Assembly: GCA_036785375.1 (NCBI GenBank)
Contig: JAWMAR010000076.1
Location: 7,564,001 to 7,628,000, forward strand
Direction: 5' to 3'
DNA from: Leucoraja ocellata
Lineage: Eukaryota
Length of the DNA: 64,000 bases
The position numbers were made by a program, and so were the translations under genes. Under the pieces are notes generated by a model, which was not told the origin of the DNA, did not search any database, and worked only from the letters and a program-made list of their open reading frames with translations. Shown here piece by piece: positions 1 through 64,000 of the stretch (position 1 is its first letter; each line of letters starts with the position of its first letter).

Positions 1-205
1 GAATTCTGCCTCAGAGGGCTGTGGAGGACAGTTCTCTGGATACTTTCCAGAGAGAGCATCATGATAGGGCTCATAAAGATAGCAGTCAGGGGTTATGGGG
101 AGAAGGCACGAATGAGGTACTGATTGTGGATGATCAACCATGATCACATTGAATGGTGGTGCTGGCTCAAAGGGCCAAATGGCCTACTTCTGCACCGCTT
201 GTCAA
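1..205 (+). mobile_element. CR1/HER1-type LINE 3' fragment
   Basis: Ends in ...gggttatggggagaaggca...gggccaaatggcctacttctgcacc, the same 3' tail as the CR1 copies at 17403 and 41490. Confidence 0.8.
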
Positions 206-1954
206 CCGTTGCTTCTTTATACCAGTTTTCTCCTTTCCATTTAGTCCTGATGCAGGTTTCTCTCCACCTCTCTTCCCCCCCCCCCCCCCCCCCCCCCACC
301 CCAAGATGCTGCTTGATCCATCAAGTTCCTCCAGCAGATTGTTTGTTGCTCCAGATTACAGCACTTATTTGTACTGGCTGGTCCAAACAGTAGTTCCTAA
401 TTAAGCAATGGTGAATGTTTGGAGCATGGCAGTAGTTTAAAAAATAATATATCCTGTTTACACAGAGCTAAACAAGAATGGCCATCCATGGGCTTTGTGG
501 AGTAATCAAGTCTAGCAATTAGAGACAGTTATAATGTCAACGACAGACAAAATAAGAATCATTGGGTAATTTTTTTTTTTTTTTTTTTAAATGGTAGAGG
601 GGTTGGAATCAGAGGTTGCTGGGCAACAGAGTTTACAGCAGGGAGCATAAATATTGTATTCAACTCTCCAATGTTTAATGGAGGAAACAGAGGGATGAGA
701 GACCTGGGTGCAGACAATACTCAAGGAAAGGGATTCAGTAGTTTCTGAAAAATATTGTTGAGTGTTGGAAATAAAGGACCTGGCAGATCGTGACATAAAA
801 CAGTGGCAAAAGAAACCACTACTGTTGAGTTTGCAACTGAGAGCAGATGGATGGGAATAGATAAATTGGGCGTGATCTTATCCAGCTGGAAACCAATGTT
901 AAGCCTGTGCCCCGGTAAATTGCATTGACCACACATTTTATTACATTGCAGCACCAAGTGGTTTGGTGAAGGTAGAATGTGCATGAGGAATAAACCAACA
1001 ATTATTCAATTTAAATACTGCAACAGATTTAGGGCATTCAATGAGAATTCCTTTGATCAACTGCAATGGAGCTGGAAGAATCATTGCATGGCAAGAAATT
1101 ATGAAGCAGATGCAGACATTAAATAATGAATGTAATTCAATTTCAAAACCCCTGAATCAAAAGGGAACAAAAAACATCAAAAGACAAACAAGATTAACAA
1201 GCTCCTCGTGATAAGAGCTTTGTTTGGCAAGGGTATTAAAGGTTACAGAACTAAGAGTGATCAATAAAATAAAAATACATTCAATGTAATTGTGTGACAG
1301 ATTAGGCACAAAAGGTCGATCTCAACTCTTGCTCCTCTGTGTCAGGCAGTCCAATCTGTAAACAGACTGAAAAACAAGCTCTGAACAGTCTTTACAGTCA
1401 GCCACTCATTTTGCTTCCTGTGTTTGACCCTATGGCTGGCACAGATCCATTCAATGGCCCAGCATCCGTGTTGGCTTCCTGGTATATGCATGACCAGAAT
1501 TGGCAACCGTACCACCTATGCCAGTGGCACCAATTACAAAGCTTCAGGACGTTGGTAAATTTGAAGGTATCGGTATGAAAGTGAAAGTTGATTGTGCACA
1601 TTCCTTGTTAGCTTCATCTGAGCAGAAACTCAACAACCCAGATCTTGAAACGTAATTATTGCCAATTGCCTAATTTTGCCCAACTCAAGACATCAGTGAC
1701 TAAAACTAACTCAATCTTGGTTTAATGTGGATGTGAACAATTAAATAATATCTAAACCTATGCTGTTAACACAAACCTAACATGCAGGAGTTGGTTAGGA
1801 AAGAATGTAGTCTGAACTGAATGAATTGGATTCATGTCTGCATCAATGAGGTTGTGAGCAGAAGTAATCAATTCTCATACTGGATAATTTCTTGAAGCAG
1901 TAACGCAGTGGGGTAAGGTCAATGCATGTCATTCAAATCAGTCTAATCAACATA

Positions 1955-2075
1955 CTTAAGAAATGCAGATACTGGAAAAATCGAAAGTAGACAAAAAAAT
2001 GATGGGGAAACTCAGCGGGTGAGGCAGCATCTATGGAGAGAAGGAATAGGCGACGTTTCAGGTCGAGACCCTTCT
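1955..2075 (-). mobile_element. Penelope-like element terminal fragment
   Basis: Matches the recurring tail gatgctgcc..ccgctgagtt..ctccagca found next to GIY-YIG fragments elsewhere in the window. Confidence 0.65.
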
Positions 2076-3829
2076 ACCTAGAACTTATAGAGCTCAAATC
2101 AAAACCAGAAACTCCTGAGTGTAATGGTGCAATAGAGAGAGAAAAAAAATTTGAGGTTGCAATGGAGACAAAGGGTAGTGTGTAGATATTATGGGACAGG
2201 ACCAACAACCCAAAGAACTTCAAGTGTCACCACAGGCAGAGATAAATTGCTGATTCTATCTTCATTTTAAGCAAAAAATACCTGCCTTCGGTAATTTATC
2301 TGCAAATTGACTTAGAAACCCCACTAGCTCACTTAAGGCCTTCAGAGAAGGAGACCCGATGTCTTCTATTTGGGCCTGTAAGTGTCTAACATCCCATGTA
2401 TTTGACCTGCTGATTGCCCAACTAATCTCTCTTCTGCAGTGAAGAACATAAGTAGTAGCACACCTCCCAATGTGCAAAGAAAAGCGATCTTACATCCCGA
2501 GACATACATTACAAGAGCTACATCCCGAAAAACGAATAATTTATTTTACATCAATGATAAACTTGTACAAAGCATAGACCACAGCTTGACCAATGGCAAA
2601 CTTCATAGTGGGATAGAGTCGCCAGTGTAGATTTACCAGAATGATGTGAAGCCACAGATAGTGACAGCCTCCAGACATTATAAATATCAAAATATTTACT
2701 TGTTCACACGAGGTATCAATGATCTGGGGCATTAATTGGTGGTTACATTGGCCATGAACTCACTGACATATTGGGATAGAAAACCATGTTCTGGTCCTGC
2801 TCTGTTCTGGTCCTGCTTTTTATGGAACACTGCATGCCATGAGGAGGCTTCAGGAAAAAGTGTTTTAAAGCATTGAGAGTTAAGTGAAACCTTCTTAAAT
2901 AATTAGACCATCCTCGATCAGCTACAACAAAGGTTAGCAGCTAATGAAAAGAAAGTTTTACTTCCAGATTAAGTTCGGCATTTTGTAAACCAGTTAGAGA
3001 AGCAGTACGTACAGAACTAAGTGGAGAGAGAAGAGCAGTAAGATGAGTTCTAACCATGCTGTGAAATGAGTCACTGGGTGGACCGGGATTATTGGTATGT
3101 TCAAAATCTCTGCAGTTCCCAGGATTTTAACTTATTAGTCACAGTTTGACCGATGTGGCGATTTGTGTCATATGAGGGCCGGGAAATGAAGGCCACCTGG
3201 TACAGAAAAACTCTCTCAAGAATTCTCAGAAAGTAATAGGAATGAGAGGTAGAGAGATTAGCTGGAATACTGGATTGTTTAGAAACATTACTCCCAAACC
3301 ACAGGAAAGTGTGACAATTGTGCAGAGATAAACACCTTCTCAATTACAATACTTGTGGGATCAATCAACCCCAACAATACAGATTATCTACCGTCACAGC
3401 AACATCTTAAGGAGCAATCCTGTAATTTTCTTAAGAATTGTGACAATACCAGATCAACCTTCCTCCCTCTATGTGGCAAGTTGTCCTAATTTAAGACAAG
3501 CCATGTATGGCTCATTGAAGTGGGCATCTCAATGGTAAATCTATAATTGTTGTTTCACTGCTAAAGCTATAGAATCATTATAAAGTGAAAATTCAAAAGT
3601 TGCCAGAAATTGATTTGCAATGTCCCCGATTACAAAGGTCAGTTGCTTAAGTGAAACACGGGTTTATCATTGGAACACTTGACACACACAGTGCTCGGAC
3701 AACACTGTAAAGTGCAAAAACAAACCTATTAACATAGCACCAGTCTTTTATGTTTTTGTATCTTTTCCGACAGCATCATTGCCTGTGCAGAGCTTAATGC
3801 AGGAATTGCTGCTCTCAGGAGGGATGAAT

Positions 3830-4003
3830 GCTGGAACCCAGTTGGCTCTGATGGCACAAAGGGGAAGGAGAATGAGTCCTTGTTGTCTACAAAGTGGAGC
3901 CAAGTCCTTGTCACCCCCTTTCAAGTTTGTCCTGCATCCGCACCAGAGGCATCCTTTAAACCAACAGAGTCTTCAGTGATACAGACAGTCACACAGGAGG
4001 AAC
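3830..4003 (-). other. Gene A terminal (3'UTR) exon; 3' end not defined
   Basis: Acceptor ctcttgttgacag| followed by sequence that aligns by eye to 54324-54480 of gene B (ctgtgtgact..tcactgaagactctg..ggtttaaaggatgcctc..gcagga..aaggacttgg..cattctccttcccc). Confidence 0.7.
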
Positions 4004-4959
4004 CTGTCAACAAGAGCATAGGTTAATGCTGACTTCCTGCAGGTATAGAGGTTAGAGAAATTTGTTTAGTAATATAAATACTCTGACTTCATTTCAAGGA
4101 GCTGGAATATAAAGATTACAACCCAATGTATATACTTAGTCAGACACAGCTGGAGCGACTGTCTAATTCTGCACTTAATTTTAGGTAGGAGAGTCTAGCC
4201 CAAGGATGGAATGGCGATGATGCTTTTCACCTCCTGTCTGATTGGGGTGGTGTGAAGGGAGGACGGTGGAAAACAGGTGCTATCACTCACAATAAAGAAA
4301 AGTTATAACCTGGCTCTTCCAAGATCAAATGTATTAAGTGAGATAGGATCTGAAATCCTCAAACCCCCACCCATCACCAAGAGGGCATGGATTTAGATGG
4401 TTATTTATATTAAATTGGAGATTTCAAGACAAAGCATAATATATTATTTTCATCCATCAGGCCATTTCAGAGGTTCAGCACCTTCATATTTCCCTCCCCA
4501 GAGTGTTCCTCATTTCCTGATAGCCATAACCTCACAGTTCTGGTAACATCCGTGAAAACCTTAGTTGAATTGTAGGTTTTTGTTGCAGTGCAAGGATCTC
4601 TGCTGGCCAACACAAGTGCCTTGGTAGATCAAACTGGGACTGTGTTGAACTCATCTGCCTAATTATCCACCAAAAGAAAAGGCTTACAATGTTATAAAGG
4701 AATATATCCGTGGGATTTGGAAATTTCAGAATTCAAAGACATTGATAAAGAATGGCTAGATTTTGTACTTTCCTAGGAGCAAAAGCAGGCTGTAAAAGCT
4801 TTACATGGATGCAAAAAATAAACATTAGCGACTTATTGCTAGTGGGAGTGCTTTGCAGACAGGGGAAATTATATTGATAAACAAATAGAAAAACTGTGGA
4901 GGCATTTTTCACAATTTTCTTTGCATATCTTTTAATCATATGTCCCATGTACCTCCCAC

Positions 4960-5510
4960 ATCTCCCATTTCCATTTCCCAACTGTCTGTCTGAAGAAGGG
5001 CCTCGACCCGAAATGTAATCTCAAGTCAAGAGTTTATTGTCATGTGTCCCTGACAGGACAATGACATTCTTGCTTTGCTTCAGCACAACAGAACATAGTA
5101 GGCATTGACTACAAAACAGATCAGTGTGTCCATATACCATTATATACGCAAATACACACATGAATAAATAAACTGATGAAGTGCAAATAGCAGGTAATGG
5201 GCTATTAATGTTCAGAGTTTTGTCCCAGCCAAGTTTAATAGCCTGATGGCTATGGGGAAGTAGCTATTCCTGAACTGGTCATTGCAGTCTTCAGGCTCCT
5301 GTACCTTCTACCTGAAGGTAGCAGGGAGATGAGTGTTTGGCCAGGATGGTGTGGGTCCTTGATGATATTGCCAGCCTTTTTATGGCAGCGACTGCGATAG
5401 ATCCCGTCGATGGGAGGTCAGAGCCGATGATCGACTGGGCAGTGTTTACACCTTTTCTCCAGAGATGCTGCCTGACCTGCTGAGTTATTCTAGCTTTTTG
5501 TGTCTATCTT
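4960..5510 (+). mobile_element. Penelope terminal fragment interrupted by a minus-strand LINE 3' fragment (~5020-5450)
   Basis: The ctgaagaagggcctcgacccgaaa motif at 4990 resumes as ccttttctccagagatgctgcctgacc at 5451. The intervening segment begins with tttattgtc (reverse complement of gacaataaa), like the other Rex/L2-type 3' ends here. Confidence 0.6.
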
Positions 5511-5718
5511 AAGAGTTCCCATTATTGGGTATTAATTTAGACTGAAGATCGTTAAGGACCAGAGAAATAAAGAATAAGTTGGTAATTTTTTGGGAAGCTG
5601 TGACCAGTGAGGTGCTGCAGGGATTGGTGCCTCAGCTCAGCTTTTCATGATCTATTTCAGAGAGACTTTTTATTGTTGTAGACAAATCACAAAATTGTGC
5701 TGACGAAAGCTCAAGATA

Positions 5719-5975
5719 CAGTGCATTCGGAAAGTATTCAGACCACTTCACTTTTTCCACATTTTGTTACGTTAGTCTTATTTTAAAATTGATTCATTTT
5801 TTTAAATCATCAATCTACACACAATACCCCAGAATAAAAGCAGCAAAAACAGGTGTTGCAAAGTAATTAAAAAGAAATGTGAAATATCACATTTACATAA
5901 GTATTCAGGCCCTTTGCCATAACACTCAAAATTGCGCCTGGGTTCATCCTGCTTCCATTGATTAACCTCGAGATG
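5719..5975. mobile_element. Tc1/mariner terminal fragment (same family as 42253-43872)
   Basis: TA-CAGTGCATTCGGAAAGTATTCAGACCACTTCA is nearly identical to the TIR at 42253. Confidence 0.85.
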
Positions 5976-6365
5976 TTTTTCCCTCCCTCCTTCCTCTCCT
6001 TCTCCTTTTTCTCCCTCACCCTCATATTCCATCCCTCCTTCTCCCTCCCCTCTCCATCCTCTCCCTCCCTCCACCCCTCCCCCTTGAGCCCACCCACCAT
6101 TCTATAAAATCAAGGCCAATCCCACTGTAACTGCAATCCCACTGGTAACCATTCACCACTAGGCTTATCCAGAATTCTACCACTGCCTGAAAAATAATCA
6201 ATAGCTCAACTTCCACTGAGAAAGATAATTCCAATAGAGGGGGCAGCAAAGGATTACCAGGTTGATATCAGCAAACGGAGTTAATCTTATCAAGCTAAGA
6301 TGATCTCTGGTTTGAAATGCCAATTGCAGGCTTTGAATTTCTCCTGACAGGATCAGCTAGAACTA

Positions 6366-7973
6366 CAGTGCCCTCCATAATGTTTGGGACAAAGACCCAT
6401 CATTTATTTATTTACCTCTGTACTCCACAATTCGAGATTTGTAATAGAAAAAAATCACATGTGGTTAAAGTGCATATTGTCAGATATTATTATACATTTA
6501 GGTATCACCATGTAGAAATTACAGCTGTGTTTATACACATTTCAAGGCACCATAACGTTTTAGACACATGGCTTCACAGGCGTTTGTAATTGCTCAGGTG
6601 TGTTCATTTGCCTCCTTAATGCAGGTATAAGAGCTCTCAGCACCTAGCCTTTCCTCCAGTCTTTCCATCACTTTGGAAACTTTTATTGCTGTTTATGAAC
6701 ATGAGGACCAAAGCTGTGCCAATGAAAGTCAAATAAGCCATTATGAGACTGAGAAATAAGAATAAAATTTTTAGAGACATCAGCCAAACCTTACGCTTGC
6801 CAAAATCAACTGTTTGAAACATCGTTAAGAAGAATGAGAGCACTGGTAAGCTTACTAATCGCAAAGGGACTGGCAGGCCAAGGAAGACCTCCACAGCTGA
6901 TGACAGTAGAATATCTCTATAATAAATGAAAAACCCCATACAGCTGTCGAACGGATCGGAAACACTATTCAGGAGTCGGGTGTGGATTTGTCAATGACCA
7001 CTATCCGCAGAAAACTTCATGACCAGAAATACAGAGGATTCACTGCAAGATGCAAACAACTGGTTTGCCGCAAAAATAGGATGGCCGGATTACAGTTTTC
7101 CAAGAAATATTAAAATGAGGAACCACAGTTCTGGAAAAAGGTCTTGTGGATAGATGAGACGAAGATTATCTTATAGTTAAAGGCAAGAGCATAATATGGA
7201 GGAACGAAGAAACTGCTCAAGATCCAAAGCATACCACCTCATCTGGGTTTTATGGCCTGGACATGTATGGCTGCTGAAGGTACTGACTCACTTTTCTTCA
7301 TTGATGATATACCTGCTGATGGTAGCAGCATAATGAATTTGGAAGTGTATAGACACATCGTATCTACTCAAGTTCAAACAAATGCCTCAAAACTCATTGG
7401 TCGGCAGTTCATTCTACAGTAAGACAATGATCCCAAACATACTATTAAAGCAACAAAGGAATTTTTCAAAGCTAAATGGAATGGTCAATTCTTGAGTGGC
7501 CATGTCAATCACCCGATCTGAACGCAATTGAGCATGCGTTTTATATGCTGAAGAGAAAACTGAAGGGGACTACCCCTAAAACAAGCATAAGCTAAAGATG
7601 GCTGCAATACAGGCCTGGCAGAGATTCACCAGAGAAGACACCCAGCAACCGGTGATGTCTATGAATCGCAGACTTCAAGCAGTCATTGGCATGCAAAGGA
7701 TATGCAACAAAATACTAAACATGACTACTTTCATTTGCATGACATTGCTGTGTCCGAAACATTATGGTGCCTTGAAATGGGGGGGACTATGTATAAACAC
7801 TGCTGTAATTTCTACATGGCGAAACCAAAATGCAAAAAAAATGACCTTTATTAAAATCTGACAATGTGCACTTTAACCACGTGATTTTTTTCTATTATAA
7901 ATCTCAATTTGTGGAGTACAGAGGCAAATAAATAAATTATGGGTCTTTGTCCCACACATTATGGAGGGCACTG
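6366..7973 (+). mobile_element. Full-length Tc1/mariner transposon with a degenerate transposase, in the last intron of gene A
   Basis: TA|CAGTGCCCTCCATAATGT...ACATTATGGAGGGCACTG|TA with long (~200 bp) TIRs. Internal remnants GRPRKT, LWIDETKI, DNDPKH and SPDLNAIEH are broken by stops and frameshifts. Confidence 0.92.
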
Positions 7974-8362
7974 TAGGTGTCAGGCGCAAAATAAGAGCCG
8001 AGCCATTTAAGCCGAGTTAGAGGCAAGAAGAATCTCTCACTCCCCCCTCCCCGGAGTATCTATGAAATTATATCCAGTCAGCTGTGCAGGCTTTAAAGTG
8101 CAGTGTTGGAGCACATTCAAGGATGGTCAATATACATTTATTAATATTAAGCAAATCAAAGGATGTGGGGTTCATGTACGGAAGTGACAGAGGTCAGAGA
8201 TGACCTCACTGAATGGCAGAACTGGCAAGAGGCACTGATGGGTTCCTCTTTCTCATGGTTTTATAGTAGCACACCTGGGTGTGTGAATGAAACCACGATC
8301 TGCTTAGATAGAATTCCCGGATAATTCGATACTCACCACAGGACTCCAATCGCATTGTCCAG

Positions 8363-8457
8363 TTACCACCAACTCCAACAAACAGCTATAATCAGAACAA
8401 GCGCGCAGACGCTGGCACCAGTCGCACCAATTACCGTTCCCAACGGAATCCTGTGAA
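8363..8457 (-). CDS. Gene A hydrophobic/transmembrane exon with stop codon (IHRIPLGTVIGATGASVCALVLIIAVCWSWW*)
   Basis: Acceptor attttgcag| at 8458, in frame with the IgC exon; TAA at 8365-8363; strong donor |gtgagt after 8337. The paralogous exon in gene B ends the same way. Confidence 0.85.
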
Positions 8458-8793
8458 CTGCAAAATATTCACACGTGGCTTACCAGAATACTCATCATTA
8501 TCAACCTTCAGTACAAGACCCTCCAGATCAGCGTGTTTTACCCGTTTCCTCTTGAAACAAATTATTGAAACTTCTGCCATTGCCCTTTACGGGAGTGCAT
8601 TTCAGATTGCAACAATTTGTTTCATCTGTCTATTTTATATCATAAACATGAACTTTGCAACGAGTGATGTCTGAACCACAGTTTAAACAGAAATATAGAA
8701 CTCCATCTAACATAAAGGCCAGATTTGACGTGGTTAGACACCGTTGGCCAATGTAGTTAATGTTCTATACCACACAATGCATACCATACTCAC

Positions 8794-9075
8794 TTAAGGA
8801 AAAAGTTGACGATAATCCTTCGTCCAACTGCTGGTCCCACATTGTGCACGTGTAGTTGCCGGTGGGCCAGTTCACCAGTTCCAGCGTGCTCTTCACACAG
8901 ACACTGCCACCTGTGCAGTTAAAAAGCTCTGTGTGCGAGTGCCTGGTCAGATTCTCCCCCAATCCATTTTCCCAGGTGACGCTAGGAGCTGGGTACCACT
9001 CGGAGGACTCGCAGACCAGCACCAACAGGCCCAGATCATCACCAGACGAATGAATGACTGGTTGGGTGCCGAGAG
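8794..9075 (-). CDS. Gene A IgC (CD80-like C-set) exon
   Basis: 282-nt phase 1-1 exon bounded by ttttgccttgcag| and |gtgagt. Translation ALGTQPVI...LVCESSEWYPAPSVTW...NYTCTM matches the BTN/B7 IgC pattern C-x-S-x-G/E-W-Y/F-P-x-P-x-V-x-W. Confidence 0.92.
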
Positions 9076-11537
9076 CTGCAAGGCAAAAGTAAACAGTTTA
9101 AACTAAGCCAACAAAGCACAAGGAATCTTACCTCACTGGATCGCCTTGGCAATGTTGTCCATCTGGGCTCAGCTTGTGAATCGTTGATTAATTTTAGGCT
9201 TGTTGTGAGGAGAGAGTGGTGAGGGACAAAAAAAGTGATGGAGATCTTGAGTTTAAATGGATTCATGAAAGGACTTTGCAAACAGGTGCTGGATAACAAA
9301 ATAAAAAGTCAAATGGTATGACTTAGTCTATCTTTGGGCTCCAGGAAGAGGGTAAAGGCATGGGAAAAGATATGGAGACTACTGTTCAAAGGACTAAGTT
9401 ATATAGAGAAGAAGGGAAAATTCTTCTTGCAATATAGAAAGACAAGGGATGATTTAAATGGGTCTTTCTAAATTATGGTATTTTTAAGGACCAGCACTAC
9501 AGCTGCAACGAGTTATGGTGGTCTTGAATGTTCCTTAAAGGGGGACCTTGGAGATTTAGCTGGAACATAAAATACGGATCAAATCTTAAGGGGTAAACAG
9601 TCAAATTTGAGGGAAAGAATTAAAATGGAGAAGTTGAACTTCCTGTCTTTAAAGGACATGGGATAAATGGAGGTCTGCTCTGCCTATCAATTTTATTAAA
9701 TGATGAGACCTAAAGGGAAGTGGCACTGATAAACAAGTTAATTCAAATTGAATATTCTTCAGCAAGTCGTCTCTTTCTTTGTTCTGGTAAAGCATCATGT
9801 TTTCTGGTCAGGTTAAATTCCAAGAGATGTTAAAGCACGGCAGCTGAAGCAGCAGATCGAAGGCTAACCAATAGATTAGCCTGCTGGTTCTTCCATCATC
9901 GCCCTGGCAAAAGAATCTTGTTATGTATTCAGACTTCCGTTCCTTGCTCAATCCTGCTCTCTTGCGCTCCCAGCCTCCTGTGTACATCGTTCGGTATATC
10001 AGCCTTGGCTGGGGACCAACCCTTGCCCCAGAGCCACTGTAGGACAGGAGCTGGCACAGAAAAGAAACTCAGTACCCTTGCACTCCACAATATGAAGGAC
10101 ATACAACTACTTTCAATTCATTCAAGTCATTGATCTGTCATACATTTACAAATGAATGGGAAACCAAATCTTTCAGCTACATCCTGGTTATTTCTAGCTT
10201 GTGCACAAATCCTGCTTACATTGCCAAGAGGAGTAGCTGGACTACCAACAACCAGCACCTATCCCCAACCCCACCCTCTTCACATCTGAACAGATCAGTC
10301 ACTCCTCCTTCCATTCAGCAATTCCTTGCTGTCACCATGCCATATTCCCCATTTTCCTGAAATCAAACTCTCAACATGCACTAACTCTCAATATTATCCC
10401 TTCCCTTCTACTCCCTTATGTATTACAGAAAATGTGTGAAAATCACAGATAATGGATGGAATGATTCAGCATGGCTCGGAGGGTAGCCCGCTCCAAGCCC
10501 CCAATCCAGGTACTTGCACACAAAATAGAGGTCAACACCTCAGCGCAGTACCAAAGATCTGTTGCAACATCTGATGTGCCATCTTTCAGGTGTAATTTTT
10601 AACTGACACTCTGCCTCCTCTCATTCAGGGAAGGTTTGAAAAGATAATTGTTTTCAAAAGGTTCTGAATTCTCACCTGTCCTACACCAATCCCAAATTCC
10701 AATTCACCAGAACAAATGACCATGTTGGTAAAGTAGTCCCTTTTGTGGAATCTTGTGTGAAAATTAGCTGGGTCACCTCCATTGTAGCATTTTAAAACTA
10801 TATTACAAGTGACGTTGGGATTATTGGGGCTGTTAAGTTCCCAGAAAATGTTCCACAACACAATTTTTCATCATGTGAAACTGGGTCATCTGCGTATGTG
10901 TCAAGAAATGAATTGAAATGATAGTTTACTTTTTGCACAAATCTCGTAAAGAGTAAATTTTAATTCCCTGAATTCCCTTAACCAGCATTGGTTCTTCAGT
11001 TTGATGCTGTACAAATTCCTTTGACAACATCCCACAGAAACTTCAAATACCCTCTCTCGCTGGGAAATACAGCTCTTTGCTGACATTCACCAAAACTAGC
11101 ATGCATCTCAACTGCACATCCCTTGTTGCCTGCTACCAGGAAAATACAAAGGCTGCCTAGTATTGTCTGCTATACAGGCTACAGCCCTGACTTGAAGCCT
11201 CATATCACTCAGCAGCAGGTTCTTTCTACACCCCAACAGTGGAAATTTGAAACATTGTCACAGGAAAAAGAGGTGAACCCAATTGCTTTCTGCACTGTTC
11301 AACAAAACATTTAAAAGTCTGCACAGCTTCAACCTCGAGCTGAACCTCAACCAAGATCACTTACTTCAGCTCTGTAATATCATTTTATTTCCCTTATCTC
11401 TGATGAACAAATGAACATATTCAGAAATTTAAAGACAAAAAGCTTGCGCTAGCAGAAAATGGCTACAAAAGTACCAGATTTCTATAAAATCCCAACCAGC
11501 CCACTGTATTGAAAATTCTGTTTTTTTATTATGGGCT

Positions 11538-11848
11538 AATAGAAACATAGAAAATAGGTGCAGGAGTAGGCCATTCAGCCCTTCAAGCCTGCACCGCCAT
11601 TCAATATGATCATGGCTGATCATCCAACTCAGTATCCTGTTCCTGCCTTCTCTCCATACCCCCTGATCCCTTTAGCCACAAGGGCCACATCTAACTCCCT
11701 CTTAAATATAGCCAATTAACTGGCCTCAACTACCTTCTGCGGCAGAGAATTCCAGAGATTCACCACTCTGTGTGAAAAAAGGTTTCCTCATCTCGGTCCT
11801 AAAAGATTTCCCCCTTATCCTTAAACTATGACCCCTTGTTCTGGAATA
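11538..11848 (-). mobile_element. CR1/HER1 LINE 3' fragment
   Basis: Nearly identical to the 3' end of the long CR1 at 17403 (atagaaacatagaaaataggtgcaggagt...); encodes SRTRGHSLRIRGKSFRTEMRK. Confidence 0.9.
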
Positions 11849-12636
11849 CTTGACCCACAGACTCTCTCCAACATCATCCATTTCTTTCTGCCTCCGAAAC
11901 ATCCCAGTCATCACCCCATCTCTGGGCGACCAGAGTAATGGACTTGGATGCTTGCCTGCCAACGATAACCAATTCCCAGGAACAGAGGCATTAATACAAA
12001 CCGTTTTACTCAGAGAGCAACCATGCTCTCATTCCTGGTGTTAAAGAAGGACCATTATATTTCTCATTGATCAAACCTGTATCTTACGATAATCAATAAG
12101 AGGGTACCGATTATACTTTACTTTTAATCAGCTCAACCAGACGACAGACACAACGCATTCCGAGGCACAAGGCATGGCATAGGTTTTAAATTACCTTGTC
12201 CAGATGGGAGAAGCAGTACTTCCAGTTGAAAGTACTCATCTCCAGATCCCTTCTGCTTTTATAAAGCACTGAAGAATAAGAAGTCAGCAATGTGGCACAT
12301 TGTGTTAGGGCTCTGACATACGACCACAAGTAATAGCAAAGAGTCTCAGGCCATGATCCCAATCCCACACACGATTTTCTGGACTTGCTGGGCCACTGTG
12401 GAAAGATACTGGGCGCAGATTGAGGGAAGGAACACAAACAAAGCCCAGGAGAGGATTTAATTTTGATTTTATATACACATATAGATATATCTAAAAAAAA
12501 GCTTTCAGTTTAGTATCCAAGTTTAAACACAGCTTTGCTCCAATCATGATCAGACTGATACCTGTACAAGAGTTTTAGAAAGAAGCAATTAATTCATTAT
12601 CTTTGAACCAGTGAAACAAGTATCACTCATCCTTAC

Positions 12637-12984
12637 CTCGGATACTGAGGAAGACTTGTGCATCGGAGTCTTGTGATCGGCTGGAGACATGGAGTTTATA
12701 GATTCCAGTGTCTAACAGAGACATGTTCCTCAGTCTCAGGGACAAGTTCCCATTGGAAATCTCGTTGGGAAAGACTTCAGTGCGGTTGCGAAAACTTGGA
12801 TCTTGCTCCGTCTGGTTGCTTTGGTTCCTTGGGTAAATGTAGACAATTCCCATTGTATCTGCCTTCTTCCAAACAAACGCCACACTGCCAATCTTATTCC
12901 CAGTCTTAAATCGACACTGGATAACATCATCATCTCCAGCTTTGGCTGTGACTCTGTCTTCGCTGCACTGCACCTTGAGGCGAC
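12637..12984 (-). CDS. Gene A IgV-set exon (B7/BTN-like; resembles VTCN1/CD276-type V domains)
   Basis: 348-nt phase 1-1 exon bounded by tttatag| and |gtaagg. Translation RLKVQCSEDRVTAKAGDDDVIQC...VW...EQDPSFRNRTEVFPNEISNGNLSLRLRNMSLLDTGIYKL... carries B7-family V-domain motifs (Q-x3-F/Y-R-x-R-T, GNxSLRL, DxGxY). Confidence 0.92.
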
Positions 12985-13099
12985 CTATAAATGTGATAAC
13001 CAAGAGTAGATTAAGCTGATCACCATCAGAAATAGAAAGCTTCATACAGTACTTCATGCTAATGCACCAGTCCATATCATGATAGGATAGATAGCACAA

Positions 13100-13366
13100 A
13101 CGGCGACAGATAGCACAATGGGCTAAGAGTTCGGCTGGCGACCGGAAGGTAGCCGGTTCAAATCCCGCTTGGAGTGCATACTGTCGTTGTGTCCTTGGGC
13201 AAGACACTTCACCCACCTTTGCCTGTAATGGAATGGCGGCAGGCGCGGGCACACCGCGACGCCCTGTGTCTCCCTTTCAAGGGAGATGCTAAAAATGCAT
13301 TTCGTTGTCTCTGTACTGTACACTGACAATGACAATAAATTGAATCATTTCATTTCATTTCATTTG
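13100..13366 (+). mobile_element. tRNA-derived SINE with CORE-like domain and (CATTT)n tail
   Basis: A-box tagcacaatgg, B-box ggttcaaatccc, CORE-like gtgtccttgggcaagacacttcaccc, then aataaa and a cattt tail. Lies ~115 bp from the gene A IgV acceptor. Confidence 0.75.
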
Positions 13367-14129
13367 ATCCTCAGAAAGCCATTTACTCTTGAACTACTCT
13401 ACTATCTTAACAGTTACATGCAAAACTGGATGAGGTGTCCTTTCAAACTTTTGGATCCAACTGGAATACAACTTGGATCGAGGGTAGGATCATTCATTTG
13501 AACTGGGAAATGCTAGGCAGCAGTGGTCTTAAGTTCCAATAGAGGAAGGGTGCAAGAGAACAAAGAGAATGCTTGTGATCTGCTGGTGACCAAGAAACTA
13601 AATAAGACAAATGGTGGCAGCATCAGCTAGAGAAGAGTCATTCATGAAAACAGGAGACGCAAGTATATTTTGGGAATGGGGGATACTAAATAACACAGTT
13701 GCTGCAAGTTTAAAATAAAAGAAACACTCAAATATGCAGCAGTCAGAAGACTGCAGAATATCAAAACCAGAAAAGCTAGAATGGGTATGAGATTGAGAAT
13801 TAAAGGTCTGAAGAAGGGTCTCAACCCAAAATATCTGTCTTTTCCCTCCAGACACTTACTGACATGTTGAATTCGTCAGCACTATGTTTTTTGCTGGAGA
13901 AATAAAGTGACAGGGAAGTGGAAGCTTAGGGTTACCTCTATAACTGAATAAAAATGTTCAGCAAATCACCCAACTATACTCATTTTTTTGTTTCTCTTAA
14001 TGTAAAGGAGTTAAATTCCAAACTTGTACAAGTGAATTGCTGCTTCACCCGAAAGGTGTGTTTGGGTAATGAGTTGGTGGAATGTGAAGAAATGGAAGGC
14101 AACTGTTCATACACATTTCTAGTACTGTT

Positions 14130-14258
14130 TAAGAAAGAACTGCAGATGCAGGTAAAAACGAAGGTAGACACAAAATGCTGGAGTAACTCAGCGGGTGAAG
14201 CAGCAAATTGAGAGAAGGAATTGGCGACATTTCGGGTCGAGACCCTTCTTCAGACTGA
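14130..14258 (-). mobile_element. Penelope terminal fragment with hammerhead-like motif
   Basis: Reverse complement reads gtctgaagaagggtctcgacccgaaatgtcgcc followed by the Penelope tail. Confidence 0.7.
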
Positions 14259-14384
14259 ATGGCCTACTCCTGCAGCTATTTTTCTGTTTCCCTTCTTAGG
14301 TCTTCATTCAGTTCTCTATTTACATCTTTCCAGCCAGATCAGTTACAATGCTCCAGCCTCAATTATGTGCAGTTTTGTCTGTCC

Positions 14385-15065
14385 TTTCCAGATTGACAAC
14401 ATTTTTTCTATAACATGGTACCCAGAACTGAATGCAATACTATACATGCAGGCTCACCAAGGTCTTATACAACTGCAGCATAACCTCCCAACTTCTATAC
14501 TCAATACTGATAAAGGCCAATGTGCCAAATGCCATTTTGACCACATTATCTACCCGTGACCATGCACCTGCACTCCTAGACCCCTCTGCTCTGCAACATG
14601 CTCCAGAGCCCTACCATTCACTGTGTAGGTCCTACCAATGTTAGACTTCCCAAAACGTAACACCACATATTTATCTGTATAAAATTCCATCAACCATTCC
14701 TCAGCACACCTGGTCAATCAAGATCCTGCTGCAATTTTTTACAGCCAGCTTCACTATCTGCAAAACCACCTACTTTTGTATCATCTGCAAACTTGCTGTG
14801 TATGTTCTCATCCAAATCATTGATATAGATGACAAGCAGTAACGGAACCCAGCAACAAACTGAGCCGCATCACTAGTCACAGGCCTCCAATCCGAGAAGC
14901 AACCTTCTGCCTCCTTCCATGAAACCAATTTTCTATCCATTCAGTTATCTCTCCTTGGATCCCCAGAAATCTAACCTTCCAGAGCAGCCTACCATGCAGA
15001 ATGTGGTCAAACACTTTGCTAAGTCCATTTCTACAGCTCTGCCCTCAGCGACCTTTTTGGACATG
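14385..15065 (-). mobile_element. Older CR1 LINE RT-region fragment
   Basis: Degenerate homology to CR1 RT (SKFADDTK-like aagtttgcagatgatacaaaag on the minus strand). Confidence 0.7.
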
Positions 15066-15070
15066 TCTTA

Positions 15071-15545
15071 ACATAGAAACATAGAAAATAGGTGCAGGAG
15101 TAGGCCATTCGGCTCTTCGAGCCTGCACCGCCATTCAATATGATCATGGCTGATCATCCAACTCAGTATCCTGTTCCTGCCTTCTCTCCATACCCCCTGA
15201 TCCCTTTAGCCACAAGGGCCACATCTAACTCCCTCGTAAATATAGCCAATGAACTGGCCTCAACTACCTTCTGCGGCAGAGAATTCCAGAGATTCACCAC
15301 TCTCTGTGTGAAAAAGTTTTCCTCATCTCGGTCCTAAAAGATTTCCCCCTTATCCTTAAACTGTGACCCCTTGTTCTGGACTTCCCCAACATCGGGAACA
15401 ATCTCCCTGCATCTAGCCTGTCCAACCACTTAAGAATTCTGTAAGTTTCTATAAGATTCCCCCTCAATCTTCTAAATTATATCGAGTACAAACCTAGTCT
15501 ATCCAGTCTTTCTTCATATGAAAGTCCTGACATCCCAGGAATCAA
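15071..15545 (-). mobile_element. CR1/HER1 LINE 3' fragment
   Basis: Nearly identical to 17403-17870. Confidence 0.9.
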
Positions 15546-16139
15546 TTTAAAAAAAAACTAAATTTGTGAGACAAGACCTCCCACGTACAAACCCACACTG
15601 ACTGGCCAATCAGCAGGCCCAGTCCTCTGGCCAATCATACAGAATAGTCACCTAGCCATACAGGCAAGAGTTGATTATAGAGTTGGATGCCGCAGGCCGC
15701 CACCCACCCCCACGTTGAGGGGACGGGACCCGACGGATCCCCCTAGGTATCACTCTAAAACTCTATGAAGTATCTGCATGAATTTCTCATTACTTGGGAA
15801 TATTTTGGTATATTTTCTGATATTAAAAAATTCAGTAACTGATTCAGTAACTGATTGTGTGCATTACTAAGGCCAGTATTTATTGCACATCCTGAACTTC
15901 CCATGGAGCTGTATTCAATTTGGTGTGGCTTTGTATACAAGCTAGTACCACATGCTGGGACTACCTTGTACACAAATTCTTAGGTTTAAGCATAATGAAG
16001 GAACATTCCAAAAACATGGAGTGGAGCATGCTGTTCCCAGGTGCCTTCTGAACCTCTTCATCCATATCCATATCTCTAGATTTATAAATCTCTGATCTTG
16101 GATGTGTGTGCATTTGTGCAATGTTCGTGTACGTTTTCT

Positions 16140-16680
16140 CCTCGAAAACATGACGCACTAACGGTGAAATATTTACATATTCTGATAGAGATTTACGTCG
16201 TGATTCCATGCATTATTTCTCGAGTTATTAATCAAAATGTTTAAACATCTGAAAGAACTTAGAAAATAAAACCACTTGGCTTTGGCTGATGACATCACAT
16301 TGGCTGCACGCTGTATTCACGCACTGCGAGTGACGTCACCCAGCTGCCCGCTCGCTCAGGGGTCCTCGGGCCGGCGCATGATGGGGAGGTAGCTCCCCTC
16401 TCTGTCTCTGCCCTCTCCCCATCTCAAAAAGGCGCCGAAAATCGGAAACCTCAGCTCCAAAAGGCAACGGACAGCCAGAAACACCAGCTCCAAAAGGCAG
16501 CAACCCCCCCCTCTCCCTGTCTCTCACTCTCTCTGCCCTCTCTCCCTGTCTCTGCCCTTTCTCTGTCTCTGACCTCTCTACCTCCCCTCTCCAGCCGCGC
16601 CTGTGCAGTTCGGGGCTATGCGTGAGTGGATAGGGCATGGACAGGGTAAAAGGAGCAAATGAATAATAATAATACATAAA
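16140..16680 (+). mobile_element. Fragment of the non-autonomous Helitron-like family seen at 46411-47220
   Basis: aaaacatgacgc..tttacatattc..gagttatt..aaaatgtttaaa..gctgatgacatcaca..gcactgcgagt aligns with the reverse complement of ~46960-47175. Confidence 0.55.
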
Positions 16681-17402
16681 ACAAAGAACAGTACAACATA
16701 GGAATGAACCCTTCGGCAACCCACAATGTTCGTGTCGAACATATCTCACATGATCCCAGCAAATCCAAATTAAAAAACTCCCCCACTTCCCAAAGATGAT
16801 ACATCTTTCAGAACTATTCCAAACATCAAACACAAAATTAAAAGATGTTAAGAAAATAAACACAAGCAAATCAGCATTCCCAGGTAAGTTGGAATGAGAG
16901 GAATCAATTTTCAATTACATCAGCAATCAGTGTCCTGCCACAAATATCCAAGTGTTTCTGCTTTGAATTATATGTTAGGGCACATTACATCTTTTTGTAT
17001 TAAGGAGATCATCAGGGAGTTGTGTCATTATGCTGCATATGAAATAATCTTGGCATGGTGGAATCTTGACTTTGTGGAATTGATGTTTATCCTTCCATTG
17101 TTATTTACAAATCGGTTTACAGATTTAAGTCTACACTAAAAACATTTAATTAGCGAAGGAAAGATATCAGCTATTTGACCTACCAGTGTCATTATATTTT
17201 TATGCTTCCCTCGTATTCAGACAGATTAGCCTGGTACGAACTAGTACAGAGCATGTTATTTATCAAGCTTTATTAACTCTGGACTATGACTTCAAATCAG
17301 CTGGTTGATAAATGAAGGACAGGTGGCATAAACGAGAGGCCATTTTCAGATAGGCAACTAAAACTATGACAGCAAGGTGCAGCAGCAGAGAATGGGACAG
17401 TA

Positions 17403-20400
17403 ATAGAAACATAGAAAATAGGTGCAGGAGTAACCCATTCGGCCCTTCGAGCCTGCACCCCCATTCAATATGATTATGGCTGATCATCCAACTCAGTATC
17501 CTGTATCTGCCTACTCTCCATACCCTCTGATCCATTTAGCCACAAGGACCACATCTAACTCCCTCTTAAATATAGCCAATGAACTGGCCTCAACTACCTT
17601 CAGAGAATTCCACAGATTCACCACTCTCTGTGTAAAAAATGATTTTCTCATCTTGGTCCTAAAAGATTTCCCCCTTATCCTTAAACTGTGACCACTTGTT
17701 CTGGACTTCCCCAACATCGGGAACAATCTTCCTGCATCTAGCCTGTCCAACCCCTTAAGAACTTTGTAAGTTTCTATAAGATTCCCCCACAATCTTGTAA
17801 ATTCTAGCGAGTACAAGCCGAGTCTATCCAGTCTTTCTTCATATGAAAGTTCTGACATCCCAGGAATCAGCCTGGTGAACCTTCTCTATACTCCCTCTAT
17901 GGCAAGAATGTCTTTCCTCAGATTAGGAGACCAAAACTGTACGCAATACTCCAGGTGTGGTCTCACCAAGACCCTGTACAACTGCAGTAGAACCTCCCTG
18001 CTCCTATACTCAATTCCTTTTGCTATGAATGCTAACATAACATTCGCTTTCTTCACTGCCTGCTGCACCTGCATGCCCACTTTCAATGACTGGTATACCA
18101 TGACACCAAGGGCTTGTTGCATCTCCCCTTTTCCTAATCGGCCACCATTCAAATAAGTCTACTTCCCCGTGTTTGCCACCAAAGTGGATAACCTCACATT
18201 TATCCACATTATACTGCATCTGCCATGCATTTGCCCACTCACCCAACCTATCCAAGTCACCTTGCAGCCTCCTAGCATCCTCCTCACAGCTAACACTGCT
18301 CCCCAACTTCGTGTCATCCGCAAACTTGGATATGTTGCATTCAATTCTCTCGTCCAAATCATTAATATATATTGTAAATAGCTGAGGTCCCAGCACTGAG
18401 CCTTGCGGTACCCCACTAGTCACTGCCTGTCATTCTGAAAAGGACCCGTTTACTCCTACTCTTTGCTTCCTGTCTGCCAGCCAGTTTTCTATCTACATCA
18501 ATACTGAACCCCCATTACTGTGTGCTTTAGGTTTGCATGCTAATCTCTTATGTGGGACCTTGTCGAAAGCCTTCTGAAAGTCCAGAAATAACACATCCAC
18601 TGGTTCTCCCTTATGCATTCTACTAGTTACATCCTCGAAAAATTCTAAAAGATTCGTCAGACATGATTTACCTTTCATAAATTCATGCTGACTGTCCAAT
18701 AATCTCACCACTTTCCAAATGTGCTGCTATCCCATCTTTAATAACTGACTCTAGCAGTTTACCCACTACCGATGTTAGACTAACTGGTCTGTAATTCCCC
18801 GCTTTCTCACTCCCTCCCTTTTTAAAAAGTGGGGTTACATTAGCTACCCTCCAATCCTCAGGAACTACTCCAGAATCTAAAGAGTTTAAAAAAATGATCA
18901 CTAATGCATCCACTATTTCTGGGGTTAATTCCTTAAGTACTCTGGTATGCAGCCTATCTGACCCTGGGGATTTATCGGCCTTTAATCCATTCAATTTACC
19001 TAACACCACTTCCCGGCTAACCGGGATTTCACTCAGTTCCATCTCATTTGACCCCCCGTCCCCTGCCATTTCCGGCTGATTATTTATGTCTTCCTTAGTG
19101 AAGACAGAACCAAAGTAGTTATTCAATTGGTCTGCCATGTCCTTGTTCCCCATGATCAATTCACCCGTTTCTGACTGCAAGGGACCTACATTTGTTTTAA
19201 CTAATCTTTTTCTTTTCACATATCTATAAAAACTTTTGCAGTCAGTTTTTATGTTCCCTGCCAATTTTTTTCCATAATCTATTTTCCCTTTCCTAATTAA
19301 TCCCTTTGTCCTCCTCTGCTGGACTCAGAATTTCTCCCAGTCCTCTAGTAGGCTGCTTTTTCTGGCTAATTTGTATGCTTCATCTTTTGTTTTGTTACTA
19401 TTCCCTGATATCTCTTGTTATCCACGGATGTACTACCTTCCCTGATTTATTCTTTTGCCAAACTGGGATGAACAATTTTGTAGTTCATCCATGCAGTCTT
19501 TAAATGCCTTCCATTGCCTATCCACTGTCAACCCTTTAAGAATCAATTGCCAGTCTATCTTGGCCAATTCATGTCTCATACCCTCAAAGTTACCTTTCTT
19601 TAAGTTCAGAACCCGTGTTTCTGAATTAATTATGTCACTCTCCATCCTAATGAAGAACGCAACCATATTATGGTCACTCTTGCACAAGGGGCCACGCACA
19701 ACAAGACTGTGAACTAACCCTTCCTCATTACTCAATACCCAGTCTAGAATAGCCTGCTCTATCGTTGGTTCCTCTACATGTTGGTTTAGAAAAATATCCC
19801 GCATACATTCCAAGAAATCCTCTTCCTCAGCACCCCTGCCAATTTGATTCATCCAATCTATATGTAGATTGAAGTCACCCATTATAACTGTTTTACCTTT
19901 GTTGCACGCATTTCTAATTTCGAGTTTGATGCCATCCCCAACTCCACTACTACTGTTAGGTGGCCTGTACACAACTCCCACTAGCGTTTTCTGCCCCTTA
20001 GTGTTTCGCAGCCCTACCCAAATCGATTCCACATCCTCCAAGCTAATGTCCTTCTTTTCTATTGTGTTAATCTCCTCTCTAACCAGCAACGCTACCCCAC
20101 CTCCTTTTCCTTTCTGTCTATCCCTCCTGAATATTGAATATCCTTGGATGTTCAGCTCCCAGCCTTGGTCACCCTGGAGCCATGTCTCCATGATCTCAAC
20201 TATATCATATTCATTAATAACTATCTGCACATTCAACTCATCCACCTTATTACGAATGCTCCTTGCATTGAGACATAAAGCCTTCAGGCTTGTTTTTACA
20301 ACACTCTTACCCTTTATACATTTATGTTGAAAATTGATTTTTGATTTTGATTTTTGCCCTGGATTTGTCTGCCTGCCACTTTTACTTTTCACGTTGCTAC

Positions 20401-20605
20401 CTATTGCTTCTACCCTCATTTTGCACCCCTCTGTCTCTCTGCTCACACATTTAAGAAACCCACCACCTCTTATTTTCTGTTTATTATATTTTTCTTCTTT
20501 CTCCCCTAAATGTTGGGTCTGAGTGCTTCCCTTCTCTGCCTCCTGCCTCACACACTGTCTACTAGCTTTCTCTATTTGAGCCCTTCCCCCAACTGTCCTA
20601 GTTTA
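17403..20605 (-). mobile_element. Near-complete CR1/HER1 LINE ORF2 (APE endonuclease + RT), frameshifted, in the gene A leader-IgV intron
   Basis: Consecutive ORFs encode NARSIRNK/ETWL/GDFN/SDH (APE), [40 protein letters not shown] and the C-terminal CR1 region; 3' tail ctatgtttctat. Confidence 0.95.
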
Positions 20606-20789
20606 AAGTCTTCCCAGTAATCATCACAAAGGAGAAAAAAAAAATCTTAAATCCAATTTGTTCGACAAATGCAATGGAAATAGTAGAATCAAGAAAATGT
20701 AAAGAACAAAATGGACAAGTATTGTTACAAAAATCTGCAGGTCAGACACAACCTGTAACAACTTTGACAATAGAGTTTCAGAGCAAGGA

Positions 20790-21505
20790 AGCAGAAGATG
20801 GGAGGATGGCTAATGTGGTGCCTTTACTTAAGGCTACATGGCCAAGCCAGGGAACTTATAGGCTGGTGAGCCTAACATCAGTGATGGAAATATTATTGGA
20901 GAGGATTCTGAGGAACTGGATCTACCAACATTCCAGAGTGGAGAAGTCGGATAATACAGAAGTAGTGCGAGTGGGGAGCGATGGTGTGGATTTGGTGTGC
21001 CGTAGGGCCCATGCTGTATCGCTAAAACTAAAACTAGACATTTGCCAAGTCGAGGACTCATTTGGGATAATCAGCATTGATTTGTGTGGGAAAATTATGT
21101 TTCACAGATGAGTGAATTTATTTTTGAAGGAATGACCAAATAGATTGTATACATCGATTTTGCACAGAAAGTGGTGATCCAGGTAGATGGGGAGGTGAAG
21201 ATGATGTTTGGCATATTGGCCAAAGAATAAGTGGCAAGCCATTTAGAACGGAGATGAGGAAATACTTTTTCCACATAGAGTTGTGAGTGTGTGGAATTCT
21301 CTACCTCTATCTCTACCTAGGGCGGTGGGGGCTGGTTCTCTGGGTGATTTCAAGAGAGATAGATAGAGCTCTTAGGGATAGCAAAGTTAAGTTATATGGA
21401 GAGAAGGCAAGAACAGGGTACTGATTGTGGATGATCAGCCTGATCACACTCATGGAGGTGTGGGCTCGAAGGGCCGAATGGCCCACTCCTGCACCTATTG
21501 TCTAT
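20790..21505 (+). mobile_element. Degenerate CR1 fragments
   Basis: RMANVVPL..YRLVSLTSV remnants and the CR1 3' tail. Confidence 0.7.
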
Positions 21506-21715
21506 AAGGCGGGATGTTAAGTATTTCCCTCCCCCACCCCCCAATTTTACAAAGCTGTTTATATTATCATGGGAGAGCAAAAAAAAAAGGTTAAATAATT
21601 CAGAATATTTATTTTGTCCAGATAAATAACTGGAAGTGTCTAATGAGCATGAATGCACAATACTGGATGAGATACAGGGAGATAAAAATTTTGAGATAAT
21701 ACTTAAATTATTTAC

Positions 21716-21776
21716 CGGCTATGGTAATTTCAACAGCAGCAAACAGGCAAACGAGCAAGTTGAGCAGGCAGTTCAT
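21716..21776 (-). CDS. Gene A (B7/butyrophilin-like Ig superfamily) signal-peptide exon, MNCLLNLLVCLFAAVEITIA(G)
   Basis: Minus strand reads cttctttctttag|aATG...GCC G|gtaaat: polypyrimidine acceptor, ATG, 20 hydrophobic codons + 1 nt. The phase-1 donor joins in frame to the IgV exon (G|GT CGC = G-R). Confidence 0.75.
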
Positions 21777-22039
21777 TCTAAAGAAAGAAGTAAAATAGCA
21801 AAGTTATTGCATTGAATTTTCTTCAATTACAAATAATAAACCAGCTGTATTTGTCTCCCTTCATGACATACAACTCTTCTCTACAAGGGGGGAGTTGATC
21901 ACTCCAACCATCAAGCAACCTTGCACTGCTGTGCCCATCGAAGTTCAATTCAATCTCTCATCTGCAATTTTAAGACTAATCCTACATGCAAGATTCTACA
22001 AGTGGAAACCTTAGAGATACAAAGTGGAAACAGGTTCAC

Positions 22040-22195
22040 CAAGTCTGCAATGACCTGGAATTACCCTATATAGCAGCACTATCCTACATATTAGGGACAA
22101 TTTACAATGTACAGAAGCCAACTAACCTACAAACCTGCACATCTTTAGAGTGCGGAAGGCGATCGGAGCTCAACCGCTGCACCATTGTGCATCCC
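22040..22195 (-). mobile_element. HE1-like (V-)SINE fragment
   Basis: The agggacaatttaca..aagccaactaacctacaaacctg core is shared with the copies at 49900 and 55407. Confidence 0.65.
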
Positions 22196-22820
22196 TAAGA
22201 TCTTCCCATATCTTAGACACATATTCTTATTTTTATTCTCGTGTTGTCTTCGAATGGTTTTAAACACTTAGAAAGGATGGAAAGCAATTCTCCCTGGTGT
22301 ATTTACCCTCAACGCACCATGCAAATGTTTGTGGGTCTGTTTCTACAGATAAGACCCCTCCAATCCACGAGACTGTCAATAATTCTCCCATGCCTTTACT
22401 ATTTAATAATTGCCATTTCATAATTTTAGTTAGGGTAGTCCTGTCCACCCACCAAACGGGGACAGGACTTGCTGCAACCCTCTGCACAATTTATTTGGTT
22501 AAAAAGGGTTTAAAAAAACTGCAAGCTAAGTGAACAGTGGGATTAGATGCGTTGATTTGACAGAATAGGTAATGTGGCATTTACTGAATGTTTTAAAACT
22601 ATTACACCACACCACATCACATTAAATCAGCACTTGTTTTGCTGGCTGCGTGACAGTACGGTTAGTGTTTACTTATTATTATATTTGTCGACAGCAACAT
22701 TGCTACCAACATCTTTAAATAACTCGCCAAAGTGTGTCCATGTACACGAGACAAATTGTATCGGCATCATCCACTGAGCGAGCAGTTGTCATAAGAGTGC
22801 CCCAGAGAACCAAGGTATTT

Positions 22821-24140
22821 TCAATCAATCAATCAATCAACCTTTATTGTCATCTTGCAGGCAACAGTTGTTACAGTGCAAAATGAAAAGACGTTTCCCA
22901 GTGAATAGCGGAGCATCGCACATGAAATTTAAACACTTCACACATAATAACACTAAAAACAATCCAGTCCCTGATGGAACAGTATAAATAGTTAAAAGCA
23001 GGTAAAAAAACCCCAATGTTAAAATTCAATAAACCAATCATAAAAATGTCCAGGGCCGCTGATTTGAGTGGCCAGTGCCAGTATTAAAGTGTCCGTGCCA
23101 GCCGCAGAGTCAAGTCAAGTGACTGTGGGTGCAGAGTGACTGTTTAGCAGCCTCACAGCCTGTGGTAGGAAGCTGTTTAGCAGCCTCGTAGTCCGGGCTT
23201 TGATGCTACGATATCTCTTGCCTGATGGCAGGAGATCCAGGTGTGCGTGGAGGGGGTGCAGTTTGTCCTTGGCAATTCTCTGTGCTTTCTTCAGACAGCG
23301 GCTCTGGAACAGTTCTTGTACCGAGGGTAGGGAGACGCCAATAATCCTCTCTGCTCCCCTCACTACCCTCTGCAGAGCCTTCCTGTCCGAACAGTTGCAG
23401 GTGGAGTACCACGTATTTATGCAGTACGTGAGTACAGACTCCACCGTGCCCCTGTAGAAAGTCCTGAGGATGTTGGTGGGGAGTGAGGCCTGTTTTAGTT
23501 TCCTCAGGAAGTGCAGTCGCTGATGGGCCCGTTTGACGGTCCCAGTGGTGTTCCTGGACCAGGTGAGGCTGTCCGTTATTTGCACACCGAGGAACTTTAT
23601 GCTCTCCACTCTCTCCACAGCAGTGCCACTAATGTTGAGCGGTGTATGCTTTGGCTGCGCCCTCCTGAAGTCGACAACCATCTCCTTAGTTTTGTCGACA
23701 TTCAATTCTATGTTGTTTTTGCCGCACCAGTCCACCAGTTGTTCTACTTCCTCCCTGTACATTGTTTCGTCATCTCCACTGATGAGTCCCACCACTGTAG
23801 TGTCGTCCGCGAATTTTATGATTTTATTTTCCCTGAATCTGGCAGCACAGTCATGTGTGAGCAGTGTGAACAACAGCGGGCTGAGCACACAGCCTTGAGG
23901 GGAGCCGGTGCTCAGCGTGATCGAGCCTGAAGTGTTCTTGCCAACACGGACTGACTGCGGTCTCTCTGTCAGAAAGTCCAAGATCCAGTGACACAGGGTG
24001 GTGTTGAGGCCCAGCAGGGTTAGTTTCTCCACAAGTCTCCGTGGGATGATGGTATTAAACGCTGAGCTGAAGTCAATGTACAGGATTCTGGCGTATGTGT
24101 TCTTCTGTTCCAGATGCGCGATTACTGTGTGCAGCGTATT
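22821..24140 (-). mobile_element. 5'-truncated Rex1/Babar-clade LINE with an uninterrupted RT C-terminal ORF
   Basis: ORF 23115-24170 encodes [37 protein letters not shown] and [13 protein letters not shown], followed by a 3' UTR, aataaa and an (ATTG)n tail at 22821-22840. Confidence 0.92.
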
Positions 24141-24999
24141 CGGACCGTTTGGATCAAAGTACTGCATCATAAATCAGCCTTTTCAATCAATCATTATCCA
24201 GAACCATAAAACCACCCCCAAAACGCAGGTGCCAAATGTTTCAAACATTAAAGGTAAATGAAACAATGGACAACAGGTATAAAGGAGAACATACTACATT
24301 TGATGGTCTCCATAACTATGCTGGGCGACATGGCCAGGATATGAAAGACACAGGTCACTGTTGTATTTCCTATAATTCTGGTCTAGTTACTACTCCAAAG
24401 CAGTGCAAAGATGGATTTCCCATCTCGCCTTCCAGCGCCACACTTAAAATTCAACGGCTGTGTTGTCCAATATCAATGAGATGCCATCACCTTGCACATC
24501 CACCCTTCACCATTCCTAAATGACTGTTCCTTCTGAAACTCCATGGATTAATCTTCCACCTCCACTCTTTCACTCTCCCTTGCAAAATAAAACATTGGCG
24601 ATATAACATTGGCGACATTTATCTTTCTCTACCTCACCATCTGGAAGACTAAATCTGTCTCTAGGTGAAGTAGCAATTCACTTAAACTTCTTACAGTTTG
24701 GAACACCAAACAGCACAGTAACAGGCACTTCAGCTCAGCCCACAATGTATTTGCCGAACTTATCACAAATTAAACTAATCTCGGCCTGCATCTGATCTAT
24801 ATCCTTCTATTCCCTGCATATATACGTGCACATGTAAAAGTGTCACAACCAGAGGGAACAATAGTTACAAGGCCAGGCAAGCTCAGCTGAAATTGTACTC
24901 CTTTGAAGAATGACAAAATAAAATGTAATAGAGGCGCCCGGAATAATTCAATACCACTATAGCATATATTTCCATCTTTTTTTTAATCATTCAAATTTA

Positions 25000-25773
25000 A
25001 TTCGAATAAATGTGAGGTGTTGCACATTGGGAGGGCAAATGTAAAGGGAAAGTATACATTTATTGCAAAGACCCTTAATAGCATTTATATATTGAAGGAT
25101 CTTAAAAGTCCAAATCTATAGCTCCCTGAAAGTGGCAACACAAATATTGGTAAGGATGATAAATGTATGTACTTACATACATTGTTCAAGGAATTGAGAA
25201 CCAACATCCTTGCAGGGAGGTTCACTAGCACTGCTGGGAAGGGTTTAAACTAGAGAAGCATGGAAGTGGGAACCACAGTAGCAAGTCAAAAATTGGAAGA
25301 CGTGAGGGGATGGTAGAGGTTAGAATCAGCAAGACGCAAAGGTAGGACAGGCTGGAAGGGGTGAAAGAATATGGTGACACTGACGACCTGAAATGTATTT
25401 ATTTCAATGTGTTGTGGAGAAAACATATGAACCTGGAGCCTAGATTGATCCTTGACACTATGATGTTGTTGCAAAGAGCACACAACTGGCAGAGCAATGT
25501 TCCAGATGTGATTGAAATGGAAGGAAAAGAGGAGTTTAAATATCAATCACGCAGACGATCACAGTGGGCATTCAGAAATACTGAAGTGTTCTTCCACTGA
25601 GGTAATATGGGTAGAGCTTGCAAATAAGGAAGGTGCATGTACCCTAATGGAAATGCACTATAAACTGCCCAATAGCAAACAGTAGATAGAGGAACAGATA
25701 TGTGGACAAAGTCAATACTGACTGTGACTTAGTGCCAAAACTTAGATGGGGCAGAATTTGAGGTGCATCTGAG
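25000..25773 (+). mobile_element. Old CR1 fragments (continue at 26821-27230 and 27695-28990)
   Basis: Degenerate CR1 motifs (KCEVLH, WVEL, AFDKVPH, 3' tail) interrupted by younger insertions. Confidence 0.6.
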
Positions 25774-26813
25774 TAGGTATGTTACAAAACCTACCTGAAT
25801 CGTCGATGAGAATCTGCCCCCAGGCCGTGTGCGTGATTTTGGCGCTGTTTAGAGGGGGCGGGTTTAAAACGCGATTTTTACTAGGCTGTTGCAATCGAAA
25901 ATGTTCAGCCTAGTAAATCATTAACGGAAAATCGCTGAAAGACCCCGTCGCAAAAGGTATTATTAGTTTTTATGGCCTTGTATAATAGTTATAGTAGTTT
26001 AAAAATCACTCTCTAAACCCGCGACCTCTCACAGCCCCAGGGTTTTATAAAGCAAACAATTAAAGGTATGTACCTTATTTTTACATTAAAAGGGGCTTCT
26101 TAAGAACCCTGTATATAAAGTTTTCTATAGCAAGTAGCTCATTTTGGGCTTTTTATATCCCGCAGTATTTTTCTGGGCATTTGAGGGCACAAATCCAGCG
26201 CAATGTGAACGTTCTAAACCAGCGCGTTCACAGGAACCCACTAGAAAGCCGATTTAAATTGACTTTAATTTACAGCAATTGAACACTAAATTCCTTCCAT
26301 TTGGCCTATAAATTGATGTAAATGAGATTTAAAAATCATGTTTTATTGTGAATTATTTGTGAATATTATTTGGACACTTAGGCTATTTAAAAATGTTAAT
26401 CATTTATTAAGAAATGGATAGATGTTTAAATCTAGTAATTGAAGTTTGAAATTAGCTACAATTGGGTAACTAACTAATTATATGTTTGAATTTCAGGTCA
26501 TCCAAGTAAGATTATTTTATATTTGTTTCAGAATGCTTCAATCAATGATAACTGAAAATTTCATTCAGTTCTCTTAATTTTTAAGAAGGTTATGGGCTTT
26601 TGACTGTCCATGATCACAGCTTTTTTGTTATGTCCATAGAAAATCAATAGGGAACAAGATGCTAATTTCCGAGTATGAAAATGGCCACAACTGTTTTATT
26701 ACTTGAGATATGAAAGTTAATTATGTGTCAAATTAAACTTATTGTTATGCTTTATCTAATGGGTTAAATTGCAGACTTGATTTTTTAAATCTCAAAATTT
26801 TGTAACATTGCTA
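25774..26813. mobile_element. Non-autonomous TIR DNA transposon (~1.04 kb)
   Basis: Ends TAGGTATGTTACAAAA / TTTTGTAACATTGCTA, flanked by the direct repeat ATCTGAG (25767-25773 and 26814-26820). It interrupts a CR1 remnant and has no ORF. Confidence 0.8.
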
Positions 26814-27749
26814 ATCTGAGGGTTCCTTGAAATTGTTTGTAGATAGTCCAAGTCGATAAGCGAAGTCCTTGTGTCTGGAAATGATCCTGGCCAGGTGACT
26901 GGTGTATCAGGATAGTGATCAGAACTCCATAGGTTTTAAGATTCTTTTGAACAGAGAGGTGGAAAGGCAAAATTGGAGTAAGGCAAAGTTAAATTGGAGT
27001 AGTTAGCATGGCTTTGTGTTCAACAGTTCATGTCTTAATAACTTGATTTAGTTTTTAATGAGGTGACAAAGATGAGAATAGAGCAGTGGATGGTGTCTGC
27101 ATGACTCTTTGTAAGGCATTTGATAAAGTCCCCCACAGTAGGCTAATCCAAAAGATTATGGTGCATGGGATTAACAGTGACTTGGTCGTATAGATTCAGA
27201 ACTGGCAAACTAATGGAGGACAGAATTATTAGTTTACGGCGTATTTTTCAACATGCTGAAAAATGCCCACAAAAAGGTCGCCAAGGAAAAAAAAAATCAA
27301 TATTTTGTTTTATTCGTAGGTTTAGTCAAGGTCAAGTCAAGTGTATTCGTCACATACACATACGAGATGTGCAGTGAAATGAAAAGTGACAATGCTTGCA
27401 GACTTTTGTGCAAAAAGACAAACAAACAACCAAACAAACTATAAACACAAACTAGGTCGTAGTAGGACGGCATGTTATTCGTAGGTAATCGAGGGTAGTC
27501 GAAGTTGGTCGTAGATAGTCTTCAACAGTCGAAGGTAGGTCGAAGGAGGTCATCTTCACTCTCCGCTATTCAGTCCAATTTTCCCAAAGCTAGTCTTCAA
27601 CATAGTCGAAGGAGGTCTTCTACATGAGTTTTTCAAACACGCCTCAATTCTTCTGAACTTGCAGATTAGGTCGCCGCAGTGGGACAGCCCCTTAAGATGG
27701 CTGGCGACGTGGACTGTGATGAAGTATGTCAAGCCATACAGCAGAAAAT

Positions 27750-28489
27750 AGACCAGCTACAGAAATGGCGGAGAAATTGCAGATTAGGTTAAATCCAAGC
27801 AAGTGCGAGGTGTTCGAGATAGATATCTCGAACACCGAGATATGCCATTTATTGTCACTATACATGTACAGTGAAACTGAAAGCTGCTCGTACTCAGTGC
27901 ATACATAGAATTTAACACAAAAAACAAGAAACAGAAAAAACAAAAAAACAGAAGGGAGATGGGGGGGGGGGGGGGGGGGGGGAAATAGGTGCACAAATTC
28001 TGCGGCGCTACATACATATATACAGATGGAAGACCGTGTTGGGCGGTGTAGTCAGTGCATATGTGAATTTGAATTTATAGTAGATATAATTCTCGGAAAG
28101 CAACTATTCCTGAGTCTGTTTGTCCTGGATTCAGGAATAGTTGCTTTCCGAGAATTATATCTACTATAAATTCAAATTCACATATGCACTGACCACACCG
28201 CCCAACACGGTCTTCCATCTGTATATATGTATATATGTATGTAGCGCCGCAGAATTTGTGCACCTATTCCCCCCCCCCATCTCCCTTCTGTTTTTTTGTT
28301 TTTTCTGTTTCTTGTTTTTTGTGTTAAATTGTATGTATGCACCGAGTACGAGCAGCTTTCAGTTTCACTGTACATGTATAGTGACAATAAATGGCATATC
28401 TCGGTGTTCGAGATATCTATCTCGAACACCTCGCACTTGCTTGGATTTAACCTAATCTGCAATTTCTCCGCCATTTCTGTAGCTGGTCT
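27750..28489. repeat. Long inverted repeat (palindrome), ~360-bp arms, ~17-nt spacer
   Basis: 27750-28113 is the reverse complement of 28131-28489, apart from a few substitutions and homopolymer/microsatellite length changes; mirrored ORFs appear in the ORF track. Confidence 0.95.
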
Positions 28490-29179
28490 GAACTGGAAGG
28501 TCAAATGCAAGGATAGAATACAAAATTAATGGCTTGATCCTAAACAGAATTAATGTAGAGAGAGAGATCTTGGGGTCCAAGGCCATAATTCCATTCAAGT
28601 AGAGGAAGTGGCACGCTTGCTTTGAGGTCGGCACATTTGTACAAGTCTGGAAGTCATGACCCAACTCTATATGACTTTGGTTAGGCCTTATTTAGTATTA
28701 CACACAATTCTGGTGTACAACCCCATTACAAGAAGGATGCGGACGTATAAAATTATACGGCATAGATAGGTGAGTGTCAGAATCTTCTACTAGAAGGTAT
28801 AACTTTAAGGTTTGGTGGGTGACTGGAATCCACTACCAAGGGTCATCTTAGAAACAGATATAAAAGTAGCATTTGAGGCTTTTAGGCATGTGGATATGCA
28901 AGGAAAGAGGGATACGGACCACTTTCAGAGATTAACTTGGCATCATGTCCGGCATAGATATTGTGGACCGAAGGGCCTGTTCCTATGCTGTGCTGTTCTG
29001 TTCTATGCATTGCATGTATTTGTGCACAAATAACCTTTTCCCCTTAACAGAAAAGTACATAAATCATTTCTATCTTTCTAGAACTTTGTACACATCTGTT
29101 GCCAATCTCTGTGCACACTGTGAATTAGTATCATCAATTGCTAGAGTTGCATTCAGTCTGTCTTGCATTTTAATAATAA

Positions 29180-30112
29180 ATTTTATTTATTGGGCGCCTT
29201 TCAGACATCTCAAGGACACCTTACATAGATTAACAGGAATATAAACATATAATCAGAGTAAAATAAATAATAAAGACATCACAGAGACACAAACTAAAAA
29301 CAGAAAATCAAAAACACAATGTGAAGAGAGAGCAGCGGCAGCTAAAGCGCGCCAGCGTCCACTCTCCCTTTGCGGCAGCCATCTTGAACAAAGGCTAACA
29401 GGATTACCTCACAGACAAAAAAATCATCCCCCCACAATGGATACCACTGTGAGGGGAAGGCACAATGTCCAGTCCCCAACCCAAGTTCACCCCAAAGTCA
29501 GGCCTATTGAGGCCACCGCAATTACCTCTACGGAGGCCCGATGTTCCTGGCCTTTCTCACCGGGTGGTCTTGCCCCAGTGTCGGGAGAGTCCACTCAGCG
29601 GCTGGGCCACCTGGAACAGCCGCTTCCTAGCTGGAGACCGCGGCTTCCGGAGCGGACAAGGCCGCGACGGTTTTGGAGCTCCCAGGCTCCCGATGTTGAA
29701 ATCGGCCCCGCCCACTCCGCAGACCCGCAGCTCGACGGTGTTGATCACGGCGGTCTCAGTTCACCAGAGCTCCAGCGCGCCGACCCAGGCAAGGCATCGC
29801 CCGCTCCGCTCCACGATAGCGCTCCAGCGCTGTGCCGCCACCGAGGCAGAGGTGCTGGGCGGTCCCCGCCAGGAAACGGCGCTCCAAGCCTGCTGGTAGG
29901 CCACGAGGACGGGTCTACGGGCAGCACGGAGAAAAAACTGCCTCACCGACCAGGTAGGGACCTAGAAGTAAAATTGACCCCTACCCCCCACATTAAAAAG
30001 TTCATATCCCCTACGAACAAAAAACAGGACTCACTAAAAACTATTTAAAAAAAAGCGAATTAAAACGGACGTCTGCTGGCTAGCAGCCGTTCCTCAAGAT
30101 GGCTCCTCCCCC
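29180..30112 (-). mobile_element. Unclassified GC-rich interspersed element (probably a non-autonomous retroelement)
   Basis: Sharp GC/CpG-rich block; minus-strand 5' end ggggaggagccatcttg, A-rich 3' end aataaataaaa. The overlapping ORFs are low-complexity. Confidence 0.4.
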
Positions 30113-31485
30113 TCAACTGGTCACTTTAAATGCAACAGTGGAGCTATTGCTTACTCAGAAACCAGCTGTGGTTGTGATGAGCTATTTTCTAATCTTGTTT
30201 ACTGGTTTCCTGCGTAACTGACTGATTGAACCAGGAGACGAAAGAGCATTTATTTATTAATACATTCTCACAGCAAACAATCTGCTGAGCCATCTGCACA
30301 GACAGTGCTACATTTAGTTTACATCCTGCTGCATCAACGTCTTCAATATGGTTTGACATTTACTCTTTGACCTTCTGTGATCAAAGGCCAGACAGGGTTT
30401 CAATTTATGTGTCGCTCTAGGTAAAAGCGGTGACAGGGTTATTATAAATTCCCAAGCCAATGAAGAACAACAACTTATTCACAGAAGTTTTGAAGTAAAG
30501 ACATTTTTTTTTTAAAACGTTGCTACATTAAACATTATACAGAGCTGCAGAAGCACATAAAATAATTGGACCAAGAGGTAGATTTGAAGGTGTTTTTTTA
30601 ATTTATTGAATATTTTTGTTTATTGTATTTATGTGGATTGTATTTACAGATCTATTATGCTGCTGCATGTATTTTATCCTTACTTCAAACCATTGCCCTC
30701 TAGATATTAACAAAACACAGAAATGCTGGAAATACTGAATTAGGTAGAATCTTTGGTGAGAGTTAATGCTTCAGGTCAATGACCTTTCACCAGAACTGAA
30801 AACATTAGAAATAGAAGCATGCATTAAGTTGCAGAAGGGGGGGGGGGGGGGGGGGAAGAGGATATAGCAAATGTTTGAAATGTACAGAGATAAATAGTGC
30901 AAAGATGTGCAAAGATAAAATTTAAAAATAAATTGGATAGTTATATGGATGGGAAGGGAATGGAGGGTTATGGTCTGAGCACAGGTATATGGGACTAGGG
31001 GAGATTATGTGTTCGGCACGGACTAGAAGGGTCGAGATGGCCTGTTTCCGTGCTGTAATTGTTATATGGTTATATGATTTATATGAATAAAGTGTATGGC
31101 ACCTGATGCTGGCTGAGTGTGGATAAAGACTTGTTCAATTATTGCTGATATAAAAGTGGAGATAAACAGGAAGCAAATGAGAACAGTGGTGGAGAAAACA
31201 TTACTGTACCTAAGACACAAACTGCAACAGCAGCTAAGAATAAATCAAAGCCAATTATGGAAATACTCATGTCAAAGAGCACCAATGGAGAGAGAAAAAC
31301 TTAATTAACTTTACAGGTCAATGACCGATAAGAACTGGTAATTTCTGACACAAACTGAAATAGCACAATCTTAAATTCTGGAATTTAGTGTTGAATTTCA
31401 TGGACGTGAAATTGAATTACTCTCTCCACATGTTATCCAACCTGCTGGCATTTCTAGCATTTTGTTTTTTCTTGAAATCGAGGAA

Positions 31486-31835
31486 ATAGACAATAGATGC
31501 AGGAGTAGACCATTCAGCCCTTTGAGCCAGCACCACCATTCAATTTGATCATGGTTGATCATCCACAATTAGTACCCCGTTCCTGCATTCTCGCCATATC
31601 CCCTGATTCCCCTATCTTTAAGAGCTCTAATCTCTCTTGAAAGCATCCAGAGAATTGGCCTCACCTGCCTTCTGAGGCAGTGAATTCCACAGATTCACAA
31701 CTCTCTGGGTGAAAAAGTGTTTCCTCATCTCTGTTTTAAAAGGCCTACCCCTTATTCTTAAAATGTGGCCCTTGGTTCTAGATTCCCCTAACATCGGGAG
31801 CATGTTTCCTACCTCTAGTGTCCAATCCCTTAATT
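31486..31835 (-). mobile_element. CR1/HER1 LINE 3' fragment
   Basis: Homologous to 17403-17760. Confidence 0.85.
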
Positions 31836-31869
31836 AATTCTTGCATATTGCATGCACAGCCTAAAGTTG

Positions 31870-32070
31870 TAGATCAAGGGTAGACATCTAGGCCAGGACA
31901 GCATCAGTTACGGGGCGGATGGCTTTGATGCCACCAGGAAAAAGCCTCAGTGAACAGTCATTCTGGATGTTCGCAGTCGCAAGCAGGGCTGTCTGTCACC
32001 CCCCACTTATGCACGTGATGGGCTGTTCTTGCATGGAGGGTGCGGATTCTGGTTAGATTCCCGCACAGGA
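31870..32070 (-). mobile_element. Non-LTR retrotransposon C-terminal fragment
   Basis: LTRIRTLHARTAHHVHKWGVTDSPACDCEHPE resembles the R-T-G-H...W...SP-x-C-x-C zinc-binding tail of RTE/I-group LINE ORF2s. Confidence 0.5.
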
Positions 32071-32519
32071 GCAGCCGCAGCGGCTCCACCTTCTCCTCCT
32101 TCCGCATCCCGTCCGTCCCCGTCCACTTGGCAGTGGACAGGGATGGCCAAGGCAGCGGGACGATGATGCCCATGTTGTCCGAGGAGCGCTGACCTTCCTT
32201 CCTCCCCATCTCCCCTCTCTCTCTTTTGTACGCCCCCCTCCACCCCCCTTATCCTGAGACCCCTCCTCTCCATCCCACACTGATCCCCATTCCCACCTCT
32301 ATTCCGTCTTCACTGACATCGCCTGTGCTCCCCTCCCCATCTATTCATCCTGCACTGATCACCCTATCCTCATTGGTGTTATGTCTGTATTCTTCTTTTT
32401 TTTTGTGTGCTGCAAAATGGCAAAAAGCATTTCACTTCACTACACCTCAGTGTATGTGAATGTGACTAATAAAATACCTTTGATCCACCTCGCATTGATT
32501 CTCCTCCCACTCCCCATAC

Positions 32520-33030
32520 ATCCTACATTGATGACCCAATTCATCCTGTACTGACCCCCCTTCCCATCCACCATGTAGTGATCTCCCCATTCACCTTTTA
32601 CTGATCCACCCCATTCATCCTGTACTGATCCCCGCCATCATCCTGTACTGTTTCCCCCCACCCCCATTCATCCTATAGTGATCCCCATTCATCCTGCACA
32701 GGCCCTCCAATCCACACTGTACTGACCCCCATTCATCCTGTGCTGATCCCCATCCCATCCATCCTGTACTGATCCTCCCATTCAAGAAGATTGGGGGGGG
32801 GGGAGATCAGTCTGAAGAAGGGTCTCGACCCGAAACGTTGCCAATTTACTTCACTGCATAGATGCTGCCTCACCCGCTGAGTTTCTCCAGCATTTGTTTC
32901 CCCCCCATTCATCCTGTACTGATGTCCCCCATTCATCCTGTACTTAACCCCCCCATCCACCCTGTACTGATCCTCCCATCCAACTTACACAGATCCCCCC
33001 CATTCAACCCCACTAACATCCCCTGCGCTC
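32520..33030. repeat. Minisatellite (~22-26 bp unit, CCCATTCATCCTGTACTGATCC-like) interrupted by a Penelope fragment at ~32785-32900
   Basis: More than ten imperfect copies are visible. Confidence 0.85.
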
Positions 33031-33119
33031 TCCCCTCACAATTTCACCTACTCCAACACGCACTAATTCCCCTGCCTCAATCCATCCATTCCGCACCAAT
33101 TACCTTCTCATATGCGGTG

Positions 33120-33281
33120 GGCCCCACTCTGGCCATGGAGGAGGCCCAGGACAGAAAGGTTGGATTCGGAATGGGATGCGAGTTGAAGTGTTGAGCCACC
33201 GGGAGATCAGGTTGGTTATTGCAAACTCAGTGGAGGTGTTGTGCGAAGCGATCGCCAAGCCTGCGCTTGGTCTCACCGAGG
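33120..33281 (-). mobile_element. Penelope GIY-YIG fragment
   Basis: Encodes GETKRRLGDRFAQHL; homologous to 39150-39300. Confidence 0.85.
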
Positions 33282-33464
33282 TTGATCATACGCTGAATAA
33301 TCCAACCACATTTTTGTTTGGAAATGGAACGAAATAATAGAAATTGCATTAATTGCAATGTGTAAAAGGATTTGAGATACTCTATTATAATTTTGCTGCA
33401 TGTCATTGTGGTATATATCATGTTTTGATCGGTGAATATGTTTAGTTTGTGACTTTATTTCCCC

Positions 33465-34810
33465 GACAGGAAGAGCCCGGAGGCGGCGCAGGGACCGCAA
33501 ACAAAGACGTGGGAAGCGGGGAGGCTGGCTGAAATCAAACCCGCACCAGCCAGCTCTGCCCAGCATTTTCCTCGCGAATGTCCGGTCTATGGTGAGTAAA
33601 ATCGACGAATTAAGGCTGCGGATCACCAAACACAGACGGAACGCCGACTGCAACGCCATGGTCTTCACTGAAACATGGCTCAACGGCAACATCCCGGACA
33701 ACGCCATCGAGCTGGAGGGGCGCACTGTCTTCAGTGCCGACAGAACAGCGGAGGATTCCAGTAAGACCAAAGGTGGCAGACTGTGCATTTATGTGAATAA
33801 CACATGGTGTACGGACGTTGTTAGGATTGGTAGTCACTGCTCTGCTGACCTGGAATACCTGATGTTAAAGCGCAGGCCCTTCTATCTGCCCAGAGAATTC
33901 ACATCGACTGTTATCACTGCAGTCTATGTACCGCCGGACGCTAATGCTAGGCTAGCAATGGAAGAGCTGCAAGCTGCTATCAGCAAACAACTAACTGCTC
34001 ACCCAGAGGGGGCATTTATTGTTGCGGGTGATTTCAATCATTCCAACCTTAAAACGGTACTCCCCAGGTTCCATCAGCATGTTTCCTGCCCAACCAGAGG
34101 AAACAATATTCTGGACTTAGTATATACCAACATTACTGAAGCCTACAAAGCCCTCCCCCTCCCCCACCTTGGTCAGTCTGACTACCTCTCTCTGTTCCTG
34201 CTCCCCAAATACACACCTCTGATCAGACGTGTGAAACCTACCGTGAGGACAGTGAAGGTTTGGCCTGAGGGGCTGTCTCTGTTTTACAGGAGCAGTTTCA
34301 GCAGACAGACTGGAGTCTGTTTGCTACCCAGTCCACCTTCAACTCCCAAGTGGACATCAACTCATACACCTCAACAGTTTTGGACTATATAAAATTCTGC
34401 ACTGATAACGTCACTACCCACAAAGAGATAAAGACCTTCCCTAACCAGAAGCCGTGGATGAGCAGGGATGTCAGACTCCTACTGAAGGCTCGCGATGCCG
34501 CTTTCAGATCTGGCAACGCTGAGGGATACAGCTCATCCAGGGCCAATCTGCAAATGGGAATTAGGAATGCTAAACTCAATCACAAACGGCGGATTGAGGA
34601 GCATTTCCAAAAAAACTCTGACCCCAGGCGCATGTGGCAAGGATCAAATCCATTGCCGATTACCAGAAAGTTAACACCCCCCCCTCCCCCCAGACAACGC
34701 CACCCTTCCTGATGAGCTAAACCATTTCTATGCTCACTTTGACCGGGACAACAAAACTCCAGCCATCAAAGTTGCCCCACCCCCGAATGAACAACCCCTC
34801 AGTCCTCCAA
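33465..34810 (+). mobile_element. Rex1/Babar-clade LINE 5' part (APE endonuclease), frameshifted and 3'-truncated
   Basis: Encodes RRGKRGG..LPSIFLANVRS, FTETWL, VYVPP, AGDFNH, LDLVYTN, GQSD and FPNQKPWM. Confidence 0.9.
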
Positions 34811-34811
34811 C

Positions 34812-34955
34812 ATCCCAAAGATGTGCAGCTTCGTGGGTTAATTGAGTCAGTTAAATTGACCCTGGTTTGTCGGACAGTGTGAGTGTATGGGGTGATTGCA
34901 GATGGGCGCGGACTCGGCGGGTCGAAGGGCCTGTTTCCACGTTGCATCTCTAGTC
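34812..34955 (+). mobile_element. HE1-like SINE 3' fragment
   Basis: catcccaaagatgtgc..gggtcgaagggcctgtttcc tail. Confidence 0.6.
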
Positions 34956-35051
34956 TTCTCAAATCTCTCCTTTCGTGGCAAACTCACAATTCCTGGAACC
35001 AGTTTAGTGAATTGGACTGCTGCTACAGACTCTAGATCTTTTGGTAAGTAA

Positions 35052-35213
35052 AGGGCCTGTCCCACTTGGCTTTCTTTCGCACGCCATTTACACGACCTGC
35101 TAGCGTGTGGGTAGCGCGGGACGGGCGCACGGAGTGGTGTGGACTACGTCCCGAACGAAATCTTCACACGCCAGGCCTGTTGCGTAACTGACGGCCAAAG
35201 TGGGACAGGCCCA
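35052..35213. mobile_element. PIF/Harbinger-like MITE (~160 bp)
   Basis: TIR GGGCCTGTCCCACTT / AAGTGGGACAGGCCC flanked by TAA on both sides. Related right ends occur at ~27680-27695 and ~42041-42056. Confidence 0.8.
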
Positions 35214-38200
35214 TAATTGAGACAGGAAACAGTATTACAATGCTTCCCGGTGGGTACTAAACAATTGCAGCAAGACATTTTCACTTGTGTACTCAAATCT
35301 CCCTCATTACAAAGGCCACGCTATTATCTTTCTTAATTACTCGTTTGTCCCTGTGCCTTTAACTCTATCTCCCTTTCAACAACGTTGTTTACTACACTAT
35401 TCCAAAGGGATGCTCAGAACATCCCCCCACCTCCCAAGATTTTATGTTTCAATTTGTTGCCTTAACTTTTAGAATTTCTCAACCCAAGATTTTAAATATT
35501 TGTCGGATATCTATCACTGTTGCAGATGTATGATTATTTCCCATTTTAGAACAACAGAAATACTGATCAACGATAACCAAATATTTTTCTAATTTCAAAG
35601 GGCTCTTTGAGACTATCCTTCCTCTTAAATAGCAATCAGCCTTTCCTACTGTGAAAACCTCCTGGTTCTGGAATGCCAGAGCATAAGCTGGACCTTTTCA
35701 ACAATTTGTGGATGTCCACACACTCGAAGGGGTATCAAGAAGAGAAGAGAGAAATGCCATCTTGCCTGAGCAAACACCAGAAGATGGACCAGCTAATTTC
35801 TAGAGTTTGAATCACCAATCAAATTTAAAAAACAAGTAGCATGTCATGTCACAAACCAGTAAAAGAACAAATACAACAGCTCCAAAAGTCAAGGTTCATC
35901 CCATTGCCTAAAGCAGACATGACCACAGCAGAAGAAAGTTCATATGAGGTGACTAATGTTGATGATGCAGTTGCTGGCATTTTATTATTAGAATTAATTG
36001 CAAACAAGTATGCACGGGTAAGACATTTTATTGCCCATCCCAGGGTTGTTCTAAAAAGCTGGTGAATCATTCGAAACAGCTTTTGATACAATTGACAGCC
36101 TTGAGGCCACAGCCATCCTTTTTTTTAAAATATATAGTTTAAGCTAAAATTAAGACAAAATACGAACAGATTTTTTTCCCTAAGAGGCAATTAGTAATAA
36201 TTTGGTGAAGGAACACGAGGCCAGGTCACCAAGCATGCATTAGGAGCAGAAACTCATAGGGAAAGAAGGACAAGGGTGGTCAATGGCAGAGAAAGAACAG
36301 CAAAATGTAGGGAAAGCCCATTTGACTTCTGCACCCGCTCCACCATTTAACCATATATAAATAGCAGGCACGTGCTGTCAGGGTAGGCAAGGTCGGCAAA
36401 GCCTATCCTGACTAAAATTATAAAATGGTAAAAAAATATCATATATACCAAATATAAATAAAACATATATAAAATGGTCATAAATAATAACTGCACGGAA
36501 GAATTATGCTTCCCTAAGAGATCGAACTCTTAGGGGGGCATAATTCACCCATGCCTTTCATACAATCAATCTAAAACGCAGAAGTATGGGGTACTCACGA
36601 GCTGTCAACGCTGCTTCAAGCCATCAGTGGCAACGGTCCATAAAGACAGCTCAAATTCTGCCTTTACACCGTGGATTGCGTGTATGTGCGGCATTGCGCA
36701 CTGCAGAAGTACATTTCTTTGAACTATATGTTTTTAAATACTTTATTAAGAGATAGGACCTATTGAAGACAAATTACTTGATAACAGACGAGAGACCCAT
36801 CTGCGCTTGTGCGGTTTCCAAGTTTTTGTGAATTCACTGCACATCTAAAATTCACTCTTGAGGATAGTGAATATTTGGCACTGCCTATTTGAAATGGCTC
36901 CACTGCTAGATCTAGGCAACATGCAAACTGGATGAACAGCACCTCATATTCAACATGGGCAGGAAGAGGCACGGCGTCTCAGGCTTGCCCCGGACAATCG
37001 GTCTTACCCTCAGTAGAGCCACTGGTGTCAGAGGCCTGTTCCCAAAAGCCCAGACTCGACTATGCATTGGCAACGGTGGTCTCAGGTTTAGCCCAGTAGC
37101 TCAGTCTTCCTCAAACGTGTGACAGGGGAGCACAGCTAGCAGGGAGAAGCCCACTTTCTTTCCCTTCCTCCCTCCTCTTTCTAATCTGGTTCTTCCCTCC
37201 TCTGGCTTGAACTTCTGGGAGTCGGCTGTCGAGGTTTAGGTGGCCAAATCAGAAGCCAGCTAATTGGACCCAGCTGTTATCAATGATGCTGGGGATTGGC
37301 CTTCCCCGCCTCTTCGGCAGTGATAGAGATCAGAGCTGCATCCAAGAGTGGGCTCTGTCACCGTAGATAAATGCATGAAGTGGTTACGAGTTCCATTAAC
37401 CATCGTAAAGAAGCCCTGATTAAGAAGAGTAGATTTGGCAGAGCATAGAAAGGGGGAGGATGGAATGAATTCCTTACAAGGAATGAGCAGAGTGGGTGTA
37501 GACAAGATACAGGATAAGGAGAAGTATGAAATAAGTTGAGGGCAAAAATATACAGAAACAATGGATCTGTCAGAACAGTCCTACCTGTGCATCTTGGGAA
37601 GGATGTACAACCAGTTTGTAGATTGGATGACAACACGACAGTAGGCTCTGAAGTAAAGAGGTTTTAATGAAATTAAGAATATGACTTCCAGGAAACAATA
37701 CCCTAATACGTTTGGTCACCATTATGTGACAGGTAGGTGGTGACTTGCATTCAAAGCCTTGAATAGAATTCAAGCCATTTCATCAAACCACAGGTCAACA
37801 CTCAGTCTGAAGAAGATTCTCGACCTGAAATGTCACCTATTCCTTCTCTCCAGAGATGCTGCCTGTCCCGCTGAGTTACTCCAGCATTTTGTGTCTACCT
37901 TCAATTTAAACCAGCATTTGCAGTTCTTTCCTGCTCATCAAACCACAGTATGCTTTACTAGTACCCCATTCACCATTTTAAGCATTAAATCCTTCTTCAG
38001 TGCATCTCAGTATATACAAAATGTACAACAGTTGCTCATTCTGGCTACTCGCACAGCATATCCAAAACATGAACGCATAACAGAGTACATACGCGGGTAT
38101 CTGGAGTAAGTAACTCACTACTATATGAAATCAGCAGGTTTGCAGCAGCAGAAATGTATTCTCCATAATCTTCAACATCACAGCCCAGCCAACATTTTTC

Positions 38201-38435
38201 TCTCCTTCCACAATCAAACCAGGGATAACTGGTTCAATGAAGAGTGCAGGAGGGAATGCCAGGAGCAGCATCTGGCATGCCTCAGAATGAAGATCCAACA
38301 TGAAGCCCTAAGACAGGACTAATTGCATGGCAGAAGTCCTCCACTGGTTGGAATCATACCCAGCACAAAGCAGGCATGATATTCAACTCCAGAAAAAAAG
38401 TAGGAAGTATTGGCCAGGGGTCCTAGAGGTCAGCG

Positions 38436-38622
38436 AACCGAAAGGGTGGGACGCCTAAATGCAAACTAACCGAAAGGGCAGGTCACCTAAAAGCCAACTA
38501 ACCGAAAGGTTGCGTCGCCTAAAAGCAAACTCACCGAATGGCTGCTCTGCCGAAATGCCACCGACCTGAAAGGCGACGTCGCCCACAAGCCAACGGACCG
38601 AATGCCGTTCAACAGAAAAGTC
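38436..38622. repeat. Degenerate 32-bp tandem array (AACCGAAAGG-N8-CCTAAAAGCAAACT-like), ~6 units
   Basis: Units start at 38436, 38468, 38500, 38532, 38564 and 38596. Confidence 0.8.
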
Positions 38623-38959
38623 AAATAACTGACATGACGTTGCCGGGGGCGGGACTTGTCAGCGATTGGTCCAGACCCCCGCGTCCATCACTTCACTGTG
38701 GAGGGATGAACATTGTCCCACAACTCCGATCCACCTGATCCGCAGCCTGCAGAGGGTGGCCGTGGAAGAGTGGGGGCTGTGCACCTTTGGCCGCTTACAA
38801 CTTGGTGCCTCTCCCCCCTCTTCTCTCTCCCCCTCTCTTTCTCTCGCTCTCTCTCCTCCGTCTCCACCAGCGGGAGGGTGGGTGTCATTTTCCCCACACA
38901 AGCCATAGGTGACCAGGCAATCAGAACCCATGCACCAAGTTGACAATTCTTTTCTTCCC

Positions 38960-39400
38960 TCCCGTACCACCTGCTCCCCGGGCACTTTCCCTTGCAATCG
39001 CAAGAGATGCAACACTTGTCCCGTTACCTTCCCCCCTCGACTCCATTAAAGGACCCAAGCAGTCATTTCAGGTGCGACAGAGGTTAACCTGCATCTCCTC
39101 CAACCTCATCTATTGCATCCGCTGCTCTAGATGTCAGCTGATCTACATCGGTGAGACCAAGCGGAGGCTTGACGATCGTTTCGCCGAACACCTCCGCTCG
39201 GTCCGCAATAACCAAGCGGACCTCCCGGTGGCTCAGCACTTCAACTCCCCCTCCCATTCCGTATCTGACCTCTCTGTCCTGGGTCTCAATGGCCAGAGCG
39301 AGCAACACCTGAAATTGGAGGAACAGCACCTCATATTCTGTTTGGGGAGTCTGCATCCTGGGGGCATGAAGATTGAATTCTCGCAATTTGTTAGCTCTTG
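38960..39400 (+). mobile_element. Penelope-like retroelement GIY-YIG endonuclease fragment
   Basis: Encodes TCISSNLIYCIRCSRCQLIYIGETKRRLDDRFAEHL...LPVAQHFN...EEQHLIFCLGSLHPGGMKI. Confidence 0.92.
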
Positions 39401-39471
39401 TAGTCTCCTCCCTTCCTCAGCCCCTCAGGCTCTCCTCCCATCCCCCAGCCTTCGGGCTCATCCTCCGCCTT

Positions 39472-39671
39472 NNNNNNNNNNNNNNNNNNNNNNNNNNNNN
39501 NNNNNNNNNNNNNNNNNNNNNNNNNNNNNNNNNNNNNNNNNNNNNNNNNNNNNNNNNNNNNNNNNNNNNNNNNNNNNNNNNNNNNNNNNNNNNNNNNNNN
39601 NNNNNNNNNNNNNNNNNNNNNNNNNNNNNNNNNNNNNNNNNNNNNNNNNNNNNNNNNNNNNNNNNNNNNNN
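39472..39671. other. Assembly gap (200 N)
   Basis: Run of N. Confidence 1.
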
Positions 39672-40477
39672 GTTAAAGTGCACATTGTCAGATTTCATTA
39701 AAGGTCAGTTTTATACATTTTGGTTTCACCGAAATTACAGCTGTGTTTATACGTAGTTCCCCCATTTCAGGGCACCAAAATGTTTGGGACGCATGGCTTC
39801 ACAGGTGTTTGTAATTGCTCAAGTGTGTTTAATTGGCTACTTAATGCAGGTATAAGAGCTCTTTTCTCCAGTCTTTCCATCACCTGTAGAAACTTTTATT
39901 ACATGAGTTTCAAGGCTGTGCCAATGACAGTCAAAGAAGCCATTATGAGACTGAGAAACAAGAATAAAACTGTTAGAGACATCAGTCAAGTCTTAGGTTT
40001 ACCAAAATCAACTGTTTGGAACATTATTAAGAAGAAAGAGAGCACTAGTGAGTTTACTAATTGCAAAGGGACTGGCAGGCCAAGGAAGACCCCCATAGCT
40101 GATGACAGAAGAATTCTCTCTATAATAAAGGAAAATCCCAAATACCTGTCTGACAGATCAGAAACCCTATTGAAGAGTCAGGTGTGGATTTGTCAATGAT
40201 CACTGTCCGCAAAAGACTTTATGAACAGAAATACAGATGCTACATTGCAAGATGCAAACCACCGGTTAGCCACAAAAGTAGGATGGCCGGATTACAGTTT
40301 GCTAACAAGTACTTAAAAGAGCAACTACAGTTCTGGAAATAGGTCTTGTGGACAGATGAGAGGAAGATTAACTTATATCAGAGTGATATAAGTATGGAGG
40401 AGAGAAGGAACTACCCAAGATCCAAAGCATACCACCTCATCTGTGAAACACGGTGGTGGGGGTGTTATGGTCTGGGT
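39672..40477 (+). mobile_element. Partial Tc1/mariner (same family as 6366-7973)
   Basis: Colinear with ~6463-7260; encodes GLPKSTVWNIIKK, GRPRKT, WTDERKI and VKHGGGGVMVW. Confidence 0.9.
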
Positions 40478-41492
40478 GTTGACATGGATAGAAAATTGGT
40501 TGGCAGACAGGAAGCAAAGAGTAGGAGTAAACGGGTCCTTTTCAGAATGGCAGGCAATGGCGTGTGGAGTGCCGCAAGGCTTGGTGTTGGGGCCGCAGCT
40601 GTTTACCATATTAATTAATGATTTGGAAGAGGGAATTAGTCGCAACACTAGCAAGTTTGCGGATGACACAAAGCTGGGTGGCAGTGTGAACTGTGAAGAG
40701 GATGTTAGAAGGTTGAGTGAGTGGGCCGATGGGGGGCAGATTATTATCTCAATGGGGTTAGGTTAGGTAAGGGGGAGGTGCAGCGAGACCTGGGTGTCTT
40801 TGTACACTGGACACTGAAAGTTGGCGTGCAGGTACAACAGGCAGTGAAGCAAGCTAATGGAATGTTGGCCTTCATAACAAGAGGATTTCAGTACAGCAGT
40901 AAAGAGGTTCTTCTGCAGTTGTATAGGGCTCTGGTAAGACATCTGGAGCATTGTGTACAGTTTTGGTTTCCTAATTTAAGGAAGGACATCCTTGCAATTG
41001 AGGCAGTGCAGTGTAGATTCACGAGATTGATCCCTGGGATTGACGAGACTGTCATACGAGGAAAGATTAAAAAGACTAGACTTGTATTCACTGGAATTTA
41101 GAAGGATGAGGGTGGATCTTATAGAAACATATAAAATTATAAAAGGACTGGCCAAGCTAGATGCAGGAAAAATGTTTCCAATGTTGGGCGAGTCCAGAAC
41201 CAGGGGCCACTGTCTTAGAATAAAGGGGAGGCCATTTAAGACTGAGATGAGAAAAAACGTTTTCACCCAGAGAGTTGTGAATTTGTGGAATTCCCTGCCA
41301 CAGAGGGCAGTGGAGGGCAAATCACTGCATGGATTTAAGAGAGAGTTAGATAGAGCTCTAGGGGCTAGTGGAATCAAGGGTTATGGGGAAAAGGCAGGCA
41401 CGGGTTATTGATAGTGGATGATCATGAATGAATGCCGGTGCTGGTTCGAAGGGCTGAATGGCCTCCTGCAGTTATGTTCTATGTCTATGTTT
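40478..41492 (+). mobile_element. 5'-truncated CR1 LINE (RT to 3' end)
   Basis: Encodes [33 protein letters not shown] and RVVNLWNSLP; tail ttctatgtctatgtttct. Confidence 0.92.
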
Positions 41493-42252
41493 CTTTGAGG
41501 AGTTCCTGCAACATGTTGAAAAATTAGCAGCGACTAGAATGAAGCCGCCATGGAGAGTAGAGAGAATTCTCGTGCCATTGGTGGGTCGCCAGGAGGTCCG
41601 AGTGGGTCACCAGGAGATCGGAGGTTCTCGTAGGTTGTAATCAGTGCTGAATTTCATTGGCTCATTGGGGGGAAAAGGGTAGTTTTCAGAACCAAGGATA
41701 ACTGACCAGTAAAATGTTAAATGTTCGCCAAGCTTCACAGCCGTGTATCTCTGGCCTATTAAAGGTTGTCTCCACTCCTTCTCCCTCCATCTTTTAAAGG
41801 ACTTGCGTTAGCTGTCTTTTTACATTGCGGTGTGTGTCTGTTTCACCTTGGCTTTGCACCGTGTGAATTTTTTAGACAGCACTCTCCCCCCGCTTACCCT
41901 GTCTTCTGCCTGCATAACGGGCTGGTGAAGGAAGCAATATGTTTGTGTTCCACTCTGACATTCACTGTTCCAGTTGCTAGTTTTTCTGGCGACTGCTGGC
42001 AACTTGACAGTCGCCTACAGTCCGTTGAAAAATCACCTATGTGGGACAGGCCCATAAATTACTCCAGCACATTGCGTCTTTCTCAGTTCCAACCACTTGT
42101 AATCAGACATGGTTAATTTCCCACTTAGCTTAGCAGCCTTATTTATATGTTTATTGAATTTGCAAACAAACACAGTAAATTTAAATCGTCATTTGCTGTT
42201 TTTAATCTGGTTTTGCCCAAAGTCTTCCTGTTCCTTGATCTCGTGACATTTA

Positions 42253-43872
42253 CAGTGCATTCAGAAAGTATTCAGACCACTTCAGTTTTTCCACATTTTG
42301 TTACGTTGCAGCCTATATATTCTAAAATGGATTAAATTCTTTTTTTTCCACCAATCTACACGCAATACCACATAATAAAAAAGCGAAAACAGGTGTTTAA
42401 AATTTTTTACAGTAATTAAAAAGAAATAACTGAAATATCACATTTACACAAGTATTCAGACCCTTTACTCAGTACTTTGTTGAGGCACCATTGGCAGCGA
42501 TTACAGCCTCAAGTCTTCTTGGGTATGACGCTACAAGCTTGGCACACCTGTATTTGGGTAATTTCTCCCATTCTTCTCTGCAGATCCTCTCAAGCTCTGT
42601 CAGATTGGATGGGGAGCGTCGATGCACAGCTATTTTCAGGTCCCTCCAGAGATGTTCGATCGGGTTCAAGTCCGGGCTCTGGCTGTGCCACTCAAGGACA
42701 ATCACAGACTTGTCACGAAGCCCCTCCTGCATTGTCTTGGCTGTGTGCTTAGGGTTGTTGTCCCTGCCCCTGTCTGAGGTCCAGAACGCTCTGCAGCAGG
42801 TTTTCATCAAGGATCTCTCTGTACTTTCCTCCGTTAATCTTTCCCTTGATCCTGACTAGTCTCCCAGTTCCTGCCGCTGGAAAATATCCCCACAGCATGA
42901 TGCTGCCACCACCACCATGCTTCATCGTAGGTATGGTATTGGCCAGTTGATGAGCGGTGCCTGGTTTCCTCCAGACATGACACTTGGCATTCAGGCCAAA
43001 GAGTTCAATCTTGGTTTCATCAGACCACAGAATCTTGTTTGTCATGGTCTGAGAGTCCTTTAGGTGCCTTTTGGCAAACTCCAAGCTGGCTGTCATGTGC
43101 ATTTTACTGAGGAGTGGCTTCCGTCTGGCCACTCTACCATAAAGGCCTGATTGGTGGAGTGCTGCCGATATAGTTGTCGTTCTGGAAGGTTCTCCCATCT
43201 TCACAGAGGAATTCTAGAGCTCTGTCAGAGTGACCATCGGGTTCTTGGTCACCTCCCTGACCAAGGCCCTTCTCCCCTGATTGCTCAGTTTGGCCAGGTG
43301 GCCAGCTCTATGAAGAGTCCTGGTGGTTCCAAAGTTTCTTCCATTTAAGAATGACAGAGGCCACTGTGCTCTTCTGGACCTGCAATGTTGCAGAAATATT
43401 CTTATACCCTTCCCCAGATCTATGTCTCGACACAATCCCGTCTCGGAGGTCTATGGACATTTCCTTCGTCTTCATGGCTTGGTTTTTGCTCTGACATGCG
43501 CTGTCAACTGTGTGCCCTTATATAGACAGGTGGGTGCCTTTCCAAATCATGTCCAATCAATTTAATTTACCACTGGTGGACTCCAATCAAGTTGTAGAAA
43601 CATCTGTAGGATAATCAATGGAAATAGGATGAACCTAAGCTCAATTTTGAGTGTCATAGCAAAGGGTCTGTACAATTGTGTAAATGTGATATTTGAGTTA
43701 TTTATTTTTAATTACTTTGCAAACATTTCCCAACACCTGTTTTCACCTTCATTCTGGGGTATTGTGTGTAGATTGATCATTAAAAAAAAAGAACGTAATC
43801 CATTTTAAAATATGACTGTAACGAAACAAATGTGGAAAAAGTGAAGGGACTGAATACTTTCTGAATGCACTC
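42253..43872 (-). mobile_element. Full-length Tc1/mariner transposon (second family) with a frameshifted DDE transposase
   Basis: TA|CAGTGCATTCAGAAAGTATTCAG ... CTGAATACTTTCTGAATGCACTC|TA. Minus-strand ORFs encode [28 protein letters not shown] and [11 protein letters not shown]. Ends ~315 bp upstream of the gene B IgV exon. Confidence 0.93.
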
Positions 43873-44187
43873 TATCTCTCATAGCATATTTTTGTGCTTT
43901 AGTCCCACTCTGTTACTGGATATATCTATGCATCTCCTACAGTGAAGAGGGGCGTAAAATTGTGTTTAATGCCACAGTCTTTTCCTCATCCCCATTATAT
44001 ATTCTCCTGTCTTTGTCTACAAGAGCACTCTACAATCAAGGTATCCCTTGTTCCCTGAGTGTCATGTCATTGAAAGCATCTGTACTGATGTTAATCCTGC
44101 TCCCTCCACCGGTTAGTGCAAGAGTACTGGCTAGGATTTAATAATGGCTTGGATGGACTCGATGACCATCTATATCATTTGTTGCAG

Positions 44188-44517
44188 GTCACGTGGGGGT
44201 GAAGTGTGTGGAGGACCACCTAACTGTGAAGGTTGGAGAAGATCTTCTTGCCCGGTGCCATTATTCTTCCCCTGATGAAGCGAACAGCACTACTCTCAGT
44301 TGGACAAAGTTGGATACCATGACGATAATCTATAACTATTCAATCAGCCAGACAGAGCAAGATCCCAGCTCCCAAGACCGAGCTGAGGTTTTTGGCAGTG
44401 AAGGGAACATATTCCTGAGACTGAGAAACGTGACTCTTCTGGACTCTGGAATCTATGGACTTCGCGTTTCCAGTCGAACCCAAAGTAATGAGACCCACAT
44501 TATGTTAGGAGTAAGAG
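44188..44517 (+). CDS. Gene B (paralog of gene A) IgV-set exon
   Basis: 330-nt phase 1-1 exon bounded by catttgttgcag| and |gtaaga. Translation HVGVKCVEDHLTVKVGEDLLARC...SW...QTEQDPSSQDRAEVFGSEGNIFLRLRNVTLLDSGIYGLRVSSR is colinear with the gene A IgV. Confidence 0.9.
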
Positions 44518-46410
44518 GTAAGAGCAACAAATCTCTCCTTGTGTTTCTGTTGTATGTTGATATAAATATTTAATTAGATGGTAACATAATCGCAGTCCAA
44601 TAACCAACACTGTGCACTTCAACTTGTCTTTTCCTGATGCCCTGGAATTGATATTAATCTTTTTTGATCTTTGTGGAACAGTGCAGCATAGGAAAAAGAC
44701 CATTCAGTCTGCGATCTCTGTGCCAAACATGATGCCAATTAAATTAATCCTTTCTAGCTAGAAGTGATCCATATCCTTCCCTGCAGATCCATGTGCCTGC
44801 CTAAAACCCTCTTAAATGCTTTTATCTACTTCCATCACCACTGCTGGTAGCATGTTTCAGGAACCTACGTGCAAAAAAGCTTTCTCCGCGCATCTCCTTT
44901 ATATTCAGAGACAGTGTTCTTCGCTGTTATCAGGCAACTGAACCGTCCTCTCATCATTTTGAGAGCTGTCCTGATCTCCCATTTACCTTATTGGACACCT
45001 TTGAACTATCAATAATCAGACTTTATTTTGCACTGAATGTTCTACCCTTTATCTTTATTTGTGCACTGTGGACTATTTGATTGTAATCATGTGTAGTCTA
45101 TCTGCTGACTGGATAGCATGCGACAAAAAAACTTTTCACTGCACCTTGGTACACGTGTCAATAAACTAAACAAAGCTAAACTAAACTTTCGGCCTTTAAC
45201 CTTAAAGCTATGCCCTCTAGTATTTGACATTTACATACTGAGATAAAGACTGACAGACTACCCTACCAATGCCTTGCACACTTTTATAAACTTCTATCAG
45301 GTCTCTTTTCAGCCTTCAAGCTCCAGAGAAAACAATTCTAATTTGTCCATCCTCTCCATATAGCTAATATCCTTTAATCTAGACTGCACCTTCTCCAAAG
45401 CCTTCACATCCTTCCTGTAATGAGGCAACCAGAAATGCACGCAATGCCGTAAGCCTTCGTTATTACAGACCACTTTATACGGGATTTTGGTTATAGCGGA
45501 CGGACGTACCGATCTTCAATGCCAGGCCAGTCTGCCGCTGCCACCCCTGTCCTGCACCACCACCACGGCTGCCTCAAGGCCACGGTGGTGACCTTTATCA
45601 CCAGATGAACACCACCGTGTGACACCACCGCTGACCCACACAGCTTTCCTGGCTGCTTCCAGGCTGTGTCTGCACTGCTGCCACCACCAATGCCAGTTTT
45701 CTGCATTGCATCCACCCATGGGCTGCGACCAATAAATCTGCCAATCCTGGCCTCTCCTCCAGCTGGCAACAGGCTAGGGCCATCAACTCGCATGGATTCC
45801 TGGCCCAGTTCCAGACCGAGTGTGATGAAGGATCCGGCCTGAAACGTCACCTATTCATGTTCTCCAGAGATGCTGCCTGACCTGCTTAGTTACTCCAAAA
45901 AGTTGTGTCCTTTTGAGTAATAACCAGCATTTCCTTGTTTTTGAGGAATTCCTGCAATTCCTTGTTTCTACTATTTATACAATAATAATCCATTACTCGG
46001 TTATCTTGGACAATCAGCAATAATGGATACCATTTCCCCCCCGTGGTCCGTTATAGCGAGGGTTTACTGAAATCCAAATGCAACTTAACGGAAAATATAT
46101 AACGCTGCAACACAACTTCCTGACTCGTGCGCTCAATTTTCTGCTCACCATACATCTTCTTTACCATTTCATCTCGTTCTGTTGCTAATTTTAGGGAGCT
46201 GTGAACTTGAACTCCGAAAGTCTTAATACATCAAAGCTGTTAAGGGTCTTTGCATTTAACCTCCCGAGTGCAACAACTCACGTTTGCTCAGATTAAGCTA
46301 CACCTATATCCTGTATTTTTTTATTGCCATTTTCACTGTCCCAACTCCACCAATTTATGTGTTGTCGGAAAACTTACTAACCAGTCTTAATTTTCATTTT
46401 TGTATGTATA

Positions 46411-46727
46411 CTGGACCAAGGGGGACACGTTGGGTCCCGTCCCATCAACGCGCGGTTGCGGGGGGGATGGGATGGGGCGGCCTATGGCGTCACACACACT
46501 AACCANNNNNNNNNNNNNNNNNNNNNNNNNNNNNNNNNNNNNNNNNNNNNNNNNNNNNNNNNNNNNNNNNNNNNNNNNNNNNNNNNNNNNNNNNNNNNNN
46601 NNNNNNNNNNNNNNNNNNNNNNNNNNNNNNNNNNNNNNNNNNNNNNNNNNNNNNNNNNNAACGCTCATACTCACACGCATATATTCACACACTCACAAAC
46701 ACACACACACACATACACTCACAATCA

Positions 46728-46777
<50 letters not shown>

Positions 46778-47220
46778 CCATCCCCTTGTATATATGCGTG
46801 TTCAGCGGCCTCAATCCAGAGCCCGGGGGAAGGGTGGCTGGGCTACGGGCAGGGCGAACGGCCTGCCGAGTGTGAGTCGACTGCGAGTGGGCGGGGCCCC
46901 GGCGGGCGGGCGGCGGCCAAATGATTGCGAGTCGGGTGGGGGGGGGGGAGGGGTGACGTAACTCGCAGTGCGTGGAAAACAGTGCAGTGGGTGGCGCGAG
47001 CAGACCCATTGTGACGTCATCAGCTCGTTTATTTTCAATGATATTCCAGATTTTAAACATTTTCATAAATAACTCAAGATATAAAGCTCCAAATGTTTGG
47101 GTAAGCCGATTTTTGACTTCACGGGATAAAACTCCACAGGAATATGTAAAAATGTTACTGTAAGAGCGTCGTTTTTCAAGCAGTATGATTACACACGCAC
47201 GCACCCACAGTTTTAATAGA
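46411..47220 (-). mobile_element. Non-autonomous Helitron copy 1 (contains a 154-N gap and a CA microsatellite)
   Basis: Minus strand starts A|TCTATTAAAA and ends with the hairpin gggacccaacgtgtccc followed by ccttggtCCAG|T. Confidence 0.65.
46506..46659. other. Assembly gap (154 N)
   Basis: Run of N. Confidence 1.
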
Positions 47221-47222
47221 TA

Positions 47223-47674
47223 CTAGACCAAGTGCAGACCCGTTGGGTCTGCTCCCCCAACGCAGCCGTTCCCTACCCGTAGCCCCCACGGGAGACGTGG
47301 TCCTCCAACTAAAGTGGCTCAGGAATCAGCACTGCGGCTGTTTTTAAATGGCGTCTTTGAGGCGAGATGCGAGCGCCAGCAGCCATTATGGTCGCTGGCC
47401 AGCAGGAGGCGACAAAATGAGCGAGTGGGGGGGGGGGGGGGGGGGGGGGGGGGGGAGAAGGATTTTATTAAAAATGTGTACATAAACACGACAAAATTTA
47501 ATGAGGAGTGGATACTTGGAATGAAAAGTGAAATCTCTACCGAAATGGAAAAAATCAGGGCGTTTGTGGGTCGGTGTTGTCGTGGCAACGAATCAAAGGC
47601 TGGCAGCCACAAGCCAGAAACACACACAGCCACACTGCCAGACACACACACAGTTTTAATATTATATAGATAGA
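47223..47674 (-). mobile_element. Non-autonomous Helitron copy 2
   Basis: Minus strand starts A|TCTATCTATATAATATTAAAA and ends with the 8-bp-stem hairpin GCAGACCC-aac-GGGTCTGC, 7 nt, then CTAG|T. These are canonical Helitron termini with an A/T target. Confidence 0.8.
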
Positions 47675-49182
47675 TGATATATATATATATATACAAGCAG
47701 CAGACAAACCGGCAGTGACCCCTAAGGTCCCAGTACTGATCCTTCAATAAACACCTTTTAAAAATAAAAGTCATTATCACACTGCTACTTAAACGTTGTG
47801 ATTCCTGAATTAGAGCAGTGGCCGCTGGTGGTAATGTTATACCACCTTCAAGCTCTTGGGTGTCACCATGCAAAATACGTCATTTCAAAAACACTTTAGA
47901 CCTGCTTAACTGTGATGTCTTTCAGCCTCCTCCATTGTTTCAGGCATTGAATTTCAGGTGCCAGCCACCTTCTGGGTGAGAAGAACTGTTTCACCTGGCT
48001 TTTTAACCTTCTACAAATTACATTTACTCTTTCCTCCCAGGTTTTTAGCAGCAGGACTTGTTTAGTCTGTCTAAATGCTTTGTGACTGTATATAGCTCAA
48101 CTATCTTCTCTGCCAAACAACAACCTATCCGCTATTCCTCATAGCTACTATTTCCTACTCCTCGTAACAGACTCATGACTCTGTGCACCTGCTCCAGTGC
48201 AATCATATCTTATCTTTAATGTGATCAGAAATGTAGGCAGTACTCGGGCTGCGGTCTCACCAGTGTTGTATACAGTTCCAGCATAACCTTCCTATTCCTA
48301 TACTCAATTTCTTGGTTAATTTTGCATGCTGTCATCTTGGTTTTGGTATTGGTTTATTGTTGTCAGCTGTACTGAATTACAGTGAAAAACTCTTCTGTCC
48401 AGATTTTGACTGTAGCAGAATCTACATACAGGTTGGAATGTACTTCCAACCTGAGCCATCTGCCAGGCAAGCAGAGACGTTAACATTGTTTAATACTGAG
48501 TCACGTTGAAATGAAGAGGATTCCAGGAGCATGGGAATGATTAGCAGCAGTCTCCTGTCTCAGTCATGTTGTTACTGGATACATCTAATAGATACCTAAC
48601 CACAGACCTCTAGTAGCTCATTCTCTGGCATGATACAGTCATATGAGGGTTTATGATCTCGACAAATTGCTACAGCATGAGAGGCCGCTCACCAACCAAG
48701 TCCCTGCTGGCCCTTGAAGTGTAATCCTGTCACACCCATTCCGCTGGTCTTTCACTGCAACCTTGCAAGGTATTTCCTTCATGCCATCCAGTTCCCTTCC
48801 ACAATCCCTGATTGACCTTGCTCCTCACCCCCACCCTCTGCCTCCTTTGTTTGACAGGGCGTATGTTCCAGCTCATTACCCTTCTCCGTATAAAAATAAT
48901 TCATGTCCCATTGCCCTTGTATCTTTTGTTCCAAATCTATGATTTATAGTCGCCGCTGTGAGCGGCCAGATGTATAGGCCCTCTCGTCGACACGGTAAGT
49001 CCTGGATCGGTGCTTCCCTACCGGAGACCGCGGCTTCAGGATGTTGTAGGCCGGCAGTCGGAGCTTCTCCGGGGATCCTCGGCGATGAAATGTCCATGTT
49101 GCACCCGCTACTGAAACTCTGGGCCCGACTCCAGGAAAGGCCGCACCAATCCATGGTGTTAGGCCGCAAATTGGAGCATTAA

Positions 49183-49460
49183 TCCCTCCCCCACCCAAGT
49201 CATCGTACTAGTTTCACTGTTGTCCTGATGAGTTTCAATGTAGGACAACAGTGAAACTAGTACGATGACTAGGGTGGGGGAGGGACGGAGAGAGATGCAA
49301 GGATTACTTGGTTAGATTAATCGATATTCATACTGCTGGGTTGTAAGCTGCCCAAACAAAATATGAGATGCTGCTCCTCCAATTTGCATTTGACCTCACT
49401 CTGACAATGAAGGTGGCCAAGACAGAAAGGTCAGTGTGGGAACAGGAAGGGAAGTTAAAG
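49183..49460 (-). mobile_element. Penelope 3' fragment with a terminal inverted duplication (44-bp stem hairpin at 49183-49285)
   Basis: Minus strand encodes KLEEQHLIFCLGSLQPSSMNI; arms 49183-49226 and 49242-49285 differ by one mismatch. Confidence 0.8.
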
Positions 49461-49568
49461 TGTGGTGGCATGTGTTTTCAAGCTTTTGAATCTTCTGCGT
49501 GATGGGAGGGGGGGAGAGCAAAGATGACCAGGGTGTGAGTGTTACAGATGTTTGTTCTTCCTCTTCAG

Positions 49569-49853
49569 CCATTGGTGAACCACCAGTCATTCGTTCCCAC
49601 GTGACCGACCAGGGCCTCTCTGTGCTGGTGTGTGAATCTTCTGGGTGGTTCCCAGAGCCGTCGGTGACCTGGGAGAACGGGCTGGGAATACAGCTGACCG
49701 AGCACGCCCACACAGAGAACCTGAACAGTACAGATGGCAGCATCCGAATGAGGAGCGTGCTGAGCCTGGGCCATGGGCCCATTAACAACTACACCTGCAC
49801 CATGAGGGATCGCCACCTGAACGAGACAGTGTCCTTCGTGTTTGTGATTCTGT
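49569..49853 (+). CDS. Gene B IgC exon
   Basis: 285-nt phase 1-1 exon bounded by ttcttcctcttcag| and |gtgagtatgg (same donor context as gene A). Translation AIGEPPVI...VLVCESSGWFPEPSVTWENGLG...NYTCTM. Confidence 0.92.
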
Positions 49854-49899
49854 GTGAGTATGGAAGCAAGTTCTTTAACGGTGCCTGAAATTTAGTTTA

Positions 49900-50178
49900 A
49901 TTTTAGTTTAGAGATACCTGTGCGGAAACAGGCCCTTCTGTGTGCTGACCAGCGATCCCCACACACTTAAACTAACCTACACACACCAGGGATAATTTAC
50001 AATTATACAAAGCAAATTAACCTACAAACCTGTATGTCTTTGTCGTGTGGGAGGATACCGGAGAAAACCCACGCAGGTCACAGGGAGAACGTAGAAACTG
50101 TACAGACAGTCACCCGTAGTCAGGATAGAATCGGGTCTCTGGCGCTGCAGGGCAGCAGCTCTACCGCTGTGCCGCCCT
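49900..50178 (-). mobile_element. HE1-like tRNA-derived (V-)SINE
   Basis: Minus-strand 5' end gggcggcacagcggtagagctgctgcc with a B-box-like region; 3' tail shared with HER1 (gaagggcctgtttcc..atctctaaactaaa). Confidence 0.8.
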
Positions 50179-50897
50179 GAATGGCGCTGAAATGGTCGTC
50201 CTCTTTCTCTGCCGCGCATTCTTCAGCATTTCAACTAGTGAAGTGCAGGCTGCATCAAGGTGGTGTCGCTTTGGGTGAAAGAGGAATGTTTTTGTTTGCT
50301 GCTCAATGTACACAAACCTGGGAGGAGGAGGAGAGCTGGTGTATTCCGTCTGCTGCTGCAGTCATTGCAAATGGTAATAGTTGGGTGCAGGGACTGGCCG
50401 TGGGAGAGCAGGAAATTTGTGAGGGGTCAAGTGGTTTGGTGAGTTCCCTGCAGGGAAGTCTGAGGTATGTACTTGGGATTGAGTGATCAAGTGTCAGAAA
50501 GATTCTGAATTAGTTGAGATGAAGGATTAGCTGTGATCCCAAAGGGGCAGAACAAGCTCATGGGGCTGCATGCTCTCTTATTAGACAGGGCCTGGCTGTT
50601 TTTAACCGTTTGAGAGGGGTAATATTTATTTTCCTCCCATCTCATGCTCTCCAAGTCACATTACCCTGATGTAAATATATAGCTCTTATATATAACCATC
50701 ACTGCAAATCCCAGAACTCTGTCAGCGGAAGCACCTTCACCAGAAGGACTACAGCGGTTCACCCTTCTCTCTCTCTCTCAGTCCTGCAATTTGTTACATA
50801 GTTTGTTTTGTTTGATGTTCAATGGGCAAAATGGAAGGAGGAACTGTTGAGTCAGGAAGATGGGGCAGGTTGAGCACAGAGCCGATTAATGGAGAGG

Positions 50898-51080
50898 TTT
50901 AGTTTAGTTTAAAGATACAGACCTTTCGTCCCACCGAGCCTGCGTCGACCAGCGATCCCCATACATTAGCACCACTCTACACATTAGGGACAATTTACAA
51001 TTTTTACCGGCCAATTAACCTACAAACTGGTGTGTCTATGGAATGTGGGAGGAAACCGGAGCACCCTGGGAAAACCCAAG
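50898..51080 (-). mobile_element. HE1-like SINE fragment
   Basis: Same core as 49900. Confidence 0.75.
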
Positions 51081-52352
51081 TCTAGGTTTAGAGCAAATTA
51101 TAAATGTTTTAAAATAACAAGTATCAGAGATTTAAAAACAGCTGCGGATTGCGAAAAAAACATCAGTTAACATAAGCAAGGAGGAGGCAGCTTCGCCCAC
51201 TGCATTTCCACATCACAGCACAAGCCAGTATCCACTGAAATGCAGTGAAAGTGTGGCAGAGGGAAATATGCTGCCTTCTTGAATCACTGGGGTTTTTCTG
51301 GTGAAGGAGCTCTCACTGTTGGGGGGGGGAATCCAGGGCTTAGACCTGATTAAGTAATGGTGATGTCGTAACAAGTCAGGATGGAATGCAACTGGAAGGA
51401 GAACATACATCTGCTGCATCTTGTCCTTCTTGGTTGTAGATGTGGGAGTTGCTGCAGGAGATGTCTGTGATAATACCTGCAGTGCACTCTATAGATGATG
51501 CATACTGCAGCCATGTTGCACTGGTAATGAGAATGTTTGGGTTGGGTAATAGGGTGACGACTGAGTGGACTATTCTGTCCTGCGATAGACACAAAATGCT
51601 GGAGAAACTCTGCGGGTCAGGCAGCACCTCCAGAGAAAATGGATAGATGACGTCAAACAAAAAGTCACATGTCCAGTTTCTCCAGAGATGCTGCCAGACC
51701 TGCTGAGTTACTCTAGCGATTTGGGTCTATCTTTGGTATAAACCAGCATCTCCAGTTCATTTTTATTACATTATTATTATTTTGCCCTCTGTAGTGCTGA
51801 ATTTCTCAAGAGTTGTTCGAGCTGCATTCATCAATGACTAGTGCGAGTATTCCAGCATATTCCTGTGCCTTATGGCGGTTGAAAAGACTTGTTTCAGGAG
51901 TGAGTAACTCTCACCAGACACCAGCCTCTGACTTCCTCTTGTGACCGCAGTATATATGTGGCTGATCCAGTTGGGCTTCTTCCAGTGGCACCCTGCAGGA
52001 TGTTGATGGTTGAGAACTCGTGAGACTCTGTGTTGCCAAGCCAACCTTATGCTCAGCCACAATGTACTTGACTGAGTTGCGATTTGACAATGACTGGCCT
52101 GGCCTCTCTCTTGGCTAACGTCAAGAGCATTCCTCTGGTACTGTGCCACCAATTGACGAGCCTCAACCAGTTCTCCTGGAAACAGTGAGAGCCAACCCAG
52201 GAGGGTGACTCTGGCCAAGATATCTCTGTGGCCTGATTTTAATTTAAGTGTAAGTTATTTATGTGGTTTAAAAAATGCTGGTGTACTCAACAGTTTCTGT
52301 GCTTCATAGTCATGTAATATTTATATTTAAATTCTCTGCCCACCCCTCCCAG

Positions 52353-52444
52353 TTCCAGGGTCACCTTGGCATATCGCAGCTGGTGCAGCAGGGACTATTG
52401 TCTGCTCTGTGATCTTGACCGTTGCAATTTATTGGAGTTGGTAA
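52353..52444 (+). CDS. Gene B hydrophobic/transmembrane exon with stop codon (FPGSPWHIAAGAAGTIVCSVILTVAIYWSW*)
   Basis: Acceptor ccacccctcccag|, in frame with the IgC exon; TAA at 52442-52444; donor aag|gtatgt after 52457. Homologous to the gene A TM exon. Confidence 0.82.
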
Positions 52445-53069
52445 CAATTTTGTAAAGGTATGTATGCAGTCAAGATCAAAGTCTTCACTGTTGCTCATTG
52501 TGACGGCGGAGGCCATTTATGCCTCAGCTCCATTCCGTCATTTGTTTAGATGATGACTAATCTGTTTCTCATGCATGTCTGCGTTCCATTTTCCACATGA
52601 GCCATGCCTTCAAATCTGTTGATTTCTTGAACACTCCATTTGACCCCCAGGATTTAGCTTGAGGGGAAAGCTTCCCATTGCCCTTTTTACGATTTCTGAC
52701 AACCCTGAGCCATCTGACTCCAAGGTCATGCCCTCGAGCTCAGAGGAATTTTTTTTCCACCATTTAATCTTTGAAGACCTTTAATACTTTCAAACGCTAC
52801 AATTTTGCTAAATGGAGGGAATATAGAGACTGTGTATCCTCTCCTTGTAACACTAAACCCTGTGTTAGTGCAGTGCATATTGGCCAGCACTGTCTCTAAT
52901 CTTACTCACGGCTGGTGTGGTGGCAGTTCACTCTGTCACCCCTCCTCCCTTCACCCCCCCACTCTGCTCCTTGTCATCCCCCCCCATGCATTCAGTCCAT
53001 CTCCCCTCAACCTCCCCCCCGTGCACTCTTGGTGGCTATCCGATTGCGCAGCCATTCCTGCCTATTAGG

Positions 53070-53365
53070 TACACTCACACACACATGTACACACTCACAT
53101 TCACACACACTTACACACGTACACTCACACACAAACACGCACGTAATCACTCATACACATGCACTCACACACACACATATGCATTCACACACACAGACTC
53201 ACACACACACTCACAAACACACACATACTCACACTCACAAACACACACTCACATACACACACAGACATACACTCACAGACAGAGACACTTACAAACACAC
53301 ACACATACACTCACGAACACACACACACACAAACACTTACACTCACACTAACTGACTCACACACC
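53070..53365. repeat. Compound (CA)n microsatellite
   Basis: Directly visible; it explains the His/Thr-rich spurious ORFs. Confidence 0.95.
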
Positions 53366-53993
53366 ATATATATGGCAGTAAACTCTCTTGAATTTACCCA
53401 CACGGCTCGCTACTTTGGGGCCTCGGCAGTCAGCGGCACATCCGCAATCTGCGCGACCTCTGCACTCACCGGAAATTATGCAACCTGTCCACTAAGCGGA
53501 AGTCACGAAATGAGCGGGACTTTTGAACCAGACGCAGTCGTATCTAATTAAGCATTGCAGTTTCAAGTACAGGCAGGGCAGCAGGTCAAACAACTCATTT
53601 CATTTTCATTAAGGGCCAATAAATCATTTATTCAAATACATTGCAGACTCACAGTTCAGTAGATTCCCAGTTTAGAATGAGTCGTGACCTCTCCCTCACG
53701 ACCTTGCAGAGTGACTGAGTCACGTCTAGGCATCCGGGGTTTTATAGTCCTGCCCATCCCCCCCACCCCCCCGGAAGGGGCATTACCTTCATCGTGGTGA
53801 TTGACAGGCGAGAGAATCTCAATGTCATAACTCTATTTTTCATCGATGGGAAAAATCCTCGGGACCTGATCAGTGGAGGAGGACTGTGAGTAAGAGGGCC
53901 AAAAATCATAACAATATATGGTAGCATTCTTTCTAAAATCAATATACAGTGCAGACAGGAAATGGTCAGTTTGAGACTTTTAATTATATGGAT
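53366..53993 (-). mobile_element. Probable Helitron-like non-autonomous element (5' part)
   Basis: Minus strand begins A|TCCATATAATTAAAA like the 46411/47223 copies and carries a CA tract; the 3' hairpin was not identified. Confidence 0.4.
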
Positions 53994-54323
53994 TACCAAA
54001 GGGAATCACGTTCTGTACATCAAATCTCTCGTGAGGGGGTTTGAATAAGCTGTCCATACATTACCATTCTAATTTCCACAAGACTGTCCGCTCCCCAGTG
54101 TTGCAGATGAATGAAGCAAGTGAGTATTAAACCACTGCTCTTACATAGAACATAGAACAGTACAGCACAGGGCTGACCCTTCTGCCCACAATGTCTGTGC
54201 TGAACATGATGCCGTTAAACTAATCTCCTCTGCCAGCATGTGATCCATGTCTCTCCATTTCCTGCATGCAACATGCCCATCCAAAAGCCGCTCAAACGCC
54301 ACTATATCTGCTCTTATTCACAG

Positions 54324-54490
54324 ATTTCCCCTGTGTGACTGTGTCACTGAAGACTCTGGTTTAAAGGATGCCTCCATTGCAGACGCAGGACGATCTGAAA
54401 GTGAGTGGAAAGGACTTGGTTTCATCTGAACACAGAAAGGACATTCTCCTTCCCCCCTCTGTGACATCGGAGCCATCTGTGATGGTCCCT
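54324..54490 (+). other. Gene B terminal (3'UTR) exon; 3' end not defined
   Basis: Acceptor ctcttattcacag| followed by sequence homologous to gene A 4003-3830. Confidence 0.7.
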
Positions 54491-55406
54491 GGCCTTCCCA
54501 AGAGCTGCTCCACACAGGATCCATTACTATTTATTTAATGAATTCTTTGTTTAGCACATTGCCGTGTGGCCTCAGCTTTGTCAAAGAGCTCTGAACTTGC
54601 CCAACGGTGGAATGTCAGACCAAATTCACTGTCTAATCAGGATGTTCTGCAGCTCACGTTGTGATTTGTGTCGACTGTAGAAATTCTTCTTTGGAACTAG
54701 CATGCTCTTTAGGGACTGGATGCCTTAGCAAATGTTCAGAGAAACTTCTATTTGGAGAATTGACACAGTTTGCACATTGTTATCTCTGTCCGATTTATTT
54801 AATCTCATGGGAGGCAAGGAGAGTTTTAATGCTATGAAATAACAGGAAATTCTCTTCAAACCTGTTTATTCTGTCAGCCTCTCAGATTGAGGCCCATAGT
54901 TTGATCATTGTTCCATTGCTCCAGGATATTTTACTGTCTAAGTATTAGATCAATTTCATTATTTTTATACTGTGGGAATGTAATCCATAAGGTTTTTGCA
55001 CCAAAAGGGGCAACGATATACTCAACTAATCCTAAATCCCCTGGTTCAAACATTTCTACAGATATCGCCCAGGAACGTGTAATAATCTCCAAGCGATACC
55101 CCAGTAAAACATGACACATTAGTATTAGTTTATTATTGTCACCTGTACAAGATAGAGTGAAAAACATTTTGTGTCAAATCATACTATACACGAGTACAAT
55201 CAAGCCACATACTATAGGTGGTGCAAAGGGAAAAATTTGAGAGTGCAGAATATAGTATTATACTCTAGAGATTTACAGGTGCAGAGAAAAAGTGCAATGA
55301 AGTAGGTTGGAAGATTGGGAACTACACCCTGGCTTATGGGAGGACTGATAACAACAGAGAAGAAGCTGTTCCTGCATATGAATCATTACAGCAACTCTGC
55401 ACAAAG

Positions 55407-55703
55407 ATTTAGACGAGATACAGCGTAGAAAAGAGCCCCTCGGCCTACCGAGTCCACACCAACCAGCGATCACCCCGTACACTAGCACTACCCTACACAC
55501 TAGGGACAATTTACAGAAGCCAATTAACCTACAAACACGTACACCTTTGGAGTGTGGGAGAAAACCAAAGCACCCGGAGAAAACCCACGCGGTCACAGAG
55601 AGAACGTACAACTCTGTACAGACTGCGACCTTAGTAAGGATCGAACCTGGGTCTCTGGCGCTGTAAGCCAACAACTCAACCACTGCACCACTGAGCCGCC
55701 CTG
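55407..55703 (-). mobile_element. HE1-like tRNA-derived (V-)SINE, near full length
   Basis: Minus strand ggcggctcagtggtgcagtggttgag (A box), ggttcgatcc (B box), then the HE1 core and tail. Confidence 0.85.
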
Positions 55704-56451
55704 TGCCAACGAAGATGTTGATCCCTCTTACCTCACTCCTTTACGTGTAGCCAATTCAATAAACGACTCCTCAACCAGAGGTTCAATTTCATTTCCAGTT
55801 CATCCAGAATATTTTGTAATCGTTTTATCTCAATGGGTTGGAAGTTGTAGCTATGTTTTCTTACCCCGGTCACACAATAAGCTGAGAAAATTGCACCAGA
55901 CTGCAATTTTTATTAGTTTTTAAACCACCACTTGTCAGACACTGAGACCTGTGTTATCCCAGGTAGAAAGCAGTTGTTGAATTCACCATGGTTATATTCT
56001 TCTGCTGCCAGTTCTCGCACTTCTCGGTGGTGCTACAGCAGGTGCAATCATTGGTTCCAGTGTACCACAATGCAAACAAATCTTCCAGCTTCTGCTGCTG
56101 AATGAGTGGATGCTGCTGTGATGGTAGCTGGGGTGTGTGGAGAGAGTGATGGTAGGAAGATGGGGAAGGGTGATTCCTATGCGAAAACATACCTGGGATC
56201 AAACAAGCTCAGCTTTGCCAATTTAATCAACGGCTTTGAGGGAAACGATCGGAAATGTCTGGTTATTCTGTGAGTAAATAATAACAGTTATTTTTCAGAC
56301 TAGCAGCTTGAAAATCCTGCTGCAGATTTATTTTGATGTTTCCATTACTATTGCCATAGTTTTAAGTTGGAAAGAACATAAATACTGCCGATGAAAGAGG
56401 AGGTGAATTTCTGACCAGTTCAGACACCCAGCAAAGTATGCAATAATGCTC

Positions 56452-56645
56452 AAGAAGGAACTGCAGATGCTGGAAGATCGAAGGTACACAAAAATGCTGG
56501 AGAAACTCAGCGGGTGCAGCAGCATCTATGGAGCGAAGGAAATAGGCGACAGTCTGAAGAAGGGTTTCGGCCCGAAACGTCGCCCATTTCCTTCGCTCCA
56601 TAGATGCTGCTGCACCCGCTGAGTTTCTCCAGCATTTTTGTGTAC
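56452..56645. mobile_element. Penelope inverted terminal-repeat insertion with a 14-bp TSD
   Basis: 67-bp arms 56484-56550 / 56579-56645 (one mismatch); ATGCAATAATGCTC at 56438-56451 and 56646-56659. Confidence 0.9.
56554..56581 (+). ncRNA. Minimal hammerhead ribozyme motif (Penelope type)
   Basis: CTGAAGA-A-GGGT-TTCG-GCCC-GAAAC-GTC: CUGANGA and GAAA cores, a stem II with UUCG loop, a palindromic ACGT stem III and a GUC cleavage triplet. Confidence 0.6.
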
Positions 56646-58129
56646 ATGCAATAATGCTCTCCTTGTTCAGCCAAACTTCAACAGCAAGGCAGCTTTTTGT
56701 GGAAGTTATATGAATGATTTTTTTTTTAGTCGAGCTGTTTCATCTTGATTTGCAAACTATATATTGTCATTTTCTGTTTAACATTTCACTTATTTATAGA
56801 TCAAACTCTCAGAATTATCCACGTACTACAATTCAACCATTTCCCTTTGAAAATATGATTTATGCAATCTCCTTAAAATGGTACTTAAAAAATAACTGGA
56901 AGATTGAATTCCAGGCAGCTCTAATTGATGCATTCAAGGAACGGCCAATTCAGTGGGTCAAGCAGCATCTGTGAAGGGAATGGACAAACAGAGTTTCAGA
57001 TTTCCTCCCTCCTTGCCATTACCTGCATTGAAAATCCAGATTTTTCAAAGCTGCTCTTTTTTAAATTTTGTAATAACTTGGGTGCCTGTGGTTCTTGTGC
57101 TGACCCAAACTGATCCTTGTGGAGAACGACCCATCGCCATTCTGGACACTGGAAGAAACTGCCCTAAGCCGATCGCGTTGTCCTCTATGAGTGTACTGTT
57201 ATTGGCTGGCCAATGCAGTTGAGATAATGGCATGTAATCAATTGATAATACCTCCGCACTAGAACCATTTATTGCTGGCCAGCTCTTACCTCTCCACTGC
57301 CACTCATCCCTTTAAACTGCCAATTGCTCCTCTGCTCTTTCAATCCAGGTAAAGTATCTAGGCATGAAACCTCGACTGTCCATTTATGCTGCCCGACCCA
57401 CTGAGTTTCACTGGCAGTTTTATGCTTGATAATGAGCCATTCTATAGCACCTGCCCCCACATTCCATTTTATTTAAGCATTTAAGTTTCTTCCCAATTTT
57501 TTTTTCCCATTAATGAATTAAAGCTAACACAACCTTCATTGCAGAAATAACATCCTTACTTGGACAAATAACAGTAATATGATTAATCCCACTAATTTTA
57601 TCTAAATTACCACTGATGGTGGGATTAGCCTACATGGTCATCTTGATTTAAAACTACTTTACTAGAACAAGAATCCAAAACACTTGCCACTATAACGACA
57701 TTCAAATTAACCCCTAAAACAGGATTATTTAAAATGTATTGTAAAATACTAAAACCATCCAGTGATATCTGTAGTAATGTATGACTTGGTTTTGGAAGAT
57801 TTACTCTGGTGTAATTTATACATCAGTACGTTTCCTCTTAGCCTCGATGACAGACTCATTAGTAAATGCCTGGAACATCATGGACTGTATTTAATGGTAA
57901 TTAAGAAGGAAATCAAACATTGTCCTTGTTCTGTTACAGATGAGGAGGGCATTAGTGAGATCTCACCTGGAACCGAATACGGTACAGACTTAGTCTAATT
58001 TAAAGTCCTTGGGGTTAATTTAGAAAAAGGTACTGACAGTTTAACCCTGTGATACAAGGATGGCCATCTGAGTAAAGGTAAAGTAAACTGGGGGAAGAGA
58101 GGTGGAGACTACAGACCATAAAGAAACAC

Positions 58130-58760
58130 AAGTAATAGAGGCCGTACTTTCAATGAGATGACGGCTGATCTGACCTTTACTCCACTTTTCTACTCCATCT
58201 TCATGCCTCTTGATTCCCTTTTACAGCAAAATCACTATATAAATCTTCTCCCTTGAACAGACCAGCCCTCTTGGGAAGAGGATTCAACAGATCAACCTGT
58301 CTCCAGATAAAGAAAATTCTTCTAATCTCTGACCTGAATGAGCTATCCCTTATCTTGAGGAATTTAAGAAATCTGTGTATTTTATTGAGATCACTTCTCA
58401 TCTGAGCTCAAATAGTGATCCAATCTGCTTAATTTCTTCTCAGGACAAACCCTCCATCTCACAAATCAATCTAGCAAACGTCAATAGCACTTCCTCTTTC
58501 TCAAGTATGTCCTTCCTTGGGTAAAGCTCCTAGTTCTGTGCACAGTATTTCAAACATGTTCTCAGATGGCTCTGCATCATTGTAGTAAGACCCGTCCATT
58601 ATGGTTCAACAATTCTCTTGCAATGAAGGTCAACACACAATTAGCCTTTGTCATTGCTTGCTATATCTCCATGTTAACTCCCAGTGATTTGTGTATAAGG
58701 ACACACGTCCCTCTGAACATAAGCATCTTTCCATTCATTACCATTGAAAAAAATATTTTG
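58130..58760 (-). mobile_element. Old CR1 3' fragment
   Basis: Degenerate homology to the reverse-oriented CR1 C-terminus (e.g. gcaatgaaggtcaaca, cagaactaggagc). Confidence 0.55.
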
Positions 58761-59504
58761 GCCTTGTTTAAAATTTGATAAAAGTTGAAATTTCAGTGCC
58801 AAAGATGCCTTATTTCATGCCTTGTGGAGTGGGTGATTTAAAATAATCACCCCATTGCCCTAGTTCAGTGACAAGCAGGGAATTCTCTCCAGAGGCCTGG
58901 ACAATATTTGTTCATCATTATTGAAGCCAAATTGATTGGTTATGTATTGTGCAGTGCGTTAGTGATTATGGGACCTTTCCCATGACCATACCACTGTATA
59001 TCAATATATTTCACAATTAATTGAGCTATGTGCATTGTGCATGTGCTACATTAAATAGTGTTCATGATTTATGTCATTTTCATCCGATTACCATTTTTCT
59101 TTATCTGTTGAGATTACCTTCAGAGTCATTTAACCTGTATTTTCAATGTCAGTCTTAATCTTGCTATTTCTCTTGAGGTATATATCCGGGGTGACCTACT
59201 GGATAAATTAAAAACATTCCTAACCTGTGTTTTCTTTGCTATTAGTATTTCAATTTCACAATTCCTTTTTATAGTGCCTGGCTATATAAAAGTTTGCTAT
59301 TACAGTAATTTCTCTGACACTGGACTTTATTCTGTAATGGGAATCATTAGAGTGCAGGCAGTATTGTATTGCCAGAGCAAGTAATTAAAACCTGGAGTCA
59401 TAAAAGACTGCAGTTGCTGGAATCTTGAGCAAAAAATCAAAGTGCTGGAAAAACTCACCAGGTCAGGCAGCATCTGTGGAGGGAAATGGCAAATTAGGTT
59501 TTGA

Positions 59505-60237
59505 GCCGGATGAACACATTGAATGGTAGGGCTCTGGGTAGTGTTGTGGAGCAGAAGGATCTAGGAGTACAGGTGCATAGCTCCCTGAAGGTGGAATTGC
59601 AGTTAAATTGTGTAGTCAAAAAGGCTTTTGGCACATTGGCCTTCATCAGCCGTAGTATAGAAGTTGGGAGGTCTTGTTGCAGTTGGTTAAGACGTTGGTG
59701 AGGCCACATTTATAGTATTGTGTTCAGTTCTGGGCACCATTATAGAAATATGTCAAGCTGGAAAGGGAAAGAGAAGATTTACGAGGATGTTGCCAGGGCT
59801 AGAGGGTCTGAGTTATAGGCAGAGGTTGAGTAGGCTAGGACCCTATTCCTTTAAGCGCAGGAGGATGAGTGTGATCTTATAGAGGTGTATAAGATCATGA
59901 GAAGAATTGATCAGGTAGATGCACAGAGACTCTTGCCCAGAGTAGGTGAATTAAGTTCCAGAAGACACAGGTTTATGGTGAAGGGGAAAAGATTTGATAG
60001 GAATCTGAGGGGTAACATTTTCACACAAAGGGTGGTGGATGTATGGCACAAGCTGCCAGAGGAGGTAGTTGAGTGCAGGAACTATCCCAAAATTTAAGAA
60101 GCAGTTAGACAGGTACATGGATAATACAGATTTGGAGGAATATGGACCGGATGCTGGAAGGTGGGACTAATGTAGCTGGGAGATGTTGGCCGGTGTAGGT
60201 GTTGGGCCGAAGGGCCTGTTTCCCCACTGTATCACTC
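59505..60237 (+). mobile_element. CR1 LINE 3' fragment
   Basis: Encodes TLNGRALGSVVEQKDLGVQVHSSLKV and FTQRVVDVW; tail gggccgaagggcctgtttcc. Confidence 0.88.
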
Positions 60238-61317
60238 TGATATTACTACTGGCTGGCTGATGCATTTGGGATAATTACATGCAATATATAGATCAAACCT
60301 CGTCTCCTGGATCCACCTATAGCTCTTGCACCTCCACATCCCCTCTCACCTCTACTTCAGTCCAGGTAAAGGATCCCAACCAGAAATATCTGTTCATTAC
60401 CTCCATTCCACGCTGATGCTGCCTAACTCATAAAGTTTTTCCAGTACTTTTTTTAATTTAAAATCTGTAAAGCCTGCAGATCTGCCTCAGTATATTCACT
60501 ACTCCATCCATCTTAAACTTGAACGGTTCTGTGCACCTTATATCTCTGAAAGCCAAGGTTACTTTCACCATTTTGGATAACCTCCAAAATATGTTGGGAT
60601 TTATCTTTATGTTGTTAACTGTTTACCTAAACCCAGAACACAGCATGTGATCCTAGGTCAATTAATTATTTCCCTTCAGCTTATTCATTTCCATGAAAGG
60701 TATTCATCTCAGAATGTAAATATTGTTGGCACGTGCTGTCCTTGAGAAGAATGTGATAAAACCACCTCCTTGAGCTGTCCAGATCTTACAGTGAATGTTC
60801 CATTGGGCAATGAGTAGAGGATCCATATCCTGATCCCAGAATGGTGAAGTAACAAAATGTATTTGTAAATCCATGTAAACATCTATCACTTTTATTTATT
60901 CGATCCAAAATGAAAAGGCGAAATGTTAATAAAATGCTAACTATTACAAGCTTTTTTAGTTGTTTGTGGCAAGAATCTTCATGTTGTATTGTCATTTGCT
61001 TTTCCGCGCATTGAAACTAATAAGGAAAATAACTCGACTGGGCTAAGTGCAGCGAGATTCGGAATCACTATTTTTCACCCATTCTAACGGGCCTCAAAGC
61101 ATTGTGTGTGCCGATTTTAGAAACTGTCATACAAGTAATGAAAATAGGGGAATGAAGCGTTTATTTACTGGTGATTAATACACACTGGGATCAGTTTCAA
61201 TACGGGCTGAAGTTAAGTACATTAACTGGAGTCAGGTGCATTAATCATCCTTGAACACTCGCTGATGTATTTCGATCGCCAATTGTACCCTCGACTGGAC
61301 AGACTGATGTGTGTGTA

Positions 61318-61490
61318 GCAAGGAACTGCAGATGCTGGTTTGAATCGAAGATAGACACAAAGTGCTGGAGTAACTCAGCGGGACAGGCAGCATCTCTGGA
61401 GAGAAGGAATGGGTGACGTTTCGGGTCGAGACCCCTTCTTCAGACTGAAAGTCACGGGAAAGGGACTTTCCAGCATCTGCAGTTCCTTCC
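61318..61490 (-). mobile_element. Penelope terminal fragment with hammerhead motif (61415-61443) and a short inverted end
   Basis: Minus strand reads ctgaagaaggggtctcgacccgaaacgtc; aaggaactgcagatgctgg / ccagcatctgcagttcctt form inverted ends. Confidence 0.75.
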
Positions 61491-61879
61491 TAAGCATTGC
61501 CCTCTCCTTCATGCCATTTTTAATGTTTGAAATGCAGGCCATTGAAATATTACCCTGACAGCAAGCAAACATTTGCTAAAATTAATTCCATCCTAGGCTG
61601 TAAGCCAAAGCTCTCATCCGTCCCCCTCAAAAAAGACTGGTTGCATGCTCCGATCCCATTCTAAGTTAGTATTTCAGAAAATTTTCAATTACCATACCAA
61701 ATCATTCCCTTGATAGTTTTCCTCATTTCTATCTTCAAACATAGAAACCAACCCGACCCGACCCGACTCTGCCCTATGATCTTTGCTGATTACACATTCC
61801 ACGGAAGACGGGTCAGGTTTGCTAAAATGGCGGACGTCCTGCCCTGTTCCATACTCTCGGGTCAGTACTGTCAGGACAG

Positions 61880-64000
61880 AAGACGTTGATGCACTGAGCG
61901 GCACAATGGCTTGCGATGCAAAAAGTGCTGTTGAGCCAACACCAAGGAGGCCGACATCAGGCAACACAGTGGTGGTTGGAGACTCCATTGTGAGAGGTAC
62001 GGACAGTGGTTTCTGCGGCAACAGACAGGATTCAAGGATGATTTGCTGCCTCCCGGGTGCCAAGATCCAGGATGTCAAGGACAGAGTGCAGAAAATCCTC
62101 AAGGGCGAAGGTGAACAGCCGGAAGTGGTAGTGCATGTTGGCATTTACGATGTCGGAAAGAAGGGGATTAATATTCTGAAGCGTGACTTTAGAGAGCTTG
62201 GAAAAGTGCTGAAAATCAGGTGGTTTGCTTCCAGTTCCTCGTGCTGGTGAGAGCAGGAACAGGGATATACAAGACCTAAATGTGCGGCTGAGGGACTGGT
62301 GCAGGGGGCAGGGATTTAGATTCTTAGACCACTGGGATCTGTTTTGGAGTAAGGGGGAACTGTACAATAGGGACGGATTGCACCTTAACAGGTGGGGGAC
62401 CGGCATTCTGGCAGGCAGGTTTGCCACTGCGACACAGGTGGTTTTAAACTAAATAAGGAGGTGGGGGGGGGGGGGGGGGAGGAGTCAAATGGGATAGTCA
62501 AGGACGGAGTTAAAGGGAAAGGCAGTAAAGGGATAGTTAATGACCCCAGAATTGACGGGAAAGAAAGCTCACAAAGGGATATGAGAGTATGGCCAAGTGT
62601 AGTAGGCATCGATGTGAAGGGTGAGATGCATAAGGAATTAAAAGTACTGTATTTGAATGTTTGAAGTATAAGAAGTAAAGTACATGGGTTTGAAGCTCAG
62701 ATAGAGGTTGGTAGGTATGACATTGTGGAGATTACCGAGACATGTTTGCAAGAGGATCAGGTTTGGGAACTTAATATTCAGGGTTATACATCCTATAGAA
62801 AGGACAGGCAGGTGGGCAGAGGAGGAGGGGGTAGCTCTTCTGGTGAGGAATGCAATTCGGTCCCTTGTGAGGGAAGACATAGGGACTGACAAGGTAGAGT
62901 CACTGTGGATTGAGTTGAGGAATTGTAATGGCAACAAGACACTAATTGGTGTTATTTACAGACCCCCAACTAGCAGACCGGATGTAGGGTGTAAGTTGCA
63001 GCAGGAGTTAAAACTGGCATGTAACAAAGGTAATGCCACTGTGGTGATGGGGGATTTCAATATGCAGGTAGACTGGAAAAATCAGGTTGATTCAGGACCC
63101 CAAGAAAGAGAGTTTGTAGAATGCCTCCGAGATGGATTCTTAGAGCAGCTTGTAATGGAGCCGACCAGAGAAAAGGCAATTCTGGATTTAGTGTTGTCCA
63201 ATGAACCAAATTTGATAAGAGAACGCGAGGTAAAGGAACTGCTTGGAGGTATTGATCATAATATGATTAGATTTAATCTGCAATTTGAGAAGGAGAAGGT
63301 TAGATCGGAAGTGGCAGTGATGCAGCTGAACAAAGGGGATTATGAAGGCATGAGAGAGGAGCTGGCCAAGGTCGACTGGAAAGGGTTACTAGCAGGAATG
63401 ACGGTGGAACAGCAATGGCAGGAATTTCTGGGCATAATCCGGAAGGCAAAAAGGAAGAAAGATTCTAAGGGGAGTAGGAGACAACCATGGCTGACAAGAG
63501 AAGTTAGGGATAGAATAAAACTAAAAGAAAAGATGAATAAAACAGCAAAGCGTAGCCAGAAACCAGAGGATTGGGAAACTTTCATAGGACAATAGAAGGA
63601 AACAAAACAGGCAATACAGACTGAAAAGATGAAGTACGAAGGAAAGCTGGCCAGGAATATAAAGAAGAACAGTAAAAGTTGTTTTAAATATGTTAAGAGA
63701 AAAAGAGTAGCAAAGTCAAATGTGGGTCCCTTGAAGGCAGACACGGGTGAAATTATTATGGGGAACAAGGAAATGGCAGAGGAGTTGAACAGGTACTTCG
63801 GATCTGTCCACTAAAAAAGACACAAACAATCTCCCAGAAGTACTGGAGGACAGAGGATCTAAGGGGGTCGAGGAACTGAAATAACTTTTCATTAGACGAG
63901 ACATAGTATTGGGTAGGCTAATGGGACTGAAGGATGATAAATCCCTGGGGCCTGATGGTCTGCATCCCAGAGTCCTCAGGCAGGTGCCTCTATAGAAATA
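61880..64000 (+). mobile_element. CR1 LINE 5' part: ORF1 SGNH/GDSL-type esterase and ORF2 APE region, frameshifted; continues beyond the window
   Basis: ORF1 esterase motifs VVVGDSIVRGTD, CLPGA, VVVHVG and RDGLHLN; ORF2 motifs IYRPP, MGDFN, LDLVLSN, QPWLT and KSPGPDGLHPR. Confidence 0.93.

Follow-up and report, generated by a model that had tools for sequence, protein, structure and literature searches.

The closest described systems to the locus analysed here belong to the B7/butyrophilin superfamily, in which a disulfide between the B and F strands is canonical for the IgV domain, and comprise the butyrophilins and BTNL proteins, CD276 (B7-H3) and VTCN1 (B7-H4, B7x). BTNL proteins have been reported to act as paralogue heterodimers (e.g., PMC4717187). 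For human VTCN1, PMC6735664 describes six exons, a product of 282 aa, four conserved cysteines and a GPI link that is debated. The window examined in this study, i.e., the whole analysed stretch of 64,000 nucleotides of Leucoraja ocellata DNA, probably contains two functional head-to-head paralogues (genes A and B) encoding tail-less type I surface proteins of ~260 aa, which form an elasmobranch branch of this superfamily (Table 1). Each protein would consist of a signal peptide, an IgV domain, a butyrophilin-type IgC domain, a short stalk and one hydrophobic segment within which the chain ends. Such proteins may act as membrane-bound ligands that present the IgV domain to a receptor on another cell and, having no tail, would signal inwards only through partners. 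No neighbouring genes were found in the window besides genes A and B.

Table 1. Features of genes A and B and assembly gaps, in positions of the window.
Feature	Positions	Strand	Remarks
Gene A upstream exon	37585..37652	-	5′ UTR and ATG CAC AG; ATG at 37593; donor GT at 37584-37583; 5′ limit at 37652 provisional
Gene A signal-peptide exon	21716..21777	-	62 nt; second ATG at 21776; 3′ end in phase 1; AG/GT ends
Gene A IgV exon	12637..12984	-	348 nt; phase 1 at both ends; AG/GT
Gene A alternative exon	12195..12408	-	214 nt, in the IgV-IgC intron; AG/GT ends
Gene A IgC exon	8794..9075	-	282 nt; butyrophilin-type C2-set_3
Gene A stalk and membrane-anchor exon	8337..8457	-	121 nt; stop TAA at 8363-8365
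Gene A 3′ UTR exon	3700..4003	-	begins at 4003, extends below 3700
Assembly gap	39472..39671		between gene A first exon and gene B IgV exon; two unlike flanks
Gene B IgV exon	44188..44517	+	330 nt; P0170 matches 109/110
Assembly gap	46506..46659		gene B IgV-IgC intron, next to a CA-rich tract; coding sequence unaffected
Gene B IgC exon	49569..49853	+	285 nt; C2-set_3
Gene B stalk and membrane-anchor exon	52353..52457	+	105 nt; stop at 52442-52444
Gene B presumed 3′ UTR exon	54324..54479	+	acceptor at 54324 inferred; extent is that of the block conserved with gene A

Exon boundaries of both genes were read from the sequence, and their AG/GT ends were then verified by script. The sizes of the IgV and IgC exons given in the original prediction, the phase-1 junctions (leader-IgV, IgV-IgC and IgC-anchor) and the stop codon carried by the hydrophobic exon itself were all reproduced, with AG/GT ends. 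Residues 6-28 of P0203, a transcript-derived protein, match the gene A upstream exon at 100% up to its donor, and this protein connects the upstream exon with the leader, the IgV exon and the alternative exon; the signal-peptide exon is matched by P0160, P0008, P0013 and P0203. The 261-aa product first assigned to gene A is recovered by arithmetic on the unjoined exons (61 + 348 + 282 + 92 nt from the second ATG), but the true start lies ~16 kb farther upstream. Because the first exon provides an in-frame ATG, the protein may instead be 264 aa long.

Gene A is transcribed and spliced. The original prediction had looked to junction reads, and these were found for gene A: the joint 8457→8794 is carried by 22 raw reads and the joint 4003→8337 by 25, each joint also occurring in one contig in each of three runs, which represent three studies. 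A fraction of 0.48-0.49 of the sampled words was present in 14 runs from five studies, where about half of the sampled stretch is exon; the RNA nature of runs X1, X3 and X7 was guessed. At roughly half the depth, RNA contigs also continue beyond the IgC exon into the intron upstream of it, so some gene A transcripts may be unspliced or start elsewhere. In the transcript, the anchor exon, which holds 26 nt of 3′ UTR between its stop and a GTGAGT donor, is followed by a non-coding 3′ exon that RNA contigs carry ~1.7 kb beyond position 3700. The first ~165 nt of this exon are conserved with the 3′ exon of gene B (77.5% over 182 nt). A spliced 3′ exon had been proposed for both genes; the RNA bears this out for gene A, whereas the acceptor in gene B is a putative one.

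Gene A also has a second predicted product. The alternative exon contains an in-frame stop at 12305-12307, so that its use after the IgV exon would yield an IgV-only product, and the C-terminal tails of P0008 and P0203 are identical to it (34/34 residues). The stingray isoforms P0013 and P0151 match the same exon in another frame (55/58 residues, counted from the printed alignment). Across this exon, skate and stingray DNA appear near-identical while the reading frame differs.

The IgV, IgC and anchor exons of gene B, which span >8 kb, are connected by P0170, an ORF derived from contigs of at most 1970 nt. Its match to the anchor exon is complete (29/29) and ends at the stop, which lies 13 nt ahead of a GTATGT donor; by analogy with gene A, we infer that this donor is used and is joined to the presumed 3′ exon. 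The leader of gene B, known from P0170, is absent from the readable sequence of the window, and the first assembly gap falls within the interval where the signal-peptide exon is expected; gene A is complete in the window, gene B is not. The exons flanking the second gap are connected in order and in frame by P0170.

A family search with these proteins retrieved 18 proteins at E ≤ 1e-5. In a profile search, complete family members scored at least 318 bits and the incomplete P0165 and P0013 scored 237 and 223 bits, compared with 136 bits for the best non-member. Domain trees separated the family from nine BTN/CD276-type outgroup sequences, which included no VTCN1, with support of 100/100 (IgV) and 93/94 (IgC). 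In these trees, gene A adjoins Rhinoraja A, and gene B adjoins P0170 and Rhinoraja B. Judged from sequence comparison, genes A and B belong to two groups of orthologues that sharks and rays have conserved, the proteins of which end in ...CWSWW (group A) and ...YWSW (group B). In Heterodontus, Carcharodon and Rhinoraja, genes of both groups are found together on a single chromosome-sized contig, and the groups probably arose by duplication before the shark-ray split. Furthermore, an exhaustive HMMER search yielded, among its best 150 clusters, four with at least 45% identity, all belonging to this family and three of them named elasmobranch records. NCBI already annotates family genes in many species, inconsistently, as BTNL2, BTNL8, CD276-like, VTCN1-like or MOG-like; the tail-less family has been annotated automatically but apparently never studied. 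The predicted uncharacterised chondrichthyan B7 subfamily is distinct and apparently unstudied, but its range as seen is elasmobranch: the matches in Callorhinchus are butyrophilins of the ordinary, SPRY-bearing kind or truncated versions of these, and the family has so far been found in sharks and rays only.

Both Ig domains scored above the curated Pfam cut-offs in both genes, with E-values for V-set of 8e-9 (gene A) and 2e-11 (gene B) and for C2-set_3, the butyrophilin-type IgC domain, of 9e-14 and 6e-14, respectively. These matches, together with the arrangement of one exon per domain in phase 1, support the proposed membership in the B7/butyrophilin superfamily; PDB matches of the Ig domains or of the family profile were CD276, BTN, BTNL, VTCN1, PD-L1 and ICOSLG. 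The canonical B-strand to F-strand disulfide is nevertheless missing from the family. The F-strand cysteine, kept in CD276, BTN1A1, BTNL3, BTNL8 and all nine outgroup sequences, is replaced by Leu in 28/28 family V domains, and an additional cysteine, invariant in the family, lies in the A strand of the IgV. The CxSxGWxPxP motif attributed to the IgC domains was found in gene B and in each of the 19 orthologues compared, but gene A reads CESSEW, with E for G, and the RNA contigs agree with the window at this site, with no other letters. This substitution is one of five differences of gene A at the 110 positions invariant in its eight orthologues, compared with none for gene B at the 49 positions invariant in its 11 orthologues. 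The five changes in gene A could reflect relaxed constraint.

Exon-by-exon comparison of genes A and B gave pN of 0.28-0.35 and pS of 0.66-0.71. The original argument for purifying selection agrees with pN being well below pS in each exon and with a paralogue dN/dS of ~0.2, a crude value because dS between the paralogues is saturated. The IgV domain is a mosaic, the C′-F half evolving in concert between the paralogues and being alike within lineages. The suggestion that at least one copy is a pseudogene in decay, or that Ig fragments resembling exons among transposons give a false impression of genes, could draw on the changes at invariant positions in gene A (including the G→E in the IgC motif), on the missing gene B leader and on the transposon remains that, by eye, fill the locus. 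It is nonetheless highly improbable and already contradicted, given that every coding exon is open with canonical splice sites, that gene A yields spliced RNA, that the spliced ORFs P0170 and P0203 match both genes in public assemblies, and that gene B is unchanged at invariant positions with pN well below pS. The two functional paralogues might instead be elasmobranch co-orthologues of VTCN1, in which case a well-known gene would already show the same oddities. We consider this possible but rather unlikely. The best solved single-domain match of gene A IgV is the VTCN1 IgV (64.6 bits, compared with ~43 per domain for CD276, 47 for MOG and 36 for BTNL8), and the family profile likewise scores VTCN1 IgV at 68.6 bits versus 52.7 for MOG, 45.4 for BTN3A1 and 44.9 for PD-L1 among IgV-only chains. 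Three family members are named 'VTCN1-like' by NCBI, and gene A with its upstream exon likewise has six constitutive exons. On the other hand, for gene B IgV no VTCN1 chain was retrieved at E ≤ 1e-8, and whole V-C units matched BTNL8 (107.9 bits), BTN1A1 (102.1) and BTNL3 (101.3) best among solved structures, in a PDB copy that holds no VTCN1 IgC. In the Atlas, the clusters neighbouring a group B protein were named HHLA2, CD276, BTN1A1 and ICOSLG rather than VTCN1, and no VTCN1 surfaced in the family sequence searches, which depend on shared words. The loss of the F-strand cysteine in all V domains examined also argues against this relationship; the family does keep four cysteines, of which one occupies the A strand and none the F strand of the IgV.

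The elasmobranch branch proposed here was described from the start as tail-less, and this was confirmed: the stop directly follows the anchor in both genes, and the chain ends within the hydrophobic segment in 18 of 20 family proteins. The window was found to contain neither a SPRY exon nor any additional Ig exon; tblastn with the SPRY-bearing P0178 and P0183 finds only the Ig exons of the two genes. Under the usual 50-55 nt rule for nonsense-mediated decay, the short distance from stop to last intron, 26 nt in A and 13 nt in B, would allow the mRNAs to escape this pathway. The stalk and anchor form the best-conserved part of the proteins (mean pairwise identity 0.91 in A and 0.73 in B, compared with 0.75/0.59 for IgV and 0.85/0.68 for IgC), and the hydrophobic segment is rich in small-xxx-small motifs. 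Because of this conservation and these motifs, the segment most likely spans the membrane as a genuine helix, packed against a helix of the paralogue, of a second copy of itself or of an unknown subunit. In the usual GPI signal, cleavage takes place at a small residue, which is followed by a spacer and by a hydrophobic end that the mature protein loses. The C-terminal segment could be such a cleaved signal, leaving the mature proteins as lipid-anchored IgV-IgC ligands, since the chains stop precisely at the hydrophobic segment, lack basic stop-transfer residues and, by eye, have small residues (G, A, S, T) 10-15 positions ahead of a hydrophobic end of 11-15 residues. A GPI link is both reported and disputed for VTCN1 according to PMC6735664. 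However, the identity of 0.91 that group A maintains between sharks and rays would be unusual for a removed signal, and the small-xxx-small motifs and the Trp-rich end suit a packed membrane helix; we therefore regard lipid anchoring as doubtful. A packed helix would also suit a putative obligate heterodimer of A and B, co-regulated from a shared divergent promoter, by analogy with BTNL3/BTNL8 or Btnl1/Btnl6. Both anchors are strongly conserved and carry these motifs, both paralogues have been kept since before the shark-ray split and share one chromosome-sized contig in three species, and the first exon of gene A lies ~6.5 kb from the gene B IgV exon on the opposite strand. The invariant A-strand cysteine could form an interchain bond, and the C′-F half of IgV is alike in both paralogues within lineages. 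This pairing seems unlikely all the same: the A-strand cysteine may be bonded to that of the B strand within its own domain, and gene conversion between neighbouring copies yields a contiguous shared tract without functional coupling. Regarding co-regulation, the first exon and promoter of gene B lie outside the readable window, and the interval between the genes contains no CpG island.

Among known systems, the butyrophilins and BTNL proteins (BTN1A1, BTN2A1, BTN3A1-3 and BTNL3/BTNL8) share with the family the C2-set_3 IgC domain and one phase-1 exon per domain. They differ in having heptad exons and a B30.2/SPRY domain, both missing in genes A and B, and in the IgV cysteine pattern; the SPRY-bearing butyrophilins of Callorhinchus fall outside the family. 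By summed score, CD276 ranks first for both Ig exons, although its per-domain scores are modest (~43 bits for IgV and 20 for IgC); NCBI gives several family members the name 'CD276-like'. Unlike the family, CD276 keeps the canonical IgV disulfide and has a tail in the cytoplasm, as P0188 shows, and it groups with the outgroups in both trees. The percomorph teleost multi-V proteins annotated as BTNL2, CD276 homolog or VTCN1 (e.g., P0012, P0047, P0114 and P0141) share the A-strand cysteine, with the pattern C,C,C in 22 V domains; the sea-bream P0006, with the pattern C,C,S, also has no F-strand cysteine. These proteins show ~30% identity to the family, form V-V or V-V-V arrays with cytoplasmic tails, and mostly keep the canonical pair. 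VTCN1 resembles the family in having a signal peptide, IgV and IgC domains and a hydrophobic end followed by hardly any tail, and its soluble and membrane forms, as given in PMC6735664, can be counted as a further likeness. In contrast to VTCN1, the family has the A-strand instead of the F-strand cysteine, two ancient head-to-head paralogues and an extremely conserved anchor.

The head-to-head paralogues gene A (minus strand) and gene B (plus strand), together with their orthologues in sharks and rays (groups A and B), are conserved and expressed. They represent a variant of the B7/butyrophilin kind that is restricted to elasmobranchs and unusual in several traits. The window (64,000 bases, GC 0.43, N runs at 39472-39671 and 46506-46659) contains four immunoglobulin exons, two per strand. 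Every search and tree used the exons singly. In both genes, the first exon matched Pfam V-set (E 8e-9 for gene A, 2e-11 for gene B) and the second matched C2-set_3, the butyrophilin-type IgC (E 9e-14 and 6e-14, respectively). AG/GT was found at all listed exon ends, the coding junctions were in phase 1, and the exon sizes, phases and stops of the original prediction proved exact on sequence reading and script check. A B30.2/SPRY exon or a further Ig exon was sought across the window and none was found, and Rfam at the gathering threshold gave 0 matches over the full 64,000 bases.

Coordinates of the exons of genes A and B in the window
Feature	Position	Size or stop	Strand	Basis
Gene A IgV exon	12637-12984	348 nt	minus	Sequence reading; ends script-checked
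Gene A alternative exon (IgV-IgC intron)	12195-12408	214 nt	minus	AG/GT ends; follows IgV in P0203 and P0008
Gene A IgC exon	8794-9075	282 nt	minus	Sequence reading; ends script-checked
Gene A stalk-and-anchor exon	8337-8457	TAA 8363-8365	minus	Sequence reading; ends script-checked
Gene A 3' exon	start 4003		minus	Sequence and RNA joints
Gene B IgV exon	44188-44517	330 nt	plus	Sequence reading; ends script-checked
Gene B IgC exon	49569-49853	285 nt	plus	Sequence reading; ends script-checked
Gene B anchor exon	52353-52457	TAA 52442-52444	plus	Sequence reading; ends script-checked
Gene B likely 3' exon	from 54324		plus	Sequence reading; acceptor predicted by comparison with gene A

The predicted 261 aa of gene A could be reproduced as 61+348+282+92 nt from an ATG at 21776, but an upstream ATG would give 264. 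P0203, a transcript-derived ORF from public contigs of at most 4125 nt, shares its leader and IgV with the window's gene A, and its N-terminal part maps with 100% identity to 37652-37585 on the minus strand, ending at a GT donor. In this exon (37585-37652), the in-frame ATG at 37593 adds three residues to give 264 aa, as annotated for the Rhinoraja orthologue, P0160. Gene A is thus more than 35 kb long, and its extent had been drawn too small. As assembled, its first exon lies ca. 6.5 kb from the opposite-strand IgV exon of gene B with the first N gap between them, and no CpG island was evident in the interval between the two genes. The two flanks of this gap (39472-39671) are unlike each other. 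The other gap (46506-46659) lies inside the IgV-IgC intron of gene B, beside a CA-rich tract. P0170, an ORF of 260 aa found on public assembly contigs no longer than 1970 nt, matched gene B in the IgV (109/110), the IgC and the anchor (29/29), in order and in frame, with the exons spanning more than 8 kb; therefore, the coding order across this gap is supported at the transcript level. The signal-peptide exon present in P0170 and in the Rhinoraja gene B orthologue P0172 had no match in the readable window, and gene B is incomplete as assembled. Leader candidates from a motif scan (e.g., 72 nt before the IgV) were weak and were rejected, the real leader of P0170 and P0172 being different.

By eye, transposon-like ORFs fill the first introns of gene A and the space between the genes. 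The long ORFs (17500-20550, 23115-24170, 33589-34390, 38940-39470, 42469-43204 and 62708-63595) look like parts of LINE-type reverse transcriptase/endonuclease, a GIY-YIG-type element and Tc1-type transposases. A repeat of ca. 300 nt, 78.7% identical between its copies, occurs in the last intron of gene A (5684-5978) and upstream of the gene B IgV (43598-43900). Sizeable portions of the former intron, including 4988-5539 and 6276-7931, are high-copy repeats with an RNA contig depth of hundreds to thousands.

For a 751-nt stretch that is about half exon, 14 runs from five studies contained 0.48-0.49 of the words sampled; four runs under another organism label contained 0.93-1.00 of the same words and are probably the genome source. 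Three contig runs (three studies) and one raw-read RNA run were aligned to 3700-9200. The joint 8457->8794 between the IgC and anchor exons of gene A (GT..AG, minus) was found in one contig in each of the three runs and in 22 reads, and the joint 4003->8337 between the anchor and 3' exons in one contig in each run and in 25 reads. Junction reads, by which the gene model was originally proposed to be checked, are present at both joints. Given that the spliced form is present, the three contig runs, whose type was otherwise guessed, are RNA. The spliced 3' exon was thus correctly foreseen, but it is much longer than had been assumed, with RNA contigs extending ca. 1.7 kb past 3700. Additional RNA contigs of ca. 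1 kb continue from the IgC exon of gene A into the upstream intron (9048-9200 and beyond), with roughly half as much depth as the spliced contigs, and may reflect a retained intron or an internal start. The stop precedes the last intron by 26 nt in gene A and 13 nt in gene B; therefore, under the usual 50-55 nt rule, the mRNAs would be spared nonsense-mediated decay. TGGTAAC at the stop is conserved in both genes. A reading of the stop as part of an alternative donor was rejected, as the listed RNA joints use the downstream GTGAGT (14 further joints are outside this list); from sequence reading, a splice from TGGTAAC to the 3' exon would lengthen the gene A protein by 10 residues and bring an immediate stop in gene B.

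An exhaustive HMMER search with the gene A IgV retrieved 2604 proteins at E <= 0.001. Among the best 150 of these, four had at least 45% identity (84, 75, 60 and 45%) and the other 146 at most 37%; the four clusters involved stingray (Hemitrygon/Hypanus), catshark (Scyliorhinus torazame), electric ray (Narcine) and P0008, from a Logan assembly. With a catshark member and a 16-sequence profile as queries, word-indexed searches found the family in Cetorhinus, Chiloscyllium, Heptranchias, Pristiophorus, Heterodontus, Carcharodon, Rhincodon, Scyliorhinus, Mustelus, Rhinoraja, Hemitrygon, Narcine, Pristis and Mobula. Complete members scored at least 318 bits and two incomplete ones 237 and 223, against 136 for the best non-member. 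Their automatic NCBI names were inconsistent (BTNL2, BTNL8, BTN1A1-like, CD276-like, VTCN1-like and MOG-like). In trees built separately for the IgV and IgC, with nine BTN/CD276-type outgroups, the family was split from the outgroups at 100/100 (IgV) and 93/94 (IgC), and group A was recovered at 95/76 and 87/86, respectively. The neighbour of the window's gene A was Rhinoraja A (90% and 97% identity), and those of its gene B were P0170 and Rhinoraja B. Judged by these nearest orthologues, the DNA comes from a skate or a close relative. As both groups hold sharks and rays, the A/B duplication is older than the shark-ray split, which occurred roughly 250-300 million years ago. The two genes share one chromosome-sized contig in Heterodontus, Carcharodon and Rhinoraja (contig-level linkage). 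A third relative in the catshark Scyliorhinus canicula, P0174, combines an IgV-IgC-IgC layout with the same shift of the cysteines and a cytoplasmic tail of 23 residues, and its gene shares a chromosome-sized contig with the catshark group B gene. The proposed new B7-type subfamily is conserved and distinct in the trees, but the range seen is elasmobranch, and the Callorhinchus matches were ordinary SPRY-bearing butyrophilins or truncated forms of these. As a whole, the original observation was confirmed and extended, and its interpretation was partly supported. A literature search found no papers on the family, most subscription journals and supplements being outside its scope.

The expected absence of a cytoplasmic tail held for 18 of the 20 family proteins examined, whose chains stop within the hydrophobic segment: eight in group A (...WSWW) and ten in group B (...SW). 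Rhincodon X1 and Mobula X2 are instead read-through products that terminate after the IgC. The stalk and anchor had the highest mean pairwise identity of the protein (0.91 in A and 0.73 in B, whereas the IgV reached 0.75/0.59 and the IgC 0.85/0.68). Because of this conservation and its small-xxx-small motifs, the segment was read as a packed membrane helix. These same features stand against a cleaved GPI signal and lipid-anchored proteins, a reading that we regard as unlikely. Beyond the membrane helix, the first ca. 165 nt of the 3' exons (3839-4003 and 54324-54479) were 77.5% alike between genes A and B, compared with 65-70% for the coding exons, and included a block of ca. 55 nt with near 90% identity. 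Their alignment contained stops in every frame and indels of 4, 3, 1 and 1 nt; therefore, the conserved block is non-coding, and its origin as a lost tail-coding exon was rejected. With the alternative exon of gene A, the protein ends 34 residues on, and this tail was identical (34/34) between the window and P0203/P0008; the IgV of P0008 was only 82.5% identical to that of gene A. In stingray isoforms, the DNA of this exon is read in another frame, with 55/58 residues identical (counted from the printed alignment). Such retention across different frames points to constraint on the nucleotides, not the peptide, and the conservation seems to act at the nucleotide level. A role as a poison exon or regulatory element is possible; no Rfam family was found in it at the gathering threshold.

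Across the alignment of 16 members, no IgV cysteines are invariant except those of the A and B strands, and the F-strand position is Leu, whereas the nine outgroups have Cys there, as do CD276, BTN1A1, BTNL3 and BTNL8. The Cys-Cys-Leu combination (A, B and F strands) occurred in 28 of the 627 V-domain matches of the fetched proteins, all 28 from the family. Percomorph teleost proteins named BTNL2, CD276 or VTCN1 have 22 V domains with all three cysteines, and one sea-bream protein has Cys-Cys-Ser, thus also being without the F-strand Cys. The A-strand cysteine may bond to the B-strand one or to another chain.

Within single lineages, A and B were nearly identical over the C'-F part of the IgV (60 columns; 59/60 in Pristiophorus and 54/60 in Heterodontus) compared with the A-C strands (23/41 and 21/41, respectively). 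The homogenised half occupies IgV alignment columns 46-109 and was seen in the fetched protein pairs P0158/P0162, P0159/P0163, P0156/P0164 and others. The C'-F tree grouped A with B in batoids (97/92), Pristiophorus (94/80) and orectolobiforms (94/96), with group A monophyletic in 0% of bootstrap trees, versus a group A clade at 100/100 for the other 55 columns of the IgV. Gene conversion is marked by a contiguous tract shared between neighbouring copies, and the C'-F half looks like such a tract between the paralogues. The window's own genes had 57% identity in the tract versus 29% in the rest of the IgV, and the tract in this species is old.

Purifying selection on both genes was upheld by Nei-Gojobori comparisons of A and B, with pN (0.28-0.35) below pS (0.66-0.71) in each exon and a dN/dS of ca. 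0.2, a crude value with dS saturated. The window's gene B had 0/49 changes at positions invariant in its 11 orthologues, and gene A had 5/110 at those invariant in its eight orthologues. One lies in the IgC motif CxSxGWxPxP, which was originally named as typical of the B7/BTN family and stands in gene B, but gene A has GAG (Glu) at 8999-9001 (minus) for the Gly of all 19 orthologues examined, and RNA contigs agree with the window's letters. The other four changes are all in the IgV. The pattern suggests that gene A may be changing faster in this species.

As the family is without a B30.2 domain, it is not butyrophilin proper. It might consist of elasmobranch co-orthologues of VTCN1, a possibility that we hold to be real but doubtful. 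VTCN1 was first among the IgV-only chains matched by the family profile (68.6 bits vs. 52.7, 45.4 and 44.9) and scored 64.6 bits against the gene A IgV alone. VTCN1 comprises six exons and 282 aa, with a membrane segment and a GPI link that is under dispute (PMC6735664). On the other side, the highest-scoring whole V-C units were BTNL8, BTN1A1 and BTNL3 (108-101 bits), followed by BTN2A1, BTN3A, CD276 (ca. 82 bits per unit), ICOSLG and PD-L1. No VTCN1 sequence occurred in the word-indexed matches or among the best 150 of the 2604 HMMER matches. If the genes are plain VTCN1 co-orthologues, the outcome is routine annotation, mainly replacing the inconsistent automatic names.

Among living lineages that have antibodies, T-cell receptors and MHC, cartilaginous fish are the oldest, and to our knowledge their co-signalling ligand repertoire has been little studied. 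The gene pair offers a clean, conserved and expressed case of a B7/butyrophilin branch apparently limited to sharks and rays, with three traits open to bench work: the loss of the canonical IgV disulfide, a tail-less anchor better conserved than the ectodomain and a conversion tract that keeps half of the IgV alike in both paralogues. The pairing of A and B, their co-regulation and the receptor are put forward as hypotheses. In its full form, which we consider quite improbable, the proposal is that A and B are an obligate heterodimer expressed from a shared divergent control region, possibly disulfide-linked via the invariant A-strand cysteine and joined through their tail-less, ultra-conserved membrane helices. 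In the IgV, the C'-F half would be kept similar between the chains by repeated gene conversion, and the A-B-C-G strands would stay chain-specific. BTNL heterodimers shape tissue gamma-delta T cells, and the pair could be their elasmobranch counterpart, built on an IgV without the canonical disulfide. If A and B do pair, paralogue-heterodimer ligands of the BTNL kind would be much older, or would have arisen more than once.

Follow-up and report, generated by a model that had tools for sequence, protein, structure and literature searches.

In Siglec/sialoadhesin V-set domains, the F-strand cysteine is absent and the B-strand cysteine has been re-partnered within the ABED sheet by an intrasheet B-E bond; Siglecs additionally carry an interdomain bond. 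The D0 domain of KIR2DL4, which is not known to be a V-set domain, offers a second departure from the canonical B-F disulfide. In the crystal structure 3WYR, its A-strand Cys10 is bonded to the B-strand Cys28 in an allosteric disulfide of the -RHstaple type, and the bond was also detected in cells by mass spectrometry (bioRxiv 10.64898/2026.02.18.706601, in excerpt). PDI reduces it when the F-strand Cys74 is mutated (Cys74Ser), and switching between A-B and B-F bonding controls HLA-G binding (bioRxiv 10.64898/2026.02.18.706601). With KIR2DL4 D0, an A-B bond as such is already precedented. Finally, tetrapod LAG-3 D1 has lost the F-strand cysteine, and its B-strand cysteine pairs with a new cysteine in the G strand (PMC10768021, in excerpt).

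We analyzed a stretch of 64,000 nucleotides from Leucoraja ocellata (the window), in which two genes, A and B, encode proteins with the layout signal-IgV-IgC(BTN-type)-TM on phase-1 exons, as in B7/butyrophilin-like ectodomains. The genes are divergently oriented neighbours with Gly/Ala-rich, tail-less transmembrane segments. Gene A lies on the minus strand. Its approximate upstream exon (37584..37652), located by tblastn of P0206 with 23/23 identical residues, matches the N-terminal extension of the transcript-derived ORF and is probably mostly 5' leader. The signal-peptide exon (21716..21777) was placed by tblastn to P0005 and P0206 and has AG/GT ends. It is followed by the IgV exon (12637..12984), recognized by its motifs, a Pfam V-set match, an AlphaFold model and splice joints, by the IgC exon (8794..9075; PF22705), based on the Pfam match and splice joints, and by the transmembrane exon (8363..8457), based on a splice joint and the translation, which ends in VCWSWW. 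The IgC domain contains the canonical cysteine pair and an extra C-x5-C pair (ectodomain positions 169 and 175). Raw RNA reads of run X24 span the IgV-IgC joint (16 reads) and the IgC-TM joint (22 reads), and coverage was almost zero in run X21, which is from another organism. The transcript-derived protein P0206 joins the gene A signal exon to an identical V domain. Splice joints in run X24 and the translation additionally define an alternative exon with a stop codon (12195..12408, minus strand), which is flanked by the joints 12408/12637, seen in 23 reads, and 10050/12195, seen in 18, and is a candidate for a V-only product or a decay isoform.

Gene B lies on the plus strand and comprises an IgV exon (44188..44517; motifs and Pfam V-set), an IgC exon with two canonical cysteines (49569..49853; PF22705 match) and a transmembrane exon (52353..52444), whose translation ends in IYWSW. 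No signal exon was found in the readable sequence of the window, and a short genome search was also negative, though it missed the known V exon as well; near-identical proteins from transcripts and from RefSeq do include the signal exon. In both genes, stop codons directly follow the transmembrane segment, so that there is no cytoplasmic domain and therefore no B30.2 domain. In line with this, PF00622 and PF13765 were listed for no member of the family described below, in which the B30.2 domain of canonical butyrophilins (BTN1/2/3, BTNL3/8) was thus not detected. Being nearly tail-less, the products of genes A and B would most likely serve at the surface as ligands or as partner chains, and less likely as signalling receptors. 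A synteny with IRG/IIGP GTPases, considered because of the fused gene models P0202, P0016 and P0028, was rejected after no PF05049 was found on the contig (C76; 56 matches, 69 scored candidates).

Both V exons match the V-set family PF07686 (E 8e-9 and 2e-11). The six motifs quoted in the preliminary description of this DNA were all recovered where they had been reported, namely LKVQCSED, VIQC and DTGIYKL in gene A and VGVKCVED, LARC and DSGIYGL in gene B. As described there, each IgV domain has exactly two cysteines, 17 residues apart, and retains the C-strand tryptophan, while the F-strand cysteine needed for a B-F disulfide is replaced by leucine. In gene A (minus strand), Cys6 is encoded by TGC at 12965-12967, Cys23 by TGT at 12914-12916 and the F-position leucine by CTC at 12692-12694; in gene B (plus strand), the corresponding codons are TGT at 44205-44207, TGC at 44256-44258 and CTT at 44460-44462.

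A genome search revealed a third paralog, gene C, 57 kb past the end of the window, which has an IgV-IgC-IgC architecture and the same cysteine pattern. Germline-joined VJ receptor genes cluster ~150-850 kb downstream of it. Among the other B7/BTN-like loci retrieved from this genome, those that yielded a scored, distinct domain (20 rows) all keep the F-strand cysteine, and their residue at position 6 is G, A, V or T. Family members were collected by three homolog searches and one HMM search. From 632 V-domain alignments we removed 125 incomplete, 39 duplicate and 10 N-truncated ones, and the remaining 458 fell into two cleanly separated score classes: 31 family rows scoring 121 bits or more, which represent 29 distinct cores, and 427 further rows scoring no more than 66 bits. 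The family includes batoids (Amblyraja, Leucoraja, Rhinoraja, Hemitrygon, Pristis, Mobula, Narcine) and sharks (Heptranchias, Pristiophorus, Cetorhinus, Carcharodon, Chiloscyllium, Rhincodon, Heterodontus, Scyliorhinus, Mustelus). Among the best 150 clustered matches, neither the three word-indexed searches nor the HMM search returned a member from chimaeras or bony vertebrates. Among the matches listed, the nearest named relatives of genes A and B are skate proteins. Database names of members are inconsistent (CD276-like, BTNL8-like, VTCN1-like, MOG-like), and the ESM Atlas returned generic names only (BTN/V-set, Ig light-chain).

All 31 family rows have the B-strand cysteine and a cysteine 17 residues before it (B-17, i.e. 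position 6), and the F position is leucine in 26 and valine in five. Like the C-strand tryptophan, the D-x-G-x-Y tyrosine corner is retained in the IgV domains of genes A and B. Cys6 and Cys23 belong to only 12 invariant columns across the 29 cores, which share 31-99% pairwise identity. Just two cysteines are found in 28/31 rows, and the extra cysteines of the remaining three adjoin the B-strand cysteine. The G column is T, A or K and never cysteine in any of the 31 rows, and no row has a new cysteine on G, as in LAG-3, or on E, as in Siglecs. Of 20 full-length members, 16 have an even number of ectodomain cysteines, and the other four, with odd numbers, contain extras that are not conserved. 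Since the pattern occurs in 29/29 family cores with pairwise identities down to 31%, it reflects neither chance nor an assembly error. The near-invariance of the B-F pair elsewhere, which the preliminary description had taken as its premise, is supported by the non-family V domains, 391/427 of which have both cysteines. The search motif suggested there proved too narrow, catching 6/29 cores; the relaxed form [VI]-x-C-x16-C...D-x-G-x-Y-x-[LV] recovers 29/29 cores and 0/427 others.

We used a tree with 25 family rows and 113 columns, in which the two trait columns were masked and a long-branch sialoadhesin-like row was left out. It replaced an earlier tree with the trait columns included, in which this row had fallen within the family. 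The family forms one clade (98/97), in which C is sister to A+B and each group occurs in sharks and batoids. The CD276-like gene of this genome (L006) and echidna VTCN1 fall outside it; deeper nodes are unsettled on 113 columns. The recovery of a single clade despite masking points to one ancient event rather than to statistical coupling, and the presence of all three groups in sharks and batoids implies that the change took place once, before the duplications and the shark-ray split. An origin in the common ancestor of genes A and B, as previously proposed, is therefore borne out by the masked tree, and this ancestor was also that of gene C. The idea that cysteine gain and loss are coupled fared less clearly: both map to one stem branch, but this constitutes a single data point for a test of co-variation.

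Several lines of evidence bear on the location of the new cysteine. Among 25 distinct top V-set matches of this genome, which by appearance are mostly TCR- or light-chain-like sequences, 16 have Gln at B-17, and in four more Gln is found at position 16 before the B-strand cysteine. In the IgStrand scheme, the A-strand anchor, often Glu or Gln, is a backbone neighbour of the B-strand cysteine and also touches the F-strand cysteine's backbone (PMC12051499, in excerpt). The new cysteine at this anchor site is thus placed next to the B-strand cysteine, in an A-strand position like that of the additional cysteine in KIR2DL4. A single-sequence AlphaFold model was unusable (pLDDT 45.5). The alignment-based model of the IgV domain, built from 50 rows of which 28 are family members, reached a pLDDT of 91.3 and a pTM of 0.84. 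Its DSSP strands at residues 3-6 and 23-26 are consistent with an antiparallel 6:23 pair, the register being taken from the DSSP ranges alone. The model superimposes on PD-L1 with Z 17.8 and an rmsd of 1.8 over 111 aligned residues, and its fold matches PD-L1, B7-H3, B7-H4, B7-H6, MOG and BTN3A1 at Z 16.6-17.8. In 399 other domains, the most frequent residues at position 6 are G (152), V (59), P (28), C (24), A (22) and S (19). The small or hydrophobic residues prevailing at this position are as expected of an inward-facing site.

A cysteine in the A strand is not confined to the family. It occurs in 24/399 non-family domains that have the B-strand cysteine, although these rows are repeat-rich top matches and do not count as independent. 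The claim of a subfamily signature thus does not hold for the A-strand cysteine by itself, but its combination with the loss of the F-strand cysteine is diagnostic. The named ones among these 24 domains are teleost BTN-like proteins. The F-strand cysteine is kept in 22 of the 24, which indicates that gaining the A-strand cysteine does not force the loss in the F strand. Conversely, six non-family rows have lost the F-strand cysteine without such a gain, and a single sialoadhesin-like protein accounts for four of these. A match of this kind, P0057, shows the Siglec-type cysteine pattern. A G-column cysteine accompanies the A-strand cysteine in 12/24 domains compared to 9/375 domains without an A-strand cysteine. 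This frequent association in teleosts suggests that the site is able to face G besides B, and B-17 is apparently a recurrent site of cysteine gain, pairing with G as well as with B. We rejected the Sparus aurata repeat protein P0041 as an independent A-B case: it has A- and B-strand cysteines without the F-strand one, but E- and G-strand cysteines too.

Taken together, sequence, model and analogy make it likely that Cys6 and Cys23 form a same-sheet, cross-strand A-B disulfide within the domain that replaces the B-F bond. The A-B bridge proposed in the preliminary description is the best reading in view of the position of the new cysteine, the invariance of both residues, the even cysteine counts and the KIR2DL4 precedent. 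It is favoured because neither cysteine has another candidate partner: cysteine is missing from the G column, and ectodomain counts are even. The B-strand cysteine, its F-strand partner gone, would bond to the A-strand cysteine within the same sheet, and leucine or valine may occupy the core space vacated by the F-strand cysteine. Evolution may have proceeded via an intermediate with A-, B- and F-strand cysteines, a state that is extant in teleost BTN-like domains and KIR2DL4, and such an intermediate would have made rewiring possible without a disulfide-free step.

The two buried cysteines could instead be conserved without bonding, their free thiols serving in packing or in the binding of a metal, by analogy with the disulfide-less CD2; we regard this as improbable. 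Neighbouring thiols usually pair in the oxidising ER. Both cysteines are moreover invariant in three paralogs across sharks and batoids, their codons differ synonymously (TGC/TGT) between paralogs, and the equivalent pair in KIR2DL4 does form a bond (bioRxiv 10.64898/2026.02.18.706601). Speaking for free thiols, V domains can fold without a B-F bond, CD2 being the named exception (PMC12051499), and 12/24 non-family domains with an A-strand cysteine lack a G-column cysteine, so that an unpaired A-strand cysteine is seemingly tolerated when the B-F bond is intact.

Interchain bonds, which would yield covalent homodimers or A/B heterodimers, had been named as an alternative in the preliminary description and are disfavoured by inward-facing sites and even ectodomain counts. 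The B-strand cysteine is a core residue between the sheets (PMC12051499), position 6 is an inward-facing site for small residues, and no conserved ectodomain cysteine is left to spare. We therefore consider this alternative very unlikely, even though the divergent arrangement of genes A and B and their tail-less, Gly/Ala-rich transmembrane segments would suit pairing, and KIR2DL4 Cys10Leu oligomerises less, indicating that A-strand cysteine chemistry can affect oligomers (bioRxiv 10.64898/2026.02.18.706601). A Siglec-like interdomain bond between a V cysteine and the IgC domain, to which the two extra cysteines in the IgC domain of gene A might lend themselves, is extremely unlikely, as the C-x5-C pair is confined to group A, the V pattern persists in groups B and C without any extras, and the V cysteines face inward.

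Starting from the A-B disulfide, we also considered that it might be a strained -RHstaple opened by cell-surface thiol isomerases, which would make the trio redox-gated B7/BTN-like ligands of sharks and rays. We regard this as rather unlikely. If true, reduction would flip the V domain between a stapled and a disulfide-free state, with no F-strand cysteine to fall back on, and would thereby control whether a lymphocyte receptor is bound; this receptor might be encoded by one of the germline-joined VJ genes downstream of gene C.

In the main texts and passages searched, we found no description of the gene trio, of its cysteines or of an obligate A-B pattern in a B7/BTN-like family of the V-set type. 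The excerpts of PMC12841164, PMC10751288, PMC12151841, PMC11926128, PMC12227049, PMC13358205 and PMC6795676 likewise do not mention the gene family. The pattern is real, conserved and lineage-wide and so far represents a structural curiosity of an uncharacterised immune-type family. Being fixed across an elasmobranch gene family, it provides a clean motif by which three orthologous groups with inconsistent database names can be recognized, and the family could serve to test whether allostery is inherent in A-B bonds or whether they can be purely structural.

Overall, the family proteins resemble CD276 (B7-H3), VTCN1 (B7-H4), MOG, BTNL3/8 and PD-L1 in their signal-IgV-IgC(PF22705)-TM layout. 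The best PDB sequence matches are CD276 and B7-H4, and the best folds are PD-L1 and B7-H4. In contrast to B7/BTN ectodomains, which have the canonical B-F bond, the family lacks this bond as well as B30.2 and forms its own clade. Judged by sequence, its members would be B7/BTN-type surface IgV-IgC molecules but not canonical butyrophilins, and we assign no ortholog among named B7 members, be it CD276, VTCN1 or HHLA2-like genes. Teleost BTN-like V domains (Dicentrarchus, Larimichthys, Siganus, Girardinichthys, Scatophagus) share the cysteine at B-17 but fall outside the elasmobranch clade, with the F-strand cysteine kept in 22/24 and a G-strand cysteine present in about half. The predicted A-B bond would add a version without the F-strand cysteine to the known rewirings of the Ig core, beside B-G in LAG-3 and B-E in Siglecs. 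LAG-3 D1 and the family are both V-type and have both lost the F-strand cysteine and gained another, on G in LAG-3 but on A in the family; Siglec V-set domains lack the F-strand cysteine as well, the partner being on E instead of A. As in the family, where the bond is predicted, an extra A-strand cysteine is paired with the canonical B-strand cysteine in KIR2DL4 D0. This domain belongs to an unrelated family, however, has a spacing of 18 instead of 17 and keeps Cys74 in the F strand, which permits the A-B/B-F switch. With leucine or valine at this position and hence no third cysteine, A-B would be the sole possible intradomain bond in the elasmobranch family. The family may represent nature's equivalent of KIR2DL4 locked in its Cys10-Cys28 state, and teleost three-cysteine domains provide a plausible path between the states.

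RNA-seq reads of run X24 revealed an alternative exon in gene A (window 12195-12408, minus strand), whose use was comparable to that of the direct IgV-IgC splice (23 versus 16 reads). The exon contains a stop codon after 33 codons, approximately 110 nt ahead of the exon's 3' junction. Transcripts that include it would therefore either encode a soluble protein consisting of the V domain only or represent a decay isoform. Because the stingray gene model P0006 includes the same exon at ~96% protein identity but in a shifted frame, the DNA seems to be more conserved than the reading frame.

The IgC exon of gene A (window 8794-9075, minus strand) encodes an additional conserved C-x5-C pair (NCTGGSVC), which was present in all seven full-length group-A proteins checked, is absent from groups B and C, and probably forms a hairpin disulfide. 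The TM exons of gene A (window 8363-8457, minus strand) and gene B (window 52353-52444, plus strand) show very strong conservation among shark and ray species. Both are rich in Gly and Ala and carry WSW(W) directly at the stop codon, a segment that may represent a TM pairing or trafficking motif. Within the transcript-derived set of gene B (P0192, P0194, P0196, P0198, P0200), TLILTK replaces TLSWTK in P0194, P0196, and P0198, which thus lack the C-strand Trp; Trp38 is not among the invariant positions of the 29 family cores.

An identical copy of the gene A V exon was found on a second contig (G000:C5:13801-17985 compared to G000:C76:7572798-7576982). Its orientation relative to gene C is reversed there and gene B has no match on that contig, which suggests that the two haplotypes differ by an inversion or that the contigs were assembled differently. 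Fragments of LINE reverse transcriptase/endonuclease and Tc1-like transposase, assigned by eye from the ORF list, are located at window positions 17511-20602, 23115-24173, 33436-34712, 40373-41411, 42420-43213, and 62705-63595.

Downstream of gene C, from a distance of about 150 kb, many VJ-type IgV sequences that are germline-joined and single-exon form a large cluster (G000:C76:7837139-8544445; loci L086, L088-L099). They belong to several subtypes, and some lie in tandem, 2 kb apart. One example is YYCTVWGDIRGNGTQVNVT, followed by a splice donor. The ESM Atlas names for these sequences were light-chain-like only; the sequences resemble non-rearranging receptor genes such as NCR3/NKp30, which is a candidate label.

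Outside the family, the SKINT/VTCN1-like V domain of the coelacanth Latimeria (P0124) has an A-strand Cys and retains the F Cys; its B position is Ser and a Cys is located one residue earlier, possibly another rewiring. Six BTN-like V domains (P0046, P0058, P0126, P0129, P0133, P0177), the three named ones being teleost, contain exactly three cysteines (A, B, and F). These domains are candidates for disulfide switching and share the same A, B, and F Cys triad with D0 of KIR2DL4.
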